NCBI GenBank assembly: GCA_964501265.1
Contig: CAZCSK010000008.1
Coordinates: forward strand, 387-64,386
Source: an uncultured Actinomycetes bacterium
Lineage (GTDB): Bacteria; Actinomycetota; CADDZG01; JAHWKV01
Reading direction: 5' to 3'
Length of the DNA: 64,000 nucleotides
In this document: piece by piece, positions 1 to 64,000 of the stretch
How positions within the stretch are numbered: the first letter of the stretch is position 1
Layout of the letters: each line of letters opens with the position of its first letter
The notes under the pieces: model-generated
Told to the model about the DNA's origin: nothing
Databases searched by the model: none
Seen by the model: the letters and a program-made list of their open reading frames with translations, nothing else
Translations under genes and position numbers: made by a program

Positions 1-1
1 G

Positions 2-628
2 ACTAGGGAATGGTTTGACGAACTTCGAGACACCGCTCGGCCCGACGGGCAGGACGAGCTCATGGCCCTGGTCACTAAAGCGCTCGAGGCGTTCGGGGAA
101 AACGATTACGCAAGGGCATCGTCGCTCGCAAAACAAGCGAAGACCCGGGCCCCGCGCTCGGGCCGCCTGCGAGAACTTCTAGGGCTTGCCTACTACCACT
201 CGGGCAACTGGACCGAAGCTGCCAGTGAATTGCTGACCTACCGCCGGCTCACTGGCGACATCGACCAGAATCATGTCATCGCCGATTGTTATCGAGCAGC
301 GGGACGCTTTGACCGGGCTCTGGAGGTATGTGACGAGGTTGACCGCACGCGCGTTTCGGACGAGGTCTGGACCGAGGTCACGATCGTCGCCGCAGGCGCT
401 CTCGCGGATAAGGGTGATATCGATCAGGCCCTTACGCGCTTGGCCCGCGGCGAACTCAAACCCGCGGCCGTTGAGCCTCACCATTTGAGGCTCTGGTATG
501 TGCGGGCCGACCTACTCGATCGCTCAGGCCGTCAGCAGGAGGCGAAGGAACTCTGGGAGTTGATCCTCGGGGAGGCCGGGGAATTCTACGATGTCGACGA
601 GAGACTGAACGCTCTCGCAGAATCCTGA
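2..628 (+). CDS. TPR-repeat protein; open reading frame continues to window edge, so possibly 5' partial
   Basis: Helical TPR-like repeats (LGLAYYHSGNWTEA, CYRAAGRFDRALEV). No stop upstream of the first ATG at 62 in this frame. Confidence 0.5.
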   Translation, partial: TREWFDELRDTARPDGQDELMALVTKALEAFGENDYARASSLAKQAKTRAPRSGRLRELLGLAYYHSGNWTEAASELLTYRRLTGDIDQNHVIADCYRAAGRFDRALEVCDEVDRTRVSDEVWTEVTIVAAGALADKGDIDQALTRLARGELKPAAVEPHHLRLWYVRADLLDRSGRQQEAKELWELILGEAGEFYDVDERLNALAES

Positions 629-632
629 AACT

Positions 633-1550
633 TTAGGGACGTTTGGTCAGGTATCGAAATATTCCCGCCGCGTTCAATTCGTATGAAGTCGTACGCTCGA
701 ACTTGTCCATGGCCTCGGCAGAAAAACCAGGATAGAACTCTTCCCTCTTAGCTTTGAAGGCTTCCGCGATTTGGGACTGGTCGCCGCCTTTCGAAAACAC
801 TTCTTCTGCAACTAAGACCCATTTTGTGTACTCATCGCGAGCCTCATCGAAAGCCGCGTTCGGGTCGGCCACTTGGCCGAAATGTGTCGGGAATACGCGT
901 TGCGGCTTTAACGCACGCAGTTTCTCGATCGTGGCCAGGCTCACCTCCAGGTCAAACTCGGGTGGGGGCGTAGCGGGGCGAATGAGCCCGCCAGCTTCAG
1001 GCAAGTAGACCCCGATGGCGTCGCCCGTGAACAGGTCGCCGTTTGTCGGTTCGTACACGGCCATATGATGTTTGGCGTGGCCTGGCGAATAGATGGCATG
1101 CAGCTCGCGGCCCCCCAGATCCGCCACAGGGCCGTCCTCGGAAACCACCTGGATTCGATTCTCCGAAACCGGAATCATCTCACCCCATAAAGTCTCCATG
1201 TCTGGATAGAGACGCGCCGCTGAGGCCCACAGGCGGCTCGGATCGACAAGGTGGGGGGCGCCCTCCTCTCTCACAACCACGGTGGCGCCGGGGAATTGCT
1301 CCGCCAAGTGCCCAACCGCCCCCGCGTGGTCTAGATGGATGTGGGTAACCACAATCCAGTCAAGGCTCGTAACCCCTGCTTCCTCCAAGCCCCGGTTGGT
1401 GGCCTCAATCGAAGAGCCGGGCCCGGTCTCGATGAGCGCGGGGCGTTCCCCTGGCAGGTAGTAAGTGGCCGTGATCCCGGACCGGCCATGCATGAAAGTG
1501 TCGATTGCGACGACGCCGTTATCGTAGGTGTGTATCAAGATGCCCTTCAT
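633..1550 (-). CDS. MBL-fold metallo-hydrolase
   Basis: HxHxDH zinc motif (THIHLDHAG) plus downstream His/Asp ligands. Start taken at MKGILIH. Confidence 0.8.
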   Translation of the reverse strand: MKGILIHTYDNGVVAIDTFMHGRSGITATYYLPGERPALIETGPGSSIEATNRGLEEAGVTSLDWIVVTHIHLDHAGAVGHLAEQFPGATVVVREEGAPHLVDPSRLWASAARLYPDMETLWGEMIPVSENRIQVVSEDGPVADLGGRELHAIYSPGHAKHHMAVYEPTNGDLFTGDAIGVYLPEAGGLIRPATPPPEFDLEVSLATIEKLRALKPQRVFPTHFGQVADPNAAFDEARDEYTKWVLVAEEVFSKGGDQSQIAEAFKAKREEFYPGFSAEAMDKFERTTSYELNAAGIFRYLTKRP

Positions 1551-1576
1551 GATATCCGCAGTGATACGGTGAAACC

Positions 1577-2473
1577 GTGCGCGCACACCTGATAATGAAT
1601 CCCGAGGCTCGAGGGGTGACTCCGGCTCTAATCCGCGTCGTACACGCCGCGCTGGAAGCGCGTTTTAAGCTCGAAAGCGACGAGACGCACGCGCGGGAGT
1701 CCGCCACTCAAACCGCCCGCTCGGCCGCCGAATCCGGGGCAGAACTCGTGATTGCGTTCGGGGGCGATGGCTTGGTAAATGAGGTCGTCAACGGCATCGC
1801 GGGATCGGGGGCGATCCTTGGTGTCATTCCCGGTGGGACCATGAATGTTTTCGCGCGCAACATCGGCTTGTCGAGAGATCCTTTGGTCGCAACGGATTTC
1901 ATCCTTCAAGCAGCAGGCTCGCAGGCGCCGCAAGAGATCAGTCTGGCGCGCGCCAACGACCGGTTATTTACTTTTGCCTGCGGATGTGGCTTTGATGCCG
2001 AAGCGGCCCTTCGGGCAGAGTCGCACAAGGCGAGCAAACGCAGATTTGGGGAACCATATTTCTACGCATCTGCCGCAGCCGTTTTTCTGAAGTCCTACTT
2101 CGACCGGGAGCCGTATCTTCTTTGTGAGGGCCCCTTCGGTCGTCGTGATGCTGTCATGGCGATCGCTTTGAATCTGGGCGCGTATGCCTATCTCGCTGGA
2201 AGGGCTCTTCGCCTGGCGGGCAACGTTCGATCCGGCACCGAGATGGACGCTTTTATACTCCGAAGGCTCCGATATTCCCAGCTGCCGGCGTATGCGATTG
2301 GGGCGCTACTCACCGGCAGATTCGGCCGCGATGCAAAAGCGTTTCGAGCGGTCGAAGAGTTTCGAGTGACGGCGGATCTCCCGTTCGCAATACATGTCGA
2401 CGGCGAACCTCTGCCCGCGGTGGAGTCGGTTGAGATCCGTTCAGCAGCGGCGAAGGTGCACGTTGTCGCTTAA
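1577..2473 (+). CDS. Diacylglycerol-kinase-family lipid kinase (YegS/BmrU-like)
   Basis: DAGK_cat motifs: LIMNPEARG, AFGGDGLVNEVVNG, GVIPGGTMNVFARNIGL. Confidence 0.7.
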   Translation: MRAHLIMNPEARGVTPALIRVVHAALEARFKLESDETHARESATQTARSAAESGAELVIAFGGDGLVNEVVNGIAGSGAILGVIPGGTMNVFARNIGLSRDPLVATDFILQAAGSQAPQEISLARANDRLFTFACGCGFDAEAALRAESHKASKRRFGEPYFYASAAAVFLKSYFDREPYLLCEGPFGRRDAVMAIALNLGAYAYLAGRALRLAGNVRSGTEMDAFILRRLRYSQLPAYAIGALLTGRFGRDAKAFRAVEEFRVTADLPFAIHVDGEPLPAVESVEIRSAAAKVHVVA

Positions 2474-2497
2474 GGCCGGACGGGAAGGAACTGTCGG

Positions 2498-3193
2498 ATG
2501 CCAGTACTCATCGCTGCTGTAAATCGCGATCTAGATATCGTCATCTCACTTGCCGAAAAGTTATTGACCGGTGGAGGTGAGGTTCGCTGCTTTCTTGAAT
2601 TCGACGACCATGAGTTGCGATCGATGGGATGCAAGATCGCCGTGGGAGATCCGGGCGACGCCTACACGATGGGGGCCGCCCTCACCAATGTTCATACGTT
2701 CATTCCAATTCTTGCCGACCCTCTGTCTTTTGCTGACAACCCATCTCAGTTGATAGGTTTTGGAAAGGCGGCCGTCGAAGCCGCGACGGCCGGAAACCTG
2801 GAGCAGACCATCCTTCCGATCTCCGGAGCTTCCGGAGCCGGCAATTTGATCTTCGAAACATTGCGCTCGATTGAGGAAGCCTTCAGGGAGTCGGTCGAGC
2901 CCCTGTATGTACTGAAAACACCTTTCGTTGCCGGGCAGTTCAGGCCACTTTGGCTGGCCGACTTGGAGGAGGCCGAATACGACGGTCCGGCGGTCACTGT
3001 CGATGACCTGACTTCCGCCATCGCCTCCGCCGATGACAGGGAAGGCATCGAAGAGACTTTGAATCTTGACTATAGACGAATGGCCCTTAAGCTTCAGATG
3101 ACGGAGCAGGCGGCTACCGCCGACCTCTTGCCGCCTCTATCGGTCCTGGCGACTGGCAGCGACAACGAGTTAGAATCCTTCCGAGATGCGTAG
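2498..3193 (+). CDS. Hypothetical protein
   Basis: Long ORF with coding-like composition. No recognisable motifs. Confidence 0.45.
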   Translation: MPVLIAAVNRDLDIVISLAEKLLTGGGEVRCFLEFDDHELRSMGCKIAVGDPGDAYTMGAALTNVHTFIPILADPLSFADNPSQLIGFGKAAVEAATAGNLEQTILPISGASGAGNLIFETLRSIEEAFRESVEPLYVLKTPFVAGQFRPLWLADLEEAEYDGPAVTVDDLTSAIASADDREGIEETLNLDYRRMALKLQMTEQAATADLLPPLSVLATGSDNELESFRDA

Positions 3194-3629
3194 ACTAGCG
3201 AGCTTCGCCAATATGGTCCCAATCTTGCTACTGGTAATTGGCTTTGGGCTCATCTTTGCCGGGTGGAACGGCGCGGCCGGCATTGATTACACACAGGGGC
3301 AAATTCCATTCCTCATCTCGGGTGGCATCACCGGGCTTGCGCTAGTCGTCTTCGGGGCCACTGGCTTGCTCTTAAGGTCGATCCGTCAGGGCCAGGACCG
3401 TCAGCTAGACGAATTGAAGCAAATGAGCCAATACATGCAACGTGCCGGCTCATCGACAGCCTCCTCAAACGGTTCCAACGGCCACTCCGATGGCGACCTC
3501 GTTCTGGTGGGGGCCAGCAGTTTTCACCAAGCCTCCTGTCGCTTGGTCAAAGGCCGCAGCCCAGTAAAGGTACCGCGAGGCCAAGCCGAGGAAGAAGGGC
3601 TTCAGCCCTGCAGGATCTGTAACCCCTAG
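3186..3629 (+). CDS. Hypothetical membrane protein with C-terminal Cys pairs (zinc-ribbon-like)
   Basis: Two predicted TM helices followed by a Ser-rich linker and CxxxxxC...CxxC at the C-terminus. Confidence 0.4.
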   Translation: MRRLASFANMVPILLLVIGFGLIFAGWNGAAGIDYTQGQIPFLISGGITGLALVVFGATGLLLRSIRQGQDRQLDELKQMSQYMQRAGSSTASSNGSNGHSDGDLVLVGASSFHQASCRLVKGRSPVKVPRGQAEEEGLQPCRICNP

Positions 3630-3633
3630 CGCG

Positions 3634-4350
3634 TTAGGCCGGGGCGCCTAGGTAAGCCTCGCGAATTTCCGGCGACTCCAGAACCTCGTTGCCGGTCCCG
3701 GTGAAGACGATGTCTCCCTTTTCCATCACAAAGGTGCGATCAGAAATTGCTACCGCGCCGGTGTTTTGCTCGACGAGAATGACCGTCACTCCATCCTCGT
3801 TGATCCGCTCAACGATGTCGAAGACAGTGCTCGCAAGCACTGGAGAGAGCCCCAATGAGGCTTCATCGATCATTAGAAGTTTCGGCTCCGACATCAATCC
3901 CCGCCCGACAGCAAGCATCTGCTGCTCACCTCCTGAGAGAGTGCCGGCGAGCTGACTCGACCTTTCTAAAAGGCGCGGAAAGTAGTCGTAAACCAGTTCC
4001 ATCCTCTGCTTGATAAAGGAGGACTTCTTCCGCCGCGTCCAGGCACCCATCTGAAGATTTTTGACAACCGATAGCGCGGGAAAAATCTTACGACCCTCGG
4101 GCACGAGCACCAGCCCAGCATCAACGAGTCTTCCAACATCTTTGCCGGAAATGTCCTGGCCGTCGAAGTGAATCTTTCCTGCCCAAGGCTTCATGAAGCC
4201 GGCGATATGGAGCAGGGTTGTCGATTTCCCCGCGCCATTTAGTCCGAGAATGACGGCGGTCTCGCCTTGCTCGACGGAGAGCGAGAGGTTATGCAGCACG
4301 GGAAGGGACCCGTAACCGCCGCTGAGCTCCGTGATTTCGAGAAAGGCCAT
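3634..4350 (-). CDS. livF: Branched-chain amino-acid ABC transporter ATP-binding protein LivF
   Basis: Walker A GLNGAGKST, signature LSGGEQQML, Walker B LLMIDEAS. Sits in a liv operon. Confidence 0.85.
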   Translation of the reverse strand: MAFLEITELSGGYGSLPVLHNLSLSVEQGETAVILGLNGAGKSTTLLHIAGFMKPWAGKIHFDGQDISGKDVGRLVDAGLVLVPEGRKIFPALSVVKNLQMGAWTRRKKSSFIKQRMELVYDYFPRLLERSSQLAGTLSGGEQQMLAVGRGLMSEPKLLMIDEASLGLSPVLASTVFDIVERINEDGVTVILVEQNTGAVAISDRTFVMEKGDIVFTGTGNEVLESPEIREAYLGAPA

Positions 4351-5261
4351 TAGTCCGAATCCTTAGCGGAGACGTACTGCGACAGTCCTTCGGGTGATGA
4401 GTAGCCGGACCCCTCGGACCTGCTGACGCTGGATGCGGCCTTCAACTTCTTGGTTGATGGAGCTTTGGAAGCTTTGGGGTGCTTGGGGCTTCCCCCTTCG
4501 GGCTCTCCACCCAGGTACGCCGCGATGACTTCAGGGTGCTGCTGCACGTCTCGGGGCAAACCCTCAGTCAGCATGGTCCCGAAGTTAAGCACATAGACGT
4601 AGTCACAGACGCGGACCACGAGCGGCACGTGGTGCTCGATCATCAAGATCGTCATGCCGATCTCTTCGCGCAAGCGAAGGAGAACATTACCGAGTTCGTC
4701 GGACTCAGTCGGCGAAAGTCCTGAAGATGGCTCGTCGAGCATCAACAGCTGCGGATCGGTAGACAGGACTGTCGCGAGTTCGACGTTTTTGAGGATCCCG
4801 TAAGGGAGATCGTCTATAGCTGCGTCCCGATGGGAGGACAGGTTCACGTAGTCTAGAACCCGTTCGGCCCGTTGGCGGAGTACTCTCTCCGATTCGAAGG
4901 ACTTGGGCGACCCGAACATTCCTTCAAGGACGCCGTATTCGGCTGTCATGTGTTGCGCGGTAATCAGGTTCTGCAGCACGGTCTGGCCGCGCACGAGCCC
5001 AAGGTTCTGAAAGGAACGGGCGATGCCGAGTCCTGCTCGCTCGTGAGTCTTCAGCGTGGTGATGTCTTGATCTCTGAAGGATATTCGCCCGGAGTTCACT
5101 GGGTAGACGCCGGCAATGCAATTGAACATGGTGGTCTTACCGGCGCCGTTGGGTCCAATGAGGCCGACGATCTCCCACTCTCCAACTTCGAGGGTAACGT
5201 CAGAATTGGCGACGATGCCGCCAAACCGCTTAGTGACCTCGTGTACTTTGAGAAGCGACAT
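4350..5261 (-). CDS. livG: Branched-chain amino-acid ABC transporter ATP-binding protein LivG with ~55 aa low-complexity C-terminal tail
   Basis: Walker A GPNGAGKTT; LivG-specific segments. The tail is EPEGGSPKHPKASKAPSTKK... Start taken at MSLLKVHEV, immediately downstream of the livM stop. Confidence 0.8.
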   Translation of the reverse strand: MSLLKVHEVTKRFGGIVANSDVTLEVGEWEIVGLIGPNGAGKTTMFNCIAGVYPVNSGRISFRDQDITTLKTHERAGLGIARSFQNLGLVRGQTVLQNLITAQHMTAEYGVLEGMFGSPKSFESERVLRQRAERVLDYVNLSSHRDAAIDDLPYGILKNVELATVLSTDPQLLMLDEPSSGLSPTESDELGNVLLRLREEIGMTILMIEHHVPLVVRVCDYVYVLNFGTMLTEGLPRDVQQHPEVIAAYLGGEPEGGSPKHPKASKAPSTKKLKAASSVSRSEGSGYSSPEGLSQYVSAKDSD

Positions 5262-5263
5262 CG

Positions 5264-6325
5264 TTAGGCCGCTTCCTGGGCGGCTGGTGCGTCGCCTGAG
5301 TGCTTGCCCTTTTTGTGATGGCGAGGGAAGGGTTTGCCGGAAAGCCATTCGGTGACCGGGTGTAGTTGCTGGGCAATCCCTCCCGGGAAGCGCGTGATCG
5401 TCAAAAGCAAGAGTAGACCGGAGATGGCAATCTTTAGAACGATCAACTCATCGTAGTGCAATAACTCGCTGATTCGATCAAGGATGAATGGGAGATACGC
5501 GATGAAAGCGGAGCCTATGACGGTGCCGATTCGCGATCCAAGACCTCCCACGACTACCATGATGACGAAAGTCAGCGCAATCTGGAAGGTGAAATCTTGG
5601 CTGACGACGCGCTGATTCTTGAAGGCTAGAAGGCCTCCCCCGAGTCCGGCGATACCTCCCGCCAAAACGAAGGCAGCGACCTTGTAGAAAATGAGATTCA
5701 TCCCGAACGATGAAGCAACTTGCTCGCTGCTCTTGATAGTGAGCAGGGCCCGACCGAACTTGGTGCGCAGCATGCGCCAGTCGACGAAGAGAAGCGCTGC
5801 AAGAATCGCAAGGCAAAGGTAGGCGTAAACGGCGTCGCCCGCCAAGAACTTGGGGCGCTCGGCGGGCATGCCGAGGCCCCCGCCCGTAAACTTCTGAATG
5901 CCGAAGATCGACCTCTCTGCCACTGCGCCATAGGCCAGAGTGATCAAAGCCAGATATAGGCCAGAAATTCGCAAGGCGACCAATCCCAGCAGTGCCGCGG
6001 TAGCGGCCCCCGTGCCCGCCGCGGCGATCAACGTGAACCCGAACGGCACGCCGCTGTTAGTGGCGAGATAAGCGGCGCTGAAGGCGCCGATACCAACAAA
6101 GGCTTGATGCCCCAACGAGATCTGGCCAGCGTATCCAATAAGGATGTTGACGGACAGGCCGATGATGGCATAGATAACGGCCTGGCTGAATCTGTCGGCT
6201 CTAAAGTTTGGAACCGCACTTGGGTAATAAAGCACTCCGGCAATGAGCGCTGCGATGACGATCTTTTGCGGTAATGCGTTCTTGGAAAGAAACGGTCGTC
6301 GGGTGGCCACTGTGCTGATGCTCAT
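5264..6325 (-). CDS. livM: Branched-chain amino-acid ABC transporter permease LivM
   Basis: Polytopic membrane protein, LivM-like. Operon position. Confidence 0.8.
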   Translation of the reverse strand: MSISTVATRRPFLSKNALPQKIVIAALIAGVLYYPSAVPNFRADRFSQAVIYAIIGLSVNILIGYAGQISLGHQAFVGIGAFSAAYLATNSGVPFGFTLIAAAGTGAATAALLGLVALRISGLYLALITLAYGAVAERSIFGIQKFTGGGLGMPAERPKFLAGDAVYAYLCLAILAALLFVDWRMLRTKFGRALLTIKSSEQVASSFGMNLIFYKVAAFVLAGGIAGLGGGLLAFKNQRVVSQDFTFQIALTFVIMVVVGGLGSRIGTVIGSAFIAYLPFILDRISELLHYDELIVLKIAISGLLLLLTITRFPGGIAQQLHPVTEWLSGKPFPRHHKKGKHSGDAPAAQEAA

Positions 6326-6326
6326 G

Positions 6327-7208
6327 TTAGGCCTTTGCTCCGAATAACCCGTTCGGGCGAACTAACAAAGTTGCGATCAACACTAGGAAGATCAGGACCG
6401 TCGTCCCCTCCGGGACTACGGCGAGAGCCGGGTTTTTGACGATGACGTACTGTCCGATCCCCTCGACCAGTCCAATGATCTGCCCTGCCACCAAAGCCCC
6501 GACCAAACTCGTCATACCGCCCACGATGGCGGCAGTGAAAGCCGGAATCAAAATGGCCGTGGTCATGAAGCCCGGGTAGAACTGAGTGTCCGGTGCAAGA
6601 AGGACGCCGGCCAAAGCTCCCAGCAACCCAGCGATGCCCCAAGTGAGGGCGGAGATGCGATTTACGTTTGCGCCGACTATTCGTGCCGCGAATGAATCCT
6701 GCGAGTTGGCGAGAATCGCCATGCCGAGGAAAGTTTTCTGGAAAAAATAGGCGGCCCCCAACGCGACGATGACCAATACTCCAAGCGAGAGAAGTTTCTG
6801 GTTTGAAACTATGTACCCAAGGACCGTCGGACCATTGCCCGCAATGGCGGGTCCGACACTACGTGGTTCTGGTTTGAATCGAAACAATTCGAATCCGATC
6901 GCCAGCAACGCAATGCCGGCTGTCCCCACGAGGGCAATCACTTTGGGAGCGCTTGCCAAAGGGCGAGCCACAAACCTTTCGACGATTAGCCCGAACACGA
7001 CCCCGGAGAGCAGGGCTAGAGCAATCGCGAGGGGATAAGGAAGGCTTCCGCGCTCGGTCGAAAAGAAGATCACGTACATGGCCATCGTGCCGAACTCGGC
7101 CTGGGCGAAGTTGAAGACGCGGCTACCTTTATAGATCAGAACCAGGCCGAGCGCGGTAAGCCCATAAATCACGCCCGAGATCATGCCGATGACGACGTAG
7201 GTACCCAC
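6327..7208 (-). CDS. livH: Branched-chain amino-acid ABC transporter permease LivH
   Basis: Polytopic membrane protein, LivH-like. Operon position. Confidence 0.8.
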   Translation of the reverse strand: MGTYVVIGMISGVIYGLTALGLVLIYKGSRVFNFAQAEFGTMAMYVIFFSTERGSLPYPLAIALALLSGVVFGLIVERFVARPLASAPKVIALVGTAGIALLAIGFELFRFKPEPRSVGPAIAGNGPTVLGYIVSNQKLLSLGVLVIVALGAAYFFQKTFLGMAILANSQDSFAARIVGANVNRISALTWGIAGLLGALAGVLLAPDTQFYPGFMTTAILIPAFTAAIVGGMTSLVGALVAGQIIGLVEGIGQYVIVKNPALAVVPEGTTVLIFLVLIATLLVRPNGLFGAKA

Positions 7209-7313
7209 GGATGGGAATCCTACCCGACCCCCCGAAGTACCCGGGTGCGCGACCCCGGCCTCCGGACCCGTTGCTCGGTAGGGGTCACGCCTTAAGCGTT
7301 TCAGCGTTATCGT

Positions 7314-8894
7314 CTATAGATCGGCTGTGGTGAGCAACTTGCCGTTCTTCTCGAAGAAGTCGTACCCGGGTCTGTTGCAGTTCGCCCAAACTATGTGCAT
7401 CGATTCGCCCCCGAATTTGTCGGTGGGTGAAAAGGTCATGGGGGTGTACACGTCCACTACGTCGCCGGCCGGCGTGCTGTCCACAGCTACTGCGTTCTTT
7501 AGTTTCTGGGCAGCTCCCAAGAACCCAGAGCGAGTGAGATCCTGCCCCGCAGCGTTGAACAGGATGTGCTGAACGATCGAGCCGCCCCACAGCGCAAAGG
7601 CGATGTCGTGCTGGTCGGGAGTAGAACGATCCGAGGCATCGGGGCCCCCGAGTTCGGCCCACGCTTGCTTCCACTGGTTCGCCACGGGGCTGTACACGGA
7701 AGGCGAGGGGTGGAACATAATCGAATACTCGTAACTGGTTCTCTGGCGCCCGCAGGCAGGGATCGCGACCAGGTTGATTCCAAAGGTCAAGCCGACCCCG
7801 ACCCAACGCGGGGCGTAGGCTTGTCCCTGGGCCGGAGTGAGAATGTTGCCGAAATTAGTTGGTGAGGTGATGATGAACACCACATCCACGCCCGCCCCCT
7901 TCAGGACGTTGACTGCACTGTTCGCCTCCGATGCACTGATCGTGAATTTCGTGATCGGCACCTGCATGATCTTGTCCGTGCCCCCCACTAGGGGGCCCAT
8001 CGCCTTTAGGAACTCGTCGCGCGCGTCGTAAAAGCCTTCAGTGTTGGAGTAGAGCACGGCTATTTTGGGCTCACTCGACCCTGGGATGGCGTCGCTGCAG
8101 GCTTGGGGGTTGCAGCGATCTAAGTACACCTTGCCCCCTTTACCGGGCCCGGCGTCGAAGTTACGGACGAGTTTGGCAAGCTCGGGGGTCTGGTCGGGAT
8201 AGGTCTCGTAAAACGCCAGGTAGTTAGGCAGGCCGCTCAATATTTTCTCAGTTACTCCGGCCGACAAGTAAGGAACTTTCTTTTGGTTTGCGTAACGGCC
8301 GCAGGCTTGAATTTGATCGGTGCCAGCCCCGCCAATCAAGAGGAAAACTTGAGTCTTCTCGACCAACTCACGGCAAACCGACACAGCTATCGAAGGCGAG
8401 TACTGGTCGTCTTTGAAGGTTACGTCCACCTGCCGTCCATGAATGGAGCCCCCCTTGGCCTTCATCCAGTCGCGATAGGTGTTGACCCCGAACTTAAGGT
8501 CGTTGAGGTCGACGGCGGCGGCCCCCGTGAAGGGGGCGTGGAACCCAACCCGAATGGTGGTTTTTGTCACTCCCACGCGGTCGTTGGGGTTCGCTGAGAT
8601 GCCGACTGAGGTGCTTGGGCCTGTGGTCTTGCCGGTCGACCTCGATCCTGTTGTCCCACCGGTGCTCGATGTTGATCCACCATTGCTGACGGGGTTGCCT
8701 CCTGCATCAAGAACCTCGCCCCCTTCGCCGGCTGCGAGCGGGCCCTCACCCGAGAGCTGACCACTCGAGTCGCCGGATCCACCGGACCCAGCAACGTGTA
8801 CGCCCGGCTTTTGGCCGCAAGCCACACCGAAGAGAATCATCACGAAACCAAGTGCAAGGAGTCTCGTGTATTTCATGCTCCCTCTAGCTTTCAT
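7314..8894 (-). CDS. livK: Leu/Ile/Val-type ABC substrate-binding lipoprotein with a long Gly/Ser/Thr-rich linker after the signal peptide
   Basis: Signal peptide with Cys lipobox (LFGVAC). ~90 aa G/S/T low-complexity linker, then a type-I periplasmic-binding fold. Start at MKARGS, preceded by AGGAGA. Confidence 0.7.
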   Translation of the reverse strand: MKARGSMKYTRLLALGFVMILFGVACGQKPGVHVAGSGGSGDSSGQLSGEGPLAAGEGGEVLDAGGNPVSNGGSTSSTGGTTGSRSTGKTTGPSTSVGISANPNDRVGVTKTTIRVGFHAPFTGAAAVDLNDLKFGVNTYRDWMKAKGGSIHGRQVDVTFKDDQYSPSIAVSVCRELVEKTQVFLLIGGAGTDQIQACGRYANQKKVPYLSAGVTEKILSGLPNYLAFYETYPDQTPELAKLVRNFDAGPGKGGKVYLDRCNPQACSDAIPGSSEPKIAVLYSNTEGFYDARDEFLKAMGPLVGGTDKIMQVPITKFTISASEANSAVNVLKGAGVDVVFIITSPTNFGNILTPAQGQAYAPRWVGVGLTFGINLVAIPACGRQRTSYEYSIMFHPSPSVYSPVANQWKQAWAELGGPDASDRSTPDQHDIAFALWGGSIVQHILFNAAGQDLTRSGFLGAAQKLKNAVAVDSTPAGDVVDVYTPMTFSPTDKFGGESMHIVWANCNRPGYDFFEKNGKLLTTADL

Positions 8895-8911
8895 GGATGA
8901 ATTCTCCTGCA

Positions 8912-10063
8912 TCATTCGTCCCTCGGTGTGAAGCCCGCCATGAGCGCGCTCACCGCTCCAGGAGTGCGGACGGGTGATGGGTCAGAAAGAAGTGAAACTC
9001 CCGCGGCAAAAAGGCCAAAGAGACCCAATATCAATGCGAGCCAAGCGGTGGGGGGAATATCCCAAAAATCTGCGGGCTTGCCTTCTGAAGAAACTCCAGC
9101 GATCGGCCTGCTCCGTCCGCTCGGCTCGGTCGTGGAAGGCTCCGGCGCGAGCTCTCCGGCGAGGCCTCCGAAGTCAGAGAAGCTTGGAACATCCGAAGAG
9201 GAAAAATCCTCCGAGCCAGAAAAGGCTTCGTCCGGGAAGAAGTCAGCTGTTTCTTCCGCCGATGAGGTCGCTACCCACGCGATGTCGGCGCTCACACCGG
9301 GAAGAGGCTTATTTGCAACTGTGTAGTCCCCATTGTGGAACGTCATCATCCAGGTTTGATTTTGAGGATCGGCGGGCGGCTTGGGTTCGAAAACGAAGGA
9401 CAGGGTTTCCTCGTCCCGAACGAGGTTGCGCGCCATTGTTGTCAGGTCGAACTTCCAGGCAAATCCCCTATTTGTAATGCCGTCGGCAACGGCCGGATCG
9501 ATAAGCAATTGTTGGGGGTCGCGCACGCCGTCGACCTTCGCGGTGCCGCACTCACGAGGCGGAGCGTTGACAATCGGGGTGGCGGCCGTTCCCGCAATGA
9601 ACTGGGGCATCGGGCACGCAATGATCCCTTGAGCGTATGCGGTCGTGGCATTTGGAGTGCCATGCTGCCCCTGATTCGGGGCATCTTGGGTGTGTTCGAT
9701 CATCGTGAGCTTGAAGTTTGTGATGTCGGCGTTGTCGGGTATGCCCAACTGAAAAAGGTCGAAGTTGACTGCCGCGAAGGCCTCGGCCTTGTCGGCGTCC
9801 TGGTCGGTAGCGTCCCAGCCGACGTAGAGATGGTCGTTACCGAACTGGGTATTGGCGCCCTGGTTGGGCAGCGAGGTGTTGTATAGGGGATCTGTGGTGA
9901 CGGGTCGGTCGTAGAACCAACCCTGACCCGTGGGCCGGGCGGCGGTTAGAGATCCTCCGCCGGTCTGGGCACTGGCGGTTAACGATCCGATTACCACCCA
10001 AGCCGCCATAAGAGCCACGTACCAGGTGCGCTGAGCTCGTGTTCTGCGCGGACTCTTTCTCAT
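8912..10063 (-). CDS. Secreted hypothetical protein with acidic Ser-rich region and C-terminal TM anchor
   Basis: N-terminal signal peptide (AWVVIGSLTASAQT). C-terminal hydrophobic helix WLALILGLFGLFAAGVSLL. No known catalytic motif. Confidence 0.5.
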   Translation of the reverse strand: MRKSPRRTRAQRTWYVALMAAWVVIGSLTASAQTGGGSLTAARPTGQGWFYDRPVTTDPLYNTSLPNQGANTQFGNDHLYVGWDATDQDADKAEAFAAVNFDLFQLGIPDNADITNFKLTMIEHTQDAPNQGQHGTPNATTAYAQGIIACPMPQFIAGTAATPIVNAPPRECGTAKVDGVRDPQQLLIDPAVADGITNRGFAWKFDLTTMARNLVRDEETLSFVFEPKPPADPQNQTWMMTFHNGDYTVANKPLPGVSADIAWVATSSAEETADFFPDEAFSGSEDFSSSDVPSFSDFGGLAGELAPEPSTTEPSGRSRPIAGVSSEGKPADFWDIPPTAWLALILGLFGLFAAGVSLLSDPSPVRTPGAVSALMAGFTPRDE

Positions 10064-10140
10064 ATTCCTCGGCTTGCTCTTGGCCAGAATCTTTTAATCA
10101 TCTTACCCTAGAAGGGTTCCCTAAACACCAGAAAGTGAGG

Positions 10141-11295
10141 TCACCACGGCCCCCGCATAATCATTCCGCTTCGAGGTTTGGGCCAAAACAGAGTCGTCTT
10201 GGGCGGCATCCTCATCCCCGATAGGGCGTTTTTGGTGACGAGGTCAAGGGCGGGAGGCGCTACGAGGAATCCGACCGAGTCCGAGCCCACCGCAGTGAGG
10301 ACGCGGGAGGCGTCGTGTTCGTAGGTTACGACCGCCCCAAGACTCTCCAGCAGATGCTCCAGATACGCGGTGTCGAGTTTGTCGGAGACCTTGACCTCAT
10401 AGACACCCTGAAGCGCGGCGACACCGATGGAGCCCGGGCCCTCCTGGGCGATCTTAGCCACCAGTTCTTCCGGCTGTATGGACAATGGAACAAGATCGAC
10501 GCTCTTCGAGAGGGCATCGAAGTTGATCTTTGACGCGATGCGATGAATGGGCCGCAGGGAGGGCGGATGCACGGACGGGTCCATGATCAACGCCAGTGTC
10601 GCGTCCCAGGGTCCAGGTCCGTCCACGCTTCGCCGTTCGTCCCGATAAGTGATTGCCGTTTCATAGCGATGGTGACCGTCGGCCACTATGACCGGAGTTT
10701 CGTTGATTCTCTCCACGACACTGGCCGCCTCGTCCCCGCTGACCCTAAAGGCGCGATGCCGAACATTCCCCGAATCGGCGACGTCCATTTCCGGAAGGCC
10801 GGCCATGACTTGCTCCGTGAACTCCTTGAATCTTTCTATGGGCCGGGAAGCGAGGAACCACAGCGGTTCCAAGTTCGCTGATGTTGCGCGCATTAACTGG
10901 AGTCGGTCCGCTTTGGGACCGGGCGTTGTCTGTTCATGCGGATAGACATCGCCGGCCCCCATCGTCTCGAGCTGCAACGCCCCAATAAGGCCGGCGGAGG
11001 TTTTGGAATCGTGATCCATTGTGTAAAGCCAGAAACTCGGGTCCTTCTCGTCGACGAGAGTCTCTTGTTGAATCCATTCCTTTAAGTAACCGGCCGCTCG
11101 GGAGTAACGGTCCCGCCCGGGCTTGTCGCTCGCCTGCACCGAACCCAAAATGATCCTGACGAAGTTGTTGGGGTGTGAGTCCTCCATAGCTTTCTGCTCG
11201 TCCGCAGAGATGACGTCGTAAGGCGGAGTGGTGACTAGATCGAGCGGAATAGATTCTGCGAAACGCAGAGCTCGAAAGGGTTTGAAGAGAGGCAC
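10141..11295 (-). CDS. DUF1015-family protein
   Basis: N-terminal FKPFRALRF...PPYDVIS and internal ADGHHRY motifs typical of DUF1015. Confidence 0.55.
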   Translation of the reverse strand: MPLFKPFRALRFAESIPLDLVTTPPYDVISADEQKAMEDSHPNNFVRIILGSVQASDKPGRDRYSRAAGYLKEWIQQETLVDEKDPSFWLYTMDHDSKTSAGLIGALQLETMGAGDVYPHEQTTPGPKADRLQLMRATSANLEPLWFLASRPIERFKEFTEQVMAGLPEMDVADSGNVRHRAFRVSGDEAASVVERINETPVIVADGHHRYETAITYRDERRSVDGPGPWDATLALIMDPSVHPPSLRPIHRIASKINFDALSKSVDLVPLSIQPEELVAKIAQEGPGSIGVAALQGVYEVKVSDKLDTAYLEHLLESLGAVVTYEHDASRVLTAVGSDSVGFLVAPPALDLVTKNALSGMRMPPKTTLFWPKPRSGMIMRGPW

Positions 11296-11343
11296 GGCAA
11301 GACTTCTACCATCTTACGTGCCGAGCCGCGCGATAGTTACCCC

Positions 11344-11706
11344 ATGAATGACGAACCCGATGTGTACGACCTTGTTGCCGAGGCCAAGGAACTCATGGGT
11401 TCGGGCAACGCGCGCCGCGCGGCGGATTTGCTGGGACGAGCTTCGGCAATCGAACCGGATAAGGCTTCGATTAGAGAAGCGCTTGCGCGCGCTCTCTTTA
11501 ATAGCGGTCGGATCGCAAGGGCTAGCGAGGAGTTCACTAAGGCCATTGAGATCGACCCGGCCAATCACTACGCCCATTACGGGCTGGGTCTTTGTAAGGC
11601 TCGCCTCGGTGACAAGACAAAGGCGATTGGTTGCATCAAGATTGCCCTTGCCATGCGGCCAGACTCCGAGGATTACCAGTTTGCGTTAAGGCGGCTCGAG
11701 CATTGA
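11344..11706 (+). CDS. TPR-repeat protein
   Basis: Three TPR-like helical hairpins (AIEPD..., AIEIDPANHYAHYGLGLC...). Confidence 0.6.
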   Translation: MNDEPDVYDLVAEAKELMGSGNARRAADLLGRASAIEPDKASIREALARALFNSGRIARASEEFTKAIEIDPANHYAHYGLGLCKARLGDKTKAIGCIKIALAMRPDSEDYQFALRRLEH

Positions 11707-12479
11707 ACGAGATTTTGGATAAGTATCGAGCGTTCGCGGTCGACCTCGACGGAGTGGTTTGGCGCGGGGACGCCATGATAGAAGGCTCCGCCGAGGCTCT
11801 TAAGCAATTGCTACGACTCGGCAAGAAGATTCTGATGCTGACGAATAACGGTTCGTACACTCCCGAATCTGTGATGCAGCGCCTCGCTGCAGAGGGAGTG
11901 GACCTCGTCGAGGGCCAAGTCTTGACGTCTTCTATGGTGACCATGGATTGGCTCGTTGTGAAGGGACTACAAGGCAAGGCCGCCATGGTGCTGGCGAACT
12001 CCTCGGTGGAAACTCAATTGAAGAGTGTCGTGACACCGGTTCCCATCCGTCGAGGGTCGGGGGCATCGGTCGTTGTGGTGGGCCGGGATCTTGATTTTGA
12101 TTTCGAGAGGCTTGCAGCGGCCGCGGCAGCCGTCCGGTCGGGAGCGTCGCTGATCGCTCTCAACCGTGATGACGTGATGCCGACTGAAAATGGGCTCGAG
12201 CCCGGGACTGGCGCCATCCTTGCGGCAATCGAAGCGGCCTCTGGCCGCAAAGCCGTCATCATCGGCAAGCCGCATCTGCCTATGATGCAAGCTGCTGTGG
12301 AGCGCGTCGGGGAAACGGGCGTGTTGATGGTGGGGGATCGCGCCGAGTCCGATGTTGCCGGAGCCAGAGCCGTGGGTTGGGATGCTGCACTCGTGCTATC
12401 GGGGGCCGACGCCGCCCCAACCCAAGGTCGACTCAGGCCGGACTACGTGGCCGCGAACCTACTTGAACTGATTCAATAA
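11703..12479 (+). CDS. HAD-IIA family hydrolase
   Basis: HAD motif I FAVDLDGVVW, LTNNGS, and C-terminal GDR..SD motif. TTG start overlaps the upstream stop (TTGA). Confidence 0.7.
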   Translation: MNEILDKYRAFAVDLDGVVWRGDAMIEGSAEALKQLLRLGKKILMLTNNGSYTPESVMQRLAAEGVDLVEGQVLTSSMVTMDWLVVKGLQGKAAMVLANSSVETQLKSVVTPVPIRRGSGASVVVVGRDLDFDFERLAAAAAAVRSGASLIALNRDDVMPTENGLEPGTGAILAAIEAASGRKAVIIGKPHLPMMQAAVERVGETGVLMVGDRAESDVAGARAVGWDAALVLSGADAAPTQGRLRPDYVAANLLELIQ

Positions 12480-13222
12480 AGAGTCGGCCGTGGGCGCGGC
12501 CTTCGGGCCCACCCGCCGAAGACGAAAATCAAAATCGCGCCGGCAATGAACCCTCCCACGTGCGCTACCCAGGCGACGCCGCCTCCGGACTGCTGGCCTT
12601 GTCCGATGAAGAATTGCGACGCAAACCAGAGTCCGAGCACTACCACTGCCGGTACTCGCATTCTTCCCAAGATGAATATCAGATAGGGAATCGGCACAAT
12701 TACGTGGACTTTGGCTCGAGGAAAAAGAACGAGGTACGCGCCGAGCAGGCCCGCGACAGCACCGCTTGCTCCGATCGTTGGAACAACTGAATCTACGTTT
12801 GCGAAAACGTGGGCAAGGCTGGCGAGCAATCCGGTGAGCAAGTAGAAAATAATGAAGCGAATCTTTCCCAAGACGTCTTCGATGTTGTTGCCGAAGACCC
12901 ACAGAAAGAGCATGTTGCCGGCGATGTGAAGGATGCCTCCGTGAAGGAACATCGACGTGATGAGCGAGAGGTAGATAGATTTTTGCAGGAGCGGGACACC
13001 CTCGCAAATTGGGCCGGTCAATTGCTCGCCCGAGGAAACCTCCTGGGGGACAACGCCCCATTTGAAGAAGAATTGCCCTAATTCACAGGTTTGGCTCTGA
13101 CCTAGCTGCGGTTCCATGAAGAAGAAGACGACGTTTACTGCAATGATGGCGATCGTGATAACCGAGAGCCGCCGCGTGGGATTGTCGTCGTGGATAGGAA
13201 TGAGCGAAGTAGCGCCGAGCAT
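12473..13222 (-). CDS. Rhomboid-family intramembrane serine protease
   Basis: Rhomboid motifs HIAGNMLFLWVFG and catalytic GASGAVAGLLGAY plus downstream His. Start at MLGATSL. Confidence 0.8.
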   Translation of the reverse strand: MLGATSLIPIHDDNPTRRLSVITIAIIAVNVVFFFMEPQLGQSQTCELGQFFFKWGVVPQEVSSGEQLTGPICEGVPLLQKSIYLSLITSMFLHGGILHIAGNMLFLWVFGNNIEDVLGKIRFIIFYLLTGLLASLAHVFANVDSVVPTIGASGAVAGLLGAYLVLFPRAKVHVIVPIPYLIFILGRMRVPAVVVLGLWFASQFFIGQGQQSGGGVAWVAHVGGFIAGAILIFVFGGWARRPRPRPTLY

Positions 13223-13263
13223 GCCAATCAGGATATATCTGTAGGCCCAAACAGGAGGCGAGA

Positions 13264-13620
13264 ATGTTGGAACAGATGCGCAATGCAATCCAGGTTGTTT
13301 CCGCGGTGGCGGAGATTCCACGCAAGCAGGCGGAAAAGATCGCAAAGGACCTGGCTAATAAGGCCGGTCTAGGGTCGGGCCAAATCTCGGATCTGGCTTC
13401 TGACATCATGCAGAAGAGTCGTGAGAACGCACAAATGGTCGCCTCGTTGGTTGGTAGTGAGGTCCGTCGCCAGGTCAAAGCGATGGGGCTTGTCACCCGA
13501 GATGACTTGGAACGCGTGAACCGCAGGATCCAGGGCCTTGCTTCCAAACAGGAAGTCGAGTCGATGCTGGCCAAGTCCAAGGTCCGGCCCACTACGAAGC
13601 CTAAGACGCCCAAAAAGTAG
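13264..13620 (+). CDS. Hypothetical coiled-coil protein (phasin-like), basic C-terminus
   Basis: AGGAGG RBS 5 nt upstream of the ATG. Helical, charged sequence. Confidence 0.45.
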   Translation: MLEQMRNAIQVVSAVAEIPRKQAEKIAKDLANKAGLGSGQISDLASDIMQKSRENAQMVASLVGSEVRRQVKAMGLVTRDDLERVNRRIQGLASKQEVESMLAKSKVRPTTKPKTPKK

Positions 13621-13698
13621 CTTCGAACCGCCAGTACATACGTTTCGCCAAAGAGTTTGACAGGCTCTGAAGGGGCTGGGAGACTTGCCCTTGATCCC

Positions 13699-14652
13699 AT
13701 GCCAAGAAAGCGCGTCTCGGCGCGGCCCGCCTTTGGGCTATTCATCATCACCCTCATTGGGGCCTTGGCACAGCCGGCGGGCGCGGCTGATCCGGCTGAT
13801 ATTCAAAAGAGACTTAATGAAACCGTGGCCCAAATCAGCAAGATTCAAGTGGATCAGGCACGTATCGAACAGAAGTCCGCGAAGCTCGAGACCGAGCTAG
13901 CGGAGGCCGAGCGGACGATCGCCCAAAAGTCCGAATTGGTCAAGGCTCGGGCCGGCTACATGTACCGCTACGGCGGAGGAGGACTCTTTATAGAGAATCT
14001 CATCGGTGCTGAAGACATACATAATTTCTTACGCCGTCTTCGATATCTTGAGGTTATGGGCGACAAGGACTCCAAACTCGTCGATGGCCTTCGCCTAACT
14101 CAGTCCCGCGCCGACGACTTGCGAACGGACCTTGCGTCTGCAAGGGCCGCGCAAAAACTCCTTGTATCGCAGATGAGAGCAAAGCGCAGCCAGCTGGAGG
14201 CGCAGTTCAAGGGCGCAATCGGCGCGGCCAAGGTAGGGCGCTTTGGAAAATTCGACTCGTTTACCTTGCCCATGAGTCCCTCGGCATTTTCGAATACATG
14301 GGGGGATCCCCGTTCCGGGGGGCGCCGCCACAAGGGGACTGATGTGTTCGGCGCCTGCGGGCAGCGCGTTGTCGCCGTCACCAACTCGGTCATCAGCGGC
14401 ATACAGTCGGGTGGATCGGGTGGAATCATGATGTACATCCGAGCCGGCAATGGTGACGTCTTTTTTTACGCGCACCTCAAAGGGTATGCCGCCGGGATGC
14501 GCGAGGGACGAAGTGTCGCGACCGGAGAATTGATCGCGTATAACGGCAATACCGGTAACGCCAGAGGCGGCCCATGCCACATTCACTTCGAATGGCACCC
14601 GGGTGGCGGGGGGCCGGTTAATCCGTACTCCCTGCTCAATGCCGCGAGATAG
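13699..14652 (+). CDS. Secreted M23-family metallopeptidase with N-terminal coiled-coil
   Basis: Signal peptide, coiled-coil, then M23 motifs HKGTD and HIHFEW. An alternative start at 13657 is possible. Confidence 0.75.
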   Translation: MPRKRVSARPAFGLFIITLIGALAQPAGAADPADIQKRLNETVAQISKIQVDQARIEQKSAKLETELAEAERTIAQKSELVKARAGYMYRYGGGGLFIENLIGAEDIHNFLRRLRYLEVMGDKDSKLVDGLRLTQSRADDLRTDLASARAAQKLLVSQMRAKRSQLEAQFKGAIGAAKVGRFGKFDSFTLPMSPSAFSNTWGDPRSGGRRHKGTDVFGACGQRVVAVTNSVISGIQSGGSGGIMMYIRAGNGDVFFYAHLKGYAAGMREGRSVATGELIAYNGNTGNARGGPCHIHFEWHPGGGGPVNPYSLLNAAR

Positions 14653-14678
14653 CAGGACCGTCCCCTCCTTTAATTTCA

Positions 14679-14729
14679 GGGGTTCGCAGCTTCTGGCGCG
14701 CGCGGTTCCGTACGTAAGGGGGCTGCTAC
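14679..14729 (+). repeat. Palindromic repeat family, truncated copy (left end + core), intergenic between M23 peptidase and aroC
   Basis: GGGGTTCGCAGCTTCTGGCGCGCGCGGTTCCGTACGTAAGGGGGCTGCTACG. Lacks the right-hand C7-GAA-C6 end. Confidence 0.8.
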
Positions 14730-14763
14730 GTCCACGAGCCTCTCCGCCCAGTACGATGTGTAG

Positions 14764-15993
14764 ATGTTGAGGTTTCTTACTGCAGGGGAATCGCACGGTC
14801 CGGCTCTCAATGTGATCGTAGACGGGATTCCTGCCGGGGTTGGCATCCAGTCAAAGTTTATTGCGGACGAGCTCGCACGCCGCAGGCTCGGCTACGGACG
14901 CGGACCAAGAATGAAGATCGAGCAGGATCAGCTCGAGCTCTTGTCGGGTGTTAGATTCGGTAAGAGCCTAGGGAGCCCGATTTCCTTGATCATCCGCAAT
15001 TCGGAATGGTCGAAGTGGGAGAGAGTTATGTCGGCCGAGGGAGAGCCAGCCGGCAACATCCTTACAGAGCCCCGTCCGGGACATGCAGATCTCGCCGGGA
15101 TGCTCAAATACGGATTCACCGATGCCCGCGATGTTTTGGAGCGCGCGAGTGCCCGTGAAACCGCCGCACGAACAGCGGCCGGTGCGCTTGCCAAGCAATT
15201 GCTTCTTGAATTGGGAATTCAGATCGTGTCGCACGTAGTCGCAATAGGGCAGGTGTCAGCGGGCGGCGCGATTAGACCCCGGCCCGAGGATCAGGAGGCA
15301 ATAGACGCTTCGCAAGTCCGGTGTGCCGACCCCGGGGCGACGGAAGCAATGGTCAATGACATCGAAGCCGCGGGCGCGGCGGGGGACTCACTGGGCGGCG
15401 TCTTCGAAGTCCTGGCGTACGGCGTCCCCCCCGGTCTCGGGTCCTACGTCTCATGGGATCGCAGGCTGGACGGCCGCCTTGCGCAAGCCTTGATGTCCAT
15501 TCCTGCCATCAAGGGTGTGGAGATCGGGGACGCATTCAATGTTGCGCGCCTAAGAGGCTCAGAGGCCCACGACGAGATCTTCTTCGAAGGGGGTGACTAC
15601 GTCCGTCATACCGATCGGGCGGGAGGCTTTGAGGGGGGCATGTCCATCGGCGGTCCCATTCGAGTGCGAGCGGCGATGAAACCGCTGTCGACTCTCAAGC
15701 GCCCCTTGCAGACCGTGGACACCAGGACGAACAAACCGGCCGTTGCCTTCAAGGAGCGGACCGATGTCTGCTCGGTTCCGGCGGCAGCCGTTGTTGGAGA
15801 ATCGGTCGTCGCTCTCACGCTCGCCGACGCTTTACTCGAGAAGTTCGGCGGCGACAGTTTGGGCGACATCAAGCAAGCAATCCAAGCGTATGGCGAACGC
15901 ATCAAATCGACTTCGGGGGATTCGCAGCTTCTGGCGACTCCGACTCCTATCGATAGGCGGGAACTACCCCCCCGAACCCCCCCACAGGCGTGA
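14764..15993 (+). CDS. aroC: Chorismate synthase; C-terminal ~23 aa encoded by a palindromic repeat copy
   Basis: MLRFLTAGESHGPAL and full-length AroC similarity. Shikimate operon context. Confidence 0.9.
   Translation: MLRFLTAGESHGPALNVIVDGIPAGVGIQSKFIADELARRRLGYGRGPRMKIEQDQLELLSGVRFGKSLGSPISLIIRNSEWSKWERVMSAEGEPAGNILTEPRPGHADLAGMLKYGFTDARDVLERASARETAARTAAGALAKQLLLELGIQIVSHVVAIGQVSAGGAIRPRPEDQEAIDASQVRCADPGATEAMVNDIEAAGAAGDSLGGVFEVLAYGVPPGLGSYVSWDRRLDGRLAQALMSIPAIKGVEIGDAFNVARLRGSEAHDEIFFEGGDYVRHTDRAGGFEGGMSIGGPIRVRAAMKPLSTLKRPLQTVDTRTNKPAVAFKERTDVCSVPAAAVVGESVVALTLADALLEKFGGDSLGDIKQAIQAYGERIKSTSGDSQLLATPTPIDRRELPPRTPPQA
15915..15983 (+). repeat. Palindromic repeat family, 69-bp copy forming the aroC 3' end / aroK start region
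   Basis: GGGGGATTCGCAGCTTCTGGCG...CTACCCCCCCGAACCCCCCC. Read in a different frame from the priA/carB copies. Confidence 0.8.
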
Positions 15994-16496
15994 AGTCGGC
16001 CAGTGCGTTGAGGCCCATTGCGTTGATCGGGCCGATGGGGGCGGGCAAGACAGCAACAGCCAAGTGCTTGGCCGCCCTGATCGGCTGGCACTTCATCGAT
16101 CTTGACGATTTGGTTGTTCGCAAGTGCGGTAAAGCAATCGAGCGGATTTTTAGTGAAGACGGAGAGGAAGAGTTTAGGCGCCTAGAGTCCGAGGCTCTGA
16201 TGTCAGGGCTCGCGACGAACACAGCGGTGATCGCATGCGGCGGCGGAGTCGTCGTGGACCGGACTAACGTCGAGCTCCTGAAGTCGTCAGCCACGGTTGT
16301 CTACCTAAAAGTAGATGTCGAAGTCGCGGTGGCACGCGTAGGAAACGATTCTGATCGGCCGTTAGCGCCCCTTTTGGAGCATCTCGTCGCCGAACGTGAC
16401 CCGCTGTACGCTGAGGCCGCACACTTCACAGTCGACGCTGGCAAGAACGTCGGCGACGTGGCGGAATCCGTTCGCCGTGTCATAGGTATCGAATGA
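15990..16496 (+). CDS. aroK: Shikimate kinase
   Basis: Walker A GPMGAGKT. Operon position. GTG start overlaps the aroC stop. Confidence 0.85.
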   Translation: MKSASALRPIALIGPMGAGKTATAKCLAALIGWHFIDLDDLVVRKCGKAIERIFSEDGEEEFRRLESEALMSGLATNTAVIACGGGVVVDRTNVELLKSSATVVYLKVDVEVAVARVGNDSDRPLAPLLEHLVAERDPLYAEAAHFTVDAGKNVGDVAESVRRVIGIE

Positions 16497-17554
16497 AAAC
16501 CGTCGCGATTGCGATGGGGGACTCCTCATATGAAGTGCAAGTTGGGACGGGCCTTTTGGATTCGGTTGGAGACATCCTCAGGTTTGATTTTGGCTCCGCC
16601 CTGATAATTGAAGACGCTGCCGCGGGGGCTCTCTTCGGAGAAAGGCTCGAATTCTCTTTATCAAGGAGGGGCCGAGTGGAGCGCGTGGCGATCGAACCCG
16701 GAGAGCGGACGAAGTCATGGGAAGTGGCCGGCGATCTGCTCGGGAAGATTGCTTCTTTTGGCCTCTCCAGGGGAGACGCTGTGATTGCGTTGGGCGGGGG
16801 AGTGGCTGGGGATCTTGCCGGGTTTGTGGCTTCCATTTACATGCGGGGAGTACGGGTGGTGCAAGTTCCTACAACATTACTGGCTCAAGTCGACGCGGCG
16901 GTGGGCGGGAAGACCGGCGTTAACCTGCTCGCGGGAAAGAATTTAGCGGGATCGTTTCACCAACCGAGCGCGGTGATTTGCGATGTCGAAACCCTAAAGA
17001 CGCTCCCCGAACGCCAATTCAGATCCGGGATGGCAGAAGTCGTGAAATACGGTCTCTGCTTTGACCAAGAATTGCTATCCGAGAAATTCCTTGCGGCGGA
17101 CCCTGGAGATGCCCCTTTGCTCGAAGATCTTGTGGCCAGGTGCGTGAGGATCAAGGGAGAAGTGATTTCGCAGGACGAAAAGGACTCCGGCCTGCGGATG
17201 CAACTCAATTACGGCCACACTCTGGGTCATGCCCTAGAGGCAGCTGGTGGCTACAGCCAATTCACGCATGGAGAAGCTATCAGCGTCGGCATGATTTGCG
17301 CCGCTCATGTCGCCGCCGATCTTGGAATGCTGACAAGTTCGGGAGTAGATTTGCATAGGCGAGCCGTAGGCTGGGCCGGGCTTCCCGTTTCCGTCAAGGC
17401 GGACCCGACCGAGGTTGCACGTTTCATGGAAATGGATAAGAAGTACGACGGGTCGCCCCGCTGGGTTTTGCTTGAGGGGATCACCAACCCGATCGTTCGA
17501 AGCGGGATCGAAGAGAGTCGAATACTCGCCGCTATGCAAAAAGTTCTCGAATGA
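16493..17554 (+). CDS. aroB: 3-dehydroquinate synthase
   Basis: Gly-rich NAD motif GGGVAGDLAGF and metal-binding His residues. Operon position. Confidence 0.85.
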   Translation: MKTVAIAMGDSSYEVQVGTGLLDSVGDILRFDFGSALIIEDAAAGALFGERLEFSLSRRGRVERVAIEPGERTKSWEVAGDLLGKIASFGLSRGDAVIALGGGVAGDLAGFVASIYMRGVRVVQVPTTLLAQVDAAVGGKTGVNLLAGKNLAGSFHQPSAVICDVETLKTLPERQFRSGMAEVVKYGLCFDQELLSEKFLAADPGDAPLLEDLVARCVRIKGEVISQDEKDSGLRMQLNYGHTLGHALEAAGGYSQFTHGEAISVGMICAAHVAADLGMLTSSGVDLHRRAVGWAGLPVSVKADPTEVARFMEMDKKYDGSPRWVLLEGITNPIVRSGIEESRILAAMQKVLE

Positions 17555-18000
17555 AGCTCTTCATCTTGAATGGGCCGAACTTGGATAAGTTGGGAACGAG
17601 GGAGCCCACCATCTACGGCACCGATACTTTGGGTGAAGTCCAAAAAATGTGCGAGAAGGTGGGCGAGGACCTGGGCCTCGAGATCGACTTTCGGCAAACA
17701 AATGATGAGGGCGAGCTGGTAGGTTGGTTGCAGGAAGCGCGCAAAGAGGCTTCCGGTGTCATCATCAATCCGGCAGCGTTCACTCACTACTCACTGGCGG
17801 TGCGCGACGCTTTGGCTGCGACAGAACTTCCCGCGATGGAAGTACACATCTCGAACATCTACGCCCGGGAGGAATGGCGGGCAAAGTCGCTGATTTCGGG
17901 CGTTGCGACGGCGGTAATAGCTGGCTGCGGCACTTACGGTTACGTTCTAGCGATCGAGGCGATTGCCAAGATCTTGAGGGGGACTCAAGGGGGGGAATGA
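17551..18000 (+). CDS. aroQ: Type II 3-dehydroquinate dehydratase
   Basis: MKLFILNGPNLDKLGTREPTIYG, characteristic of type II DHQase. Confidence 0.85.
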   Translation: MKLFILNGPNLDKLGTREPTIYGTDTLGEVQKMCEKVGEDLGLEIDFRQTNDEGELVGWLQEARKEASGVIINPAAFTHYSLAVRDALAATELPAMEVHISNIYAREEWRAKSLISGVATAVIAGCGTYGYVLAIEAIAKILRGTQGGE

Positions 18001-19106
18001 TGAACTACAGACCGAGAATCGAAAAGTTGCGGGGAAAAATGAAAGAGCACGGTGCATCTTTTCTCTTTGTCACAAACACGACCAATGTCCGATACCTCTG
18101 CGGCTTCAGCGGTTCGAACGGATCAATCCTGCTAGGGACCGACGACGCCCACTTTTTCTCGGACGGCCGCTACGAGACGCAGGCGAAGGAACAGGTTGAG
18201 GGCGCCGAGATCTTCATCTACGGAACACCCGACGAGTTTTGCGACGCCCTCCGAAAATCCCTGGGCACGGATCGGGCCAAAATAGCGTTCGAAGCTTCCC
18301 ACGTAAGCGTGCTCCGCTCGCCCCAATCTGGGGATGGCCGTCCGTCGGTCGAAGAACTCGAGGGCTACTTCGAGAGCCACGACCTGATGCCATCCAAGGG
18401 ATGGGTCGAGGAAATCCGTAGGGTGAAGGATGAAGACGAGATTCGCCTTATCAAGGTCGCCGCGGAACTTGCGGACGCGGGTTTCGCGCACATCGTCGAG
18501 CGGATCGAAGTCGGAAAAACGGAGCGCGAGTTGGCGTTGGAACTCGAATTCTTCATGCGCAAATCAGGAGCGGACGGCGTGTCTTTCGAACTTATTGTCG
18601 CGGCAGGGGAACGAAGCGCACTGCCTCACGCTCGTCCCACCGACACATTGGTCGAGGAGGGCCGCTATCTTCTGTTCGACTTAGGTTGCAAGGTGGCCGG
18701 GTACTGCTCCGACCTGACTCGCACGGTAATCGTCGGCTCGGCCGACGAACGTCACCGCGAAATTTACGACCTGGTCCTAAAGGCAGAGGAGGCGTCATTG
18801 GCAGCGGTTCGTGCGGGCGTCACCGGTCTGGACCTGGACCGAATGGCGCGCGACATCATTACCGATGGGGGCTACGGGGATGCTTTTTCTCACGGGCTGG
18901 GACACGGTGTAGGTTTGGACGTTCACGAGGAACCCCGTCTTTCGCGGATCTCCAAGGACACATTACAGACCGGCAATGTCGTCACAGTGGAGCCCGGCGT
19001 TTATCTTGCCGGTTGGGGAGGAGTCCGGATCGAAGATTTGGTCCTGGTCCGCCCCCAAGGCGCAGAGGTTCTAAGTGCGGCGCCGAAAGAGTTACTGACT
19101 CTATAA
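17997..19106 (+). CDS. pepP: Xaa-Pro aminopeptidase (M24 family)
   Basis: M24 metal-ligand motifs (HGLGHGVGLDVHE, VEPG..., IED). Conserved position between aroQ and efp. Confidence 0.8.
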   Translation: MMNYRPRIEKLRGKMKEHGASFLFVTNTTNVRYLCGFSGSNGSILLGTDDAHFFSDGRYETQAKEQVEGAEIFIYGTPDEFCDALRKSLGTDRAKIAFEASHVSVLRSPQSGDGRPSVEELEGYFESHDLMPSKGWVEEIRRVKDEDEIRLIKVAAELADAGFAHIVERIEVGKTERELALELEFFMRKSGADGVSFELIVAAGERSALPHARPTDTLVEEGRYLLFDLGCKVAGYCSDLTRTVIVGSADERHREIYDLVLKAEEASLAAVRAGVTGLDLDRMARDIITDGGYGDAFSHGLGHGVGLDVHEEPRLSRISKDTLQTGNVVTVEPGVYLAGWGGVRIEDLVLVRPQGAEVLSAAPKELLTL

Positions 19107-19119
19107 ACTTGCCATCACG

Positions 19120-19680
19120 ATGATTTCAACCAACGACATGCGTCCCGGCATGACCCTCGACCTGGGCGGAGACCTTTTTACCATCGTCGAGTACGGCCAT
19201 CACAAGCCTGGCAAGGGCGGGGCAATGGTGAGGACCAAGCTGAAAAACGTCAAGAATGGGGCGGTTGTCGAAAGAACATTTCGAGCCGACGAAAAGGTGG
19301 AGTTGGCGCATCTGGACAAAAGAGCCATGCAATACCTTTACTCACAAGACGCGGATTTCGTTTTTATGGACACCGACTCATATGAGCAAGTCCACGTCGC
19401 CGGTGACTTTGTGGGCGGTTCCGCTTCTTTCCTGAAAGAAGGCTTGGTCGTGCAGATCTCCATGTATCAGGAGTCCCCGATCGGCCTCGAACTGCCGGCC
19501 AGCGTGGAACTCAAAGTCTCACAGACCGATCCAGGGTTTCAGGGCGACCGATCATCCGCAGGTACGAAGCCTGCGACTATGGAGACCGGAGCGGTGGTTC
19601 AGGTGCCGTTGTTCGTTAACAGCGGCGAGATCGTGCGCGTTGACACTCGCACCGGCAACTACATCACCCGGGTCAAGTAG
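19120..19680 (+). CDS. efp: Elongation factor P
   Basis: EF-P N-terminal KPGKGGA loop. Length 186 aa. Confidence 0.9.
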   Translation: MISTNDMRPGMTLDLGGDLFTIVEYGHHKPGKGGAMVRTKLKNVKNGAVVERTFRADEKVELAHLDKRAMQYLYSQDADFVFMDTDSYEQVHVAGDFVGGSASFLKEGLVVQISMYQESPIGLELPASVELKVSQTDPGFQGDRSSAGTKPATMETGAVVQVPLFVNSGEIVRVDTRTGNYITRVK

Positions 19681-19685
19681 GCACC

Positions 19686-20081
19686 TTGGCTCGCCGCCGG
19701 GGTGCGCGCAAGCTCGCCCTGGATATTCTGTACGAACAGGATCTGACACAAGCAGCCGTCGGAGACATTCTCGATCGCTATGCTGCCAATCCAGCATACG
19801 AATTTGCCTCGCAACTGGTGAAAGGTGTTTGGGCTCACCGAGAGGAGTTGGATGGAATCATCTCCGAGAGCGCCCCCGACTGGAAACTCGAGAGGATGCC
19901 GGCGATAGACCGCAATCTCATGAGAATCGCGCTCTTTGAGATGCTCTACCTGGACGAGTCACCGACCGCCGTCGCAATTAACGAGGCCGTTGAACTTGCG
20001 AAGATGTATTCAACACAAGATTCAAGCCGCTTCGTAAACGGGGTGCTAGGTCGAGTCGCCGCCGGTCAACTACCGCGCTAA
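19686..20081 (+). CDS. nusB: Transcription antitermination factor NusB
   Basis: RRRGARKLALDILYE typical of NusB. efp-nusB synteny. Confidence 0.85.
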   Translation: MARRRGARKLALDILYEQDLTQAAVGDILDRYAANPAYEFASQLVKGVWAHREELDGIISESAPDWKLERMPAIDRNLMRIALFEMLYLDESPTAVAINEAVELAKMYSTQDSSRFVNGVLGRVAAGQLPR

Positions 20082-20087
20082 AAGCGG

Positions 20088-20238
20088 CTACCAGCGATAC
20101 CAGCGAGAGCCGGATCCTTTTTTCATGAAACCCACGATCCAGAGCACGAGAAGGACAATCGCCACGTACCACAAGATCTTCATCGTGAATCCCGCTCCGA
20201 ACAGGATGAGCGTCAGCAGAAGGACGACTAGTAGAGGG
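20088..20238 (-). CDS. Possible small hydrophobic protein (~50 aa)
   Basis: Short ORF (LGPLLVVLLLTLILFGAGFTMKILWYVAIVLLVLWIVGFMKKGSGSRWYRW) absent from the ORF track because it is under 60 aa. Judged by eye only. Confidence 0.25.
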
Positions 20239-20244
20239 CCCAAG

Positions 20245-20454
20245 CTATTTGTTCCCTCGATCTAGGAGGTCTGCGGCCTTTCGCTTGCCATCGTCGACCA
20301 ATTCCTCAGCCTTGTCGCCTAGGTCATTCAATTTGCCTTTGACGCTGGCCCCCGCGCGGTCCAGTTTGCCTCTACGCTTGAGTTCCTCGTCGTCGGTAAG
20401 GTCGCCCACGGCTTCCTTCACCCTGCCCTTGGCTTCGTCGAATTTCTCGCCCAT
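20245..20454 (-). CDS. CsbD-family general stress protein
   Basis: CsbD fold signature KGKLNDLGDKAEE..., 69 aa. Candidate SigB-type promoter upstream. Confidence 0.75.
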   Translation of the reverse strand: MGEKFDEAKGRVKEAVGDLTDDEELKRRGKLDRAGASVKGKLNDLGDKAEELVDDGKRKAADLLDRGNK

Positions 20455-20495
20455 CTCAAAATCTCCTCTCGTTAATGACTCGCATTCAAAAGGGT

Positions 20496-20521
20496 ATTGC
20501 CCAGAAATGGGCTGCTATAAA
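20496..20521 (-). promoter_or_regulatory. Candidate SigB/SigF-type promoter (GTTTAT-N14-GGGCAA) for csbD-like gene
   Basis: Minus strand reads GTTTATagcagcccatttctGGGCAA, about 40 nt upstream of the ATG. The same architecture appears upstream of three other island genes. Confidence 0.4.
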
Positions 20522-20533
20522 CATGTAATAGGG

Positions 20534-20872
20534 TCAGTCCTTCTGGGTTGCGTCCTGAACCGAGGAATAGATGGAGAAGATCTTGTCGAGGCCGGTGACG
20601 TTAAGAATCTTTCGAACCGGCCCGTCCACACACACAAGCCGTAGATCCCCCTGGCTCTCATTCGTGCGTCTTTTTCCGGATATAAGGACAGAAAGACCGC
20701 TGGAGTCCATGAAATCCACTCCCAGAAGGTCCAGCACCAACTGGTTCCCGCCTTGTTCAATCAGCCGGATCAGTTCCGCCCGAAAGGTGGGAGAGGTGTA
20801 GATGTCGACTTCTCCCTTGACCTTCAAGACAGTCCAGTTGTCCAGGACTTCACTTTCCAAACCGATCTCCAT
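20534..20872 (-). CDS. STAS-domain anti-sigma-factor antagonist (RsbV/SpoIIAA-like)
   Basis: STAS motif LDLLGVDFMDSSGLSVL with the conserved phosphorylatable Ser. Confidence 0.8.
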   Translation of the reverse strand: MEIGLESEVLDNWTVLKVKGEVDIYTSPTFRAELIRLIEQGGNQLVLDLLGVDFMDSSGLSVLISGKRRTNESQGDLRLVCVDGPVRKILNVTGLDKIFSIYSSVQDATQKD

Positions 20873-20915
20873 CCAACCTCCATTAGTGTTCCGGCCATGT
20901 TACCGGAATGGCAAA

Positions 20916-23048
20916 TTAGTCAAACGTCACCTTAGCCACCAAAAGGACCAGGTCGTCAGCCAGTGAACCGTGAGAATAGTCTACGATCGACCGTTCCAGC
21001 CCCTCAACAATTGACTCCGCCCCGAGGCCGGCGAACTCGCCCAAGAGCGCGATGAGCCTGGCCTCTCCAAAGTTCTCCCCGTCGCGCCGCGCCTCGATCG
21101 CGCCGTCGGTGAAAAGGATGATCGCGTCTCCGTGACGGAGGTCCGCTGAATGTTCTCTTAGTTCGATATCCGGCACGGCTCCGAGCATTGTGCCCGGTTC
21201 CCCCAAAGTCTCGACTTGCCCGTTCGCCCGTAGAAGCAGCGGAGAGGGATGCCCAGCGCAGACCGTCGTGATGCGGGCTCCGAAGTCCGTTGGATCTATT
21301 TGTGCATAGGCCACGGTGCAGAACTGGTCCTCACCGCTTTGCTGCAACATGGCGTCGTTGAGCACAGTGAGAATCCGGCTGGGTTCGCGTTCTTGCATTG
21401 CCTCAGCGCGCACCGTGTACCTGATGAGCGGGGTCAAGGCAGCGGCTCTGGCCCCTCTGCCGGAGACATCTCCGATGACTATCGCCCAACGCTTCTGCCC
21501 ATACGAGAAAACGTCGTAGAAGTCACCACCTACATCGATTCCTTCGCCGGCGGCCGCGTAACGGACGGTGACTTCCATCCCTGGGATGCGTTCAACCAAC
21601 CTTGGCCGAAGGCTCTCCTGCAAGGTGGTTGCGATGTACCTCTGAGTTTCGTGAAGGCGGATGTTGTCCACTGCCAAGGCGGTACGGTCTGCAAACTCCT
21701 GGGCAAGGTCCAAGTCTTCCTTTTCGAACCTGGCCGATGATTCGTCCCGTCCCAGAGTGATCGTTCCCAAGATGCGCCCGCGCGCTCGCATGGGCACGAT
21801 GATCTGAGATGCAGATCCAAAGGCGAGGATCTCCTTGTGTTCGGAGTCGTAGAAAGTCATGCTGTCTACGAATTCCCCATGGAGGTCTAGGTTCTCGGCT
21901 TTCGACTTGTCCCTGTGAAGGATGATTGCCTTGGAGATCGACCCGCTCTCCTCCCGCATTTGGATCGCACACCAGTCGCCGAGGCTGCTCACAAGCAAGT
22001 CTCCAATCTTGCTGAGCATTGAGGCAACGTCCATCGACTTGGCAAGGATGACACCGGCTTCGGCTAAGAGCTGCATCCGGTCGTTGCGGGCCCTTAGTCG
22101 TGTCTCGGCCCGGCGCCTTTGAATGAACTGACCCATCTGAAGTGCGATCGAGTCCATCATTTCGAGCAGTGCATCGTCCCGGTCGACAACGTCACGATTA
22201 AAAAACTCGAGCACTCCAAGGACGTTGCCCGCCGACCGGACAGGTACGCCGAACGCCGCACGCAAGCCCACCTTGTCCGCGTAGAGGGCCCGGGGGAAAT
22301 TTTGATCTTGGCGTAGTTCCGGAATCCAGGCGTGCTCGCCTGTCTCCCAGACCCGGCCGGGCAGGCCGATCCCTCGGCGAAATTCGAAGCGTTGGGTGAC
22401 CGAGGCGAATTCATCCATTTCCTCAGACTCGCGCCAGACCTTGACGCAGCGGAGAAATTCACCCTCGTCATCAATGGTCCAGAGGGCTCCAAGAGCCCAA
22501 CCCAACTCGATGCAGACCGTACCTATGACCTCATTGGCAGCGTCGGACACCGGGCTGGACTTCGTAAGCGCTCTGCTAGCCGCGAACACCGCCCGCAATC
22601 GCAGCTGAGTGAGCCGCTCCTGAGTAATGTCCACCATCCAGCCGTTGATTCGGGCAGGAAAGCCCTTCCTTTTGAGCGTGACCTCGGAAGTGTCCCGGAC
22701 CCAAACTGTGCGCCCCCCGGCGCCGATCATGCGGTAGATGAGGTCGTTGGGCCGGCCATCGGTTATCGCCTCCGACCGCAAACGAATCATTTCTGCCCTG
22801 TCAGCCGGGTGCAGATGATTTTCCCAGAATTTTGAATCGGAGTACCAGTCTTGTAGTGGATACCCGAGCAGCTGTTCGCCTCCGGCGCTAACGAACTTAA
22901 ATCCGGAGAGGTTGCCGTCCGTTTCCCATATCACTGCCCCTGTGCGATCGAGGCGACCGACGGCAATCTGGCGCGCCCGATCCGCTTGCCGTCGAGCTTC
23001 GCGCTCGCGAGCGAACGCCGCAGACCTGCGCTTCAGGACTCCCGTCAA
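20916..23048 (-). CDS. PAS-GAF-GAF-PP2C (SpoIIE/RsbU-type) serine phosphatase
   Basis: C-terminal PP2C motifs GGDFYDV, GDVSGRG, FTDGAIEAR. N-terminal PAS and two GAF-like regions. Confidence 0.8.
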   Translation of the reverse strand: MTGVLKRRSAAFAREREARRQADRARQIAVGRLDRTGAVIWETDGNLSGFKFVSAGGEQLLGYPLQDWYSDSKFWENHLHPADRAEMIRLRSEAITDGRPNDLIYRMIGAGGRTVWVRDTSEVTLKRKGFPARINGWMVDITQERLTQLRLRAVFAASRALTKSSPVSDAANEVIGTVCIELGWALGALWTIDDEGEFLRCVKVWRESEEMDEFASVTQRFEFRRGIGLPGRVWETGEHAWIPELRQDQNFPRALYADKVGLRAAFGVPVRSAGNVLGVLEFFNRDVVDRDDALLEMMDSIALQMGQFIQRRRAETRLRARNDRMQLLAEAGVILAKSMDVASMLSKIGDLLVSSLGDWCAIQMREESGSISKAIILHRDKSKAENLDLHGEFVDSMTFYDSEHKEILAFGSASQIIVPMRARGRILGTITLGRDESSARFEKEDLDLAQEFADRTALAVDNIRLHETQRYIATTLQESLRPRLVERIPGMEVTVRYAAAGEGIDVGGDFYDVFSYGQKRWAIVIGDVSGRGARAAALTPLIRYTVRAEAMQEREPSRILTVLNDAMLQQSGEDQFCTVAYAQIDPTDFGARITTVCAGHPSPLLLRANGQVETLGEPGTMLGAVPDIELREHSADLRHGDAIILFTDGAIEARRDGENFGEARLIALLGEFAGLGAESIVEGLERSIVDYSHGSLADDLVLLVAKVTFD

Positions 23049-23115
23049 GCTGACTGCTCATTGGCAAAATGCACCGCCCAAGTCTAAATGACCCGGGCGG
23101 TGCTATCTCGGGGCT

Positions 23116-23352
23116 TTACTGAACGTGAGTGTGAGTTACTGGCGTTACTGGTTCTGTCGTCACTACCGTCTCACGGCGCCCAAATGGAGCCATGCTGCTC
23201 CAAAACAACAGCGACAAAAGCAACCCGAGTGAACCGACGATCATAAGGATTACGCCCATCACGTCTAGGTCAATCCCCTGAAAACTACCTGTCACCGCAA
23301 ATTTCAAAATGGCCCCGATGGCCATCAGAAAAATACCTACTCCAATACCCAT
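23116..23352 (-). CDS. Small two-TM membrane protein (stress-island member)
   Basis: Start at MGIGVGIF, preceded by AAGGAGAG. Two hydrophobic helices. SigB-type promoter upstream. Confidence 0.5.
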   Translation of the reverse strand: MGIGVGIFLMAIGAILKFAVTGSFQGIDLDVMGVILMIVGSLGLLLSLLFWSSMAPFGRRETVVTTEPVTPVTHTHVQ

Positions 23353-23407
23353 GATTCTCTCCTTGACCTTCGGCCTTAGCCCGATGGCTTGACCTCTCAA
23401 TAGTATT

Positions 23408-23432
23408 ATTCCCAGTCACCAGGATTCCAAAC
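23408..23432 (-). promoter_or_regulatory. Candidate SigB/SigF-type promoter (GTTTGG-N13-GGGAAT)
   Basis: Minus strand reads GTTTGGaatcctggtgactGGGAAT, immediately upstream of the small membrane protein gene. Confidence 0.4.
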
Positions 23433-23447
23433 ATTTTCGCTGATTCC

Positions 23448-23471
23448 GGCTGCTACCCCCCCGTACCCCCC
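23448..23471 (+). repeat. Palindromic repeat family, solo right-end fragment
   Basis: GGCTGCTACCCCCCCGTACCCCCCG. Confidence 0.6.
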
Positions 23472-23482
23472 GCTCTTCTTCA

Positions 23483-23549
23483 GGGGGTTCGCAGCTTCTG
23501 GCGCGCGCGGTTCCGTACGTAGGGGAGCTGCTACCCCCCCGAACCCCCC
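23483..23549 (+). repeat. Palindromic repeat family, full copy overlapping the 3' end (last 7 codons) of the sigma-factor gene
   Basis: GGGGGTTCGCAGCTTCTGGCGCGCGCGGTTCCGTACGTAGGGGAGCTGCTACCCCCCCGAACCCCCC. Confidence 0.85.
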
Positions 23550-24403
23550 TGTCTCAAGAGCGCTAGGCTCTTGGCCAGAAGGCGGGATACGTGCATTTGA
23601 GATATTCCGAGGTCGCGTGCGATCTCGGTTTGCGTCTTTCCCGCAACAAATCGCATATGGAGCACCTGTCGTTCCCTCCGGGGCAATTTTTCCAACAGGT
23701 TCTTTACGCTCGACCAGGCTTCGAAGAGTTCGATGGACTCGTCTGCGGAACCCATCCGCGATATGCGCGCTTCTAGGTCCTCGGCTGCAGGGGTATCCAG
23801 GGAAGCCAGGGAGTAGGCGCCGCTTGCTTCCATAGCATCCAGGATCTCCTCTTCCGAAGTGTTGAGTTGCTTTGCGATCTCAGGAATCGTGGGGGCCCGG
23901 CCAAGCTCTTGAGACATCCCCGGAACGGCCCTGGATATAGACAGTCCCATCTCCTGAAGGCGGCGGGGAACCCTAATTGCCCACCCGTGATCCCTGAAGT
24001 ACCGCTTGATCTCTCCAAGTACCGTCGGAGTCGCATATGTCGAGAACTCGATGCCCCTCGTAAGATCAAACCCTGCAATCGCCTTCAGGAGGCCAATGCT
24101 GCCGACTTGGATCAGGTCGTCGAGAGGTTCTCCTCTGCCCTGAAACTTTCTCGCCAGATACTCCACCAGCGGCATGTGGAGGCGAACCAGTTCGTCCCGG
24201 ACAGACGGCTTTTCATTTAACTGAGCGAAAAGTTGCCTCGTGAGCTCCTTGTCCGTCGCTGCAGATTCCCCCAATGCTAAACGCCGGAACTCTTGAACAT
24301 TCGAATCGCCGGGCTGCCGCCGTCGCTTTCGAACGAGACCTCGCCACTTAGAGCAGTCAGTATTTTCCAAGACAATTCCGACGCGATGCCCACAGGAGGC
24401 CAC
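23531..24403 (-). CDS. Group-3 sigma-70 family sigma factor (SigB/SigF-like); start uncertain; last 7 codons lie in a repeat copy
   Basis: Regions 2-4 present (LIQVGSIGLLKAIAGFD, YATPTVLGEIKRY, ERQVLHMRF..TQTEIARDLGISQMHVSRL). The ORF from ATG 24403 would overlap the upstream gene by 127 nt. Confidence 0.75.
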   Translation of the reverse strand: MASCGHRVGIVLENTDCSKWRGLVRKRRRQPGDSNVQEFRRLALGESAATDKELTRQLFAQLNEKPSVRDELVRLHMPLVEYLARKFQGRGEPLDDLIQVGSIGLLKAIAGFDLTRGIEFSTYATPTVLGEIKRYFRDHGWAIRVPRRLQEMGLSISRAVPGMSQELGRAPTIPEIAKQLNTSEEEILDAMEASGAYSLASLDTPAAEDLEARISRMGSADESIELFEAWSSVKNLLEKLPRRERQVLHMRFVAGKTQTEIARDLGISQMHVSRLLAKSLALLRQGGSGG

Positions 24404-24651
24404 GAGTCGGAGAGACCATCGACCGACAAACGCAACTCGAGAAAGCCTTCATTAGGGGAAATTTCTAACGTGAAGGTTCCGTCGTCACCGGCATGGTCAA
24501 GAAGGCATGCAGCAGCTTCATCTACAGCGAGCCGTATGTCGTCGATGGCGTCGATTGTGAAACCGGCCATTGCGCCCAGTCCCGCGGCATGAGTTCGCAG
24601 AAAATGGATGAAGGCCGGCTCTGCGGGCACTCGAAGAACGACGGCGCTCAT
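24277..24651 (-). CDS. RsbW-like anti-sigma-factor protein with degenerate HATPase motifs
   Basis: N-box-like IDDIRLAVDEAAACLL aligns to the RsbW N-box, but the catalytic E..N and G-boxes are substituted. Sits between the kinase and the sigma gene. Confidence 0.45.
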   Translation of the reverse strand: MSAVVLRVPAEPAFIHFLRTHAAGLGAMAGFTIDAIDDIRLAVDEAAACLLDHAGDDGTFTLEISPNEGFLELRLSVDGLSDSWPPVGIASELSWKILTALSGEVSFESDGGSPAIRMFKSSGV

Positions 24652-24758
24652 GCGGGTGGGCACGCGCCGGGTGGGTTTAGCATCAGACGTAGGATACGGG
24701 ACGTGAGCCAATCACGGCTTCGTCTGTCGGTTCCGATGGGCCCCTCTAGCGGGTGAAA

Positions 24759-25148
24759 TTAGGCCGCAAGGTCAATCTCAAACCAAACCGTCGTCTCGGA
24801 GTTGTTCGTGACACCCCAACGCGAAGAGAGCTGTTCAACAACCTCCAGGCCCCAGCCGCGCGTACCTGAATCTTCGGGGGTTCTTGTGGCGGGCGTGAAT
24901 CCGTTTCCGGAGTCGGTGACCTCGGCCCGAACAACGTCCTTTCGGATGATGATCTTCACCCCTACGGTCTCACCCGGAATTAGTCCGGCGTGCCGGATGC
25001 TGTTTGTCACGACCTCACTAATCAAGAGCTTCAGATCGTCGACCGCCTCCGCAAGAATATGATCCCTAAGCCCTTCGACCAAGCCACGAGCCACCCGCAC
25101 GGACTGCGGATCGGCGGGAAGCGAGGTTTCAATCACTTTGGTTGTCAT
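24759..25148 (-). CDS. Anti-sigma-factor serine kinase (RsbW/SpoIIAB-like, HATPase_c)
   Basis: N-box LLISEVVTNSIRHAG and G1 box DSGNGF. Confidence 0.75.
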   Translation of the reverse strand: MTTKVIETSLPADPQSVRVARGLVEGLRDHILAEAVDDLKLLISEVVTNSIRHAGLIPGETVGVKIIIRKDVVRAEVTDSGNGFTPATRTPEDSGTRGWGLEVVEQLSSRWGVTNNSETTVWFEIDLAA

Positions 25149-25245
25149 AATCTATGTTCTGCCCCTTTTTCTCCGGCTCCAATCAAACTGTGACTCAATC
25201 CACCGCGAAAACGCCCAGATCAGGCGTAAAACTCCAAAAAAAACT

Positions 25246-25707
25246 TCACGGTCGGCCCTCATCCTCGAACGCGCCGATCAAGACGCCATCGGCAGCTGTC
25301 ACGATTGCAGTCTGGAAATCGTGCTTCCGCATTCGGGTACGCATGTCCTCGATCGAGACATCTGGTCGATAGGTGCTAGGCCCATCTGTCATCACATCTT
25401 CTGCTAAGGCCTCTGGAGGAGTTTCGGCCAGCGCCTCATCGCGCAGAGCACCCAGAACGACCCCATCCTCACTCACAACAAGTGCCATATCCCATCCAGC
25501 ATCGAAGGCTCGGTTTCTAACTTCGTCGACACTGTCCCCGAGTCTGCATGTTGGCACTTGGCGAACATGCCGTCCGATCCTCGGCGTTGCGGAGTCACTC
25601 CCAATGGTGGGGAGACCATGGGCCATCCAACCGGCCTTGCCAGGCACGAAGTCGTAAACGCGCTCGAACCCGAGAGTTTCAAGCCGGCACGCGGCTCGTG
25701 GACTCAA
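25246..25707 (-). CDS. Distal part of rhodanese-CBS gene: rhodanese C-terminal half plus CBS pair, following an in-frame TGA
   Basis: CRLETLGFERVYDFVPGKAGW is the end of a rhodanese fold. Two CBS motifs follow. Same frame as the upstream fragment. Confidence 0.55.
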   Translation of the reverse strand: MSPRAACRLETLGFERVYDFVPGKAGWMAHGLPTIGSDSATPRIGRHVRQVPTCRLGDSVDEVRNRAFDAGWDMALVVSEDGVVLGALRDEALAETPPEALAEDVMTDGPSTYRPDVSIEDMRTRMRKHDFQTAIVTAADGVLIGAFEDEGRP

Positions 25708-25710
25708 ATC

Positions 25711-25914
25711 TCACTGGTAGTCGAAGCAGTAGACAATCACCGGGCGCGCCTTGTCGAGAGCCTGGGCCCTCCTTGCGCTCAGATCCTTCAACGGGAGATT
25801 GACCGCGCCGGGAATGTGTTCGGCGTCAAACTCTTCCTCGCCGAGGACCTCAACGAGCAGGGCCCCCTCCTTCACGAGCCTCTGGACTTCGATGTAGTCA
25901 ATATTCGTAACCAA
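25711..25914 (-). CDS. Proximal part of rhodanese-CBS gene: rhodanese N-terminal half ending at an in-frame TGA after the active-site Cys region
   Basis: EHIPGAVNLPL...PVIVYCFDYQ then TGA. Reading resumes in the same frame 2 codons later. Confidence 0.55.
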   Translation of the reverse strand: MVTNIDYIEVQRLVKEGALLVEVLGEEEFDAEHIPGAVNLPLKDLSARRAQALDKARPVIVYCFDYQ

Positions 25915-26202
25915 TCGGACCTCCCTGGAAGCGGTCTTCCCTGAAGACTAGGCGCGGCCCCGTGTTCGCGGAAACCTGACGTTCCAATGTACGTAGCATG
26001 TGTCCCGTTGGTTGTAGACAGAAAGAGGTGTCTCGCACCCGGGAAATGAGCATTCTCGATTGACGTGGCTTGAAGGAACGAGGGGGCGCGCCGGGTTGGG
26101 TCGAGTTCCTTTCAATGTTGTCGATCTATGCATATCGCGGGTCCTCTTGAAGGATTGAGATTGTTCTACCCATTTTCGTGGAGGAAATAACGCGTGCTGC
26201 AT

Positions 26203-26228
26203 GTTTAGAGATATCGAGCCGCGGGTAA
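26203..26228 (+). promoter_or_regulatory. Candidate SigB/SigF-type promoter (GTTTAG-N14-GGGTAA)
   Basis: GTTTAGagatatcgagccgcGGGTAA, about 38 nt upstream of the ATG at 26266. Lies in an unusually AT-rich intergenic stretch. Confidence 0.45.
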
Positions 26229-26265
26229 GACAAGTTGGAGTCACCAACCGAGAAGGAGGAAAGCT

Positions 26266-26475
26266 ATGTGTGTATCGTGCGGATGTAGTACACCCGATGA
26301 CGACCACGGCGATGAAAAGCACATCGTCATGGATGAAGTAAAAAAGACCGGCGGTGCAGATCAGATTACGGAAGACCGCCTGCAGAAGGCCGCGGAAGCC
26401 GCTGGCATCACCACCGAACAAGCCAAGCAAAACGTGCGTGAGGGCCGTGAAACCGTGTCCTCACCCAACGCCTAA
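26266..26475 (+). CDS. Small acidic protein with N-terminal Cys cluster (MCVSCGCS...)
   Basis: Strong RBS GAAGGAGGAAAGCT before the ATG. 69 aa. No known family. Confidence 0.55.
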   Translation: MCVSCGCSTPDDDHGDEKHIVMDEVKKTGGADQITEDRLQKAAEAAGITTEQAKQNVREGRETVSSPNA

Positions 26476-26489
26476 AGGAGGAGAAGTAA

Positions 26490-26780
26490 ATGTCACACAT
26501 TCACGAGCCTGGTAACACGACCACAGTCGTCGAAGACTCATCCTCGTCGGCTCTGTTGATAGTAGTTGCGGTAATAGTGGGAATTGTGTTGATATGGGCC
26601 ATCTTTTTTAGCGGTTGGGTCATCGACCGCAGCCCCGACAGCGGCGTCACGAACATAGACAACACGACGGAGGGTGACACCAACGTTAACAATCCCCCCC
26701 AGCCCACTCAGCCAACTCAAACTGAACCGGCTCCAACTCAGCCGGCTCCAACTCAGCCAGCTCCGACGACGGCGCCTTAG
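26490..26780 (+). CDS. Single-pass membrane protein with Pro/Thr/Gln-rich tandem repeat tail
   Basis: Strong RBS AAAGGAGGAGAAG. TM helix LLIVVAVIVGIVLIWAIFF. The tail is PTQPTQTEPAPTQPAPTQPAPT, encoded by short tandem DNA repeats. Confidence 0.55.
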   Translation: MSHIHEPGNTTTVVEDSSSSALLIVVAVIVGIVLIWAIFFSGWVIDRSPDSGVTNIDNTTEGDTNVNNPPQPTQPTQTEPAPTQPAPTQPAPTTAP

Positions 26781-26911
26781 CGGGCGTTGCCGTCCAGAGA
26801 CAAACGCCGCCTGAGGCAGATGACTCGGGCGGCGTTTGGCCGTCCGTAACTACTTTGGCCTTCCCCCGATTTGACGGACATCCGAGATACGGGGCACCGA
26901 GATCAGCCGAT

Positions 26912-26937
26912 GTTTGGCACCGGCCGATTCTGGGCAT
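26912..26937 (+). promoter_or_regulatory. Candidate SigB/SigF-type promoter (GTTTGG-N14-GGGCAT)
   Basis: GTTTGGcaccggccgattctGGGCAT, about 38 nt upstream of the second csbD-like gene. Confidence 0.4.
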
Positions 26938-26975
26938 GAATCCATTGGAATCAATCGAACAGAATGGACATCTAG

Positions 26976-27185
26976 ATGGGCGAGAGAATCGACGAAGTCG
27001 CGGGCAGGGCCAAGGAGGCTCTAGGCGATTTGACCGATGACAAGGAACTGCAGCGCGAGGGCAAGCTCGACCGTGCAGGCGCAGACCTTAAGCGGACAAT
27101 CAACGGCATCGGCGACAAAGCTGAGGATGGAGTCGACGCAGCCAAGAGGAAAGTTGAAGACGTTCTAGAACCTCAGAGGAACTAA
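26976..27185 (+). CDS. CsbD-family general stress protein (second copy)
   Basis: 69 aa. About 60% identical to the 20245..20454 product. KELQREGKLDRAGADLKRTINGIGDKAEDG. Confidence 0.75.
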   Translation: MGERIDEVAGRAKEALGDLTDDKELQREGKLDRAGADLKRTINGIGDKAEDGVDAAKRKVEDVLEPQRN

Positions 27186-27198
27186 CACGTAGGATTCG

Positions 27199-27230
27199 AA
27201 AGCCCGCCCTTGAAGGGCGGGCTTTCTCGT
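27199..27230 (+). terminator. Rho-independent terminator
   Basis: GCCCGCCC-TTGAA-GGGCGGGC perfect 8-bp GC stem followed by TTTCTCGT. Confidence 0.75.
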
Positions 27231-27264
27231 ACGCCCGACAGAACTGTGGACCAGGAGCAATGAC

Positions 27265-28845
27265 TTGAGGAACAAATGGCGGTGGGTGGGCGTCCCCATA
27301 CTCTTGCTGCTCATGCTCTTTGCAGCCGCAGCGACCTTCTTACAAGCGGACCTGCTGGCAGCCCCGGACGTCCTATTGATCCTGGGCACATGGGTCGCGA
27401 TCGCCACGGTGATCGCTGTCGCCAAGATCGACAAGCGGTTCGTTCGGTCCCATCAACCAACTACCTGGATCGGCAGGCGTTTCGGGCGGGGACCGCGCGG
27501 CATCGCACTGACGGCGTCCATCCTGCTGACGATCGTATGTGCAATAGCGGTCTACTTGCTCGGACAGCGAGTCAGTGTTGTCACCTCAGAGATTTCGCGC
27601 TTTGACCTTCGCATCGTCGACCTCGCCCATGCCCAAGAAACCATCAACCAACGTCCGGTGATGTCTGCCCTTACCGAGATCGGCCGGGGGCGGATAACGA
27701 CGATCATGCTGGTCCTCGTAGCACTAGGTGCAATGGTCGCGGGTGCAAGACGCGCGGTGTTGTTGATGGTGGCAATTCCGGCGCTTTCGAGTATCGCAGT
27801 GACGACGCTCAAAGCATTTCACTCACGGCCGCGCCCGGCATTTGGGAGTTTGCTCGAGGCTTCTCACAGCTTTCCCAGTGGGCACAGCGCCGGAGGGCTC
27901 GCACTCGCCGCGGGAGTTTTGGTGATGGCCCGCCGGTGTGGCTTCAAACGGACGTGGTTGGCGAGCGGCATCCTGCTTCCACTTGGGCTGTCCATCGGTT
28001 ACAGCCGTGCATATCTAAGTGTTCACTGGACATCTGATGTTGTGGGAGGCTGGCTAGTGGCAGCGGCCATAACCGGGCTAGTGCTAGCGCTGTCATTGGC
28101 TCTTCCTCGTACGGCGGAAAAGTGGGAAGTCAAGCACGGATGGATCGACGCCGGTCTTGGGGCGGCCATTGTCGTGGCATTAATAGTTGGATTTGACGGC
28201 GCGCGTAACTCTTTCCCTGACTTTCCTGCAACTATTCCGGAAAAAGTCGCCGAGCTCGCGGCCGTGCTGAAGAAGCTTCCACCGACCTCCGAGACGCTTC
28301 TGGGCCGCCAGGTAGAACCGGTCAACCTGCTCCTCACCAGCGCCGAAGGGGACCTTCAGGGCACTCTGCGCGACTTGGGCTACACCCGAGCGCTCCATCT
28401 GACGCCTCTGCGCATCATTAATCCTGACCGCTCAGAAGACCTGAAGGAGCTCTCCGTATCCCGCGCTTTCCTGGATACGCGGGTCCAGGATTTCGCGATG
28501 CAAATGCCGTCGCAAAAAGGCCTCTCGCGGCATTACGCCAGATTTTGGAGGCTGCCAGTCTCGCTCCAAAACGGCTGCGACGTTTGGGCAATCAATGCAA
28601 CGTTGCGCGACAGTTCCGGTCGATTGGAGTGGCAATTAATCCCGGAATCTCACATCCGACCTAAAGTGGACGAAGAACGTGAATTTCTTACCATGAAGTT
28701 GGTTGACTCGGGACTATTTCGTTTTTCCGAGCTTCGACGTGTCCGCAACACTCAAAGCGATCGCTCTGCTGGCGGTGATCTTTTCGTTACCGACGGGAAG
28801 ATAGCACTACTCGAAACCCTCGCACCCTGCGAGACCAAGCGGTAG
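27265..28845 (+). CDS. Polytopic PAP2 phosphatase with ~250 aa C-terminal extracytoplasmic domain (LssY_C-like)
   Basis: PAP2 motifs KAFHSRPRP, PSGHS, SRAYLSVHWTSD inside an 8-TM region. Large soluble C-terminal domain. Confidence 0.65.
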   Translation: MRNKWRWVGVPILLLLMLFAAAATFLQADLLAAPDVLLILGTWVAIATVIAVAKIDKRFVRSHQPTTWIGRRFGRGPRGIALTASILLTIVCAIAVYLLGQRVSVVTSEISRFDLRIVDLAHAQETINQRPVMSALTEIGRGRITTIMLVLVALGAMVAGARRAVLLMVAIPALSSIAVTTLKAFHSRPRPAFGSLLEASHSFPSGHSAGGLALAAGVLVMARRCGFKRTWLASGILLPLGLSIGYSRAYLSVHWTSDVVGGWLVAAAITGLVLALSLALPRTAEKWEVKHGWIDAGLGAAIVVALIVGFDGARNSFPDFPATIPEKVAELAAVLKKLPPTSETLLGRQVEPVNLLLTSAEGDLQGTLRDLGYTRALHLTPLRIINPDRSEDLKELSVSRAFLDTRVQDFAMQMPSQKGLSRHYARFWRLPVSLQNGCDVWAINATLRDSSGRLEWQLIPESHIRPKVDEEREFLTMKLVDSGLFRFSELRRVRNTQSDRSAGGDLFVTDGKIALLETLAPCETKR

Positions 28846-28856
28846 CCTTAGAGGCC

Positions 28857-30332
28857 ATGCGCGAACGCAAGCGAAGACATCTTCCGAAACCGGTCCAACG
28901 TTGGGATCTTGCGATGTTTCGGCGACTATCGGGGGTCGAGTCCTCGATTCTCGACAAGACTCTTATGCCCCTAACGCATGCCGCCAATGACTCGCGACTA
29001 TGGATTGTCTTGGCGGCACTAATTGCGACATTTGGAGGAAGATTTGGCCGGCGAGCCGCTCTTCGAGGACTCATGTCACTTGCAATCACATCGGGGATCG
29101 TGAATTTGCCGGCAAAGTATCTTGCACATAGGCATCGGCCGGACGACGAGCGTCGAAGGCGGCGCCGACTGGCCATTCTTCCCGCATCTTCGTCATTCCC
29201 GTCGGGGCACTCCGCCTCCGCCGCCGCCTTTGCCACCGGTGTCGCTTTAGAGTTACCTACTCTCGCGGTGCCGGTGGGAGTGCTGGCAACCGCGACTGGG
29301 TTCTCGCGGGTCTACGCCGGCGTGCATTACCCGCTCGACGTCTTGGTTGGCGCGGCATTGGGAGTGACCGCCGCACTGACAACACGGCGGTGGTGGCCGG
29401 TGGCCCCGCGCGAGACCGCCCAGATGCGACCTACTGTCATGGCAGCAAAAACAAACCCACTCGTCGATGGCAACGGTCTCGTGATCTTTGTAAATCCTTC
29501 TGCCGGCCCAGCATTGTCACGAAACGGAACGTCCCAAATCAAGGACTTGCTTCCCAATGCAGAAGTGATCGAACTGGATGATGACGCTGACCTGGAGGAA
29601 CAGTTGACACATGCAGCCCAGCGATGCCATGCCTTGGGAGTTTGCGGCGGCGACGGTTCCATCAATTGTGGAGCGGAAGTGGCCTTGAAACACGACAAGC
29701 CATACGTGGCTATGCCAGGAGGCACTTTGAACCACCTGGCGCGCGATCTTGGGATCGCGTCTCTCGAAGACGCTGCGACGGCGGTTATCGAGGGCCAGAC
29801 CGCTGCGATGGATGTCGGCCTCATCGATGGCAAACCTTTCCTCAACACAGCAAGTGCTGGCGCTTATGTCGAACTGGTCGACGCCCGCGAGCGGCTGGAA
29901 AGCAGGATCGGCAAGTGGCCGGCGGTCATCGTTGCTCTGGTGACCGTTTTGAGTAAAGGCACACCGCTGCGCGTAGAAATCGATGGAGTGCCCAAGGTAA
30001 TCTGGATGATCTTCATCGGTAACTGCCGTTATCACCCACAGGGATTTGCACCGAGTTGGCGCGAGCGACTCGATGACGGAGATTTAGACCTGCGGATCGT
30101 GAACGGGTCGGAGCCATGGTCTAGGACCCGCTTGGTGCTGGCCGTTATGACTGGGCGGCTGGGACGCAGCCGAGTCTACGAGGCCAGGATCGCGAAACGA
30201 ATCGAGATAAGGTCAATGGAGGGTCCGCTGCGGTTGGCACGCGACGGTGAAACGTTCGATGGTTCAGACTCGTTCCTCATTGAAAAACACAAGGAACGTT
30301 TGACCGTCTATGTCCCGGGCGAGGGGACCTAG
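28857..30332 (+). CDS. Fusion protein: membrane PAP2 phosphatase + DAGK-type lipid kinase catalytic domain
   Basis: PAP2 motifs (RHRPDD, PSGHSA, SRVYAGVHYPLD), then DAGK_cat motifs (LVIFVNPSAG, GGDGSIN, PGGTLNHLARDLG). Confidence 0.7.
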   Translation: MRERKRRHLPKPVQRWDLAMFRRLSGVESSILDKTLMPLTHAANDSRLWIVLAALIATFGGRFGRRAALRGLMSLAITSGIVNLPAKYLAHRHRPDDERRRRRRLAILPASSSFPSGHSASAAAFATGVALELPTLAVPVGVLATATGFSRVYAGVHYPLDVLVGAALGVTAALTTRRWWPVAPRETAQMRPTVMAAKTNPLVDGNGLVIFVNPSAGPALSRNGTSQIKDLLPNAEVIELDDDADLEEQLTHAAQRCHALGVCGGDGSINCGAEVALKHDKPYVAMPGGTLNHLARDLGIASLEDAATAVIEGQTAAMDVGLIDGKPFLNTASAGAYVELVDARERLESRIGKWPAVIVALVTVLSKGTPLRVEIDGVPKVIWMIFIGNCRYHPQGFAPSWRERLDDGDLDLRIVNGSEPWSRTRLVLAVMTGRLGRSRVYEARIAKRIEIRSMEGPLRLARDGETFDGSDSFLIEKHKERLTVYVPGEGT

Positions 30333-30976
30333 GACTCCCGGTTCAGATACCTGCCGATGAGAAACAGCAAGCCGAACAGAACGACTACACCAACTCCGGT
30401 TATTAGCCAGGTCGTTTTGGGATCGTCCTTATTGAAAAACCCACCCAACAAGTAGCCGACCGACATCACTTCAGCGATACCCACCAGAGCGCCGATTGCA
30501 TCAGGCGGTAGAAACTGCTTCGCCTTGACTTTGGACGAGCCCGCTGCAGCCCCCACTAGCGCTGAAGGGAAGGCAGCGAGCCGACCCCAGAATACGACCC
30601 TCGAGCCTTTCTTCTTGAGCACTTTTTGCAATTTCGCTATCTTTTTCAGCGGTAAGATTCTGCCCACGATGCCAGGTAACTTCTCGCTCTTGATCTCTGT
30701 TGCATAAAGTCGGCCGAGGTAATAGAAATGCCAGACTCCCAGTATCGACAACGGGATCGCGGCCAGCACTATCTGAAGTAAAAGAGCCGAAGATTGGGTA
30801 GCCCGTGCTTTGTAGGCTCCTGCTAACAGGACTTCTTTCGTGGGCCGCATCACAACCAGCAGCAAGAAGTGGTCGGAATACAGAAACTTCGCCAGCGGAA
30901 TAGCGGCAATGCCCAGGAGGATGCGGAAACCCGCGAGCCAAAGTAAAAACGTTCGAAGGCGCGTGGACTTTTTCAC
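30329..30976 (-). CDS. DedA/VTT-family membrane protein
   Basis: Multi-TM protein with the DedA-like VVFWGRLAAFPSALVGAAAG motif. Start uncertain. Confidence 0.5.
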   Translation of the reverse strand: MKKSTRLRTFLLWLAGFRILLGIAAIPLAKFLYSDHFLLLVVMRPTKEVLLAGAYKARATQSSALLLQIVLAAIPLSILGVWHFYYLGRLYATEIKSEKLPGIVGRILPLKKIAKLQKVLKKKGSRVVFWGRLAAFPSALVGAAAGSSKVKAKQFLPPDAIGALVGIAEVMSVGYLLGGFFNKDDPKTTWLITGVGVVVLFGLLFLIGRYLNRES

Positions 30977-30996
30977 AAGTTAGCATTCTCCTTAAG

Positions 30997-31692
30997 GTGA
31001 AAAAGAGCAACCCTACAATGCTATGGGCATATTCGATCGGGGCGGGCATCGCGGTTCTGTCAGGTGTCGGCGTCGCTGTGGGATTCTTACTCAAGCGGTC
31101 GTCCTGGGGCATAGACGCATCGATAGTTCGCTCTCTGCATGAGAGATTGAGTTGCGACAACCCCTTCATCGTCGCCGCGAAGTTCATCGTGTACCTGGGC
31201 TTGCCTCCTTGGTTCTACCTGCTCATTGGGGGTACTTGTATTTACCTGGCTATCCGCAAACGCTGGGGTGAAATCGCCTACCTGTTGATCTCTTCTGTAG
31301 GGGGCGGACTTATCGACACAATCGTTAAGCGTGTCGTCGATCGTCCTCGTCCGAACGTGGGACGGCCCTGCAACTTCCAAACATTCAGTGGTGAAGGATG
31401 GAGCTTCCCATCGGGTCATTCAATGACGTCCGTGATCGTGTACGGGGCTCTGATGGTGATCTTTCTCCCACGACTAGCCCCACGCTGGCGCATCCCGGGA
31501 ATCATTCTTGCAGTCCTACTCCCACTTGCGATCGGGTTTTCCCGGCTTTCTCTAGGGGTTCACTGGGTGAGCGACATCATCGGAGGATGGCTATTGGGGG
31601 TAGCTTGGCTTGCAGTTTCGACATTCAGTTTCAAAAGGTGGGGAGAAACGCACCCTTTCGAAACAACGGCATCACCAACCCCTGGAGACTGA
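30997..31692 (+). CDS. PAP2-family lipid phosphatase (UppP/PgpB-like)
   Basis: KRVVDRPRP, PSGHS, SRLSLGVHWVSD in a 6-TM protein. Confidence 0.75.
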   Translation: MKKSNPTMLWAYSIGAGIAVLSGVGVAVGFLLKRSSWGIDASIVRSLHERLSCDNPFIVAAKFIVYLGLPPWFYLLIGGTCIYLAIRKRWGEIAYLLISSVGGGLIDTIVKRVVDRPRPNVGRPCNFQTFSGEGWSFPSGHSMTSVIVYGALMVIFLPRLAPRWRIPGIILAVLLPLAIGFSRLSLGVHWVSDIIGGWLLGVAWLAVSTFSFKRWGETHPFETTASPTPGD

Positions 31693-31812
31693 CGAGGTCT
31701 AGAACCCTGGTCTCAATTTCGCGTGCCTTTAAACGGAATACCACTTTCACCACGGAGGGTCAGCCCTGCGGGTGTGTTAAAGTAGCTCTCGATCTGCTCA
31801 ACCTTTAAGACT

Positions 31813-31883
31813 GGTCCTGAGAGGCCGGAAAGGGAGCCACATGAACACGCGCAACGCCGGATGCTCGGGCTCCGGCGTTTTTT
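31813..31883 (+). promoter_or_regulatory. PyrR-binding attenuator in pyr operon leader (binding loop + intrinsic terminator)
   Basis: GGTCCTGAGAGGCCGGAAAGGGAGCC matches the PyrR box (UCCnGAGAGGCu...). It is followed by an ACGCCGGA/TCCGGCGT hairpin and TTTTTT. Confidence 0.7.
31854..31883 (+). terminator. Attenuator terminator hairpin of pyr leader
   Basis: 8-bp GC-rich stem, 9-nt loop, and a run of 6 T. Confidence 0.7.
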
Positions 31884-31902
31884 CATTCGGGACCAATCTT
31901 TG

Positions 31903-32454
31903 ATGGGCTCCCCTCGACCGGTCGGCAACTCCAAGGTGGTGCTCGAGGTCGATGACATTACCAGGGCGATAAGGCGCATGGCCCATGAGATCATCGAGCG
32001 CAACAAGGGCTCGTTAGATCTTGCCCTCGTTGGGATTCGCAAACGTGGCGTTCCCCTCGCTCACCGCCTAGCAGCCGAAATTGAAGGCATAGAGGGTTCG
32101 ACGGTTCCTACAGGGGACCTCGACGTATCGTTCTACCGCGACGATGTCGGCATCCGCAGGCCGCAGGAAATTTTCAGCACCAACGTAAAGTTCGATCTCA
32201 ACAACATGACCGTCGTCCTGGTTGATGATGTTCTCTACACGGGCAGGACGGTGAGGGCGGCCATCGATGCCGTCGTCGACTTCGGCCGACCTCGCTATAT
32301 TCAATTGGCAGTCCTTGTAGATAGGGGCCACCGCGAGCTTCCGATCCGGGCGGACTTCATCGGAAAGAACCTTCCTACCGCGCCCGGCCAGGAAGTGAAT
32401 GTCCACCTTCAAGAGACCGACGGGGAGGATGCGGTGATAGTGGTTACGCCATGA
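31903..32454 (+). CDS. pyrR: Bifunctional pyrimidine operon regulator / uracil phosphoribosyltransferase PyrR
   Basis: PRTase motif VVLVDDVLYTGRT and PyrR family similarity. Start placed after the attenuator terminator. Confidence 0.85.
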   Translation: MGSPRPVGNSKVVLEVDDITRAIRRMAHEIIERNKGSLDLALVGIRKRGVPLAHRLAAEIEGIEGSTVPTGDLDVSFYRDDVGIRRPQEIFSTNVKFDLNNMTVVLVDDVLYTGRTVRAAIDAVVDFGRPRYIQLAVLVDRGHRELPIRADFIGKNLPTAPGQEVNVHLQETDGEDAVIVVTP

Positions 32455-33365
32455 TCAAACATCTTCTATCGATTGACCAACTTGTGGTGGAACAAATCGA
32501 GCGCGTAATGACCACTGCAGATTCCTTTCTTGAGGTCGGCGGCCGAACCATCAAGAAAGTCCCGGTTCTGCGAGGTCGGACGATTTGCAATCTATTTTAC
32601 GAACCATCAACGCGCACTCGCATCTCATTCGAGCTCGCGGCGAAACGCTTGTCGGCGGACGTCGTCAACTTCACCGCGGACGCTAAGACGTCCGTGACAA
32701 AGGGAGAATCCTTCAAGGACACGGCGTTGACGCTTCAAGCGATGGGGCTCGATGCGATCGTTGTCAGGCATTCATCGGCCGGGGCCCCCTTAAGACTGTC
32801 GCAATGGGTTGAGGCCAGCGTGATCAACGCCGGCGACGGGGCCCACGAGCACCCTACGCAAGCCCTGCTGGATGTTTACAGCATCCGAGAAAGATTCAAG
32901 ACCCTCGACGGATTGCGGATTGCACTGGTCGGCGACGTAGTTCACTCGCGCGTTGCGCGCTCGAATATTAAGGCGATGACAAAGATGGGAGCGCACGTAA
33001 CTCTCGTTGGCCCCCCGACACTCATCCCGGCATCGGCCGAAACCTGGGGCGTGGACATTTTGTCGGACATTGACCAAGTCTTGCCCAAGATTGATGTCGT
33101 CTATTTGCTCAGAGTTCAAAAGGAGCGGCAGAACGAGCAGTTGTTCCCGTCGGTTAGAGAGTATGCGGCTCTTTGGGGGCTCGACGGGCGCCGGGTTGAC
33201 TTGATGAAGCCCGAAGCTCTAATCATGCACCCAGGCCCCATGAATCGTGGCGTCGAGATCTCCTCGGACGTCGCAGACATGGACCGTTCCATCATCACGG
33301 ATCAGGTGACCAATGGGATCGCAGTACGCGCTGCCATCCTGTATCTGATGTTGGGGCAAGATTGA
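32451..33365 (+). CDS. pyrB: Aspartate carbamoyltransferase catalytic subunit
   Basis: STRTR carbamoyl-phosphate motif and HPxQ motif (HEHPTQAL). Confidence 0.9.
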   Translation: MIKHLLSIDQLVVEQIERVMTTADSFLEVGGRTIKKVPVLRGRTICNLFYEPSTRTRISFELAAKRLSADVVNFTADAKTSVTKGESFKDTALTLQAMGLDAIVVRHSSAGAPLRLSQWVEASVINAGDGAHEHPTQALLDVYSIRERFKTLDGLRIALVGDVVHSRVARSNIKAMTKMGAHVTLVGPPTLIPASAETWGVDILSDIDQVLPKIDVVYLLRVQKERQNEQLFPSVREYAALWGLDGRRVDLMKPEALIMHPGPMNRGVEISSDVADMDRSIITDQVTNGIAVRAAILYLMLGQD

Positions 33366-34675
33366 TGAGTAGCGTTGTCTTCAAGGGTGGGCGATTGATC
33401 GACCCAGCCTCTGGATTCGATGGGCTTGCCGACGTGGCCGTCACCGATGGTCTCGTCTCGGAGGTCGGAGTCGGCATTTCTTCCGGCAGCGCGGACGCGA
33501 TTGATATTTCGGGTTCAGTGATCTGTCCCGGTTTCGTCGACTTGCACGTTCACCTTCGGGAGCCGGGACGTGAGGACGAGGAAACGATTGCTTCCGGATC
33601 TGCTGCGGCGGCCCTCGGGGGCTTTACGGGGATCTGCTCTATGCCCAACACCGACCCTGTCTGCGACAACACCTCGGTGGCCGAAATGATTTCCTCGCAG
33701 GCAGCCCGAGTCGGCTTGATCAAGATCGTTCCCGCAGCTTCGATCACCAAGGGGCTCGAGGGCAAGACACTCTCGCCCATAGGTGAGCTGGTTCGCGCCG
33801 GAGTTCGCATGTTCACCGACGATGGACACGGTGTTCAAGATGCCTCATTAATGCGGCGGGCCATGGAATACATCAAGGGATTCGACGCTTTGTGCGCCGA
33901 GCACTGCGAAGACGACCCCTTATCCGAAGGTGGGCAGATGCACGAAGGCGAAGTATCGGACGCCCTCGGCCTAAAGGGTATCCCCGCCGCGGCAGAGGAG
34001 GTTGCACTCGCCCGAGACCTGATGCTGGCGCAACTTACAGGGGTCCGCTTTCATGCTCTCCATGTGTCGACCGCCGGATCGGTCGATCTCATTCGCAAAG
34101 CGAAGGAGCGCGGCATTCGGGTAACGGCCGAGGTAACGCCCCACCATCTTGCTCTTACGGATGCCGAAGTCGGCTCATACGACCCGAACTTCAAGGTCAA
34201 TCCACCTCTGCGCGCGAGCCAAGACGTCGAGGCTCTTCGCGCTGGTCTGGCCGACGGGACCATCGATGCGATCGCGACCGACCACGCCCCCCACTCCGCT
34301 GAGGAGAAGGAATCGGAGTTTGAGTTGGCGCCCCCGGGGATGCTCGGGCTGGAGACCGCTCTCGCCGTGATCCTCACAGAGGTCGTCGGCAAAGGGGTGA
34401 TCGATCTTCCTGCGGCCCTGCGGCTGCTCTCCACTTCGCCGGCTCGCATTTTGGGCCTCGAAGGGCATGGGGGCCCCGTGTCTGTCGGAGTTCCGGCGAA
34501 TCTCACGGTCTTCGATCCAAAAGCTGAGTGGCTCGTCGAGCCTTCCCAATTCGCATCGCTCAGCAGAAACTCGCCCTGGAGCGGACGAACCCTGAAGGGA
34601 AGGGTGCTCCACACGATCTTTGAGGGGCGTCTGGTGGTGCGTGACGGGATGCTACTTGAAGCGGTGAAGACTTGA
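33365..34675 (+). CDS. pyrC: Dihydroorotase
   Basis: Metal-binding [10 protein letters not shown]... and DHAPH motifs. Confidence 0.85.
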
Positions 34676-35949
34676 GGCCCGCCGTCCTGGTACTCGAAGA
34701 CGGAGAAACCTTTTTCGGCGAGGCGTTTGGGGCGGAACGAGAGGCCTTCGGCGAAGTCGTATTCAACACCTCGATGACCGGATATCAAGAGGTCCTCACG
34801 GACCCGTCCTACGAAGGCCAAATAGTGGCGATGACCTACCCGCACATCGGTAACTATGGCGTCAACGACGAGGACGGCGAGAGTTCCGCCGTGCGGGTGA
34901 ATGGATTCGTGGTCAGAGATGTTGCGGCGGCTTGGTCCTCGTGGCGAGGGCGCACGAGCCTTAACGAGTACCTCAAGGACCAGGGGATCGCGGGCATCGC
35001 CGAGGTCGACACTCGCCGGCTGACCCGGCACATTCGCGACAAGGGCGCAATGCGCGGCGCAATCTCAACGGCCTCAGATGTGGCCCAACTGAAGTCTCGC
35101 GTGACCGAGTCGCAGCAAATGCTGGGCGCCGATTATGTAAAGGCGGTTACGACGTCGGCGCCGTACGAATGGCCGACGACGGGGGAGGCCCGATATCGCG
35201 TGGCTGCATATGACTTCGGAATCAAGCACAACATCCTTCGGCTGCTCGCCGCATCGGGATGCGCTGTTACGGTTTATCCGGCAACGACGCCCGCAAGCGA
35301 AGTTCTTGCCGCCGATCCCAACGGTGTCTTCTTGTCGAATGGCCCCGGCGATCCTGAAGCCGTCTCCTACGGGGTAAGAGCCATCGACCAGCTCCTCGGC
35401 CGCGTTCCGATTTTCGGTATATGCCTCGGCCATCAGTTGATGGGGCTGGCGCTGGGTCTGCAGACATTCAAGCTACCCTTCGGACATCGGGGAGCGAACC
35501 ATCCAGTCGCCAGGCTCGACGACGGGGCCATCGAAATCACCACTCAAAACCACGGCTTCGCGGTTTCGGGAAGTCATTTCCTGTTGGAAGCCGCGAAACC
35601 GGGGGCTGGTATGCCCGAGGCCACTATCGTCCAAACGCCTCGGGGCGGAGTGCAACTAACTCACGTCAATTTGAACGACTACACGGTGGAGGGGTTCCGC
35701 ATGCTCGACGAGCCGGCGTTCTGTGTGCAGTACCACCCGGAAGCGGGCCCCGGCCCCCACGATTCGCGTTACCTGTTCGAACAATTCAACCTATTAATGG
35801 GGGGGCTCGGGGGGGCGCTGAAACGGGGAGGCGCGACCCCAATGCGTGAAACGGCCCGGAGGACGGGGTCGCGCAGGTCCGAGCACGAATTCGCGACAAC
35901 GAAAGGACTTGAATCAACACGAGAGGAAGGGGGTGAATCATTTGGGTAG
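34672..35949 (+). CDS. carA: Carbamoyl-phosphate synthase small (glutaminase) subunit with ~45 aa C-terminal extension
   Basis: GATase triad region GICLGHQL...H..E. Extension begins [14 protein letters not shown], a degenerate repeat-end fragment. Confidence 0.85.
35799..35815 (+). repeat. Degenerate terminal fragment of the repeat family (G7-CTC-G7) inside the carA 3' extension
   Basis: GGGGGGGCTCGGGGGGG, compared with the family end GGGGGGTTCGGGGGGG. Confidence 0.45.
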
Positions 35950-36058
35950 AGGAGATAGAGGCAAAGTTAGTTGGGCATCGAAGCGACAGACCGCTAAGAA
36001 GACCGCCGTTAAAAAGAAAGCCGCTGCAAAAGGAGTAGCTAGAAAGGCCGCCAAGTAA

Positions 36059-39000
36059 TTGCCTAAGAGAAGTGACATTCAATCGATATTGATCATCGGG
36101 TCGGGTCCGATCGTCATCGGACAGGCCTGTGAGTTTGACTACTCCGGCACACAGGCATGCAAGGTGCTTCGTGAGGAGGGGATCCGCGTGATCCTTCTAA
36201 ATTCAAACCCCGCGACGATCATGACCGATCCGGAGTTGACCGACCGAACCTACATCGAACCGATTACGCCCGGTGTAATCGAACAGATAATCGCTGTGGA
36301 GCGCCCGAGCGCTTGCCTACCGACCTTGGGAGGACAGACTGCCCTGAATGCCGCCATCGCGGCGAGCGAGGCGGGGATCTTCGAGGCATACGGGGTTGAA
36401 TTGATCGGCGCCGGGCCCGCCTCCATCCGCATGGCGGAAGATCGAAAGCTCTTTCGTGAGGCGATGATCGACATCGGGCTCGACCTCCCACGCTCCGGGT
36501 TCGCGTATTCATTGGAGGAGGCAAGGAAGGTCGCCGACGAGGTTGGCCTCCCCGCCGTCGTCAGGGCTTCATTCACACTGGGAGGCTCAGGGTCAGGCAT
36601 TGCCCGCACCGGTCAGGAATTCGAGGCCGTAGTAGCAGAGGGTCTTGAACTTTCTCCGATTTCCGAGGTATTGATCGAGGAATCTATCGAGGGTTGGAAA
36701 GAGTTCGAACTCGAGGTGATGCGGGACTACAAGGACAATTTCGTTGTCGTTTGTTCGATCGAAAACTTCGACGCTATGGGAGTCCACACGGGCGACTCGA
36801 TAACCGTGGCTCCGGCGCAAACCTTGACCGATCGCGAGTACCAGTTGATGCGGGATGCTGCCGGAAAAGTGATTCGCAAGATAGGTGTCGACACCGGTGG
36901 GTCGAATATCCAGTTCGCCGTCGAACCGACGACCGGTCGGATGGTTGTGATCGAGATGAACCCCAGGGTGTCGCGCTCCTCCGCGCTTGCCTCGAAAGCA
37001 ACAGGTTTTCCGATTGCGAAAATAGCTGCAAAACTTGCCATCGGCTACACGCTCGACGAAATAGCCAACGACATCACTTTGAAAACCCCGGCTTCATTTG
37101 AACCGTCTATCGACTACGTGGTGGTGAAAATTCCCCGGTGGGCGTTTGAAAAGTTTCCGGAGGCCGAGCCGCTGCTCACCACGAAAATGAAATCGGTCGG
37201 CGAGGTCATGTCGATCGGACGGACCTTCCCTGAGGCCCTTCAAAAGGCACTCCGTTCACTGGAAATTGACAGGTTCGGGTTAGGGGCCGGCGGCCGCGGG
37301 GGGTTCGGGGGGGTAACTGATGACGAATTGCTGCAGCGCCTCAAATCCCCTCGGGAAGACAGGCTGTTTCTGATCGACGAGGCTTTGGGAAGAGGAATCG
37401 GCGTAGATCGAGTGGCTCAGGCGACATCGGTTGATCCGTGGTTCATCGATCAAATGCAATTAATCGCATCCGCAAAGGAAGAACTGCGAGCCGCTCCCGA
37501 GTTAGACCACCATGCGATGCGCAAGGCGAAGAGGATGGGCTTCTCGGACCATCAAATCGGGTGGTTAAGGGGCTCCGACGAACAGCAGATTCGGCGAGAC
37601 AGGATTGCGATGGGCCTGACTCCGACTTTCAAGACCGTTGACACATGCGCGGCCGAGTTCGACGCTTACACCCCGTACTACTACTCAACGTACGAGGATG
37701 AGGACGAAACATTCACAACCGAGCGGCAAAGTGTAGTCATACTCGGTTCCGGCCCGAACCGCATCGGGCAGGGACTCGAATTCGACTACTGCTGCGTGCA
37801 CGCTGCCCTTGCGGTGCGAGCCGCAGGCTACGACGCCATCATGATCAACTGCAATCCGGAGACGGTCTCTACTGACTACGACATATCAACGCGCCTCTAC
37901 TTCGAGCCGCTGACATTTGAAGACGTCATGAACATCGTCGAGCGCGAGAAGCCCTTGGGAGTGATTGTGTCACTCGGCGGCCAGACTCCCCTAAAACTTG
38001 CCGTTCCACTCGAGCGGGCCGGAGTGAAGATTCTCGGAACTTCGCCGGACTCGATCGATGCAGCCGAAGATCGGGGACGGTTTACCGAACTTCTTTCTGC
38101 TCTTGAAATCGCTCAGGCCCCTGGACGCGTTGCGTCGTCAGCTGAAGAGGCCTTGCAGATAACTGGCGAGATCGGGTATCCGGTACTCGTGCGCCCCTCA
38201 TACGTGCTGGGGGGGCGTGCCATGGAAATCGTCTACAACGACGAAATGCTCGCCCTCTATATCGAAAATGCAGTTCAGGTATCACCCGATCATCCGGTGC
38301 TCATCGATCGATTCTTGGAGGGCGCGATTGAGGTCGACGTGGATGCGGTATCCGACGGAGTCGACGTTTATATCGGCGGGATAATGGAGCACATCGAGGA
38401 GGCGGGTATCCACTCCGGTGATTCGGCCTGCGTGCTGCCGCCGTTTTCGATCGGTATTGGAAAACTTCGAAGAATCGCCGAAGCCACCGAGCGTCTGGCG
38501 AAAGCCCTCGCAGTCGTCGGTCTGATCAACGTACAGTTTGCAATCAAGGAGGAGGAGATCTACTGCCTGGAAGTCAATCCCCGTGCTTCACGAACGGTGC
38601 CTTTCGTCGGCAAGGTGACCGGGATTCCTCTGGCGAAAGTAGCGGTTAGCGCGATTTTGGGCCAAAAGTTGGTCGACATGGCCCCAATTGATTCCGGGGG
38701 GTTCGCAGCTTCTGGCGCGCCGGAGTCGGTGACTGGGACCGCTGCTACCCCCCCGAGCCCCCCCATCTTGCCACCCAAGCCCGCCTCGGGTCCGTGGTGG
38801 TCAATCGACAAGCTGAATCACGTGGGAGTGAAAGAGGCGGTGCTTCCATTCGCGCGGTTTCCTGGCGTCGACATAATCTTGGGGCCGGAAATGAAGTCCA
38901 CGGGAGAGGTGATGGGCATAGATCGGGAATTGGGCGCCGCGTTCGCCAAGGCCCAATCCGGAGGAGGTTTTGCGTTGCCAGGCAAGGGGACGGTCTTCAT

Positions 39001-39376
39001 TTCGGTCGCCGACAAAGACAAACGCGCTATCGTCTTTCCCGCGAAACGCCTGTCGGATTTGGGTTTTGAGATCCTCGCTACCGAAGGGACCGCCGATGTT
39101 CTGCGGAAATCCGGCGTGCCGGTTGCGTCCGTGCGCAAACATTCAGAAGGATCACCCAACATCGTCGAAGCGATAACCGCAGGCGAAGTGGATCTTGTGG
39201 TCAATACACCGTTCGGCCGGGGGGCGCGCTCTGACGGGTACTACATTAGGACGGCCGCTCTCGCAAAAGACATTCCATGTATCACCACGCTTGCAGGCAT
39301 ACAGGCGGCCGTGCAGGGGATCGAGGCGCAGCGCGGAGGCCTGAGCGTTCGCTGCTTGCAGGAGTACCTCGCTTGA
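36059..39376 (+). CDS. carB: Carbamoyl-phosphate synthase large subunit (carries two in-frame palindromic-repeat-derived insertions)
   Basis: Duplicated ATP-grasp halves and MGS-like domain. N-terminus (L)[21 protein letters not shown] with a TTG start. Confidence 0.9.
37298..37315 (+). repeat. Solo 18-bp terminal fragment of the repeat family (reverse orientation) in frame inside carB
   Basis: GGGGGGTTCGGGGGGGTA equals the reverse complement of the right end TACCCCCCCGAACCCCCC. Encodes GGFGGV. Confidence 0.65.
38696..38764 (+). repeat. Palindromic repeat family, 69-bp copy in frame inside carB
   Basis: GGGGGGTTCGCAGCTTCTGGCGCGCCGGAGTCGGTGACTGGGACCGCTGCTACCCCCCCGAGCCCCCC. Encodes [23 protein letters not shown]. 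Confidence 0.85.
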
Positions 39377-40218
39377 TCCAGCAACTCGGCGAAGTGTTTT
39401 CGTACAAGAAACTTGGCGACGAGTATCACGTACTCTCAATCGTCGCGCCGGAGATCGCTGAGGCCGCGAAGCCCGGTCAGTTCGTAAACCTGCGCCCCAA
39501 CCCGGGCCGCGACTTCATCTTAAGAAGGCCGTTCTCGATATACCGCGTGAACAGAAGAGGAGATTGGGCGGCCACGATCGAAATTTTGTTCGACATACGT
39601 GGGCCGGGCTCCGATGCATTGGCTCGTCTGCGACAGCACGATGCCATCGACCTCATCGGCCCGATCGGGCGGGGCTTTACAATCCCACGCAAGCAGCGGT
39701 CATGTCTGTTGGTGGGCGGAGGAGTAGGCGCCGTTCCGTTGTTTTTTCTTGCTGAGGAGCTGAGAGCTGCCGAGAAACGAGTTGACGTTCTTTGGGGGGC
39801 GGCTCACGCTGGCCGTTTGGTCAATCCCATCGACGCGAAGAGGTTGGGGGCATCATCGGCGTTTTGCACCGACGACGGAAGCGAAGGCCATCACGGCCTC
39901 GTCACCGATCTATTGCCCGAGATGATCGAGAAATGCGGGACGGAAGTGGTCTATGCATGCGGCCCCGACAGGATGCTCGCCGCAGTCAGCCGGATCGCCA
40001 CCAAACTGCGCGTGCCGGTGCAAGTTGCAACCGAGGCTCTTATGGGCTGTGGCATTGGGATTTGTATGACTTGCGTACAGCCAATATGGAACCGCGAAGG
40101 GACCGACATCATGCACGTACGGACGTGCGTCGACGGGCCGGTGTTCAACGGCGCGCGCATTGCCTGGGACGCGCATGCGCCCAAGGCTTCTGCCCAAGTC
40201 GCGCCGCCAGGGAACTGA
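39373..40218 (+). CDS. pyrK: Dihydroorotate dehydrogenase electron-transfer subunit PyrK
   Basis: FAD/NAD-binding fold and C-terminal 2Fe-2S ligands [12 protein letters not shown] start overlaps the carB stop. Confidence 0.8.
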
Positions 40219-40220
40219 CA

Positions 40221-41141
40221 ATGAGTGCTGACATCTCTGTAGACTTGGCCGGAGTCCGGCTTCGAAGCCCCGTCGTGACCGCATCGGGCTGTTTTGCTTC
40301 AGGACGCGAAGTGTCGGAGTTTATTGATCTGCGAAAGATCGGCGCAGTTGTGGTTAAGTCGATGACGATCGAGCCCTGGCCTGGCAAGCCGACTCCGCGT
40401 ATGGCCGAGACGCCGTCGGGAATGCTGAACGCGATCGGTCTTCAGAACAAGGGAGTGCAGCATTTCCTGGCGGAGGACCTTCCGTGGCTAAATAAAATGA
40501 AGGTTCCGGTGATCGCCTCGATCGCTGGCAACACGGTCCAGGAGTTTATACAAGTGGCGGAATGGTTGCGACAGGCACCTGGTGTGATTGCGATTGAAAT
40601 CAACATCTCATGCCCGAACCTGGCCGACCGCAACAACATGTTTGCCCATGATCCCAGTGCCACGGCGTCCGTTGTGGGCGCAGTCAGAAGGGTTAGCGGT
40701 GTTCCGGTATTTGCAAAACTCTCCCCGAACGTCACGAGCATCACCGAGATCGCAGGCGCGGCCCTCGATGCAGGAGCCGACGGACTGAGTCTTATCAATA
40801 CACTTCTCGGAATGGCGATCGACATAGAAAAGGCTCGGCCAAAACTCGCGGGGGTGATGGGCGGCCTGTCGGGACCGGCCATCCGTCCGGTCGCGGTAAG
40901 AGCAGTGTTCGAAGTCCACCGGGCGTTCCCGGATGTTCCGATTATCGGAATGGGAGGCATCATGGATCACCGCGACGCCATCGAGTTCATCATGGCAGGC
41001 GCAACAGCGGTGGCGATCGGTACGGCCAACTTCATCGACCCCGGCGTTACGGTTGCTGTCTCAGAGGGGATCGGCCGTTTCTTGGAAACTAAAGGCGTGC
41101 GAAATCTAGAGGCGCTCCGAGGGCAGGTGAAGGTGGAATGA
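40221..41141 (+). CDS. pyrD: Dihydroorotate dehydrogenase catalytic subunit (class 1B)
   Basis: TIM-barrel DHODH motifs (VTASGCF, IEINISCPN, GGI..). Confidence 0.85.
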   Translation: MSADISVDLAGVRLRSPVVTASGCFASGREVSEFIDLRKIGAVVVKSMTIEPWPGKPTPRMAETPSGMLNAIGLQNKGVQHFLAEDLPWLNKMKVPVIASIAGNTVQEFIQVAEWLRQAPGVIAIEINISCPNLADRNNMFAHDPSATASVVGAVRRVSGVPVFAKLSPNVTSITEIAGAALDAGADGLSLINTLLGMAIDIEKARPKLAGVMGGLSGPAIRPVAVRAVFEVHRAFPDVPIIGMGGIMDHRDAIEFIMAGATAVAIGTANFIDPGVTVAVSEGIGRFLETKGVRNLEALRGQVKVE

Positions 41142-41830
41142 GGACGACCGGACTGATCGTCGCGCTGGACGATCCTGATCTTCCCAAAGCCGAGGCCCTC
41201 GCGCGCAAACTGTCGGGACGCGTAGCGGCCTTCAAAGTGGGCCCGATTCTCTTCAACTCTTACGGCCCCGAGGCGATCATGGAGATCGGACAGCACGGCC
41301 CCATCTTTTGCGATCTCAAGCTCCACGACATTCCGAACACTGTTGGGGCAGCAGCATTGGAGCTGACCCGGCAGGGAGTGTGGATGTTCACGGTCCATGC
41401 GTCCGGTGGGGCCCCGATGATCGCAGTAGCGGTGGACGCCGCCGCAACTCGTTCGCCCTCGCCGCTGATAGCTGCGGTAACGGTGTTGACGAGTCTTTCG
41501 GAAACCGATCTGGAGGCCGTGGGGCAGCACGGGCCACCGCAAGATCAGGTGATGCGACTGGCGCGCCTTTCGGTGACGGCTGGCGCCACCGCGCTGGTGT
41601 GCTCCGCCAAAGAGGCTGCGATGTTACGCGAGACACTCGGCTCTGAGATTGTTTTGGTGACCCCCGGAGTCCGGCCGTCAGGTGTGGATTCGGGGGATCA
41701 GGCGCGCGTCGGAACTCCCGCTAAGGCCCGAGACGCTGGAGCCGACTACGTCGTCGTAGGGCGGCCGATAACTGCAGACCCGGATCCGGCCCGCGCCGTC
41801 GAACGAGTTCTTGCGGAGTTGTCCTTATGA
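41138..41830 (+). CDS. pyrF: Orotidine 5'-phosphate decarboxylase
   Basis: IVALD..., DLKLHDIPNT catalytic motif. Confidence 0.85.
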   Translation: MRTTGLIVALDDPDLPKAEALARKLSGRVAAFKVGPILFNSYGPEAIMEIGQHGPIFCDLKLHDIPNTVGAAALELTRQGVWMFTVHASGGAPMIAVAVDAAATRSPSPLIAAVTVLTSLSETDLEAVGQHGPPQDQVMRLARLSVTAGATALVCSAKEAAMLRETLGSEIVLVTPGVRPSGVDSGDQARVGTPAKARDAGADYVVVGRPITADPDPARAVERVLAELSL

Positions 41831-42393
41831 CGTCGGATGAAGTGATTGCGCTGTTGACGGAAATCGGCGCCATCTCAATGGGGCATTTCGTGCTTAGTTC
41901 GGGGCGGCATTCCGACTTTTACGTCGAGAAGTTCAGGGCCTTCGAGAGGCCCCAAGCTGCGATGCGTCTTGGGGACGCCATTGCGGAAAAGTTTCAAGAC
42001 GACAACATCGACGTCGTCCTGGCGCCTGCGGTCGGGGGCATAATCCTCGGATTCGCAACCGCTCACGCCCTAGGTGCCCGGTCGATCTTTGCTGAGCGCG
42101 AAGGCGGAGTAGTGACTCTGCGACGGGGGTTTCTCATCTATCCGGACGAGAAGGTACTTGTGGTCGAGGACATCATTACGACGGGAAAATCCTTACGAGA
42201 GATTTTGCCGCTAGCCGCACCCGGGGACCTCGCAGGGATCGGCGCTTTGTTAGACCGATCCATCGGAGGCGAAGAGTGGCCCGTCCGGTTTGAAAGTCTT
42301 AGTACTCTAGATGTCGTCTCTTGGCCAGCCGACGATTGCCCGCTGTGCGCGAAGGGAGTGCCAACAGCGGCCCCCGGTAGCCGGCATTTGTAG
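41827..42393 (+). CDS. pyrE: Orotate phosphoribosyltransferase
   Basis: PRTase motif VLVVEDIITTGKS and the HFVLSSGRHS orotate-binding region. Confidence 0.85.
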   Translation: MTSDEVIALLTEIGAISMGHFVLSSGRHSDFYVEKFRAFERPQAAMRLGDAIAEKFQDDNIDVVLAPAVGGIILGFATAHALGARSIFAEREGGVVTLRRGFLIYPDEKVLVVEDIITTGKSLREILPLAAPGDLAGIGALLDRSIGGEEWPVRFESLSTLDVVSWPADDCPLCAKGVPTAAPGSRHL

Positions 42394-42425
42394 CCCGCCC
42401 ATCACGATGACAAGATTTTAGAGCG

Positions 42426-43976
42426 GTGAGCACTACAGGAAAAACAAGAGGGATTCGACATTTCCGGAGATACGTCGCGCTCGCGCTTTTGGCCGTGGCT
42501 GCGGCGCTGGCAGTTCTTCTTCCGTCCGCTCTCACCGGCCCGCAATCCGAAAAAGCACCCGAGCAAACAAGTGCACCAAAGCAAAACCCGCCCTCTCACA
42601 AGCTATGTGTCGGGAGCCCTCCACTTCAAACAGAAGATCCGCTATCGCCGCCCTGCGTTGCCTTCTTCGATGGTGACAATTTTGGCGCCACAACTAAGGG
42701 CGTAACCAGGGGCGAAGTCACCGTGGTCTTGTTCAGCGTCAACGGGCCGGAGGGTCAGTTCATAGACTGCGCGCTCGACCCCGATCTTAAGGACAGCGCG
42801 ATAGACCTTGGGTGCAAGGCCTACATGCGGTACTTCAACGAGCGCTACCAGACTTATGGGCGCAAAGTCCACATGTGGCAGTTCTACGCTTCAAGGACTT
42901 CTACTGCCAAAGCAAAGGCCGCAGCCATCGAGATGGACAGCAAGAAGAATCCTTTCGCGGAGGTCGGGGACGGCAGGAATGCGACTAGTGCACTTGATGA
43001 GGAAAACGCGAGTCGGAAAATCCTAACCACAGTATTCCCCGGAGTCCTTCGAAAACGTCAACAGGAGTCCGCCCCTTTCCTCATTACTTTCAAACCGGAC
43101 TACGAGGACCAATCCAGCATCGTAGCGAGCTACGTCTGTTTGAAGCTTGCGGGGCAGGCGGCAAGGTATGCGGGCCCGGGCACCAACCAGACCGACCCTC
43201 GCCGATTCGCCTTCTATGGGCTCGATAAGGACTTCCAAGAGCGCTTGAATGCTCAACTGCAGAATCAATGCGATCTCAAGGTCACCATCTCCGAAGACCT
43301 TTCATTGGTCGGACCTGCGCCTGCGACGCGGATGCGGGGGGCGGGGGTGACGACCGCCATCGTGTTCGGGGGAGGCAGCGACAACATAAGCCAGGCGACG
43401 ACCGGTGCGACTGAAGCAGGCTGGTTTCCAGAGTGGTTCATCGCTGGAAGCAACTTCACATACTCGACGGACTCAGACTCCGCGGCCCGCAACTTCGAAC
43501 CGACCCAATGGTCGCATGCATTCGGTGTCAGCTTTGACTATCGGCGCAAGGGGTTCGTCGAGCAGCCTTGGTATCAAGCTTATCGAGAGGCCTGCCCCAG
43601 CTGCCCCGAGCCCGATCGCGAGGCTTCGGCCGTCTACGACTCGCTCGCCATGCTCTTTTACGGTATTCAGGCAGCCGGTCCCCGTCTCACCGCTGAGAAT
43701 CTGGACAAGGGGATGCATGCGATTCCGCCCAATGGGAGTTCGACACCGTACAAGCCGGCTGCCTACTTCTCGCCGGGAAATTTCTCCTACGTAAAGGACG
43801 GCATGGAGATCTGGTGGGATGCGAGCGCCCAGGCGCCAGGTGAGGCCGGGCTCGGCTGCTATCGACTGACCAACGGGGGTCAGAGGTTTAGATTAGGAGA
43901 GTGGCTTTCGGGCGACCATAACTTGAAGCAACCCGACTCCCCGTGCCAGGGGTCCACCGCGGCGGGCCCGCGCTAG
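42426..43976 (+). CDS. Secreted hypothetical protein (periplasmic-binding-protein-like)
   Basis: Signal peptide (LALLAVAAALAVLL), Pro-rich linker, ~450 aa mature domain. No catalytic motif recognised. Confidence 0.45.
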   Translation: MSTTGKTRGIRHFRRYVALALLAVAAALAVLLPSALTGPQSEKAPEQTSAPKQNPPSHKLCVGSPPLQTEDPLSPPCVAFFDGDNFGATTKGVTRGEVTVVLFSVNGPEGQFIDCALDPDLKDSAIDLGCKAYMRYFNERYQTYGRKVHMWQFYASRTSTAKAKAAAIEMDSKKNPFAEVGDGRNATSALDEENASRKILTTVFPGVLRKRQQESAPFLITFKPDYEDQSSIVASYVCLKLAGQAARYAGPGTNQTDPRRFAFYGLDKDFQERLNAQLQNQCDLKVTISEDLSLVGPAPATRMRGAGVTTAIVFGGGSDNISQATTGATEAGWFPEWFIAGSNFTYSTDSDSAARNFEPTQWSHAFGVSFDYRRKGFVEQPWYQAYREACPSCPEPDREASAVYDSLAMLFYGIQAAGPRLTAENLDKGMHAIPPNGSSTPYKPAAYFSPGNFSYVKDGMEIWWDASAQAPGEAGLGCYRLTNGGQRFRLGEWLSGDHNLKQPDSPCQGSTAAGPR

Positions 43977-43996
43977 GGGATGCTCCTGCCTCCCGT

Positions 43997-44002
43997 ATAA
44001 TC
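43997..44002 (+). promoter_or_regulatory. Candidate -10 element (TATAAT) giving near-leaderless mihF transcript
   Basis: Perfect TATAAT ending 9 nt upstream of the mihF ATG. Confidence 0.35.
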
Positions 44003-44011
44003 GACCCCCCA

Positions 44012-44329
44012 ATGCCACTGCCCCCGCAACTTACCGACCAGCAGCGCCGCGATGCGCTTGCTAAGGCCGCCGAGGCCCGCCGCAAGCGGGCAGCAATCAA
44101 GGAGGATCTGCGTGCGGGCCGAACAAACCTTGCATCTTTGGTAGAGCGATCTGACGACGAGTTCGTAGGCAAACTCAAAGTCTCCTCAGTCCTTGAAGCG
44201 TTGCCCGGTGTTGGTAAGATCCGCGCCCGCAAAATCATGGAGAGGCTTGAGATTTCGGAATCGCGGCGCATCCGTGGTCTCGGCAGTAAGCAGAAAAAGG
44301 CCCTACTAGCGGAGTTTGGTGCAAGATAG
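44012..44329 (+). CDS. mihF: Actinobacterial integration host factor mIHF
   Basis: PPQLTDQQRRDALAKAAEARRKRA...GKLKVSSVLEALPGVGKIRARKIMERLEI matches the mIHF family. Conserved mihF-gmk-rpoZ synteny. Confidence 0.8.
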   Translation: MPLPPQLTDQQRRDALAKAAEARRKRAAIKEDLRAGRTNLASLVERSDDEFVGKLKVSSVLEALPGVGKIRARKIMERLEISESRRIRGLGSKQKKALLAEFGAR

Positions 44330-44895
44330 CCCGCCCTCGACTTTTCATCATTTCAGGTCCCTCCGGCGCCGGTAAAGGCACCGTCATCCAGGGGGTCCTC
44401 GCTCTACGGCCAGATATCAAACTTTCAGTTTCAGCTACAACCCGTCCGGCGCGCTCGATGGAGATACACGGCGTGCATTACGACTTTGTATCTAATCGAG
44501 ACTTTGCGCTGATGCGCGAGAGGGGAGAGTTTCTGGAGTGGGCGGAGGTCCACGGCAATTTTTACGGGACCCCTCGGGCGGAAGTGGAGCGTCAACTCGC
44601 CGGCGGCCAGGATGTCATTTTGGAGATCGACGTTCAAGGGGCCGTCCAGGCCAAAGCGGCCATTCCAGACGCGTTCTTGATATTTGTTGAGCCTCCCTCG
44701 ATGCAGATCCTCCGCCAACGGCTCCGGGACCGAAAAACCGAGTCGCAGGAGGCGATGGACCGCCGGGTATCCGACGCTCACGAGGAACTCAGGCGTAAGA
44801 ATCTCTACGACGGAGTGGTCGTGAACTTAGATGTCGGTCGGGCGGTCGAAGAGATGTTAAGTTTGATGGACCAACTGAAAGAGAGAGACGGTTGA
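44326..44895 (+). CDS. gmk: Guanylate kinase (start codon not canonical/uncertain)
   Basis: RLFIISGPSGAGKGT P-loop is encoded upstream of the first ATG. No in-frame ATG/GTG/TTG between the upstream stop at 44287 and the P-loop. Confidence 0.75.
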   Translation: MARPRLFIISGPSGAGKGTVIQGVLALRPDIKLSVSATTRPARSMEIHGVHYDFVSNRDFALMRERGEFLEWAEVHGNFYGTPRAEVERQLAGGQDVILEIDVQGAVQAKAAIPDAFLIFVEPPSMQILRQRLRDRKTESQEAMDRRVSDAHEELRRKNLYDGVVVNLDVGRAVEEMLSLMDQLKERDG

Positions 44896-45146
44896 TATAT
44901 CCAAAGATTGAAGACTTCACCGACAAGGTGGATAGCCGCTACACATTGGTTGTGCTCGCCGCAAAGCGAGCCCGGCAGATCAATGCCTACTACGCTCAGC
45001 TCGGCCAGGGGGTAAGGGAGTTTGTGCCGCCCCAGGTTTCGAGTCTCGCCGAGAACGCCAAGGCGCTTTCGATCGCGCTGGAAGAGATCGGCGCCGGCAA
45101 GTTTTCCTGGGACCGTCCGCCGGAGGTTGAGACCCGGGTCAAGTAG
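44892..45146 (+). CDS. rpoZ: DNA-directed RNA polymerase omega subunit
   Basis: SRYTLVVLAAKRARQIN, the RpoZ signature. Confidence 0.8.
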   Translation: MIYPKIEDFTDKVDSRYTLVVLAAKRARQINAYYAQLGQGVREFVPPQVSSLAENAKALSIALEEIGAGKFSWDRPPEVETRVK

Positions 45147-46387
45147 TGCTTGCCAACGTCGCCGGCAAACGTATCGCCCTCGGAGTTTGCGGGGGCATCG
45201 CGGCATACAAAGTAGTCGAGGTGGCGCGGGAACTGACGCAAGCGGGGGCGGATGTTTGCGTCGTTATGTCGCCATCCGCAACCAACTTCGTCGGTGCTAT
45301 CACTTTTTCAACCTTGACCGCGAATCCGGTCCGTACGGATCTTTTTCCGGACGAAGCCCCATCCCAGATTCCCCACACCGACCTTGGCCGCACATCCGAC
45401 CTGGTTGTGATCGCTCCGGCCACGGCGAAAACGATGGCCAAATTCGCGCAAGGAATCTCAGACGACTTGATGTCGGCTCTGCTGCTTTCCGCCGCATGTC
45501 CAATTTTGATGGCGCCGGCGATGCACACCGAGATGTGGGAGAATGAGGCTACGCAGTCCAACATCGATACGCTGCGTGCGCGGGGAGTGACGTTCGTCGG
45601 CCCCGAGTCGGGGGCGCTTGCCGGGCCTGATGTGGGCGTCGGCAGGCTCGCCGAGCCCACCACGATTCTGCAGGCGATCGACGATGAGCTTCGCAAACGC
45701 GAGGAGTTGTCGGGAGTGAATGTGATCGTCACCGCTGGGGGCACGCAAGAGCCCATCGATGCGGTGCGGTTTATCGGCAATCGCTCGTCCGGGCTGATGG
45801 GATACGAAATTGCCCGAAGTGCAATAAGAAGGGGAGCAAAGGTAACGCTCATCACCGGGCCGAGTCATCTGACCCCGCCGGCAGCTGCGGAGGTGATCGC
45901 GATCAGCACCGCAGCCGAGATGCGCGACGCCGTCGCCGGGGTAGCCGATCGCGCCGAGGTCCTCATCATGGCCGCGGCGGTTTCCGATTGGGCACCTGTT
46001 GCACCGGCGGGCGGCAAGTTGAAGAAGGCCGAAGGCCCCCCACCGGTTGCCCTTGAGGCGACTGTCGACGTCCTGGCAGAGGTGGGCCAGATGCGGGCGG
46101 AGGGCCGCCTCCCAGGCCTGCGGGCGCTCGTGGGCTTCTGCGCAGAAACCTCGGACCTCCCCGCCCATGCCAAAGCGAAGCTCGCGTCCAAGCAAGCCGA
46201 TTTGATGATTGCGAACTTAGTTGGCCAACCCGACTCTGGATTCGACGCGCCCACCAACCAGGCAGTGATCTCCGATGCATTGGGCGCCGAAGAACTGCCG
46301 ATGATGCCAAAGCGGTTGCTCGCCGATTTGATTCTCGACCGAGTGGCCCGGTTGCTCCAGGCAGGCACCCCTTCAGATTCCAGGTGA
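45146..46387 (+). CDS. coaBC: Bifunctional phosphopantothenoylcysteine decarboxylase / phosphopantothenate-cysteine ligase
   Basis: N-terminal flavoprotein motif (GVCGGIAAYK, PAMHTEMW). C-terminal CoaB domain. Confidence 0.85.
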   Translation: MLANVAGKRIALGVCGGIAAYKVVEVARELTQAGADVCVVMSPSATNFVGAITFSTLTANPVRTDLFPDEAPSQIPHTDLGRTSDLVVIAPATAKTMAKFAQGISDDLMSALLLSAACPILMAPAMHTEMWENEATQSNIDTLRARGVTFVGPESGALAGPDVGVGRLAEPTTILQAIDDELRKREELSGVNVIVTAGGTQEPIDAVRFIGNRSSGLMGYEIARSAIRRGAKVTLITGPSHLTPPAAAEVIAISTAAEMRDAVAGVADRAEVLIMAAAVSDWAPVAPAGGKLKKAEGPPPVALEATVDVLAEVGQMRAEGRLPGLRALVGFCAETSDLPAHAKAKLASKQADLMIANLVGQPDSGFDAPTNQAVISDALGAEELPMMPKRLLADLILDRVARLLQAGTPSDSR

Positions 46388-46451
46388 AAGAGTCGATTAT
46401 CCAAGAGGGGCCTTGGTTCTCCGGTAGGCTAAAGGTTCTACTTGGGGGATT

Positions 46452-46475
46452 GGAATAGTCAGAATCGACTATTCC
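46452..46475. promoter_or_regulatory. Perfect 9-bp inverted repeat GGAATAGTC-N6-GACTATTCC between coaBC and flp
   Basis: Seen directly in the sequence. Could be an operator in the flp promoter region or the coaBC terminator stem (T-rich tract follows). Confidence 0.35.
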
Positions 46476-46549
46476 AAGTATCTCTTTTGCGGCCGCATTA
46501 TGTACTAAGGATTTGGATATGGCGTCAGGGACGCCGAAAGGGGACAGAA

Positions 46550-46756
46550 ATGGATTTGATCGAGCGAGTGGTGCTCGCGGTGTGCGGATTTGGTACCCAT
46601 TTGAGACAGCGTCTCGCCGCCGAAGAAGGTGCGACGGCAGTTGAGTATGGGCTCTTGGTAGCGCTGATAGCAGCCGTAATCATCGCGACTGTTGGTTTTT
46701 TGGGTACGGAAATAAATGATGCGTTCCAGACGATCCTAACCGAGTTGACTAACTGA
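46550..46756 (+). CDS. flp: Flp-family type IVb pilin
   Basis: Prepilin motif EEGATAVEYGLLVALIAAVI (G/A cleavage site, conserved EY). 68 aa. Confidence 0.8.
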   Translation: MDLIERVVLAVCGFGTHLRQRLAAEEGATAVEYGLLVALIAAVIIATVGFLGTEINDAFQTILTELTN

Positions 46757-46849
46757 CCTTTGCTACCACCTAGATTGGCAAAGTTGTTCTGAGAGGACGA
46801 TCGTGGCCACGACCCGGCGGCCGAAGCTCGGACGAACGTATTCGAAAGT

Positions 46850-48100
46850 GTGACAGCAAGGATGGGCACACCGCGCAGACATAAGTTGTTCTACAGCAGC
46901 CGCCTCGGCCGGGAAGAGGGCGCGACTGCCATCTTGATCGCGTTGTTGGCGCTCTTCGTGTTGCTGCCTTTGGCGGGCCTGAGTACTTCGTCATTCATAC
47001 GATCCGGCACCCAAGCCGAATTGAACCTCGCCGCAGACGCGGGAGCCCTCGCGGGCGCAGCCAATATCCCGATGGGAGACCTTGCGTTCGTCGTCACGTA
47101 TGTGAACAGCTTTGCTCAGGTTCGGGCGTGTCCCCCGCTCCCCTGTGACCAAGTGCCCCCCAACGACGCCATCGACCCGAACAACCCGAACGATGCAATC
47201 AATGAGCAGATTGAGATGATCCTCCCGGGCAAGCCAAATCCAATCACGATCGCTTGCGATCAGGCTGAGGCCGCTCTGGAAAGAAATGGCCGTCTCGGCG
47301 ACGCATTTGGAACGGAGGCTCCATTTTGTTCGGCGAATTATATCGTCGATCCCGATTTTCTGACGGCGTTCGGGGCCTGTGTCAATGTCATTGGAACCAA
47401 TCCGGTGGGCCCTGCATTGAAAGGCCTAGCAGACTCGCTCCCAGCTTTGCTGAAACCCGGGATTAGCGTGACATTCACCCGTCGCGTGGACCCCCCTCTG
47501 GAATCGTTGATCGGTGAGACCGATGTCCAACACCGGGTCACCTCCCATGCGCGACGCCGATTCAAAAATGCTGTCGTGGTGCCCGTGCTCCCTAGCATTC
47601 CCCCCACGTCCACAGTTATCGACTTAGACCCTTTCGTCACCCAAACCGTCACGGTCGACGTTCCCGGACAAGATCCTAACGTGATTCCCTTGAACGAGGT
47701 GGTCGGCCAAAGGCGTGAAGACGTGCTTGACCGAATTGACGCAATCGAGGACGCGATTGATGGCTACAACGACATGGTAGGTCCGCTCGGCACCCCGTTG
47801 CCTGATTTTCCTTCAGCCTGCCGCGGGGTTCTGCCCGCGCTTCGCGACGACTTCGTTGACGTGGCCAACCCACCCGAAGGGGAACCCTCCCCCCTGGAGA
47901 TAGTGGCACCATCACCCGCCACAGACCCCAACGCGTTGGTACTTCGACTCTTTGTGGGAACACCGTTCTTCGACTTTGTACCAGTCTGCGTGGCGGGATC
48001 GGGCGGTAATCTGGCTGGCCTTGCAGGGCCTACTGGCGCTGGCTGCACCGCTAACGCCCCTGGAGCATTCCGCGCGACTCTTGTGCGGCCCGATTCATGA
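46850..48100 (+). CDS. Tad pilus assembly protein, TadG-like (large pseudopilin)
   Basis: N-terminal TadE/G-like motif EEGATAILIALLALFVLLPLAGL followed by a ~370 aa domain. Confidence 0.6.
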   Translation: MTARMGTPRRHKLFYSSRLGREEGATAILIALLALFVLLPLAGLSTSSFIRSGTQAELNLAADAGALAGAANIPMGDLAFVVTYVNSFAQVRACPPLPCDQVPPNDAIDPNNPNDAINEQIEMILPGKPNPITIACDQAEAALERNGRLGDAFGTEAPFCSANYIVDPDFLTAFGACVNVIGTNPVGPALKGLADSLPALLKPGISVTFTRRVDPPLESLIGETDVQHRVTSHARRRFKNAVVVPVLPSIPPTSTVIDLDPFVTQTVTVDVPGQDPNVIPLNEVVGQRREDVLDRIDAIEDAIDGYNDMVGPLGTPLPDFPSACRGVLPALRDDFVDVANPPEGEPSPLEIVAPSPATDPNALVLRLFVGTPFFDFVPVCVAGSGGNLAGLAGPTGAGCTANAPGAFRATLVRPDS

Positions 48101-48546
48101 GGATTCGCCACTCCGAAAGAGGTACTGTTGCCCTGGAATTTGCCCTCCTCCTACCGGTGATCTTGCTCTTTATCGGGGCGCTGATGATCGCAGGGATGAG
48201 AGGTGTCTACTCGGCCCTCGCTCAGCACGAAGCACGCGTTGGGGCGCGTGAGGCCAGCATCAGGCTGGGCCAAGCATCCTCCGATCCTTATCCAACGCAA
48301 TTCCAGATCTGCGACTCTCCTAACCGTCTTCTGGCCTTTCCGGGTAGCGATTTCATCCAAGCCGAGTGCACGGTCTCGAACAGCTCCGCACCGACTGCCA
48401 GGGGGTTGGGTACGGGAGACATAGTCACGGTGACTCTTGTCTATCGACTCCCCGCAATCACCGCCCTGAGTGATTTTGTGGAAAACGCATTCAACGCCGG
48501 AGCCCTTGCCGTGGTGTCTCAGTCAGCATCGGTCATGCGGGAATGA
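48097..48546 (+). CDS. tadE: TadE-like pseudopilin
   Basis: ERGTVALEFALLLPVILLFIGALM, the TadE-family N-terminus. Confidence 0.65.
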   Translation: MRIRHSERGTVALEFALLLPVILLFIGALMIAGMRGVYSALAQHEARVGAREASIRLGQASSDPYPTQFQICDSPNRLLAFPGSDFIQAECTVSNSSAPTARGLGTGDIVTVTLVYRLPAITALSDFVENAFNAGALAVVSQSASVMRE

Positions 48547-49001
48547 CTCGGGCTCGACGGGAAGAAGATTCGGGCCTTGCGGCATTGGAGTTCCTCTTTG
48601 TTTATCTTCTGGTTTTCTCGCTCCTAGCCCTAAGCGTCCCCCTGGTTATCGCCATGCAAGAGCGCGTTCGCCTCGAACGGACGGCCGGGCACACAGCACG
48701 ATTTGCTACGGCGGCACCCGACCGTCCCCGTTTTGGTTCGGCTACAAGAAGGCCTTCAGTTGAAGATGTGGAGGCCGAGGCCTTTCGGGCGTATAGTCTG
48801 ATCGGCGCCTCGGATCCTGGGGCCAACTTTGATGTAGTTGTGGGCAATGATCCCAGAACGGCCCTTCCGGGCGATCAGATCACGATCACAATCATTAAGA
48901 CAGTCGACCTGGGGCTCATCGGAGCGCTGATGAATGTGATAGGCGTAACGCAGAGTTCAGATATTGAGATGACCGTCACCGCTGTGGGACGGCAGGAATA
49001 G
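48543..49001 (+). CDS. TadE/TadF-like pseudopilin
   Basis: DSGLAALEFLFVYLLVFSLLAL, a TadE-like N-terminus. Confidence 0.6.
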   Translation: MTRARREEDSGLAALEFLFVYLLVFSLLALSVPLVIAMQERVRLERTAGHTARFATAAPDRPRFGSATRRPSVEDVEAEAFRAYSLIGASDPGANFDVVVGNDPRTALPGDQITITIIKTVDLGLIGALMNVIGVTQSSDIEMTVTAVGRQE

Positions 49002-49008
49002 GGGAGAA

Positions 49009-49800
49009 ATGAGAAAACTCAGCGTCACCGTAGCGGTTGGTTTGATTGTTGCATTGGTCGGAGGTGGGTTGGTATTCGCATACGGCCGGAGTGTGGATCA
49101 AAGGATCGCGGACGGAAAGAAGACTGTGGATGTGCTTGTTGCGCTGAAAGCCCTGGCCGCCGGCACCCCCTCGATCGCGCTCGACAAAGACACCCAACTA
49201 AGAAAGATTCCGCAGGCCTATCTTCCTGAGGGCTTCATCAAGGATCTTAACGAGGTCGCCGGCCAGGTTCTTGTGGGGCCACTTCCTGCAGGCGCGAGTC
49301 TCAACCGTACGCATTTCGGATCCCCGGCAACAGTCGGCGCCGTGGAGCCGACGGAGGGGAACGTGGCCTTGGCTGTGCAGGTCGGCATCTCGCCTGGCGT
49401 CGCGCGTTATGTACGCGTTGGCAGTTTCGTCGATGTCTTCGTAACGTACTCGGGAACGGGAGGCGGGGTGGGGCTGGGTCAGCAGGGCAAGCCTTCTCAA
49501 TCGGAGAACCGCACCAAGCTGTTCGTGACCGGGGTCAAGGTGCTTGCGGTCTCGATAGCCGAACCTAGGGTTGAAGAGCAGACCGAAGGGGGCTCCGGCA
49601 ACCAAAACCGCCAGGCTCAAAGCCGGGAATCGGGATCAAGCCAAGTGATTGCCATCTTGGATGTTGACCCTATTACGGCTGAAAGAATAGTCAACGCCGT
49701 TTCGATCGGAGAACTGTATCTTGCGCTGTCCAAGCAGAACGCCGGCCACAAGACGCCAACCGGAGTGGTGCCGGACGATGTTGTTACCTCCAACAGGTGA
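49009..49800 (+). CDS. cpaB: Flp pilus assembly protein CpaB/RcpC
   Basis: N-terminal TM helix, SAF-like domain. Position ahead of cpaE/tadZ. Confidence 0.7.
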   Translation: MRKLSVTVAVGLIVALVGGGLVFAYGRSVDQRIADGKKTVDVLVALKALAAGTPSIALDKDTQLRKIPQAYLPEGFIKDLNEVAGQVLVGPLPAGASLNRTHFGSPATVGAVEPTEGNVALAVQVGISPGVARYVRVGSFVDVFVTYSGTGGGVGLGQQGKPSQSENRTKLFVTGVKVLAVSIAEPRVEEQTEGGSGNQNRQAQSRESGSSQVIAILDVDPITAERIVNAVSIGELYLALSKQNAGHKTPTGVVPDDVVTSNR

Positions 49801-51098
49801 TATCGCTTGGCGTCGTTGACCGCACGGGAGTCTTGCTTTCCGTAGCGGAGTCAGCTGCAAAGTCGGTTAGTCCAGAGATGCAAGTTCGATCTATGGGAGA
49901 GCCCACGGAATTGGGGCCTTCTTCGGGCCCCGCCGACATCCTTTTGCTGGGACCCGAAGAACTCACGCCCGCCGGAATACGGCGCTCCCAGTCGTGGCGC
50001 GCTCAGCATCCTGCCAGTCTTTTGATCGCAGTCGTCCCGAGAGGATCTCTAACCACAGCCGAGCTGGGGGGCCTCGGCGTCAATCACGTCATCCAAGGCA
50101 AATTCAGCGAGGCCAAGGCCGTCAAGACCCTCCTGCATGCGGTCGAACAACTCGATCGCCTCGCCCAGGAGGCAAGCGAGTGGCGATCTCTTGAGCAAGT
50201 CGAGGTGGAGGAGGTTGATGTTTCCGAATCCATCATCGAGGACGCTAAACAGCCCCGCGAGCCAGTCTTGGTTTCCATTGCCTCCCCTACCGGCGGCAGC
50301 GGCAAGACTTTCTACGCATGCAACCTGGCCGGGGCTTTGGCGGCGGTGGGCCTCAAGGTTTTAATCGTCGACCTCGATCTTCAATTTGGCGAGGTTGCCG
50401 TTGGTCTTCGTCTGCAACACCCGTATTCCATCTATGACGGACTCTACGACAGCAGGGGAACTCCGCTCCCGGTAGAGGCCCTGGCCGAGCATGTCGATGA
50501 ACTCGTGTGCCACCACGAATTGGGTTTCGATGTTCTCACCGCTCCCAAGAATCCAGAACTCGCCGATTACATCGGCGCTGCAGATGCGGCCCGCGTTTTA
50601 GACGTTGTTGTTCCGCGGTATGAGGTCATCATTGCTGATACACCCCCTTCGCTGAATGAGGTAGTTCTGACCGTCCTGGACCGGAGCGACCTTGTGGTTG
50701 TCCTTGCAACCCCAGATGTTCCTAGTCTTAAGAACCTGGGCGTGTTTCTCGACACACTTCACCGGCTCCAGGTCGTGGATAGCCACATCCAACTGATCCT
50801 AAACAAGGTGGAAAGTGACATTGGCCTGGACGTCAAGGAAATTCAGGGCGCTTTCTCAGATCGATTCGTGGGTTTCATTCCCCAATCCCGAATAGTGTCG
50901 CGGGCACTAAATACCGGAAAGCCGATAGTAGCTTTCGCGCCCCGCTCAGATGTTGGCGTCGAATTAATGAAGAGCTTCGCCGCCGTATTTCCGTCCGAGG
51001 CGCTTCGCATGAAGGCACCCAAGATCGCAGGGAAGAAAAAGTCTTGGAACCCATTCGCCAGATGGCGGCGTAAGATCGGAACGAAAGGAGTGCTATGA
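49797..51098 (+). CDS. cpaE: Pilus assembly protein CpaE/TadZ (receiver-like + ParA/MinD-type ATPase)
   Basis: Deviant Walker A SPTGGSGKT and MinD-like fold following an N-terminal receiver-like domain. Confidence 0.75.
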   Translation: MISLGVVDRTGVLLSVAESAAKSVSPEMQVRSMGEPTELGPSSGPADILLLGPEELTPAGIRRSQSWRAQHPASLLIAVVPRGSLTTAELGGLGVNHVIQGKFSEAKAVKTLLHAVEQLDRLAQEASEWRSLEQVEVEEVDVSESIIEDAKQPREPVLVSIASPTGGSGKTFYACNLAGALAAVGLKVLIVDLDLQFGEVAVGLRLQHPYSIYDGLYDSRGTPLPVEALAEHVDELVCHHELGFDVLTAPKNPELADYIGAADAARVLDVVVPRYEVIIADTPPSLNEVVLTVLDRSDLVVVLATPDVPSLKNLGVFLDTLHRLQVVDSHIQLILNKVESDIGLDVKEIQGAFSDRFVGFIPQSRIVSRALNTGKPIVAFAPRSDVGVELMKSFAAVFPSEALRMKAPKIAGKKKSWNPFARWRRKIGTKGVL

Positions 51099-52504
51099 AA
51101 CTTTCTGAGAGACTGACTCGCGAGAAGGAAAAGGAAGCCAAACCCAAGAAGAACTCCGGTCTCAAGCAAAAGGATGCTATTAAACTGACCCCGGCTGCCG
51201 GTCAGGCCTCTCCCATGACTGGACGGCGTTCGGCTGATTCGGGGGATATGGATGGCCTGAAGGCCCGGCTTAGAACCGCTGTGGTGGCCGAGTTGGGCCC
51301 ACGTCTTTCGCGGGGCGCCGTTGATGAGTCGACGCTCCGGCAGCGTGTCACGGTCCACCTCGACGATCTCATTCGTCAGTCGCGCGTCACCATTGGTCCG
51401 CAAGAGCGACATTCCTTCATGGAATCGCTGTTGGCGGACATGTTGGGCTGGGGTCCCCTCGAGACGCTCATGGCCGACCCCGACGTAACGGAAGTGATGT
51501 GTAATTCCTACGACGAGGTGTGGATCGAGCGCAACGGGAGAATCGAACCGACGGAAGTCAAGTTTCCCAACCCCGGCGCGTATCGTCAGGTGATCGATCG
51601 CATGCTTGCAAGCGTCGGACGCCGCATCGACGAGGCATCGCCTATGGCCGATGGTCGTCTTCCCGACGGCAGTCGCATCAACGCGATCATTCCTCCGCTC
51701 GCGACGCGGGCCCCCGTCCTAACGGTGCGAAGGTTTCGCGAGGTGCCGTACACGGTTGCAGACATGATCACCATGGAGTCGATCTCCGCTGATGCAGCGG
51801 TATTCATAGAGGCCGCCGTTCGCTCCAAAATCAACATGCTGATCAGCGGCGGATCGGGTTCGGGGAAAACGACGCTTCTAAACGTTGTTTCATCTTTTAT
51901 TCCCGACACCGAGCGCGTCGTTACAATCGAAGATGCCGCGGAGTTGCGACTTGGGCAGCCACACGTGGTTGCGCTCGAGGCTCGCCCACCCAATATCGAA
52001 GGCGCGGGCCAGGTGACAATTCGAGATCTTGTTCGCAACTCCCTGCGGATGAGGCCGGACCGAATCATCGTGGGAGAGGTTCGTGGGGCGGAGGCCCTGG
52101 ACATGCTCCAAGCGATGAACACGGGTCACGAGGGTTCGATAACCACCGTCCATGCCAACTCCCCTCGCGACGCCTTGGCCCGTGTCGAAACGATGACTCT
52201 CATGGCGGGGATTGAACTGCCGCTCCGGGCCGTGAGAGATCAGGTCGCCAGCGCTCTGGAACTTCTTTTGCACCTCGAGCGTCTGCCGACGGGCCAAAGA
52301 GTCCTTTCCAGCATTACCGAGATTCAAGGCCGTGAGGGCGAGACCATCACTTTGCAGGAGGTATTTACACGACGAGGCAAACTCCTGGAGGCAACGGGTC
52401 TGCGGCCGAAAGTCGCCGAGAAAATCGCTGAGCGCGGCGGTACGTTGCCGAGCACGATCTTTCGGGGCAGAGCCTCATCCGCGGTTGCAAGAAGGGCCAG
52501 ATAG
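51095..52504 (+). CDS. cpaF: Tad pilus secretion ATPase CpaF/TadA
   Basis: Walker A GGSGSGKTT, Asp/His boxes, and TadA-like N-terminus. Confidence 0.85.
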   Translation: MKLSERLTREKEKEAKPKKNSGLKQKDAIKLTPAAGQASPMTGRRSADSGDMDGLKARLRTAVVAELGPRLSRGAVDESTLRQRVTVHLDDLIRQSRVTIGPQERHSFMESLLADMLGWGPLETLMADPDVTEVMCNSYDEVWIERNGRIEPTEVKFPNPGAYRQVIDRMLASVGRRIDEASPMADGRLPDGSRINAIIPPLATRAPVLTVRRFREVPYTVADMITMESISADAAVFIEAAVRSKINMLISGGSGSGKTTLLNVVSSFIPDTERVVTIEDAAELRLGQPHVVALEARPPNIEGAGQVTIRDLVRNSLRMRPDRIIVGEVRGAEALDMLQAMNTGHEGSITTVHANSPRDALARVETMTLMAGIELPLRAVRDQVASALELLLHLERLPTGQRVLSSITEIQGREGETITLQEVFTRRGKLLEATGLRPKVAEKIAERGGTLPSTIFRGRASSAVARRAR

Positions 52505-52510
52505 AAAACG

Positions 52511-53467
52511 ATGAGCGCGCTCGCTGGGGTTCTGGTCACGGCCGGCCTATTCGGAATGTGGCTGGCGCAGGGCCTGAAGCAGCGCCGCCGCGTGTCCAAC
52601 CTGAAGGTTCTTCTCGAATCTGCCTATATGGAACAGGCCGGCACCGCCGAGCATCAGTCCGCAGACATCCAAAAGCTCCTTGCAAGGACCGGCCTTGCCG
52701 CCGAGTATCTTTTTGCGAGGGCGAGTTTTTTCCAAAAGTTGAAGTCCAAGATCGAGAGAAGCAATTGGACCGTCACTGCCGGTGAGTTTTTGGCGGTCTC
52801 GGCGCTGCTCGGGGCCGTAGGCGCTTTTATAGGATTCCTCGGGACGTCGTCGCCGTTGGCGGTACTGCTTGCGGTCGTTGGGGCTGCGTCTCCTTACATA
52901 TTCGTAAGCCGCGCGATCGCAAGCCGCAGGTCAAGATTCGAAGGTCAGTTGCCAGAGGTTCTGGACCTCATGGCCGCGAGTCTGGAATCGGGGGCGGGAG
53001 TACCTCAGGCCCTGGAACTGGTGGTGGCCGAAGCAGACAACCCGTCGGCTGAGGAGTTCGCAAGGGTGCTGTCGGCCACGCGCCTCGGCAATCCCATTGT
53101 CGAGGCACTGAAAGTCATGTCCGAAAGGCTTGAATCGCGCGATCTGAACTGGACCATTCAGGCGATCATCGTGCAGCAACGCACCGGCGGCAAACTTGCC
53201 GACGTCCTTCGCATCGTTGCCGGTTTCATGCGGGGAAGAGAGGAAGTCAAACGCGAACTGGCAGCGCTCACAGCAGAAGGGAAGCTTTCGGCGTTCATCC
53301 TGGGTGGTCTTCCTTTCGGTCTCGCGATATTCCTTTTGATCGTAAATCCGGATTATCTAACTCCGCTTTTTACAACGGCGATCGGAATTGCAATGCTTGT
53401 GATCACCGGAACTCTCATGCTCATCGGCTTCTTCATCATGTCAAGGATCATCAAGATTGATGTCTGA
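52511..53467 (+). CDS. tadB: Tad pilus platform protein TadB (T2SS-F family)
   Basis: GspF-like membrane domain. Confidence 0.75.
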   Translation: MSALAGVLVTAGLFGMWLAQGLKQRRRVSNLKVLLESAYMEQAGTAEHQSADIQKLLARTGLAAEYLFARASFFQKLKSKIERSNWTVTAGEFLAVSALLGAVGAFIGFLGTSSPLAVLLAVVGAASPYIFVSRAIASRRSRFEGQLPEVLDLMAASLESGAGVPQALELVVAEADNPSAEEFARVLSATRLGNPIVEALKVMSERLESRDLNWTIQAIIVQQRTGGKLADVLRIVAGFMRGREEVKRELAALTAEGKLSAFILGGLPFGLAIFLLIVNPDYLTPLFTTAIGIAMLVITGTLMLIGFFIMSRIIKIDV

Positions 53468-54365
53468 AATTGTAATTCTGTCGGGACTGCTTTTCGGCGC
53501 TGGGGCCGGTCTTGTGGGATTCGTCTTGGCGCGTACCCGACAGGTCGTCACGGCCGCTCCGACGCATATCGAACTGGCTCTCGGGGAACGGGCGATCCAG
53601 GAAGAGACTCCGCAAGTTGGCTTTGCGTACCGCATTGTGGAACCCCTCCTGAAGGTCGCTGCCCGGATAGTGAGACGGCTTTCTCCAGTCAAAAGAATCG
53701 ATTTGATTCGCCGGCGACTCACATACGCCGGCATGGAGGCGACAATGTCGGTCGAAGGGATACTCGCGTACAAGGCCGCAAGCGCGGTCGCTGGCTTCCT
53801 CTTCGGTTTCGTCTTTAATCCGGGCCGAATTCCGGCCCTGGCCTGGGGGATCATCCTCGCCTTTCTAGCCTCCTTTGTGCCCGACATCATCCTTGACTCA
53901 AGGGCGAAGGCCCGGCAGGGCGAGATTGCGCGGGACCTTCCCGAAGCCCTCGACCTGGTCGCTATCACGGTCGAAGCTGGACTTGGATTGGAACAAGCTC
54001 TGGAGATTGTCACAGAGAACATGAAAGGCCCGTTCGCGCAAGAACTGTCGCGCCTTCTGCGAGAGATCGAGCTTGGCGTCCCGCGCCGGGTCGCGCTAAA
54101 CGGGCTTCGGGACCGTACCGACGTGTCCGAGCTGTCCGCCTTCATCGTGGCCCTGATCCAGGCCGACATCATGGGGATGGCGATCGCTCAGGTACTAAAA
54201 ATCCAGGCTGAGCAAGTCCGCCTTAAGAGACGACAAAGGGCCCGCGAGCAGGCCGCGAAGACTCCCGTCAAGATCTTGTTTCCCCTGATCTTCGGTATCT
54301 TCCCAGCTATCTTCACCGTCACCATCGGCCCCGGAATAATCAACATCATCGACGCCCTGTTCTAA
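53457..54365 (+). CDS. tadC: Tad pilus platform protein TadC (T2SS-F family)
   Basis: Second GspF-like membrane protein directly after tadB. Confidence 0.75.
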   Translation: MMSEIVILSGLLFGAGAGLVGFVLARTRQVVTAAPTHIELALGERAIQEETPQVGFAYRIVEPLLKVAARIVRRLSPVKRIDLIRRRLTYAGMEATMSVEGILAYKAASAVAGFLFGFVFNPGRIPALAWGIILAFLASFVPDIILDSRAKARQGEIARDLPEALDLVAITVEAGLGLEQALEIVTENMKGPFAQELSRLLREIELGVPRRVALNGLRDRTDVSELSAFIVALIQADIMGMAIAQVLKIQAEQVRLKRRQRAREQAAKTPVKILFPLIFGIFPAIFTVTIGPGIINIIDALF

Positions 54366-54431
54366 TCGCTGAACATGCATGAGCGCCCGCCTATAATCGG
54401 GCAACCTCCCATCTAGGCCAAGGAGCCCGTA

Positions 54432-55637
54432 ATGAAACGCCGCTATCTGTTCACGTCTGAGTCCGTCACGGAGGGTCACCCCGACAAACTGGCTGACCGG
54501 ATTTCCGACGCGATCCTCGATGCGTTGATCACGCAAGACCCGAACTCACGTGTGGCTTGCGAAACGCTTGTTACAACTGGGCAGGCGATCGTCGCCGGCG
54601 AGATCTCTACAGAGACCTACATCGACATAAGAAGTGTAGTGCGCGAGGCGATCAAGGAAGTGGGATACACGGACGCCAAGAGCGGATTCGACGGCGACAC
54701 TTGCGGTGTACTCGTCGCCATTCAGGAGCAGTCTCCCGACATCGCCATGGGCGTGGAGCATGCACTCGAGGAGCGGGAGGGCGGATCCGACGAACTCGAT
54801 CGCCTCGGCGCGGGTGACCAGGGCATGATGTTCGGCTACGCCTCACGCGAGGGCGGGCTCGAGACCGAACTGATGCCCGCCCCCATCTGGCTCGCGCATC
54901 GCCTGGCCCAACGGCTTGCCGAGGAACGGCGCAACGGCGAGATGCCCTACCTTCGGCCCGACGGCAAGACCCAGGTGACTGTCGTCTACGAGGACGACGT
55001 GCCCGTCGGCATCGATACGATCGTGATATCCGCACAGCATCAGCCCGAAGTAGACATCGAATCGCTCTTATCCCCGGATTTGATGGAACACGTCGTGAAG
55101 CCCGTCGTTCCCGAGGAGCTTTGGTCCGACAAGATCCGCTTTCTGGTCAACCCCACCGGCCGCTTTGAGATCGGTGGGCCGACGGGCGACACGGGCCTAA
55201 CGGGCCGAAAGATCATCGTCGACTCTTACGGTGGTATGTGCAGTCAGGGAGGCGGCTGCTTCTCAGGCAAGGACCCAACGAAGGTGGATCGATCGGGTGC
55301 ATACATGGCGCGCTACGTCGCCAAGAACCTCGTTGCCTCGGGCCTTGTCGAACGATGCGAAGTGCGAATCGCGTACGCCATCGGCGTGGCTCATCCCGTT
55401 TCGGTGAATATCGATGATCGCGGCACCGCCAAGGTAGATCCCGAGAAGTTGGAGGCTCTGGTTGCCGAACAATTTGACTTCCGCCCCGCGGCGATAATCA
55501 GACAGCTCGACCTTCTTCGTCCAATCTACAAAGAGTTGAGCGCTTATGGCCACTTCGGCCGAATCGACAAAGAGCGCTTCACCTGGGAGCGCACCGACCG
55601 GGCCGAAGAACTGGCCAAACTGGCCCGGGACCTATAA
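54432..55637 (+). CDS. metK: S-adenosylmethionine synthetase
   Basis: [25 protein letters not shown], and full-length MetK similarity. Confidence 0.9.
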
Positions 55638-55639
55638 CC

Positions 55640-57466
55640 GGTATAGTCGGCCCGCTCACTGCCGAGGTAATAGTCGACGTCTCCGCGTGGGGGCTCGATC
55701 GTACGCTGACATATGAGATCCCTGAAAAACTCATCGGCAAACTGGTCATCGGGTCCATAGTCCGGGTTCCGCTGCGCGGCCGTCGAACACGAGGGTGGGT
55801 CGTCGCGCTCGACGCGAGTCAGAGTCTGTCGGAGGATCTGTCACCGATTGCGTCGGTGAGTGGGCGCGGTCCGGTGTTCGATGAGGCGCTGCTTGCGATG
55901 GCACGCCGACTTGCGCGTCGCTACGTCCATCCCTTATCGACCTTTCTTTCCCTGTTCACTCCGCCGCGTCTGCAGCGCGGAGCGTTTGACGCTCCTGCGC
56001 CGCAGTTACACACCGGACCGCTACACGTTACAGTGATGCGCCCGAGCCTTCGTGGTGACATCGTCGAACGCTACTCTGCCGAGATCTCCGCCGGCCTGGA
56101 CAAGGGCAAGGGGACGATCGTAGCGGTTCCCGAAGTGCGAGAGGGCTCGCGGGTTCTTGAATCACTCGCCGCGAAGTTCCCGAACGACATTGCAATAGTT
56201 CACAGCGGCCTCGACGATGCCGAACGCTCACGCAACATTTGGAATGTGGCTACCGGGAAGGCAAAGGTGGTGCTGGGTGGACGGGCCTCACTTTTCGTTC
56301 CGCCGCTGCACCTCGGCAATATCATCATTCACGATGAGGACGATAGATCTTTCAAGGATCAACGAACCCCCTACTACGACGCGCGCGAAGTAGCGATCGA
56401 AAGGGCCAGGTTCACGGGTGCTTCCGTGCTGCTGGTGAGTCGCACTCCTTCATTGACAAGCATGCACGAATCAAGCTGGGAGTTGGAGGAACCCGATCGC
56501 ACGACCGAGCGCGCCGCCTGGCCAATCGTCGAGGTTGTGAGGCCACCGAGAACCGGAATGGCTCGCCGCGCAATTGCCGCAATAATCGAAACCCGAAGGC
56601 GCGGGCAGCAATCCCTGGTGCTTTTGCCTCGCGCTCACAGCACGAAAGCGGGCCTTGGGCCGGAGGCCGTGGTGGCATTTCTCGAACGCGTCGTCCCTGG
56701 AGCCCGAATAAGCAGGGCCGATCGCCCCGCCCTGGGCCAGCGTCCCGGAGCCCTTGTGGAGGCACTGAAGGCAGATGTCATCGTTGCAACTGAGGCTGCG
56801 CTTGCCGAGGTGCAGCGGCCGCCCGTCTCTCTAGCGGTCGCCCTGGGGGTTGACACTTATTTTCAACGTCCGAGCCTTGGCGCGGCGGAGGACACGTTCA
56901 GCATTCTTTACAGCCTCGCGACGCTGGTCGCCGGCATTCAGCCCAAAGGACGGCTTGTCGTGGAAACTGAAAGCTCAGACCACCATGTCATCCAGGCACT
57001 GGTACGCGGCGACTATCGATACTTCGCCTCCCACGAACTGGAAGTTCGTAAGGAGTCTTCAAATCCGCCGTTTGTCTCGCTGGTCCGCTTGCGGACTAAC
57101 TCAGCACTAGTCGACCTCGGGGGGGTAGCAGCTTCTAGCGCGCGGGGGTCCGTACGTAAGGGGGCTGCTACCCCCCCGAACCCCCCACTTGATTTCGGGG
57201 GGTTCGCAGCTTCTGGCGCGCGCGGTTCCGCACGTAGGGGGGCTGCTACCCCCCCGAACCCCCCTACCTTGGAAGGTAAGGATTTGATGGAACAGTTGCG
57301 CGGTCTGCCGGGCGTAGAAGTGCTCGGCCCCATTGAGGGCGAAGGGGGAGGGGCCGAGATTCTGCTCAAGGTTACTGACCTCGAACCGATCCTCGACCAA
57401 TTGGGTAGCATCGTATCGCTCCACAAGGGCGACATCCACGTAGAGATGGATCCAAGGCAATGGTGA
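55640..57466 (+). CDS. priA: Primosomal protein PriA homologue with degenerate Walker A and two tandem repeat-derived insertions; start codon uncertain
   Basis: N-terminal VDVSAWGLDRTLTYEIPE... and DEDD/HDED box are present. The expected GxGKT is replaced by TVMRPSLRGD. The frame is open from 55640, but the first ATG is at 55856. Confidence 0.7.
   Translation, partial: GIVGPLTAEVIVDVSAWGLDRTLTYEIPEKLIGKLVIGSIVRVPLRGRRTRGWVVALDASQSLSEDLSPIASVSGRGPVFDEALLAMARRLARRYVHPLSTFLSLFTPPRLQRGAFDAPAPQLHTGPLHVTVMRPSLRGDIVERYSAEISAGLDKGKGTIVAVPEVREGSRVLESLAAKFPNDIAIVHSGLDDAERSRNIWNVATGKAKVVLGGRASLFVPPLHLGNIIIHDEDDRSFKDQRTPYYDAREVAIERARFTGASVLLVSRTPSLTSMHESSWELEEPDRTTERAAWPIVEVVRPPRTGMARRAIAAIIETRRRGQQSLVLLPRAHSTKAGLGPEAVVAFLERVVPGARISRADRPALGQRPGALVEALKADVIVATEAALAEVQRPPVSLAVALGVDTYFQRPSLGAAEDTFSILYSLATLVAGIQPKGRLVVETESSDHHVIQALVRGDYRYFASHELEVRKESSNPPFVSLVRLRTNSALVDLGGVAASSARGSVRKGAATPPNPPLDFGGFAASGARGSARRGAATPPNPPTLEGKDLMEQLRGLPGVEVLGPIEGEGGGAEILLKVTDLEPILDQLGSIVSLHKGDIHVEMDPRQW
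57119..57186 (+). repeat. Palindromic repeat family, first of two tandem copies in frame inside priA
   Basis: GGGGGGGTAGCAGCTTCTAGCGCGCGGGGGTCCGTACGTAAGGGGGCTGCTACCCCCCCGAACCCCCC. Confidence 0.85.
57197..57264 (+). repeat. Palindromic repeat family, second tandem copy in frame inside priA (closest to consensus)
   Basis: GGGGGGTTCGCAGCTTCTGGCGCGCGCGGTTCCGCACGTAGGGGGGCTGCTACCCCCCCGAACCCCCC. Copy-to-copy offset is 78 bp (26 codons). Confidence 0.85.
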
Positions 57467-57467
57467 G

Positions 57468-57986
57468 ATGACGACGTTTACGATTCGACTCTTCGGCGAC
57501 CCCGTCTTACGCCAGCGCGCTGCCGAGGTCGCGGAGGTCGACGATTCTGTCCGCAAGTTAATACGCGACTTAACCGACACAATGCCGGCTTCGGGCCTCG
57601 GTCTTGCCGCGCCCCAGATTGGCATTACGCGCAGGGTCTTCGTTTGGAAAAACGAAGACGACACCGGAGCTCTCGCCAACCCGCGCTTGCTGGAATCGTC
57701 AGGTGAAGTCGAATCCGACGAAGGGTGCCTATCACTGCCGGGCTTAAGTTTTCCAGTTCGAAGAGCGCAGTGGGTTCGTGTCGAGGGGCTCAACGAGTCT
57801 GACCAAAGGGTCGTTCTAGAGGCAACCGACTTGACTGCGCGCATCTTTCAGCACGAAATCGATCACCTCGATGGCGTGCTATTCATCGACCATCTGCCCA
57901 GAGACCTGCAACGCGAGGCACGACGGATGTTGCGCGAACAAATGCTGAGTGGGATGGCGCAAACCACGAGTCCCGGCGGACTCTAA
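57468..57986 (+). CDS. def: Peptide deformylase
   Basis: Motifs GLGLAAPQIG, EGCLS, HEIDHLDG. Confidence 0.9.
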   Translation: MTTFTIRLFGDPVLRQRAAEVAEVDDSVRKLIRDLTDTMPASGLGLAAPQIGITRRVFVWKNEDDTGALANPRLLESSGEVESDEGCLSLPGLSFPVRRAQWVRVEGLNESDQRVVLEATDLTARIFQHEIDHLDGVLFIDHLPRDLQREARRMLREQMLSGMAQTTSPGGL

Positions 57987-58006
57987 ACGCTATCCAGGGG
58001 CGGGGC

Positions 58007-58960
58007 GTGAGAATCGTGTTCTTCGGGACGCCCGAAGCAGCCGTTCCCATACTTGAGTCGCTCACCGCTCATCATGAAGTGGTTGCCGTCGTAACCGCTC
58101 CCGACCGGCCACGAGGACGCGGCCTTGAGGTTGCAGGATCTCCGATCAAGCAAGCAGCGATGGAGGCCGGAATCGATGTCTTTCAGCCGCCAACGCTACG
58201 ACGTGGGCAGCTACCGGCTTGGCCCGAAGCCGATATCTTCGTGGTGGCGGCCTATGGGTTGATTCTTCCCCTCCATGTCCTTTTGCTACCGCCGCGGGGC
58301 TGCCTTAACGTTCATTTCTCCTTGCTTCCCAAACTCAGAGGCGCAGCGCCCGTTCAATGGGCCCTGATCCAGGGGTTGGAACATTCCGGAGTCACGATCA
58401 TGCAAATGGACGAAGGACTCGACACTGGTCCGATCCTCGCGCAGGTCAAAGAGGCGATCACAACGGATGACACCGCGGGGAGTTTGGAGATGCGCCTCGC
58501 GCACACCGGGGCCAACCTGCTCATGGAGACCTTGCAGTCGGTGGAGGCCGGGACCTCGACGCCGGTGCCGCAGAATCACTCCCAGGCGACTCTAGCCCCC
58601 AGCCTCAAACCATCCGATGCCCGCATCGCCTGGGCGCAAACGGCTAACGAAATCTCTAACCGTGTCCGAGCCTTCAACCCAAAACCCGGGGCCTGGACCA
58701 TGTTGGGGAACAGGCGTGTGAAAATTTATCGGGCCACGGGGCGTCAATCCGCGACGCCGGGCAAGCCGGGTGAGATTTTCGTTCCACCGAAAGGTGATCA
58801 TCCACCGAAAGGTGATCATGGGGCCGATGAGATGCTTGTCGTCTGCGGAAGTGGGGGAGTTCTCGTGATCAGCGAGTTACAACTTGAGGGGAAGGACCGA
58901 CTACCAGCGAGCCAATTTTTAAGAGGAGTCCGAATCGAAAGCGGTGAGTGTTTCGAATGA
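58007..58960 (+). CDS. fmt: Methionyl-tRNA formyltransferase (contains an 18-bp tandem duplication, PPKGDH x2)
   Basis: IVFFGTPEAAVP, HFSLLPKLRGAAP. Confidence 0.85.
   Translation: MRIVFFGTPEAAVPILESLTAHHEVVAVVTAPDRPRGRGLEVAGSPIKQAAMEAGIDVFQPPTLRRGQLPAWPEADIFVVAAYGLILPLHVLLLPPRGCLNVHFSLLPKLRGAAPVQWALIQGLEHSGVTIMQMDEGLDTGPILAQVKEAITTDDTAGSLEMRLAHTGANLLMETLQSVEAGTSTPVPQNHSQATLAPSLKPSDARIAWAQTANEISNRVRAFNPKPGAWTMLGNRRVKIYRATGRQSATPGKPGEIFVPPKGDHPPKGDHGADEMLVVCGSGGVLVISELQLEGKDRLPASQFLRGVRIESGECFE
58784..58819 (+). repeat. Perfect 18-bp tandem duplication inside fmt
   Basis: CCACCGAAAGGTGATCAT x2, encoding PPKGDH-PPKGDH. Confidence 0.8.
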
Positions 58961-59613
58961 ACCTTGAGATTGCTCCATCAATCCTGTCGGCCGACTTCTC
59001 GCGCCTCGGGGATGAAATCAAAGCGGTGGAACCTCATGCTTCACGGATACACGTCGACGTCATGGACGGACACTTCGTTCCGAACTTGACCATGGGCCCA
59101 GTCGTCGTGCAATCTATTCGACCGGCTACTCGATTGCCTATCGAAGTTCATCTCATGGTGACCGGCCCTGCTCTCTTCATCGGACCATTCATCGAAGCCG
59201 GCGCCGACCGCATCATCTTCCACGTCGAGACAGTGAATGACCCACTCGCTTTGTGCCGCTTGATAAACGCCGCCGGGGCGTCGGCCGGTGTGGCTCTCAG
59301 TCCCGAAACCGATTGGACGGATGGGGCCGATTGGCTGGAGGCCGCTGATCTAGCGCTCATCATGACTGTGCGACCGGGGTTCGGGGGCCAAACGTTCTTA
59401 CACGAGATGCTCGGAAAAGTCCAAGCGGCACGAAACGGCGCACCCGCTTCGATGGACGTTGAAGTTGACGGGGGCATAGATTCCGCGACTGCTCCCCTAG
59501 CCCGTGATGCCGGTGCAAACGTCTTTGTGGCCGGAAATTCCATCTTCAAAGCGGCCGATCCAGCCAACGCCGCGAAGAGCCTTAGAATCGCAATTCAAGA
59601 GAGGGGCTCGTGA
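58957..59613 (+). CDS. rpe: Ribulose-phosphate 3-epimerase
   Basis: IAPSILSADF, HVDVMDGHFVPN. ATG overlaps the fmt stop (a GTG at 58948 is an alternative). Confidence 0.85.
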   Translation: MNLEIAPSILSADFSRLGDEIKAVEPHASRIHVDVMDGHFVPNLTMGPVVVQSIRPATRLPIEVHLMVTGPALFIGPFIEAGADRIIFHVETVNDPLALCRLINAAGASAGVALSPETDWTDGADWLEAADLALIMTVRPGFGGQTFLHEMLGKVQAARNGAPASMDVEVDGGIDSATAPLARDAGANVFVAGNSIFKAADPANAAKSLRIAIQERGS

Positions 59614-60539
59614 AGCAGACCATCCTTGTTGCCGACGACGACGAGCAGGTACGTCAGTTCGTCGAGTTGACTCTAAAACTCGAAGGGTTCGAGCTAATTA
59701 CGGCGCGAGATGGGGAAGAAGCACTGAAACTTGCGATTGAAGAAATACCGGACCTCATACTCCTCGACATCCGGATGCCGGGCCCGGATGGATTTGAGAT
59801 CTTGCGTCGTTTGAGAGCAGACTCCGCGACCGAGACGATACCCGTAATCTTGCTAACCGCAAAAAACCTATCCTCAGAGAAAGTCGTGGGGCTAGCGGCG
59901 GGAGCAGACGACTACATACTCAAGCCGTTTGACCCGATGGAACTCACGGCGCGCGTGCAATCGACATTGAAACGATCGAAGGGAATGCGTGAGGCCAACC
60001 CGCTGACTGGCTTTCCCGGCAACTTTGCTATCGTGTCGGAACTGGAAGCCCGGGTGTCGTCGGGGGAACCTTTCGCGCTGATGCACATCGATCTCGACAA
60101 CTTCAAAGCGTTCAACGATCGGTACGGGTTTGGGCACGGGGACCAGGCGATTAAACTGCTGGCGAGGCTTCTGCGGAAGTTAGGCCTGGAGAACGATCAA
60201 GGACGTTTCTTCCTCGGACACATCGGCGGTGACGATTTTGCGGTGATTTGCGGCGCCTCCGAGATTGAGCAGGTCGCAAAGAGAATAATTGCAGACTTCG
60301 AAGAAGGGGTTCTAGAACTCTACGACCCGGATGATGTCGCTCATGGATACGTCCTGGTTAAAGACCGTCGCGGGGACATGCAACAGTTTCCCACTATGAC
60401 AGTCTCGATAGGCATCGTTACCAACGTCACGCACACCTTCACGTCCTACCTCGAAGCCAGCGAGATCGCGGGAGAGATGAAGCAGTTCGCCAAACAAAAG
60501 CCAACGAGTTGGTACTCGATCGACCGACGAACCGATTGA
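59610..60539 (+). CDS. Response regulator with receiver domain fused to GGDEF-type diguanylate cyclase domain (variant GGDDF motif)
   Basis: Receiver motifs ILVADDD...DLILLDIRMP. GGDEF-domain landmarks NPLTGFPGN, HIDLDNFKAFNDRYGFGHGD, and HIGGDDFAV. Confidence 0.75.
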   Translation: MKQTILVADDDEQVRQFVELTLKLEGFELITARDGEEALKLAIEEIPDLILLDIRMPGPDGFEILRRLRADSATETIPVILLTAKNLSSEKVVGLAAGADDYILKPFDPMELTARVQSTLKRSKGMREANPLTGFPGNFAIVSELEARVSSGEPFALMHIDLDNFKAFNDRYGFGHGDQAIKLLARLLRKLGLENDQGRFFLGHIGGDDFAVICGASEIEQVAKRIIADFEEGVLELYDPDDVAHGYVLVKDRRGDMQQFPTMTVSIGIVTNVTHTFTSYLEASEIAGEMKQFAKQKPTSWYSIDRRTD

Positions 60540-60559
60540 CGCTCATGGTGCATACTCTT

Positions 60560-60695
60560 TGTAAGAAGTCTTCGGGGCACGGTGAAATTCCGGACCGGCG
60601 GTCATAGCCCGCGAACCTCTCGATAACGAGGGGCCGACCCGGCTTTATTCCGGGGCCGACAGTTACAGACTGGATGGGAGAAGACTTTTGGCGGC
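60560..60695 (+). promoter_or_regulatory. FMN riboswitch (RFN element) upstream of ribD
   Basis: Conserved RFN segments CTTCGGGGCACGGTGAAATTCCGGACCGGCGGT, AGCCCGCGAAC, CCGGGGCCGACAGTTACAGACTGGATGGGAGAAGAC. A GC hairpin follows. Confidence 0.8.
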
Positions 60696-60750
60696 GCCGC
60701 GCGCCGCCTAAGTTCGCATGCCCCGGCGACCAAGAGGACCGGGAGAGCGA

Positions 60751-61845
60751 GTGTCGAAAGCGGAAGACGAATCGTTGATGAAGCGGGCTCTTCGCCTTGC
60801 CGCGAAAGGCGCTGGCATGACGAGTCCGAATCCAATGGTCGGCGCCATCGTCGTTCAGGGGCATCGAATCGTGGGGTCCGGATGGCACCGCTCGGCCGGG
60901 AGTGCGCACGCGGAAACCCTGGCGCTCGACCAAGCGGGAGAGTCGGCCCGCGGCGCCACGTGTTACGTCAATCTCGAACCATGCGCGCATGTTGGAAACA
61001 CTCCGCCGTGCTCCGATGCCCTTATCCAAGCCGGAATCGAACGGGTGGTCGTTGCGATGACCGACCCAGATCCGAGAGTCTCGGGAACCGGAATCGACGC
61101 TTTGCGCCGAGCCGGGATAACGGTGGACACGGGGATTCTCGAGGCGTCGGCTCGCGAACTCAACGACGCCTACACAGTTCATCGCACCATGGGCCGGCCG
61201 TTCGTGACGTATAAGGCCGGCGCGTCATTGGACGGTAGAACTTCCGCCACCGATGGAAGTTCCATGTGGATCACCGGCGAAGCGGCCCGGCGCGATGTTC
61301 ACCGTTTGCGTGCCAAGTCAGACGCCATTTGCGTCGGTATCGGAACCGTGTTGGCAGACAACCCTTCATTGACCTTCAGGGATGTTCGTTCCCACCGGCC
61401 GCCGCTCCGAGTAGTGATCGACTCGCAGGGGCGACTACCTGCGACCGCGAGCGTACTCTCGCCGGGAGCGCCAACACTGGTCATCACGGCCGACGCGCCA
61501 GAGTCTTTCGCGGCCAGCGTTGACGGCCGCGCCGAGGTCGAATACGCGCCGGGCGATGATGGAAGAGTGTCGATCGAAGCGGCACTGAAACTGCTGGGGG
61601 CCAGGGGAGTGGTCTCGTTGCTACTCGAAGGCGGCCCCGTGCTCGCCGGCGCTTTCCAGCGCGCGGAGTTGATCGACCGATACGTGATCTACGTTGCCCC
61701 GAAGCTGCTGGGAAGCGCAGGCGGAAACGGCATCCTCGAAGGTTGGGCGGCTCCGACGATTGAAGATGCGCCTTCGCTTGTGATCCGTTCGATGCGAAAG
61801 ATAGGCGGCGATGTGCGCATCATCGCGGAACCAGTGAGGAACTAG
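60751..61845 (+). CDS. ribD: Bifunctional riboflavin biosynthesis deaminase/reductase RibD (start uncertain; ORF open from ATG 60718)
   Basis: Deaminase zinc motif (HAE...PCAH...C). C-terminal reductase domain. Confidence 0.8.
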   Translation: MSKAEDESLMKRALRLAAKGAGMTSPNPMVGAIVVQGHRIVGSGWHRSAGSAHAETLALDQAGESARGATCYVNLEPCAHVGNTPPCSDALIQAGIERVVVAMTDPDPRVSGTGIDALRRAGITVDTGILEASARELNDAYTVHRTMGRPFVTYKAGASLDGRTSATDGSSMWITGEAARRDVHRLRAKSDAICVGIGTVLADNPSLTFRDVRSHRPPLRVVIDSQGRLPATASVLSPGAPTLVITADAPESFAASVDGRAEVEYAPGDDGRVSIEAALKLLGARGVVSLLLEGGPVLAGAFQRAELIDRYVIYVAPKLLGSAGGNGILEGWAAPTIEDAPSLVIRSMRKIGGDVRIIAEPVRN

Positions 61846-62433
61846 ATGTTTACGGGAATTATTGAAAGCATCGGAGTGATCGATGTGATCTCGGCCCGTG
61901 CACTCACAGTCAAAACAGACCTCGAGCCGCTCAATCCGGGTGAGTCGATCGCGGTCGAGGGAGTCTGCCTCACGGTGACCTCCTGGGAATCCAGCGGGTT
62001 CACCGTCGAACTCTCAGAAGAAACGATGCGCCGGACAACTCTTGGCGAATTGATCGCGGGCCGGACTGTTAATCTCGAACGCCCATTGGCCGCCTCAGCC
62101 CGATTTGGCGGCCACATAGTCCAGGGCCATGTCGACGGCGTTGGGAGGATTGTCGAGATTATCGGATTCGAAGGATCTCAGGAAGTGTCGATCGAAGTCC
62201 CTGCGAATCTCCTTCGTTATCTGGTGGTCAAGGGTTCGGTCGCGGTCGATGGAGTGAGCTTGACTATCTCTGGATTGGACGGCGCTATCTTCAAGGTGGC
62301 CCTGATTCCTCACACAATGCTCGCTTCGACCTTCGGCGGTAAGGCGCAGGGCGATCCCGTCAATATCGAGGTCGACATTATTGCTAAGTATGTTGAGCGC
62401 CTCTTGGGCGCTCGAAAGGAGGATCAAGCATGA
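61846..62433 (+). CDS. ribE: Riboflavin synthase alpha subunit
   Basis: MFTGIIE start and duplicated lumazine-binding halves. Confidence 0.85.
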   Translation: MFTGIIESIGVIDVISARALTVKTDLEPLNPGESIAVEGVCLTVTSWESSGFTVELSEETMRRTTLGELIAGRTVNLERPLAASARFGGHIVQGHVDGVGRIVEIIGFEGSQEVSIEVPANLLRYLVVKGSVAVDGVSLTISGLDGAIFKVALIPHTMLASTFGGKAQGDPVNIEVDIIAKYVERLLGARKEDQA

Positions 62434-63740
62434 CTTTTGCTACCGTCGAAGAAGCCGTCGAAGAACTTCGTCTTGGCCGAATGATCATCGTAGTCGACGA
62501 TGAGAGCCGCGAGAACGAAGGCGATTTCGTCATGGCGGCTGAGACTGTCACGCCCGAGACGATCAACTTCATGGCCCGCGAGGCGGGTGTTCCGATCTGT
62601 GTGCCCATGACTAAGTCCAGGCTTGACGAATTGGGCCTGCCCATGATGGTGTCGGAGAACACATCGCCGCACGGCACGGCCTTCACGGTGTCCGTTGACA
62701 TTAAGATTGCAGGCCACACAGGATCCAGCGCCTTCGACCGGGCCGCAACGATTCGCGCTCTTGCCGATCCCGCCAGTCTCGCATCAGACTTCGTCCGCCC
62801 TGGACATGTCTTCCCGCTGCGCGTGGCGCAAGGTGGAGTATTAAAGAGGTGGGGCCACACCGAAGCCGCCGCCGATCTCGCCACGCTCGCCGGCTTCGCG
62901 CCCGTAGGAGTTGTCGCTGAGATCATGGATTCGAATGGCGAAATGGCGCGCCTTCAACAGCTCCAAGAGCTCGCCAATCGCCACGGATTGAAGGTACTAA
63001 TGATCAAGGACTTGATTGCCTACAGAAGTCACCGAGAGAAATTGATCGAGCGAGTTGCATCGGCCACAATGCCCACCGGGTTCGGCGACTTCACGTGTAT
63101 CGCCTACCAGTCCAAGATCGATGGACAGGAGTATGTTGCCTTCGTCAAGGGCGAGGTCGCGGGGCAGAAGGATGTTCTGGTGCGGGTGCACTCACAATGT
63201 CTCACTGGAGATGTTTTTCAGTCCGCCCGGTGCGACTGCGGCTATCAGTTGCGCGAGGCGATGCGGCTGATCGATGCAGAAGGGCAGGGAGTTGTCCTCT
63301 ACATCATGGCGCACGAGGGTCGCGGTATCGGACTCATGCACAAGATTCGGGCTTACAAACTTCAGGAGGAGGGCCTCGATACGGTGGAAGCAAACGAGCA
63401 GTTGGGCTTTGCTGCCGATCAGCGCGATTACGGGATTGGGGCGCAGGTGCTTGCCGATTTGGGAATCACATCCATGCGTCTTCTCACTAACAGCCCCCAG
63501 AAGTACGCCGGGGTCGAGGGCTATGGCTTGTCGATCACAGAGCGCGTTCCACTTCAAAGCACGGCCACGGAGCAGAACATTGCGTATCTTCGGACCAAGC
63601 GCGACCGCCTCGGGCACTTCCTCGAAGGCTTGGATGAGACAGCTGCGGACGACCTCTCGGGGGGGTTCGGGGGGGTAGCAGCGGCCAACGGAGACGACTT
63701 GAGCGCGCCAGAAACTGCGAACCCCCCGAAGTCAACTTGA
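62430..63740 (+). CDS. ribBA: Bifunctional DHBP synthase / GTP cyclohydrolase II; C-terminal ~24 aa from a reverse-oriented repeat copy
   Basis: DHBP synthase N-half (DENRENEGDF). GCH-II C-half with CxCGYQ zinc site. Confidence 0.9.
   Translation: MTFATVEEAVEELRLGRMIIVVDDESRENEGDFVMAAETVTPETINFMAREAGVPICVPMTKSRLDELGLPMMVSENTSPHGTAFTVSVDIKIAGHTGSSAFDRAATIRALADPASLASDFVRPGHVFPLRVAQGGVLKRWGHTEAAADLATLAGFAPVGVVAEIMDSNGEMARLQQLQELANRHGLKVLMIKDLIAYRSHREKLIERVASATMPTGFGDFTCIAYQSKIDGQEYVAFVKGEVAGQKDVLVRVHSQCLTGDVFQSARCDCGYQLREAMRLIDAEGQGVVLYIMAHEGRGIGLMHKIRAYKLQEEGLDTVEANEQLGFAADQRDYGIGAQVLADLGITSMRLLTNSPQKYAGVEGYGLSITERVPLQSTATEQNIAYLRTKRDRLGHFLEGLDETAADDLSGGFGGVAAANGDDLSAPETANPPKST
63659..63727 (-). 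repeat. Palindromic repeat family, 69-bp copy in reverse orientation forming the ribBA C-terminal tail
   Basis: GGGGGGGTTCGGGGGGGTAGCAGCGGCCAACGGAGACGACTTGAGCGCGCCAGAAACTGCGAACCCCCC. Ends match the reverse complement of the canonical ends; the core has diverged. Confidence 0.8.
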
Positions 63741-64000
63741 AGGAATTACGCGGTAGCCACGACGGCCGGGGCCTTCGAATAGGCGTCGTCGTAAGCAGAT
63801 TCAATGAACGCATCACAAGCGGCCTTCTGGAAGGGGCGCTGAAAGCCCTCAAGGAAGCTGACGTCACCGATGACAACGTCGTAGTGATTTCGGTCCCTGG
63901 GGCCTTCGAGATTCCGGGGGCCGCACAAAAGCTGGCTTTAACCAGAACGATCGACGCCGTCGTCTGTCTCGGTGCCGTGATTCGGGGAGAGACAGAACAC
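63737..64000 (+). CDS. ribH: 6,7-dimethyl-8-ribityllumazine synthase (3' partial at window edge)
   Basis: RIGVVVSRFNE...VPGAFEIP...VVCLGAVIRGETEH. TTG start overlaps the ribBA stop. Confidence 0.8.
   Translation, partial: MKELRGSHDGRGLRIGVVVSRFNERITSGLLEGALKALKEADVTDDNVVVISVPGAFEIPGAAQKLALTRTIDAVVCLGAVIRGETEH

Follow-up and report, generated by a model that had tools for sequence, protein, structure and literature searches.

Selfish DNA that repeatedly enters essential genes in frame is, to our knowledge, documented mainly in Rickettsia, and the mechanism has been a question since 2000. In mycobacteria, MIRUs are reported (Supply et al., 1997) to be intergenic tandem units of ~46–101 bp, one class of which measures 77 bp, and to occupy a few dozen loci; they are said to vary in copy number at gene junctions in operons, with reading frames that overlap the stop and start codons of the neighboring genes. 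The Rickettsia palindromic elements (RPEs) are short palindromic repeats of ~100–150 bp, which are found in frame in unrelated housekeeping genes and also in the non-coding DNA of an obligate intracellular alphaproteobacterium (Ogata et al., 2000; reviewed in PMC10969869). REP sequences and REPINs consist of inverted arms around a spacer, are mobilized by RAYT (Y1/HUH) transposases, and are extragenic by definition (PMC3116915, PMC3337134). Classical bacterial MITEs, e.g., Correia, ERIC, and Nezha, are small, non-autonomous elements that occasionally form in-frame fusions with host ORFs (PMC10969869).

The window, i.e., the whole stretch of 64,000 nucleotides analyzed here, contains a repeat family that an earlier note had claimed from the letters alone. 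The family is real. Seven full or near-full copies and two solo right ends are present, where zero are expected by chance. The full and near-full copies were detected by nhmmer with E-values of 1e-17 to 2e-22, and a 23-nt right arm and a 19-nt left arm each gave six matches with ≤2 mismatches, while any match was found in 0 of 100 shuffles. With a probability of roughly 0.8, we regard the family as short (77–78 nt) non-coding mobile DNA elements that are unable to move themselves. Its features in the window are given below; the coordinates of the full and near-full copies include a left extension.

14669–14745, plus strand: decaying intergenic copy (nhmmer, E = 1e-17)
15907–15983, plus strand: copy at the 3' end of aroC (nhmmer)
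23449–23471, plus strand: solo right arm (GCTGCTACCCCCCCGTACCCCCC), with a full copy following closely downstream (nhmmer and arm search)
23474–23549, plus strand: full copy over the sigma-factor stop, antisense to the SigB-like gene (nhmmer)
37298–37315, minus strand: solo right arm inside carB, reading GGGGGGTTCGGGGGGGTA on the plus strand and encoding GGFGGV
38687–38764, plus strand: full in-frame copy in carB, sense frame 3, residues ~877–903
57111–57186, plus strand: first tandem copy in a priA-like ORF, in frame, left arm variant GGGGGGGTAGCAGC
57188–57264, plus strand: second tandem copy in the priA-like ORF, in frame, period 78 nt
between 60544 and 60545, no strand: empty site, filled by a 77-nt copy in relative L025
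63659–63736, minus strand: copy at the 3' end of ribBA, antisense orientation, C-terminal tail …GGFGGVAAANGDDLSAPETANPPKST and stop

At least seven full or near-full copies and an 18-bp solo end in carB had been counted in the earlier note; seven such copies and the solo end were recovered. The end that it reported in carA was not: with the G7-CTC-G7 stretch (35799–35815), a different repeat begins, which is ~58 nt long and triplicated in a relative, and the stretch was reassigned to this second family. The description of the DNA as high-GC was also too strong, as its GC content of ~58% is only moderately high.

The 69-mer consensus proposed earlier gave no matches at ≤3 mismatches because it contains one extra G, and the family was therefore rebuilt from its arms. 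The true unit is not 67–69 bp but 77–78 nt long (26 codons), since a conserved (C/T)TGA(C/T)T-TC stands before the G-run. It reads 5'-(C/T)TGA(C/T)T-TC-G6-TTCG-CAGC-TTCTGGCGCGC-[about 20 variable nt]-GCTG-CTA-C7-GA(A/G)-C6/7-3'. The window, two related ENA contigs, and 22 JGI contigs together yielded 41 distinct copies. Between copies, pairwise identity averages 92% for the left arm, 56% for the centre (20 nt), 90% for the right arm, and 26–28% for the flanks; information in the left flank reaches 6 nt past the TC, and the right flank holds none. Tandem arrays run head to tail with a period of 75–78 nt (78 nt in the priA-like ORF of the window). A hypermutating centre was rejected, since the orthologous ribBA copies of the window and a relative, 97% identical, have identical centres.

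The imperfect terminal inverted repeats described earlier, GGGGGGTTCG...CGAACCCCCC and CAGC...GCTG, were confirmed, although their pairing is interrupted by a 9-nt bulge and leaves a 5' extension unpaired; the two arms, being offset, are not simple inverted copies of each other. GGGGGGTTCG is not evidence by itself, since it barely exceeds chance when searched alone (15 matches vs. 9 expected). The arms pair into a long imperfect hairpin, in which the G-run can pair with either C-run. As DNA, its predicted folding energies lie between −15 and −26 kcal/mol, and as RNA, between −31 and −46 kcal/mol; the z-scores reach −4.4, so that hairpin potential, raised as a check in the earlier note, is confirmed. 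Covariation for a specific RNA fold was absent because the arms are invariant, and the centre forms no hairpin in a fixed register; the reading as an RNA gene is thus unsupported. A search of Rfam gave an FMN riboswitch as its only hit and nothing credible on the element.

Within genes, the reading frame is preserved as had been claimed for CarB, the PriA-like protein, AroC, and RibBA. Since a copy of 78 nt equals 26 whole codons, no frameshift results. CarB and the PriA-like protein are read in one sense frame, the AroC tail in the other, and the RibBA tail in an antisense frame; the earlier statement that at least two frames and both orientations are tolerated can be extended to a total of four reading frames across both orientations, plus intergenic copies. 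These four frames are usually open, and the remaining two of the six stop at once, at the TGA in the left extension or at the TAG from the CTA. Whatever the frame, the homopolymer runs of G and C are translated as Gly-Gly and Pro-Pro. Of the seven copies in the window, five are located entirely within ORFs.

The extra segments of CarB and PriA are insertions, as they are missing from orthologues, including a 94%-identical CarB. All 29 distinct CarB orthologues that were aligned (one 94% identical, one 88% identical, and 27 more distant) lack the 27-codon insert, which amounts to 81 extra nt relative to the DNA of relative L024 (~92% identical). The carB copy at 38687–38764 is a recent insertion. 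It falls between residues ~877 and 888 of E. coli CarB. In the AlphaFold model of CarB, residues 878–899 are coil without secondary structure and have pLDDT values <50 (34–38), with a model mean of 83; the insert is thus modeled as a disordered loop, at a position where the fold is predicted to tolerate it. Homologues of the product of the priA-like ORF (55856–57466), ~50% identical to it, lack both tandem copies. In JGI contigs, the internal copies in DnaE (two copies), Lhr, and biotin carboxylase lie between Pfam domains, and one copy lies inside a DUF1028 domain.

That selection for a protein module, i.e., a Gly/Ala/Pro linker, or else an assembly artefact explains the shared segments is hardly credible, even though such peptides recur in several proteins. 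One and the same DNA unit serves in four frames and in either orientation and also occurs between genes; the unit is therefore a DNA element and not a protein module. As to an artefact, orthologous copies are present in separate assemblies (NCBI, Logan, ENA, and JGI), which contradicts this objection. An independent Logan contig is identical to the window at the aroC copy, and copies occur in the interior of contigs, with diverged unique sequence on their flanks.

Mobility is supported by differences between relatives. As the earlier note had proposed to compare strains, presence and absence were compared, and copies were found to differ between genomes that are ~92% identical in DNA. Relative L025 carries a 77-nt copy in minus orientation exactly at window position 60544|60545 (GACGCTC|ATGGTG), and comparison of the filled and empty sites revealed no target-site duplication. 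This is the one clean insertion site (n = 1), the carB junction being blurred by divergence and C-runs. At the sigma-factor site, where the window has a remnant and a full copy, L024 has a similar remnant only. In a cluster of CsoR-like proteins that are >90% identical, some members lack the element, and others carry a short remnant, ~1.5 copies, or a pair of copies. The ribBA copy is shared between the window and a relative.

It might be argued that G/C runs allowed the family to spread, chiefly through recombination and replication slippage between them, with gene conversion and tandem expansion and without a dedicated transposase. The tandem arrays with their 75–78-nt period and variable copy number fit this idea, as do the two priA copies of a relative, which are identical to each other and differ from those of the window. 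Similarly, solo right arms adjoin full copies, and the carB solo end replaces ~20 nt of unrelated sequence in a relative with almost no change in length, like a patch over host sequence. However, slippage or conversion cannot bring a whole unit of 77 nt to a site that lacks homology, as at GACGCTC|ATGGTG and in carB, and an insertion route is required to explain dozens of sites scattered over unrelated genes. We therefore consider this explanation very unlikely for the family as a whole, and insertion of a mobile element remains the preferred reading.

Overall, copies are placed at gene junctions, in C-terminal tails, over stop codons, and in linkers or loops, in both orientations. The decaying copy at 14669–14745 lies between an M23 peptidase gene, which ends at 14652, and aroC, which starts at 14764; its left arm and centre are intact, and its right arm is eroded to CTACGTCCACGAGCCTCTCC. 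The last ~25 codons of aroC are formed by the copy at 15907–15983, read in sense frame 1 with the tail ...TSGDSQLLATPTPIDRRELPPRTPPQA and stop, and the Pfam chorismate synthase domain of AroC stops at residue 358 of 409. The GTGA stop/start overlap of aroC and aroK (15990–15993) is kept. The SigB-like sigma-factor gene occupies 23531–24403 on the minus strand; its TAG stop is the CTA of the element (23531–23533), which gives the C-terminus ...LRQGGSGG and stop. The start of ribH follows directly after the ribBA tail copy.

Host roles at gene ends, such as effects on mRNA stability, have been proposed for REP, ERIC, and MIRU sequences. Likewise, the present repeats could mainly be hairpins that serve the host in mRNA stability, pausing or termination, or translational coupling, with the intragenic copies as by-products. 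Most copies are indeed found at gene 3' ends or co-directional junctions, with few deep within genes, the RNA hairpins are very stable, and in some copies the TGA or TAG of the element serves as the gene stop. The ~90% conservation of the arms while the centre drifts could reflect a host function as well. Nevertheless, we deem this explanation unlikely. The two orientations are about equally frequent (~13 sense, 19 antisense), the copies lack a T-run after the hairpin, and a specific RNA fold finds no support in covariation, as mentioned above. A host role is also hard to see for the copies within CarB, PriA, DnaE, and Lhr, and operons that are otherwise conserved between close relatives differ in having or lacking a copy. 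Moreover, placement at junctions is equally expected from the mere removal of disruptive insertions.

Movement of the elements would be catalyzed in trans by a putative enzyme. Neither a transposase nor another mobilizing gene was found in the sequence examined, and a crude six-frame motif screen of ~330 kb revealed no HUH signature. The only IS-like gene found, an IS605-type tnpB in relative L026, was rejected as the mobilizer, as it does not have the element's ends; the segments present only in the window were rejected as a source of mobility, since they encode PAP2/DAGK proteins and a Tad pilus and no mobility genes. No convincing target motif was seen in the flanks, which show only a weak excess of C-runs 2–3 nt upstream, whereas IS200/IS605-derived palindrome-associated elements would insert 3' of a fixed target of 4–5 nt; the clean site carries CACCAT. 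The flanks of the 41 copies share no direct repeats. The earlier label of in-frame MITE-like repeats stands as far as in-frame repeats are concerned, but the lack of a target-site duplication at the one clean insertion and the asymmetric ends argue against a classical cut-and-paste MITE. Since the duplication is missing, the ends are asymmetric, and a hairpin can form, a single-strand mechanism (HUH/Y1, REP-RAYT- or IS200/IS605-like) would be favored over DDE cut-and-paste. The orientation of the copies showed no consistent bias relative to GC skew or gene direction (10 against 16), so replication-coupled single-strand insertion gains no support.

In a gene-dense genome, copies may survive by virtue of their whole codons, Gly-Gly or Pro-Pro ends, and four open frames. 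Given this frame-neutral length, the open frames, and the immediate stops in the closed ones, selection would spare copies that lie between genes, that add a short C-terminal tail and may keep the stop/start overlaps of operons, or that sit in linkers and disordered loops of large enzymes. It is a tentative and rather doubtful extension of this proposal that the element has itself been shaped by selection for translational neutrality and is moved by an undescribed single-strand transposase that makes no target duplication. If true, a translation-neutral design would let an element colonize the coding DNA of a compact genome, thereby seeding linkers and tails in core enzymes.

The family appears to be narrowly distributed. 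A 23-mer scan of 185,579 GTDB species genomes gave no hits, and 148 kb of DNA syntenic with the window, taken from the nearest GTDB relatives (n = 11), contained no copy. A search of 1.84 billion representative proteins gave only one true hit. A four-frame peptide profile searched against 5.8 billion sequences recovered eight proteins, which are examples and not a count, because short low-complexity matches are weak against so many sequences.

These repeats would constitute an independent case of in-frame selfish DNA in a phylum other than that of Rickettsia, with a smaller element and with gain and loss visible between genomes ~92% identical. Because gain and loss can be seen at this level of identity, comparative genomics offers a practical route to the mobilizing enzyme. 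With this system, it can also be tested whether such inserts give rise to new protein loops. Copies place G6–C7 mutation hot spots within core genes, and they have practical effects, as they break assemblies and inflate ORFs at gene ends. Contigs were observed to break within copies.

Like classical MITEs, the element is small, is non-autonomous, has inverted repeats at its ends (GGGGGGTTCG/CGAACCCCCC), and forms in-frame fusions. It differs from them in the absence of a target-site duplication (one clean insertion) and in its unpaired 5' extension, and no parent IS with the element's ends was seen in the sequence examined. By description, MIRUs would resemble it in their actinobacterial host, a similar unit size, tandem arrays at junctions, and frames that overlap stop and start codons; the copies here are mostly single, dispersed palindromes, many of which are intragenic. 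REP sequences and REPINs resemble it in having two inverted arms that form an imperfect hairpin around a variable spacer, no target-site duplication, a high copy number, vertical inheritance in a narrow lineage, and solo-arm remnants. In contrast to them, many copies here lie within ORFs, the arms are offset, and no RAYT gene, which in REP systems would be single-copy and flanked by the repeats, was found in the ~330 kb screened.

The closest resemblance noted earlier was to RPEs, and the present results support it, as a likeness of function rather than of demonstrated descent. Both have no coding capacity of their own and many in-frame insertions in unrelated genes, with the peptides located where the fold tolerates them. 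The element is set apart from RPE-1 to RPE-10 by size and host, i.e., by description: it occurs in an uncultured, probably free-living lineage of Actinomycetota, and its unit of 77–78 bp is about half as large; kinship in sequence is not expected. It further differs in its G/C homopolymer arms, the built-in stops in two closed frames, and frequent head-to-tail arrays. Thus, the best reading is that of a new non-autonomous mobile element that behaves like the Rickettsia palindromic elements.

The family of dispersed palindromic repeats that an earlier note had proposed for the window is confirmed, with its boundaries corrected and one fragment reassigned. The window (G+C ~58%) has an actinobacterial gene order, including aroC-aroK-aroB, efp, genes for a sigB-like sigma factor and an RsbU-type phosphatase, carA-carB, metK, a priA-like gene, def, and ribD-ribE-ribBA-ribH downstream of an FMN riboswitch. 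The 69-mer consensus offered in the note has no match here at ≤3 mismatches, because it contains one extra G. Repeat grouping placed seven copies of the window in one family, six direct and one inverted, and a profile made from these recovers seven (E-values 1e-17 to 2e-22). The right arm (23 nt) and the left arm (19 nt) each occur six times at ≤2 mismatches and not once in 100 shuffles. Also real are two solo right arms, which stand without the rest of the unit:

23449-23471, solo right arm
37298-37315, solo right arm inside carB

Copy density is seven per 64 kb in the window and seven per 56 kb in a close relative (ENA ERZ27311206), or ~110-125 per Mb. Logan contigs assembled from SRR6868923 match the window exactly and break off within copies, at 14687 and 23494, which is what a true multi-copy repeat should produce.

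Used as a query against JGI metagenomes, the right arm retrieved 22 contigs, nearly all from one sample (Ga0183260) and none syntenic with the window, whilst two contigs of the relative provided seven further copies. The 41 distinct copies align without a single indel. Conservation begins 8 nt before the G-run, at (C/T)TGA(C/T)T-TC, and the right flank carries no information; thus, the unit measures 77-78 nt, and the 67-69 bp assigned to it earlier is too short. Tandem copies follow each other with a period of 78 nt, except for one array with 75 nt. Pairwise identity averages 92% over the left arm and 90% over the right arm, but 56% over the 20-nt centre and 26-28% over the flanks. The arms pair as TTC-G6/C7-GAA or G6-TTCG/CGAA-C6, together with CAGC/GCTG. 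The suspected hairpin potential is borne out by prediction (for DNA, -15 to -26 kcal/mol; for RNA, -31 to -46 kcal/mol; z-scores -0.6 to -4.4). The arms are invariant and hence show no covariation; within the centre, no hairpin keeps a constant register, and no Rfam family matches the element.

That the extra segment of CarB is an insertion, as the note had supposed, follows from its 27 residues being missing in all 29 distinct orthologues aligned, including those that are 94% and 88% identical. The contig encoding the 94%-identical orthologue aligns to window 21241-44408 with ~92% DNA identity, and is shorter by 81 nt at the insertion site. A second contig of the relative is syntenic with window 41962-64000 and contains a 77-nt copy precisely between window bases 60544 and 60545 (GACGCTC|ATGGTG), without duplicated bases and with the CTGATT extension as part of the insert. 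The FMN riboswitch upstream of the rib operon (window 60564-60689, 110 bits) lies 20 nt downstream of this additional copy. At the sigma factor gene, the window has a remnant plus a full copy and the relative only a right-arm remnant. CsoR-like proteins that are >90% identical differ at the N-terminus, which is free of the element in some and has a short remnant, ~1.5 copies or two copies in others. At ribBA, the two genomes share an orthologous copy, with 97% identity across the unit and its centre; therefore, the variable centre represents old lineages of the element, and a hypermutating centre is ruled out. Both priA copies are found in both genomes, with centres and left extensions that differ between them, and the two in the relative are identical to each other; this pattern suggests that arrays undergo turnover or gene conversion. 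Where the window has the solo right arm in carB, the relative has ~20 nt of unrelated sequence; the net length difference is just 3 nt, and the flanks are nearly identical. The arm resembles a short conversion patch or the scar of an imprecise excision by which the frame was restored.

Of the seven window copies, one is intergenic and another provides the stop codon of the sigma factor gene. Two form C-terminal tails (AroC and RibBA), and in both cases the stop/start overlap to the following gene is retained. The other three are internal, with a single copy in CarB and a pair in the PriA-like protein. On the JGI contigs, most copies are located at co-directional gene junctions or gene 3' ends; internal in-frame copies are present in DnaE (two, one per orientation), an Lhr helicase, a biotin carboxylase and a DUF1028 protein, and those in the first three fall between Pfam domains. 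Relative to neighboring genes, the sense orientation is found in ~13 copies and the antisense orientation in ~19. When all copies are translated, four frames are usually open:

frame with a peptide ending in ...AATPPNPP
frame encoding LTSGGSQLLA...LLPPRTP
frame with a peptide starting with GGFGGVAAP...
frame encoding GVRGGSS...ARSCEPPE

The two remaining frames stop immediately, with a TGA supplied by the left extension or a TAG that derives from CTA. A peptide-profile search revealed more carriers, among them CcmH-like, PurS-like and CsoR-like proteins, with the element at the N-terminus, the C-terminus or in the interior; one further carrier, with two internal copies, emerged when 1.84 billion representative proteins were scanned. 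In CarB, the insert is located between positions corresponding to E. coli residues ~877 and 888. In an AlphaFold2 model (mean pLDDT 83, pTM 0.86), the insert region is predicted to lack secondary structure, with pLDDT <50 for residues 878-899. The priA-like gene (window 55856-57466) lacks the N-terminal 3'-DNA-binding domain (PF17764) of ~50%-identical homologues, and neither its product nor that of the relative has a Pfam match; judged by sequence, it looks truncated or fast-evolving in this lineage.

The degenerate end that the note had placed inside carA belongs to a second, unrelated palindromic repeat of ~58-75 nt (GCTGAAACGGGGAGGCGCGACCCC...GGAGGACGGGGTCGCGCAGGTCCGAGCA) with a 10-bp stem and no Rfam match at gathering score:

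window 35798-35885, second repeat
window 7246-7292, second repeat, inverted
L024 9625-9828, second repeat
L025 17355-17419, second repeat
L026 9058-9130, second repeat
L003 1650-1709, second repeat

At the carA 3' end, the window has one unit and the relative three in tandem, which alters the C-terminus of CarA (a 425-residue ORF vs. 392 residues). Between carA and carB, a small lysine-rich ORF (window ~35950-36055; L024 9785-10000; …KRQTAKKTAVKKKAAAKGVARKAAK*) is kept in the relative and annotated there as a gene of 71 residues. Two window segments are missing from the relative, which is ~92% identical elsewhere. The first (26857-31753, 4.9 kb) encodes PAP2 phosphatases and LssY-like, diacylglycerol-kinase-like and VTT-domain proteins; a 196-nt inverted repeat (70% complementary) connects 20261-20456 with 26974-27169. 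The second (46350-54385, 8 kb) encodes a Tad/Flp pilus set (CpaB, TadZ-like ATPase, CpaF, TadB/TadC) and two ORFs without Pfam match.

The exact right arm has no match in 185,579 GTDB species genomes. The nearest of these are Actinomycetota or Actinomycetes MAGs, with PriA-like proteins just ~49% identical and no copy in 148 kb of syntenic DNA; the best named matches of CarB are Actinomycetota MAGs (identity up to 75%).

Insertion/loss polymorphism among close relatives, head-to-tail arrays and solo right arms are all documented here. The element may be mobilized in trans by an enzyme recognizing the hairpin arms. Since the single clean insertion site has no target duplication and the ends are asymmetric, and given the arrays and solo arms, a single-strand Y1/HUH system of the REP-RAYT or IS200/IS605 type would fit better than DDE cut-and-paste. 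A motif screen of ~330 kb of sequence found no HUH signature. The sole tnpB in the relative lacks the element's ends; this stand-alone IS605-type gene (L026 972-2387, 471 residues) adjoins rpmE, and its flanks are devoid of the 78-nt repeat arm. No fixed target motif emerged from the flanks of the 41 copies, which show a weak excess of C-runs upstream, and orientation does not correspond to GC skew. Persistence in coding DNA is probably explained by the 26-codon length and the Gly/Pro-coding homopolymers, together with the way the six frames read and purifying selection on where copies lie.

The interpretation put forward in the note is supported, and the element is a previously undescribed family of a known kind. 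Junction placement and tandem units of 77-78 nt recall, by description, the mycobacterial MIRUs. The hairpin doublet and missing duplication are shared with REPINs, but the element is not restricted to extragenic DNA, and a RAYT gene was not found in the ~330 kb screened for HUH motifs. The missing duplication also sets it apart from classical MITEs. As the note had suggested, its behavior matches that of Rickettsia palindromic elements, which a MITE review (PMC10969869) sets apart because they insert in frame into metabolic genes unusually often, although host phylum, size and arms differ. The element may be adapted to coding DNA.

Follow-up and report, generated by a model that had tools for sequence, protein, structure and literature searches.

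A probable SigF partner-switching system of the mycobacterial type, gathered at a single locus in an uncultured actinobacterium

Gene content and borders of the block

The block lies in a 64-kb window, the whole stretch of DNA that was analysed, and its features are listed in Table 1. All genes named in the initial annotation were recovered, either through Pfam or NCBIfam domain matches or as open reading frames, but the list was incomplete, as a DUF5670 gene and a 61-aa CCCH gene had been overlooked. The former is co-oriented with csbD1 and moves the start of the block from 20245 to 20088. It scores 22 bits with the NCBIfam model lmo0937_fam_TM, under the cutoff, and the CsbD-DUF5670 gene pair is also found in L002, a different lineage where the entire cassette is conserved (65% identity in the degenerate RsbW described below) and likewise lies upstream of pyrR. 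The CCCH protein has a 70% identical orthologue at the corresponding place in L002 and more than 1000 homologues, with no family in Pfam or NCBIfam.

The block had been described as an island inserted into the nusB-pyrR junction, and neither part of this description was supported. On its right side, genes for PAP2-LssY_C, PAP2-DAGK, a membrane protein and a third PAP2 (27265-31692) intervene before pyrR (31861-32454), so that the nusB-pyrR gap measures 11.8 kb and pyrR lies 4.6 kb past the end of the block as first drawn. GC content is even across the block, and we found no tRNA gene as a mark of insertion, no flanking repeats of the kind left by a mobile element, and no integrase-like ORF among the annotated genes.

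The name csbD stands for 'controlled by sigma B'. csbD2 is an inverted copy of csbD1 (70% identical, inverted repeat of 196 nt) and is missing from L002. Orthologues of the DUF6458 gene occur in L002, L006 and L018, while the Cys-rich protein, with no family match in Pfam or NCBIfam, has a 76% identical orthologue in L002, where an orthologue of the PTQ gene is present as well. Strong terminator hairpins close three of the four target units; the one following the DUF6458 gene (fold -38.2 kcal/mol, z -4.5, none of 200 shuffles as stable) sits ~17 nt ahead of the PP2C start.

Table 1. Features of the block, with positions in the 64-kb window.
Feature	Position	Strand	Basis or detail
DUF5670/lmo0937-like 51-aa membrane protein, last in csbD1 unit	20088..20243	-	Pfam DUF5670 E 1.7e-4
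csbD-like gene 1 (csbD1)	20245..20454	-	Pfam CsbD 43.9 bits, cutoff 40
Promoter GTTTAT-N14-GGGCAA, csbD1	20497..20522	-	-10 element ends 42 nt before csbD1 ATG
STAS anti-sigma-factor antagonist, RsbV/RsfB-like	20534..20872	-	DSSG phospho-serine motif
PAS-GAF-GAF-PP2C (SpoIIE-type) sensor phosphatase	20916..23048	-	Pfam
Terminator-like hairpin 3' of DUF6458 gene	23066..23109	-	14-bp perfect stem, then AUUUUG
DUF6458 small membrane protein, true start ATG 23352	23116..23352	-	Pfam DUF6458 42 bits
Promoter GTTTGG-N13-GGGAAT, DUF6458 gene	23408..23432	-	motif scan
Group-3 sigma factor, SigB/SigF/SigG family, 247 aa	23531..24274	-	TIGR02980
UsfX/RsbW1-type kinase-less anti-sigma (degenerate RsbW; predicted)	24277..24651, ORF to 24711	-	profile vs PDB
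RsbW/SpoIIAB-type serine kinase	24759..25148	-	N, G1, G2 boxes intact; Pfam
Rhodanese-CBS gene, in-frame TGA 25711-25713 at conserved Cys	25246..25914	-	Pfam, homologues
SECIS-like hairpin, +15 to +33 after U of UGA	25680..25698	-	7-bp stem, loop CGUGC
61-aa CCCH (C-x4-C-x12-C-x2-H) protein gene, first of regulatory gene string	25948..26133	-	L002 orthologue
Promoter GTTTAG-N14-GGGTAA, Cys-rich gene	26203..26228	+	motif scan
Cys/His-rich 69-aa protein (MCVSCGCSTPDDDHGDEKH...)	26266..26475	+	ORF
Single-pass membrane protein, PTQ-repeat tail	26490..26780	+	ORF, 14 nt past Cys-rich gene
Terminator-like hairpin 3' of PTQ gene	26801..26838	+	inverted repeat, fold z -4.0
Promoter GTTTGG-N14-GGGCAT, csbD2	26912..26937	+	motif scan, alignment
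csbD-like gene 2 (csbD2)	26976..27185	+	Pfam CsbD 42.6 bits, over cutoff
Terminator hairpin 3' of csbD2	27198..27226	+	13-bp stem, then UUUCUCG, z -5.4

The rhodanese-CBS gene

The rhodanese-CBS gene is present as first annotated, but its reading frame is broken by an in-frame TGA. This codon is common, at the same conserved Cys, to more than 120 metagenomic homologues and is followed by a conserved SECIS-like hairpin, which together mark the product as a probable selenoprotein. Synonymous sites of the hairpin are frozen in 114 unique sequences, with G at +23 in every one; its Arg codon is CGG throughout, CAG (Gln) being found just in two sequences that carry the one compensatory change of the stem, C-G to U-A. 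The same sites vary in four Cys homologues. Rhodanese-like selenoproteins of forms 1-5, compiled in a 2026 review (PMC13188914), carry Sec in the active-site loop of their rhodanese domain, as predicted here, and the local motif U-D-L-S fits the 'UxxS' signature of form 1; the protein of the block differs from them in its fusion to a CBS pair and in an extra upstream Cys (YCxDxxU). Its scores with the NCBIfam selenoprotein models NF041203 (20 bits, cutoff 115) and TsoB (32, cutoff 805) fell under the cutoffs. A mere remnant of the gene is left in L002, and in 119 other loci it shows no link to partner-switching genes; it is an accessory gene, outside the core of the switch. Together with the CCCH gene, in the same string upstream of the kinase, it may be a lineage-specific passenger or an accessory input.

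The sigma factor and its predicted regulators

The sigma factor, whose start at TTG 24274 was set by alignment with L002 and L006, has regions 2, 3 and 4, reaches 273 bits with TIGR02980 SigBFG (cutoff 234) and matches 8x6g_H and 1l0o_C in the PDB. Because its 253 bits with the NCBIfam model NF005514 SigF lie under that model's cutoff of 372, we call it a SigB/F-family member and not a proven SigF orthologue. The degenerate RsbW gene does lie directly upstream, as first annotated, but there is no overlap of 127 nt; the sigma gene starts 2 nt past the RsbW stop. At the corresponding junction across loci, a 4-nt GTGA/ATGA overlap is mostly found. Translation of the pair is probably coupled in the block.

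The degenerate RsbW (RsbW2 of the block, probably starting at ATG 24651) is without N, G1 or G2 box. A profile of 13 family members matched the M. tuberculosis 'Anti-sigma-F factor RsbW' (PDB 8ih8_C/8jzt_B, E 4e-16), and in a pairwise alignment with UsfX, which spans the full length, 33% of residues are identical (E 9e-15). The N-box E...N..H is absent from all 58 family members but present in 13 of 13 orthologues of the kinase next to it. In 52 of 55 genome loci across Actinomycetota, the next gene downstream encodes a SigB/F-type sigma factor; two of the three exceptions are contig ends. The UsfX match, the adjacent sigma gene and the family-wide absence of the catalytic Asn support the earlier suggestion of a pseudo-kinase anti-sigma, and the protein is best explained, from these comparisons, as a kinase-less anti-sigma. 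It had also been regarded as unusual; it is not, because its mycobacterial orthologue, UsfX/RsbW1, is the kinase-less anti-SigF, and the same division of labour has been shown experimentally in M. smegmatis, where a kinase-less anti-SigF is co-transcribed with sigF and a separate RsbW-type kinase acts on the STAS antagonist (PMC7693655). A recent origin by duplication of the adjacent kinase gene was rejected, identity to that kinase being 29% across just 48 residues as against the full-length match to UsfX.

The neighbouring kinase scores 56 bits with Pfam HATPase_c_2 and 42 bits with HATPase_c, and its N and G1 boxes align with those of RsbW (6m36_A) and SpoIIAB. In L010 and L018, its orthologues and those of the STAS protein belong to the same gene run; it is the proposed kinase of the STAS protein, and corresponds to the kinase that M. 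smegmatis uses separately for RsfB. The STAS protein itself (Pfam STAS 88 bits, TIGR00377 96 bits) matches RsbV (6m36_B, E 3.6e-11) and RsfB (8ih8_A, E 6.7e-9), the serine of its DSSG aligning with the RsbV phospho-serine motif. In the phosphatase, Pfam identifies PAS_3, two GAF domains and SpoIIE (E 1e-43, full length); among solved structures, M. tuberculosis Rv1364c (3ke6, E 7.7e-14) comes closest to it.

In Nanopelagicales loci the anti-sigma/sigma pair is kept with no kinase or STAS gene within 10 kb, which argues against a Bacillus-like wiring, where the intact RsbW would be both anti-sigma and kinase and the degenerate protein a decoy or antagonist like M. smegmatis RsbW3. Such a wiring has precedents in RsbW3, a kinase-less RsbW homologue that antagonizes the anti-SigF, and in the lone RsbW of B. 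subtilis, which performs both roles (PMC7693655); moreover, in L010 and L018 a further gene, with weak similarity to RsbW2, lies between those for STAS and the kinase. However, it is the degenerate protein, and not the kinase, that neighbours the sigma gene in the 52 loci, the solved structure it matches best is that of the anti-SigF, and the kinase homologue of M. smegmatis showed no SigF binding (PMC7693655), so that we consider this wiring quite improbable.

Promoters and proposed working of the switch

The four GTTT-N15/16-GGGNA sites of the initial annotation were all confirmed at their positions, intergenic, in sense orientation and 38-55 nt before a start codon. Across the window, GTTTNN-N13/14-GGGNAW has 6 matches against 1.82 expected, the two outside the block being antisense within carA and fmt. 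The pattern is short and degenerate, and 6 matches were also reached in 2 of 100 window shuffles; nevertheless, a reading of the motifs as chance matches, and of the block as a mere set of stress-type genes, is extremely doubtful given the placement of the sites (chance placements of such sites at block genes ~0.01, estimated from motif density in the window) and their conservation in four other lineages (L002, L006, L018, L028), where spacers have diverged and only the -35 and -10 elements are invariant. The csbD1 promoter aligns with orthologous sites in L002 and L028 (GTTT and GGGnA invariant), that of the DUF6458 gene recurs in four lineages, with GTTTnn-N14-GGGAAT 49-57 nt 5' of the gene in L002, L006 and L018 despite differing spacers, and that of the Cys-rich gene corresponds to GTTTAG-N14-GGGTAT in L002 and L003; in L002, three matches stand at orthologous positions against 0.39 expected. 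As csbD1 and csbD2 are duplicates whose promoter spacers are partly similar, the evidence from the four sites is not fully independent. The motif equals the SigF consensus given in PMC7693655, and experimentally supported SigF targets of M. smegmatis have equal spacing and the same -10 variants, GGGTA, GGGAA and GGGCA (PMC4694148). With promoters kept at orthologous sites in relatives, the description of a SigB/SigF-type partner-switching module with target promoters beside its regulators is borne out; calling it self-contained goes beyond what a 64-kb window can support.

No SigF-type promoter was found before the regulatory genes or PP2C-STAS. The lack of one before the local sigma gene would suit a reading in which the four promoters are genuine but served by another SigB/F-like sigma encoded elsewhere, the local sigma having a different specificity; several SigB/F-type paralogues are common in actinobacteria, the sigma genes of M. 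smegmatis number 28 altogether (PMC7693655), and the visible portion of the present genome is 64 kb. We hold this to be unlikely, as the promoters accompany the sigma gene in L002, L006 and L018, and the motif is the SigF consensus while the best specific models of the local sigma are SigBFG and SigF.

The mycobacterial SigF system consists of the anti-SigF UsfX/RsbW1, the antagonist RsfB, the kinase RsbW2 (MSMEG_6129) and the PP2C phosphatase MSMEG_6131. The block shares with it a kinase-less anti-sigma directly 5' of a SigB/F-type sigma gene, a separate RsbW-type kinase whose N, G1 and G2 boxes are intact, a phosphorylatable STAS antagonist with a PP2C phosphatase, and the promoter GTTT-N15/16-GGG(T/A/C)A. 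In mycobacteria, however, the parts are spread over at least three loci, with the extra antagonists RsfA and RsbW3, whereas the present locus has a single STAS protein and brings all parts together, four target units included, in one 7-kb block. The phosphatase input is PAS-GAF-GAF here and a receiver domain there; the local sigma falls under the SigF equivalog-level cutoff; and M. tuberculosis usfX-sigF has a SigF-type promoter (PMC7693655), whereas none was found before the local pair. With the B. subtilis SigB module (RsbU/RsbP-RsbV-RsbW-SigB) the block has in common the logic of partner switching, the STAS antagonist, a PP2C phosphatase that takes a PAS input (as RsbP), the GTTT...GGGWA promoter class and CsbD-family targets, but one RsbW is anti-sigma and kinase in Bacillus, while two proteins split these functions here. 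Rv1364c (PAS-PP2C-kinase-STAS), linked to SigF (PMC7693655), also has a sensor domain ahead of its PP2C, the closest solved relative of the local one; its kinase and STAS are fused to the phosphatase, whereas in the block each of them has a gene of its own and the phosphatase has two GAF domains in addition.

Judging from homology and gene order, the sigma factor would be kept inactive by the UsfX/RsbW1-type anti-sigma encoded immediately upstream. Unphosphorylated STAS would bind the anti-sigma as its antagonist and free the sigma, the intact RsbW-type kinase would switch the system off by phosphorylating the DSSG serine, and the phosphatase would strip this phosphate upon a signal sensed by its sensor domains. 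Free sigma would then direct RNA polymerase to GTTT-N15/16-GGG(T/A/C)A promoters, locally those of csbD1-DUF5670, DUF6458, Cys-rich-PTQ and csbD2. A kinase-less UsfX-type anti-sigma and a separate intact RsbW thus point to a compact SigF-type partner-switching system, and we are fairly confident that the block represents the mycobacterial type packed into one locus. The stress switch (sigma, inhibitor, antagonist, kinase and sensor phosphatase) is complete in a single block beside four small target operons, a genuine, neat but ordinary case of the SigF system known from mycobacteria.

Gene content, borders and setting of the block

An ORF listing combined with family scans recovered every gene that the initial annotation had placed in a stress island between nusB and pyrR, together with one small gene that it had overlooked, encoding a 61-residue CCCH protein. 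Both borders have to be redrawn: on the left, a DUF5670 gene precedes csbD1, and on the right, the block ends well short of pyrR, with four genes intervening.

Features of the stress block and its flanks (ORF listing and family scans for nusB to CsbD2)
Feature	Position	Strand	Remark
aroB, aroQ, pepP, efp, then nusB	nusB 19686-20081	+	left flank
DUF5670	20088-20243	-	
CsbD1	20245-20454	-	
STAS	20534-20872	-	
PAS-GAF-GAF-PP2C	20916-23048	-	
DUF6458	23116-23352	-	
SigB/F/G-family sigma factor	23531-24274	-	
degenerate RsbW-like protein	24277-24651	-	ORF to 24711
intact RsbW-like kinase	24759-25148	-	
rhodanese-CBS	25246-25914	-	
CCCH protein, 61 aa	25948-26133	-	
Cys/His-rich protein, 69 aa	26266-26475	+	
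PTQ-repeat membrane protein	26490-26780	+	
CsbD2	26976-27185	+	
PAP2-LssY_C, PAP2-DAGK, membrane protein, third PAP2	27265-31692		between block and pyrR
pyrR-pyrB-pyrC-carAB	from 31861		beyond PAP2 genes

The nusB-pyrR junction is otherwise conserved in Actinobacteria, and the block had been read as an island inserted into it. This reading was not borne out. Composition is flat (52-62% GC), no tRNA is present in the 64-kb window, and no element-like terminal repeats were found, the only long repeat being the csbD1/csbD2 inverted pair. In addition, the sister cassette on L002, a 15-kb metagenome contig whose degenerate RsbW is 65% identical to that of the window, likewise lies upstream of pyrR. 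On these grounds a mobile island was rejected. As the L002 cassette keeps this placement while its other flanking genes differ (a FAD monooxygenase between it and pyrR, and MlrC/methylmalonyl-CoA mutase instead of nusB on its other side), the cassette is a conserved unit within a variable region, and nothing marks it as mobile.

The intervening stretch consists of three PAP2 membrane proteins in a row, one with an LssY_C domain and one with a fused diacylglycerol-kinase domain, accompanied by a 215-aa membrane protein; the single FAD monooxygenase replaces the whole of it in L002. The two csbD genes form a 196-nt inverted repeat (70% identical, 20261-20456 versus 26974-27169) that brackets the regulatory block. 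Because L002 holds the csbD1-side copy only, csbD2 is a lineage-specific duplication.

The previously unannotated CCCH protein shows an invariant R-x-C-x4-C...YN-x4-C-x2-H...RG pattern and falls in a family with over 1000 'hypothetical' members of about 67 aa in Actinomycetota, for which neither Pfam nor NCBIfam holds a model. An orthologue is found in L002 (3162-3341, + strand). As its homologues mostly occur in an mgtE, CCCH-x-Zincin_2-tilS-hpt-ftsH context, we did not retain it as a core component of the switch and regard it as accessory.

The same DNA is also present in Logan SRR6868923, and the closest relatives are Actinomycetota MAGs. An Rfam scan gave no match in the block, and its sole match in the window was an FMN riboswitch (RF00050, 60564-60689, + strand, 110 bits). 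Within a 536-aa ORF (55856-57466, + strand), about 25 residues are duplicated in tandem toward the C-terminal part (GGVAASSARGSVRKGAATPPNPP followed by a second 23-letter copy).

A probable kinase-less anti-sigma factor and its predicted partners

The sigma factor displays Pfam regions 2, 3 and 4 and lacks region 1.1. It scores above the cutoff of the SigB/SigF/SigG group-3 family (TIGR02980, 273.4 bits versus 234.35) and below that of the mycobacterial SigF equivalog (NF005514, 252.6 bits versus 372); by these profiles it is SigF-like, and it is not assigned to the equivalog. Alignment to L002 and to L006, the locus of another relative, places its start at a TTG codon at 24274, leaving a 2-nt gap behind the TAG that ends the degenerate RsbW gene. 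The overlap previously proposed between the two genes is thus not real, the apparent 127 nt arising from taking the longest ORF. A 28-nt G-rich element, AGAGCGGGGGGTACGGGGGGGTAGCAGC in the minus-strand sense, occurs twice at a spacing of 78 nt, with one copy (23527-23554) spanning the final codons of the sigma gene together with its stop, and a second (23449-23476) within the 3' untranslated region of that gene; its predicted fold is not significant (z -0.4).

The degenerate RsbW has few close relatives (13 protein-database matches, all from metagenomes or Actinomycetota MAGs). The G1 and G2 boxes are missing, with no DxGxG at the G1 position, and where an N box would have its catalytic Asn the window protein has Cys and its relatives have V, C, R, L and others: the N box is present in none of 58 family members, whereas all 13 orthologues of the intact kinase retain it. 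Descent by recent duplication and decay from the neighbouring kinase was rejected, as the two proteins share only 29% identity over 48 residues and the degenerate family has a conserved motif of its own, an invariant DDxRLAxDE. The family profile instead matches the M. tuberculosis 'Anti-sigma-F factor RsbW' (UsfX; 8ih8_C, 8jzt_B) with an E value of 4e-16, and BLASTP aligns the window protein to the same M. tuberculosis protein over its full length (33% identity, E 9e-15).

Scanning one genome per species, we found 55 loci encoding this family, distributed among Nanopelagicales, Acidimicrobiia/Ilumatobacteraceae, Actinomycetospora, Marmoricola, one Coriobacteriia MAG and many other MAGs. A co-oriented SigB/F-type sigma gene lies directly downstream in 52 of them, the three exceptions being two contig ends and one locus (L039) where the sigma gene is not adjacent. 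The two genes usually overlap by 4 nt in relatives, as against the 2-nt gap of the window.

The other components of a partner switch are also recognisable. The kinase candidate matches HATPase_c_2 (56 bits) and HATPase_c (42 bits), and its N, G1 and G2 boxes (SEVVTNSIRHA, DSGNG and GTRGWG) align to those of RsbW/SpoIIAB; we propose it as a predicted STAS kinase of the RsbW/SpoIIAB type, resembling MSMEG_6129. The STAS protein (Pfam STAS, 88 bits; TIGR00377, 96 bits versus a cutoff of 53) matches RsbV and RsfB, and its FMDSSGL aligns with YMDSTGL of RsbV, so that the phosphorylatable Ser of D-S-[ST]-G is retained. The predicted phosphatase carries a full PF07228 (SpoIIE) domain (E 1.1e-43, profile positions 2-191 of 192), which is closest to that of Rv1364c. 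Between its kinase and anti-sigma genes, L002 has an additional gene call (3985-4377, - strand), opposite in orientation, for a 130-aa RsbW-like protein matching HATPase_c_2; it is without counterpart in the window.

This set of genes corresponds to what is known from M. smegmatis (Oh et al. 2020, PMC7693655). There, the UsfX orthologue is RsbW1 (MSMEG_1803); its gene shares a transcript with sigF, and the protein binds SigF but lacks kinase activity. RsbW2 (MSMEG_6129), in which the N, G1 and G2 motifs are intact, does not bind SigF and alone phosphorylates the STAS antagonist RsfB, at Ser-63; the PP2C MSMEG_6131 dephosphorylated RsfB-P in preliminary data that the authors did not show (PMC7693655). 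Here the genes predict the same arrangement, a kinase-less anti-sigma beside the sigma factor plus separate kinase, STAS and PP2C proteins. In two relatives' loci (L010 and L018), kinase and STAS orthologues share a single run of genes that diverges from the anti-sigma/sigma pair, which recalls the M. smegmatis rsfB-rsbW2 operon.

The initial annotation had proposed that the degenerate protein is a pseudo-kinase anti-sigma factor. Its kinase-less UsfX homology and an architecture matching that of M. smegmatis (PMC7693655) make this hypothesis well supported at the level of sequence, and the protein is best described as a UsfX/RsbW1-type anti-SigF with predicted binding to both sigma factor and STAS. 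Contrary to the initial view, it is not unusual: this is the situation already known for SigF systems of actinobacteria. By analogy, the anti-sigma would sequester the sigma factor while the kinase would hold the STAS protein phosphorylated and inert; upon some signal, the PAS-GAF-GAF-PP2C protein would dephosphorylate STAS, which would then capture the anti-sigma, and the freed sigma factor would transcribe csbD1-DUF5670, DUF6458, the Cys-rich-PTQ pair and csbD2, and presumably further genes elsewhere.

Relatives vary in how much of the system they keep nearby. The Nanopelagicales loci (L020, L022-L025, L029, L032-L036) retain the anti-sigma/sigma pair, and no STAS, kinase or PP2C gene was seen within 10 kb of it. 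Four more distant loci (L007, L021, L010 and L018, around 1500-10400) have two STAS genes each, one divergent from the pair and the other alongside the kinase and a PP2C protein of very large size, and some of them encode a second, weak UsfX-like gene. This suggests multi-tier versions comparable to that involving RsbW3 of M. smegmatis.

Predicted promoters and transcription units

The pattern GTTTNN-N13/14-GGGNAW was scanned over the 64-kb window and gave six matches against 1.82 expected. Two are antisense within carA and fmt. The remaining four are the sites singled out earlier as SigB-type promoters, and their placement is as described: all are intergenic, face the neighbouring gene and stop 38-55 nt short of its start codon. 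From pattern density, we estimate that about 0.01 such placements would be expected by chance across the block's roughly 14 genes. Relaxing the pattern added no intergenic site between nusB and pyrR, and even then no SigF-type promoter was found before the regulatory genes or PP2C-STAS.

The sites are conserved in relatives. In L002, the strict pattern gave three matches against 0.39 expected, located ahead of the Cys-rich, DUF6458 and csbD orthologues. In the window and in L002, L006 and L018 alike, GTTTnn-N14-GGGAAT precedes DUF6458 by 49-57 nt, the spacers being unrelated, and the csbD promoter is retained in a further locus (L028). As far as the sequences go, SigF-type promoters flank the sigma gene and co-vary with it in relatives. 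The csbD1 and csbD2 promoters are duplicates and not independent instances, since the two genes form an inverted pair and their promoter spacers are partly alike. Read as GTTT-N15/16-GGG(T/A/C)A, the sites correspond to M. smegmatis SigF promoters, including GGGAA and GGGCA variants (PMC4694148); the SigF consensus has also been given as GGWWT-N16-17-GGGTAY (PMC7693655).

DUF6458, the PTQ gene and csbD2 are each followed by a strong terminator-like hairpin (z -4.5, -4.0 and -5.4, respectively), and the promoters therefore head short units. The DUF6458 hairpin ends about 17 nt ahead of the PP2C start, and PP2C-STAS may be expressed by read-through of this hairpin or from an unrecognised promoter. 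Read-through, if true, would imply positive feedback.

A probable selenocysteine-containing rhodanese and the wider meaning of the locus

The rhodanese and CBS domains belong to a single reading frame broken by a TGA (25711-25713, - strand). This column is Cys in all 23 full-length homologues (41-51% identity), where it is the second Cys of YCxDxxC within YC[WYF]DxxC-D[LM]SPRAA, and all invariant downstream residues are retained in the window. A degenerate DNA pattern that required TGA at this codon gave at least 120 matches in a metagenome collection, with fewer than 0.1 expected by chance by our estimate; among the matches listed, 120 of 120 are in-frame rhodanese genes whose frames stay open for roughly 150-170 codons where the contig is long enough.

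A SECIS-like hairpin (25680-25698) follows the TGA, with a 7-bp stem at +15 to +33 and a CGUG(G/C) loop. Among the matches listed (114 unique sequences), synonymous sites past the TGA are near-frozen, with C at +20 in 112 and G at +23 in 114, and the Arg codon is CGG throughout, save CAG (Gln) in two. In these two sequences, the Arg-to-Gln change at +28 is accompanied by a synonymous change at +20, converting a C-G pair to U-A. The same sites are variable in four Cys-containing homologues. Folding of the single sequence alone gave a different, non-significant hairpin. This combination of covariation and constraint is characteristic of a bacterial SECIS element. A pseudogene or a sequencing error as the source of the TGA was rejected, given the at least 120 TGA genes with their conserved hairpin. 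The rhodanese-CBS protein is very probably a Sec-containing family, abundant in metagenomes. No NCBIfam selenoprotein model was reached by this protein. Five forms of Sec-rhodaneses are known (PMC13188914), and the U-x-x-S motif of the protein makes it a candidate for 'form 1'.

Only a 45-codon remnant of its gene is left in L002, and at 119 other loci the gene shows no linkage with partner-switching genes; the rhodanese-CBS protein is therefore excluded as a core part of the switch and appears accessory. The CCCH and rhodanese-CBS genes nonetheless share a gene string with the kinase, anti-sigma and sigma genes, with which they may be co-transcribed. That the two proteins provide a redox, persulfide or selenium-dependent input upstream, modulating the kinase or the Cys-bearing anti-sigma, we consider very improbable; if true, it would place the SigF switch under the control of a selenoprotein.

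As read from its genes and sites, the block is a real SigB/SigF-type partner-switching cluster with conserved cognate promoters, and an unusually compact mycobacterial-type SigF system. The combination of a kinase-less UsfX-type anti-sigma and a separate kinase is no mycobacterial oddity, the anti-sigma/sigma pair being spread across Actinomycetota, from Nanopelagicales, Acidimicrobiia, Actinomycetospora and Marmoricola to many soil MAG lineages. With the regulators and four predicted direct targets fully linked within 7 kb, the block could be moved as a single piece into a heterologous host for dissection of the circuit. CsbD, DUF6458, DUF5670 and the Cys/His-rich peptide are targets of unknown function, on which a sigma-dependent promoter offers a handle. 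Finally, the large family of probably Sec-containing rhodanese-CBS proteins in soil Actinomycetota may hold wider interest than the switch itself.

Follow-up and report, generated by a model that had tools for sequence, protein, structure and literature searches.

The locus lies on the minus strand of the window, by which we mean the whole 64-kb stretch of DNA analysed here, from an uncultured member of the Actinomycetota. Two ORFs in the same frame occupy it: an upstream ORF of 67 aa (25914..25714) with the C-terminal end ...PVIVYCFDYQ, and a downstream ORF (25710..25249) beginning DLSPRAACRLETLGF..., with the TGA at 25713..25711 as their sole separator. A first, sequence-only reading had taken them for one rhodanese-CBS gene interrupted by an in-frame TGA five codons past the rhodanese cysteine. 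Both the ORF reading and a Pfam rhodanese match that runs across the TGA bear out this layout, and Cys63 lies upstream at exactly that distance. Full-length homologues with Cys at the site (221-231 aa) align to the complete protein end to end. The GC-rich window holds 75 same-frame ORF pairs split by a single TGA, three of them without an overlapping longer ORF in another frame; of these three, only the rhodanese-CBS pair was tested for a domain across the stop, and it has one. A scan of the 64-kb window gave no other convincing TGA-split ORF as a second selenoprotein gene, and a promoter and terminator scan around the rhodanese-CBS gene gave nothing exceeding chance.

Table 1 Features of the rhodanese-CBS locus (positions in the window).
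Feature	Position	Strand	Description and basis
Rhodanese-CBS CDS, probable selenoprotein gene	25246..25914	-	222 codons (221 standard and Sec68), then stop; homologue alignment
Shine-Dalgarno-like GGGAGG	25920..25925	-	5-nt spacer to the start; read from sequence; same in relative L186
TTG start codon	25914	-	read from sequence
Rhodanese domain, residues 2-105	25600..25911	-	spans the UGA; Pfam PF00581 and structural match to PDB 3NHV
Cys63 codon TGC	25726..25728	-	invariant in homologue alignment; end of strand 59-62 in the AlphaFold model
In-frame UGA, residue 68, motif C-x4-U	25711..25713	-	aligned with a Cys conserved in at least 90% of homologues
Putative bacterial SECIS hairpin CGAGCCG-CGUGC-CGGCUUG	25680..25698	-	comparative conservation; bSECIS criteria
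CBS pair (Bateman module), residues 112-217	25264..25581	-	Pfam, PDB profile search, AlphaFold model, Foldseek
Terminator TGA of the gene	25246..25248	-	ORF reading

The Pfam Rhodanese family (PF00581) matches residues 10-98 with 44 bits (cut-off 22; E 2.7e-11), crossing the TGA. The C-terminal part had been said to carry two CBS motifs. One passes the Pfam CBS threshold (residues 172-214, 31.3 bits against 24) and the other does not, but the pair is complete by other means: a PDB search with the family profile matched solved CBS pairs over residues 109-224, and an AlphaFold model contains two beta-alpha-beta-beta-alpha units at residues 112-217, with CBS pairs among its Foldseek matches. Modelled across the UGA, the chain forms one compact protein (pLDDT 95, pTM 0.82). 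Residue 68 is located in the rhodanese active-site loop, just before helix 70-80 and five residues past Cys63, which we read as the usual rhodanese catalytic position. The protein scores far below the thresholds of the thiosulfate sulfurtransferases GlpE (27.2 bits against 102) and PspE (22.8 against 102).

In an alignment of 41 full-length homologues the UGA column holds Cys in at least 90%, within the motif YC[WFY]Dxx-C-D[LM]SPRAA; one homologue, P0020, has Trp there. We assembled two sets of loci. The Cys-form control set came from a scan of a genome collection with a peptide pattern that required Cys and was therefore blind to TGA forms; column 68 is Cys in 45 of 45 of these loci, as the pattern demanded. 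The Sec-form set came from a metagenome scan for YC-x4-TGA-D[LMI]SPRAA, which found at least 120 diverse contigs from soil metagenomes with TGA at exactly the residue-68 codon, where a rough estimate predicts about one chance match. Cys63 is invariant across both sets, but both search patterns required it. Homology to the window protein extends outside the searched motif in all 120 loci listed, and on both sides of it in 110. A protein-similarity search alone gave the same picture, with TGA, never TAA or TAG, in six of six truncated homologues, together with a hairpin of 7/7 pairs. The NCBI metagenome-assembled genome GCA_030155705.1 carries the same UGA gene. So does a relative from a different assembly (L186, 93% nucleotide identity), which keeps the TGA without any frameshift and has an identical hairpin. 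The comparison of orthologues at this codon that the sequence-only reading had proposed yields Cys in nearly all sense-codon homologues and TGA in the metagenome loci.

Among the matches listed, the 96 complete Sec-form genes stay open past the UGA for a median of 161 aa, with at least 130 aa kept in 91 of them. Past the UGA, residue conservation in Sec forms equals that in Cys forms, and the Sec forms are divergent, with a median amino-acid identity of only 48% among the matches listed. In a neighbour-joining tree they are intermixed with Cys forms, with at least 11 switches between the two states. TGA also terminates the window gene and 51 of the 96 complete Sec-form genes among the matches listed, which indicates that it is an ordinary stop in these organisms and has not been reassigned.

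Downstream of the UGA, the sequence-only reading had noted a weak hairpin at about 14 nt. The hairpin is real, but its supposedly weak 5-bp core is part of a conserved 7-bp stem (CGAGCCG/CGGCUUG) that starts 12 nt past the UGA and closes a 5-nt loop containing G-U (-9.5 kcal/mol; UGA-to-loop distance 19 nt). The stem is complete, with all seven pairs, in 88% of Sec loci against 22% of Cys loci, and has at least six pairs in 99% of 113 Sec loci among the matches listed against 56% of 45 Cys loci. The median hairpin energy is -13.1 kcal/mol in Sec loci and -7.4 kcal/mol in Cys loci (p 1e-15), and 96% of cells are paired in the Sec-form hairpin as compared with 28-57% in slid controls. Synonymous codons within the hairpin are fixed in Sec forms only (Fisher p 2e-5 to 4e-12), although the Sec set derives from metagenomes and the Cys set from species genomes, and lineage effects on codon usage may contribute. 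Ala75 is encoded by GCG in 78 of 78 Sec forms among the matches listed but in 23 of 45 Cys forms; the corresponding figures for Arg77 and CGG are 76 of 76 (among the matches listed) and 17 of 31. Codons beyond the hairpin vary freely.

Covariation in the stem is sparse, with both sides changing in one of eight pairs, because the stem sits in a highly conserved peptide. A single compensatory C-G to U-A change occurs, as a GCU...CAG pair in two loci (L093 and L109). The hairpin is spelled in the codons of this peptide, PRAA[WCS]RLE, in which residue 76 is visibly biased to Trp, Cys and Ser, so that peptide and RNA constrain each other. Folding of the 67 nt past the UGA as a single sequence is uninformative (z = 0.2 against shuffled sequences, with a minimum-energy structure that differs from the hairpin), and the element is therefore revealed by comparative analysis only.

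The bacterial SECIS model requires a UGA-to-loop distance of 16-37 nt, a stem of 4-16 bp, an energy of at most -7.5 kcal/mol and a small apical loop with a G and then U or G at its start (PMC13188914). A check against this model, which had been suggested for the locus, finds agreement in loop, stem, spacing and energy. Here the UGA-to-loop distance is 19-20 nt, the stem 7-8 bp and the energy at most -7.5 kcal/mol, and in the apical loop of Sec forms the G is invariant and the next base mostly U. Like the Escherichia coli fdhF-type SECIS and the bSECIS consensus (Zhang and Gladyshev; PMC13188914), the hairpin lies inside the coding sequence just past the UGA; it differs from the fdhF element in its unrelated primary sequence and the lack of an internal bulge. 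Judged by this comparative pattern, the hairpin is a bacterial SECIS that appears to be under selection in UGA forms only.

We conclude that the TGA is very probably a selenocysteine codon with its own hairpin signal, in a genuine selenoprotein gene. The sequence-only reading had left four explanations side by side: a pseudogene, a sequencing error, read-through and selenocysteine. Selenocysteine is now strongly favoured because of the pairing of TGA with Cys, the at least 120 TGA orthologues and the synonymous constraint on the SECIS in TGA forms alone, and the same evidence leads us to reject the pseudogene and the sequencing error. Two other explanations, both very unlikely in our estimate, deserve a closer look.

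The gene could be truly split, with translation stopping at the UGA and restarting at the next-but-one codon (often as UGA-GAC-AUG) to give two polypeptides that assemble. Codon 70 is indeed ATG in 45 of 78 Sec forms, with the possible starts CTG, TTG and GTG in others, and gene callers place the start of the second ORF there. However, 17 of the 78 have the non-start codons CTC, ATC or CTT, and the same Met or Leu residue 70 is present in Cys forms. According to the AlphaFold model, such a break would interrupt one rhodanese domain within its active-site loop. In the unbiased sample of six truncated homologues the break is always TGA, an exact replacement of the conserved Cys, and a restart would leave a hairpin that follows the SECIS rules unexplained.

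We assign a similarly low probability to selenium-free read-through, in which a near-cognate tRNA or a suppressor would decode the UGA as Cys or Trp at a low level, aided by the hairpin. The Trp of P0020 is compatible with such decoding, as is the failure to observe Sec machinery: neither the 64-kb window nor any fetched locus contains selA, selB, selD or tRNA-Sec. The window has no tRNA at all, an Rfam search gave no tRNA-Sec and returned an FMN riboswitch only, and an NCBIfam scan of 20 large window ORFs matched no sel gene. Against this explanation, the hairpin has all the specific bSECIS features, including the loop G and the mostly U base after it, the site is homologous to the Sec of a catalogued selenoprotein, and nearly all sense-codon homologues have Cys there.

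Still less probable is a pseudogene, in which a nonsense mutation from TGC or TGT to TGA has killed a Cys-form rhodanese-CBS gene. One base change would suffice, gene callers handle the locus as broken, and several near-invariant positions of the family consensus are altered in the window protein (Q19L, P25G, D95G and E104I). These odd residues are shared with L186 and thus represent lineage traits, not decay. L186 keeps the TGA without further lesions, and in comparison with it synonymous and non-synonymous changes are alike on either side of the TGA. With the same TGA in the divergent orthologues, the long conserved frame beyond it and a hairpin selected in TGA forms only, we regard the pseudogene as effectively refuted. 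A sequencing or assembly error that hides a true TGC or TGG is the least credible of all, for although the window is a metagenome-derived contig and P0020 has Trp at the site, an identical sequence is found in the separate Logan assembly of run SRR6868923, and TGA recurs in the relative from another sample's assembly and in at least 120 other contigs.

For a selenocysteine codon, the bacterial route would be as follows. An elongation factor of the SelB type, loaded with Sec-tRNA(Sec), would bind the hairpin, and the bound complex would place Sec at the UGA in place of termination. The product would be one protein of 222 residues, with the rhodanese domain at its N-terminus and the CBS pair at its C-terminus. 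We infer that this insertion takes place in the organism itself. The position of Sec68 in the active-site loop, five residues past Cys63, points to a Cys-x4-Sec pair as the working centre. Most likely the pair cycles via a selenylsulfide, or else a sulfane-sulfur or soft-metal ligand is bound there. The CBS pair most likely binds nucleotides and serves for regulation or dimerisation.

The closest catalogued selenoprotein is WP_010941598.1 from Geobacter sulfurreducens, a rhodanese-like selenoprotein of form 1 with the motif UxxS (PMC13188914, PMC12013277). In both proteins, Sec follows the loop Cys of a PF00581 rhodanese domain by five residues, and both genes have the UGA followed by a bacterial SECIS. 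BLASTP aligns Sec with Sec over one domain (31% identity, 107 columns, E 1e-12), pairing FYCGGVT-U-VLSPK (in full, FYCGGVTUVLSPK) with VYCFDYQ-U-DLSPR of the window protein. The form 1 motif is thus present, as U-D-L-S at the homologous loop position of a PF00581 domain. In contrast, the architecture does not match, and the relation outside the loop is distant. The Geobacter protein has at least 399 aa, a hydrophobic N-terminus and no CBS pair, and three separate stretches of it match the window rhodanese domain; the window protein, with 222 aa and single-domain similarity to this prototype, has one rhodanese domain with no segment ahead of it, and a CBS pair.

Other relatives share single aspects of the centre. 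TsoB (NF045694, rhodanese/DsbD fusion-like, UxxxxU) also combines two redox-active chalcogen residues at x4 spacing in a rhodanese-like domain, but both of its residues are Sec and the protein carries a DsbD fusion; its profile matches residues 14-108 weakly (26.4 bits against a cut-off of 805), so the window protein is not a member. NF041203 (LYCAU, form 3, CxU) similarly places Sec soon after the loop Cys of a single rhodanese domain, but its spacing is C-x-U instead of C-x4-U, it lacks a CBS pair, and the window protein scores 21.3 bits against a cut-off of 115. Among solved structures, the best match in both sequence and structure is the Bacillus halodurans rhodanese BH2092 (PDB 3NHV/3O3W), a structural-genomics entry whose name carries no function (profile E 3e-15; Foldseek E 3e-9, TM 0.74 on target, rmsd 1.5 Å over 110 columns). 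Its two-Cys loop, YCWGPA-C-NGATKAA, is the all-Cys counterpart of C-x4-U; it has Cys in place of Sec and no CBS pair. The fusion of rhodanese and CBS pair, and an actinomycetotal distribution, are absent from the selenoprotein catalogues that we compared.

The location of the gene inside a stress-sigma island had been offered as a clue to function. This does not hold across the family: among 144 related loci an anti-sigma gene occurs in two and a sigma gene in none, and the close relative L186 alone retains the sigma/anti-sigma arrangement. The adjacent partner-switching module is of the sigma-B type, and a role of the rhodanese-CBS protein as its input failed this test of conserved linkage over the 144 loci. 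The most recurrent neighbours in related loci are ArsR, DF-family and MerB-like genes, none of which is present in the 64-kb window. Together with MerA-like and DsbD genes, they stand beside the rhodanese-CBS gene in about one fifth of loci, and one related locus is a mer-like operon. DsbD_TM genes adjoin the rhodanese-CBS gene in some loci. The neighbouring DF-family genes were examined for Sec of their own, which would have proved Sec decoding independently, but have Cys in 15 of 15 cases.

Gene callers render the gene as a "rhodanese" of 67 aa and a piece of about 155 aa called "CBS domain", "MgtE" or "transcriptional regulator", or replace it with a spurious antisense ORF. Of the best database relatives, such fragments account for about 105 out of 120 in one list and about 130 out of 150 in another, and the family is therefore systematically misdescribed: a protein family frequent in soil bacteria is regularly entered in databases as a pair of broken genes. 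A 2026 review lists five forms of rhodanese selenoproteins, to which the family adds the rhodanese-CBS architecture. Its many TGA forms indicate that Sec is in wide use within an uncultured soil lineage of the Actinomycetota, and the ArsR, DF-family and MerB-like neighbours and the mer-like operon provide a concrete functional lead.

A broader reading is rather unlikely as a whole, and we offer it tentatively. The proteins may form a selenoprotein family absent from the catalogues, with Sec rather than Cys as the majority state in uncultured soil Actinomycetota. In such a family the C-x4-U site would be dedicated to handling soft metals, organometals or sulfane sulfur together with neighbouring gene products, under nucleotide gating by the CBS pair. 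If so, the partners of the Cys-x4-Sec site would be the products of the ArsR, DF-family, MerB-like, MerA-like and DsbD genes, and in the window lineage the gene would have been rewired beside a partner-switching module of the sigma-B type, to which it would supply a redox or metal signal.

Judged from sequence, the rhodanese-CBS gene is very probably a genuine selenoprotein gene. Its two halves are open reading frames (ORFs) in one frame whose sole separator is a TGA, and the Pfam Rhodanese domain (residues 10-98) runs across this codon, which confirms the single interrupting TGA described in the sequence-only reading. Pfam places a CBS domain at residues 172-214, and a PDB profile search together with the AlphaFold model extends this to a full CBS pair (residues 112-217). 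Such splits are frequent in DNA this GC-rich: the window contains 75 same-frame ORF pairs split by a single TGA, three of them free of overlap by a longer ORF in another frame, and the rhodanese-CBS gene is the only one of these three tested and found to carry a domain through the stop. An antisense ORF, at most 128 aa long, overlaps the rhodanese half. Gene callers annotate it at 108-110 aa in the Logan and ENA assemblies and leave the true N-terminal half uncalled; this call is probably spurious and a consequence of the UGA.

Features of the rhodanese-CBS locus and its surroundings in the window.
Feature	Position	Strand	Remarks
Start codon TTG	25914	-	GGGAGG five bases upstream
Upstream ORF	25914..25714	-	67 codons; ends PVIVYCFDYQ
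In-frame TGA	25713..25711	-	codon 68
Downstream ORF	25710..25249	-	154 codons; starts DLSPRAACRLETLGF
Hairpin CGAGCCG-CGUGC-CGGCUUG	25698..25680	-	starts 12 nt after UGA; -9.5 kcal/mol
Antisense ORF	25558-25944	+	
RsbW-like anti-sigma kinase	25148..24759	-	partner-switching module
Second, weak HATPase_c_2-like ORF	24277-24711	-	partner-switching module; called as 97 aa
Sigma-B-type sigma factor	24274 (or 24403)..23531	-	partner-switching module
PAS-GAF-SpoIIE phosphatase	23048..20916	-	partner-switching module
Small Cys-rich ORF	26266-26475	+	69 aa; MCVSCGCSTPDDDHGDEKH...
CsbD gene	26976-27185		
FMN riboswitch	60564-60689	+	Rfam RF00050, 110 bits

A search of 5.8 billion proteins returned 616 relatives, the best of which are full-length (221-231 aa) with 50-54% identity. 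In the homologue alignment at least 90% of sequences have Cys in the column of the TGA, within the loop motif YC[WFY]Dxx-C-D[LM]SPRAA; relatives thus have a Cys-x4-Cys loop where the window has Cys-x4-UGA. One full-length homologue (P0020) has Trp at this position (YDYQ-W-DLSPRAA). TGG is one base away from TGA, and the Trp could reflect a change from Sec or an error in base calling. The proposed comparison of orthologues for Cys, Sec or Trp gave Cys in nearly all sense-codon homologues, TGA in many loci and Trp in one homologue.

We scanned a metagenome collection with a DNA pattern for YC-x4-TGA-D[LMI]SPRAA in which third codon positions were unconstrained, and obtained at least 120 matching loci, where a rough estimate from the information content of the pattern and a guessed database size predicts about one by chance. 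Beyond the motif used for the scan, every one of the 120 matches listed is significantly similar to the window protein (117 on the upstream side, 113 on the downstream side and 110 on both; the other 10 have one side without a significant match). Among them, the Sec-form proteins have a median identity of 48% (minimum 29%), and where the frame ends inside the contig (96 loci) its post-UGA part has a median length of 161 aa and reaches at least 130 aa in 91. Residues G82, F83, D88, K93, W96, G105, G155, G178, T181, R183 and G210, all after the UGA, are equally conserved in Sec forms (TGA at codon 68) and Cys forms (a Cys codon there). The two forms are interspersed on a neighbour-joining tree, with at least 11 switches against about 35 for randomised labels. 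Six truncated homologues, chosen solely for protein similarity to the C-terminal part, all have TGA at the break (TAA or TAG in none) and a fully paired hairpin. The true terminator is TGA in 51 of the 96 Sec-form genes among the matches listed and in the window gene, so TGA is a normal stop there, which rules out a reassigned codon.

Single-sequence folding of the region after the UGA was uninformative (z = 0.2); comparison across loci gave a clear signal. We compared the hairpin, whose consensus across loci is CGAGCCGC-GUG-GCGGCUCG, between 113 unique Sec loci and 45 unique Cys loci.

Hairpin pairing and codon choice in Sec and Cys loci.
Property	Sec	Cys	p
All 7 core pairs formed	88%	22%	
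At least 6 of 7 pairs formed	99%	56%	
Median hairpin energy (kcal/mol)	-13.1	-7.4	1e-15
Arg73 codon ending in A or G	77/78	27/45	
Ala74 codon GCC	76/78	27/45	
Ala75 codon GCG	78/78	23/45	
Arg77 codon CGG	76/76	17/31	
Leu78 codon CUC or CUU	77/77	34/44	

The peptide PRAAxRLE is common to both sets, but synonymous positions are fixed in Sec forms only (Fisher p from 2e-5 to 4e-12 for the five codons), and the Pro72, Leu81 and Gly82 codons just outside the stem vary freely in both. The biased codons were free at their third positions in the scan pattern, so ascertainment does not account for the bias. A compensatory GCU...CAG change (C-G to U-A) occurs in two loci, with Arg77 replaced by Gln, and 96% of cells are paired, versus 28-57% with the partner column slid. 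An invariant G in the loop is followed by U in >90% of sequences and by G in the rest. About 90% of Sec forms have Trp, Cys or Ser at residue 76 (window 25687-25689), through codons that all begin with U (UGG, UGC/UGU, UCG), and Cys forms have mostly Ala, Thr or Trp; the SECIS loop and its closing pair appear to determine which amino acid is used here. Stem length, loop size, UGA-to-loop distance (19-20 nt) and energy agree with the bacterial SECIS model (PMC13188914), so the SECIS-like fold that had been suggested for checking is present.

Among the four explanations offered in the sequence-only reading, the Sec/Cys comparison and the hairpin favour selenocysteine, and read-through of the UGA without selenium is unlikely. 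Two separate products from the split gene are likewise unlikely; AlphaFold models one compact two-domain protein (pLDDT 95, pTM 0.82). A pseudogene is rejected by the TGA shared across these loci and by a relative from another sample (ENA ERZ27311206, 93% nucleotide identity), in which no frameshift or extra stop was found. The 48 nt directly after the UGA are identical between this relative and the window; synonymous and non-synonymous differences number 6:5 before the UGA and 14:18 after it (14:14 without four divergent C-terminal codons). Sequencing error is dismissed, as the window region is identical to the Logan assembly of run SRR6868923 and the ERZ27311206 relative keeps the TGA. In this relative (L186, 2208-2900) the C-terminus is longer and different (...FEDRPPRAGANKTAGA versus ...FEDEGRP for 25246-25914 in the window); at 93% identity, this indicates that the last residues of the CBS pair vary within the lineage.

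Judged by its chorismate synthase, the window belongs to uncultured Actinomycetota (named matches at 72-76% identity), and the rest is ordinary chromosome with aro, pyr, coaBC, priA and tad-like genes. The FMN riboswitch lies just upstream of ORFs starting at 60718. No tRNA, tRNA-Sec or sel genes were found in the 64-kb window or the fetched loci.

The gene lies upstream of a sigma-B-type partner-switching module (20916-25148, minus strand). The role hinted at by this stress-sigma island finds no support across the family, where an anti-sigma homologue occurs in only 2 of 144 loci; the arrangement is kept in L186. Divergent from the selenoprotein gene is the small Cys-rich ORF, which has no Pfam match; in the relatives L186 and L187 a 69-aa ORF is called at the corresponding position. 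Next after the Cys-rich ORF in the window come a 96-aa ORF, which has a hydrophobic stretch, and the CsbD gene.

Neighbouring genes differ from locus to locus within the family. Those that recur most often upstream and in the same direction encode an ArsR-type regulator, a DF family (seleno)protein (NF049942) and a MerB-like lyase; taken together they occur at 24 of 108 loci with enough upstream sequence, and the 64-kb window contains none of them. NF049942 proteins are small and thioredoxin-like (motif FDGCPNH...GSPT). The domain, free-standing or fused to the MerB-like lyase, lies directly upstream of rhodanese-CBS in L170:2364-3362, L194:5859-6212 and 13 other loci; all copies seen have Cys, and none Sec, at the motif. 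In a Logan contig (SRR28170337_6150; L190:3182-10483), a mer-like cluster comprises MerB, a 193-aa ORF, a MerA-like reductase (HMA + Pyr_redox), an ArsR/MarR regulator, a MerE-like protein, two redoxins, DsbD_TM and, as the next gene, the split rhodanese(UGA)-CBS gene; the run from the reductase onwards is co-directional, with MerB just upstream on the opposite strand. The actinomycetotal MAG GCA_030155705.1 (NCBI) has a PALP enzyme, a ThiS-like protein, ArsR and a DF-family protein before its rhodanese(UGA)-CBS gene. These neighbourhoods only weakly suggest thiol, sulfur or soft-metal chemistry.

In the AlphaFold model, Cys63 stands at the end of strand 59-62 and Sec68 in the loop 63-69, after which comes a helix (70-80). 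The best solved match, BH2092 (PDB 3NHV), is a single rhodanese domain whose loop YCWGPA-C-NGATKAA is an all-Cys version of that in the window protein, and the C-terminal half matches solved nucleotide-binding CBS pairs. Scores for GlpE, PspE, NF041203 and TsoB fall far below each curated cut-off. The reactive centre may be the Cys63/Sec68 pair, working via a selenylsulfide or by binding sulfane sulfur or a soft metal; the CBS pair would regulate this centre or dimerise the protein.

Of the five forms of rhodanese-like selenoprotein (UxxS, UxxG, CxU, UxxG and UxxxxU) given in a 2026 review, none is a CBS-containing family (PMC13188914), and our literature search found no paper combining rhodanese, CBS domain and selenocysteine. 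The Sec of the form 1 prototype, Geobacter WP_010941598.1 (motif FYCGGVT-U-VLSPK), aligns with the window UGA (BLASTP, 31% identity, E 1e-12); the Sec site and its mode of decoding therefore belong to a known type. About 130 of the best 150 representatives, and 105 of the best 120 matches, are fragments starting at the UGA or within about 25 residues after it, annotated as "CBS domain-containing protein", "MgtE" or "transcriptional regulator", from which Sec forms appear to predominate. What appears to be new is the rhodanese-CBS architecture, its actinomycetotal and soil distribution, and this predominance of the Sec form.
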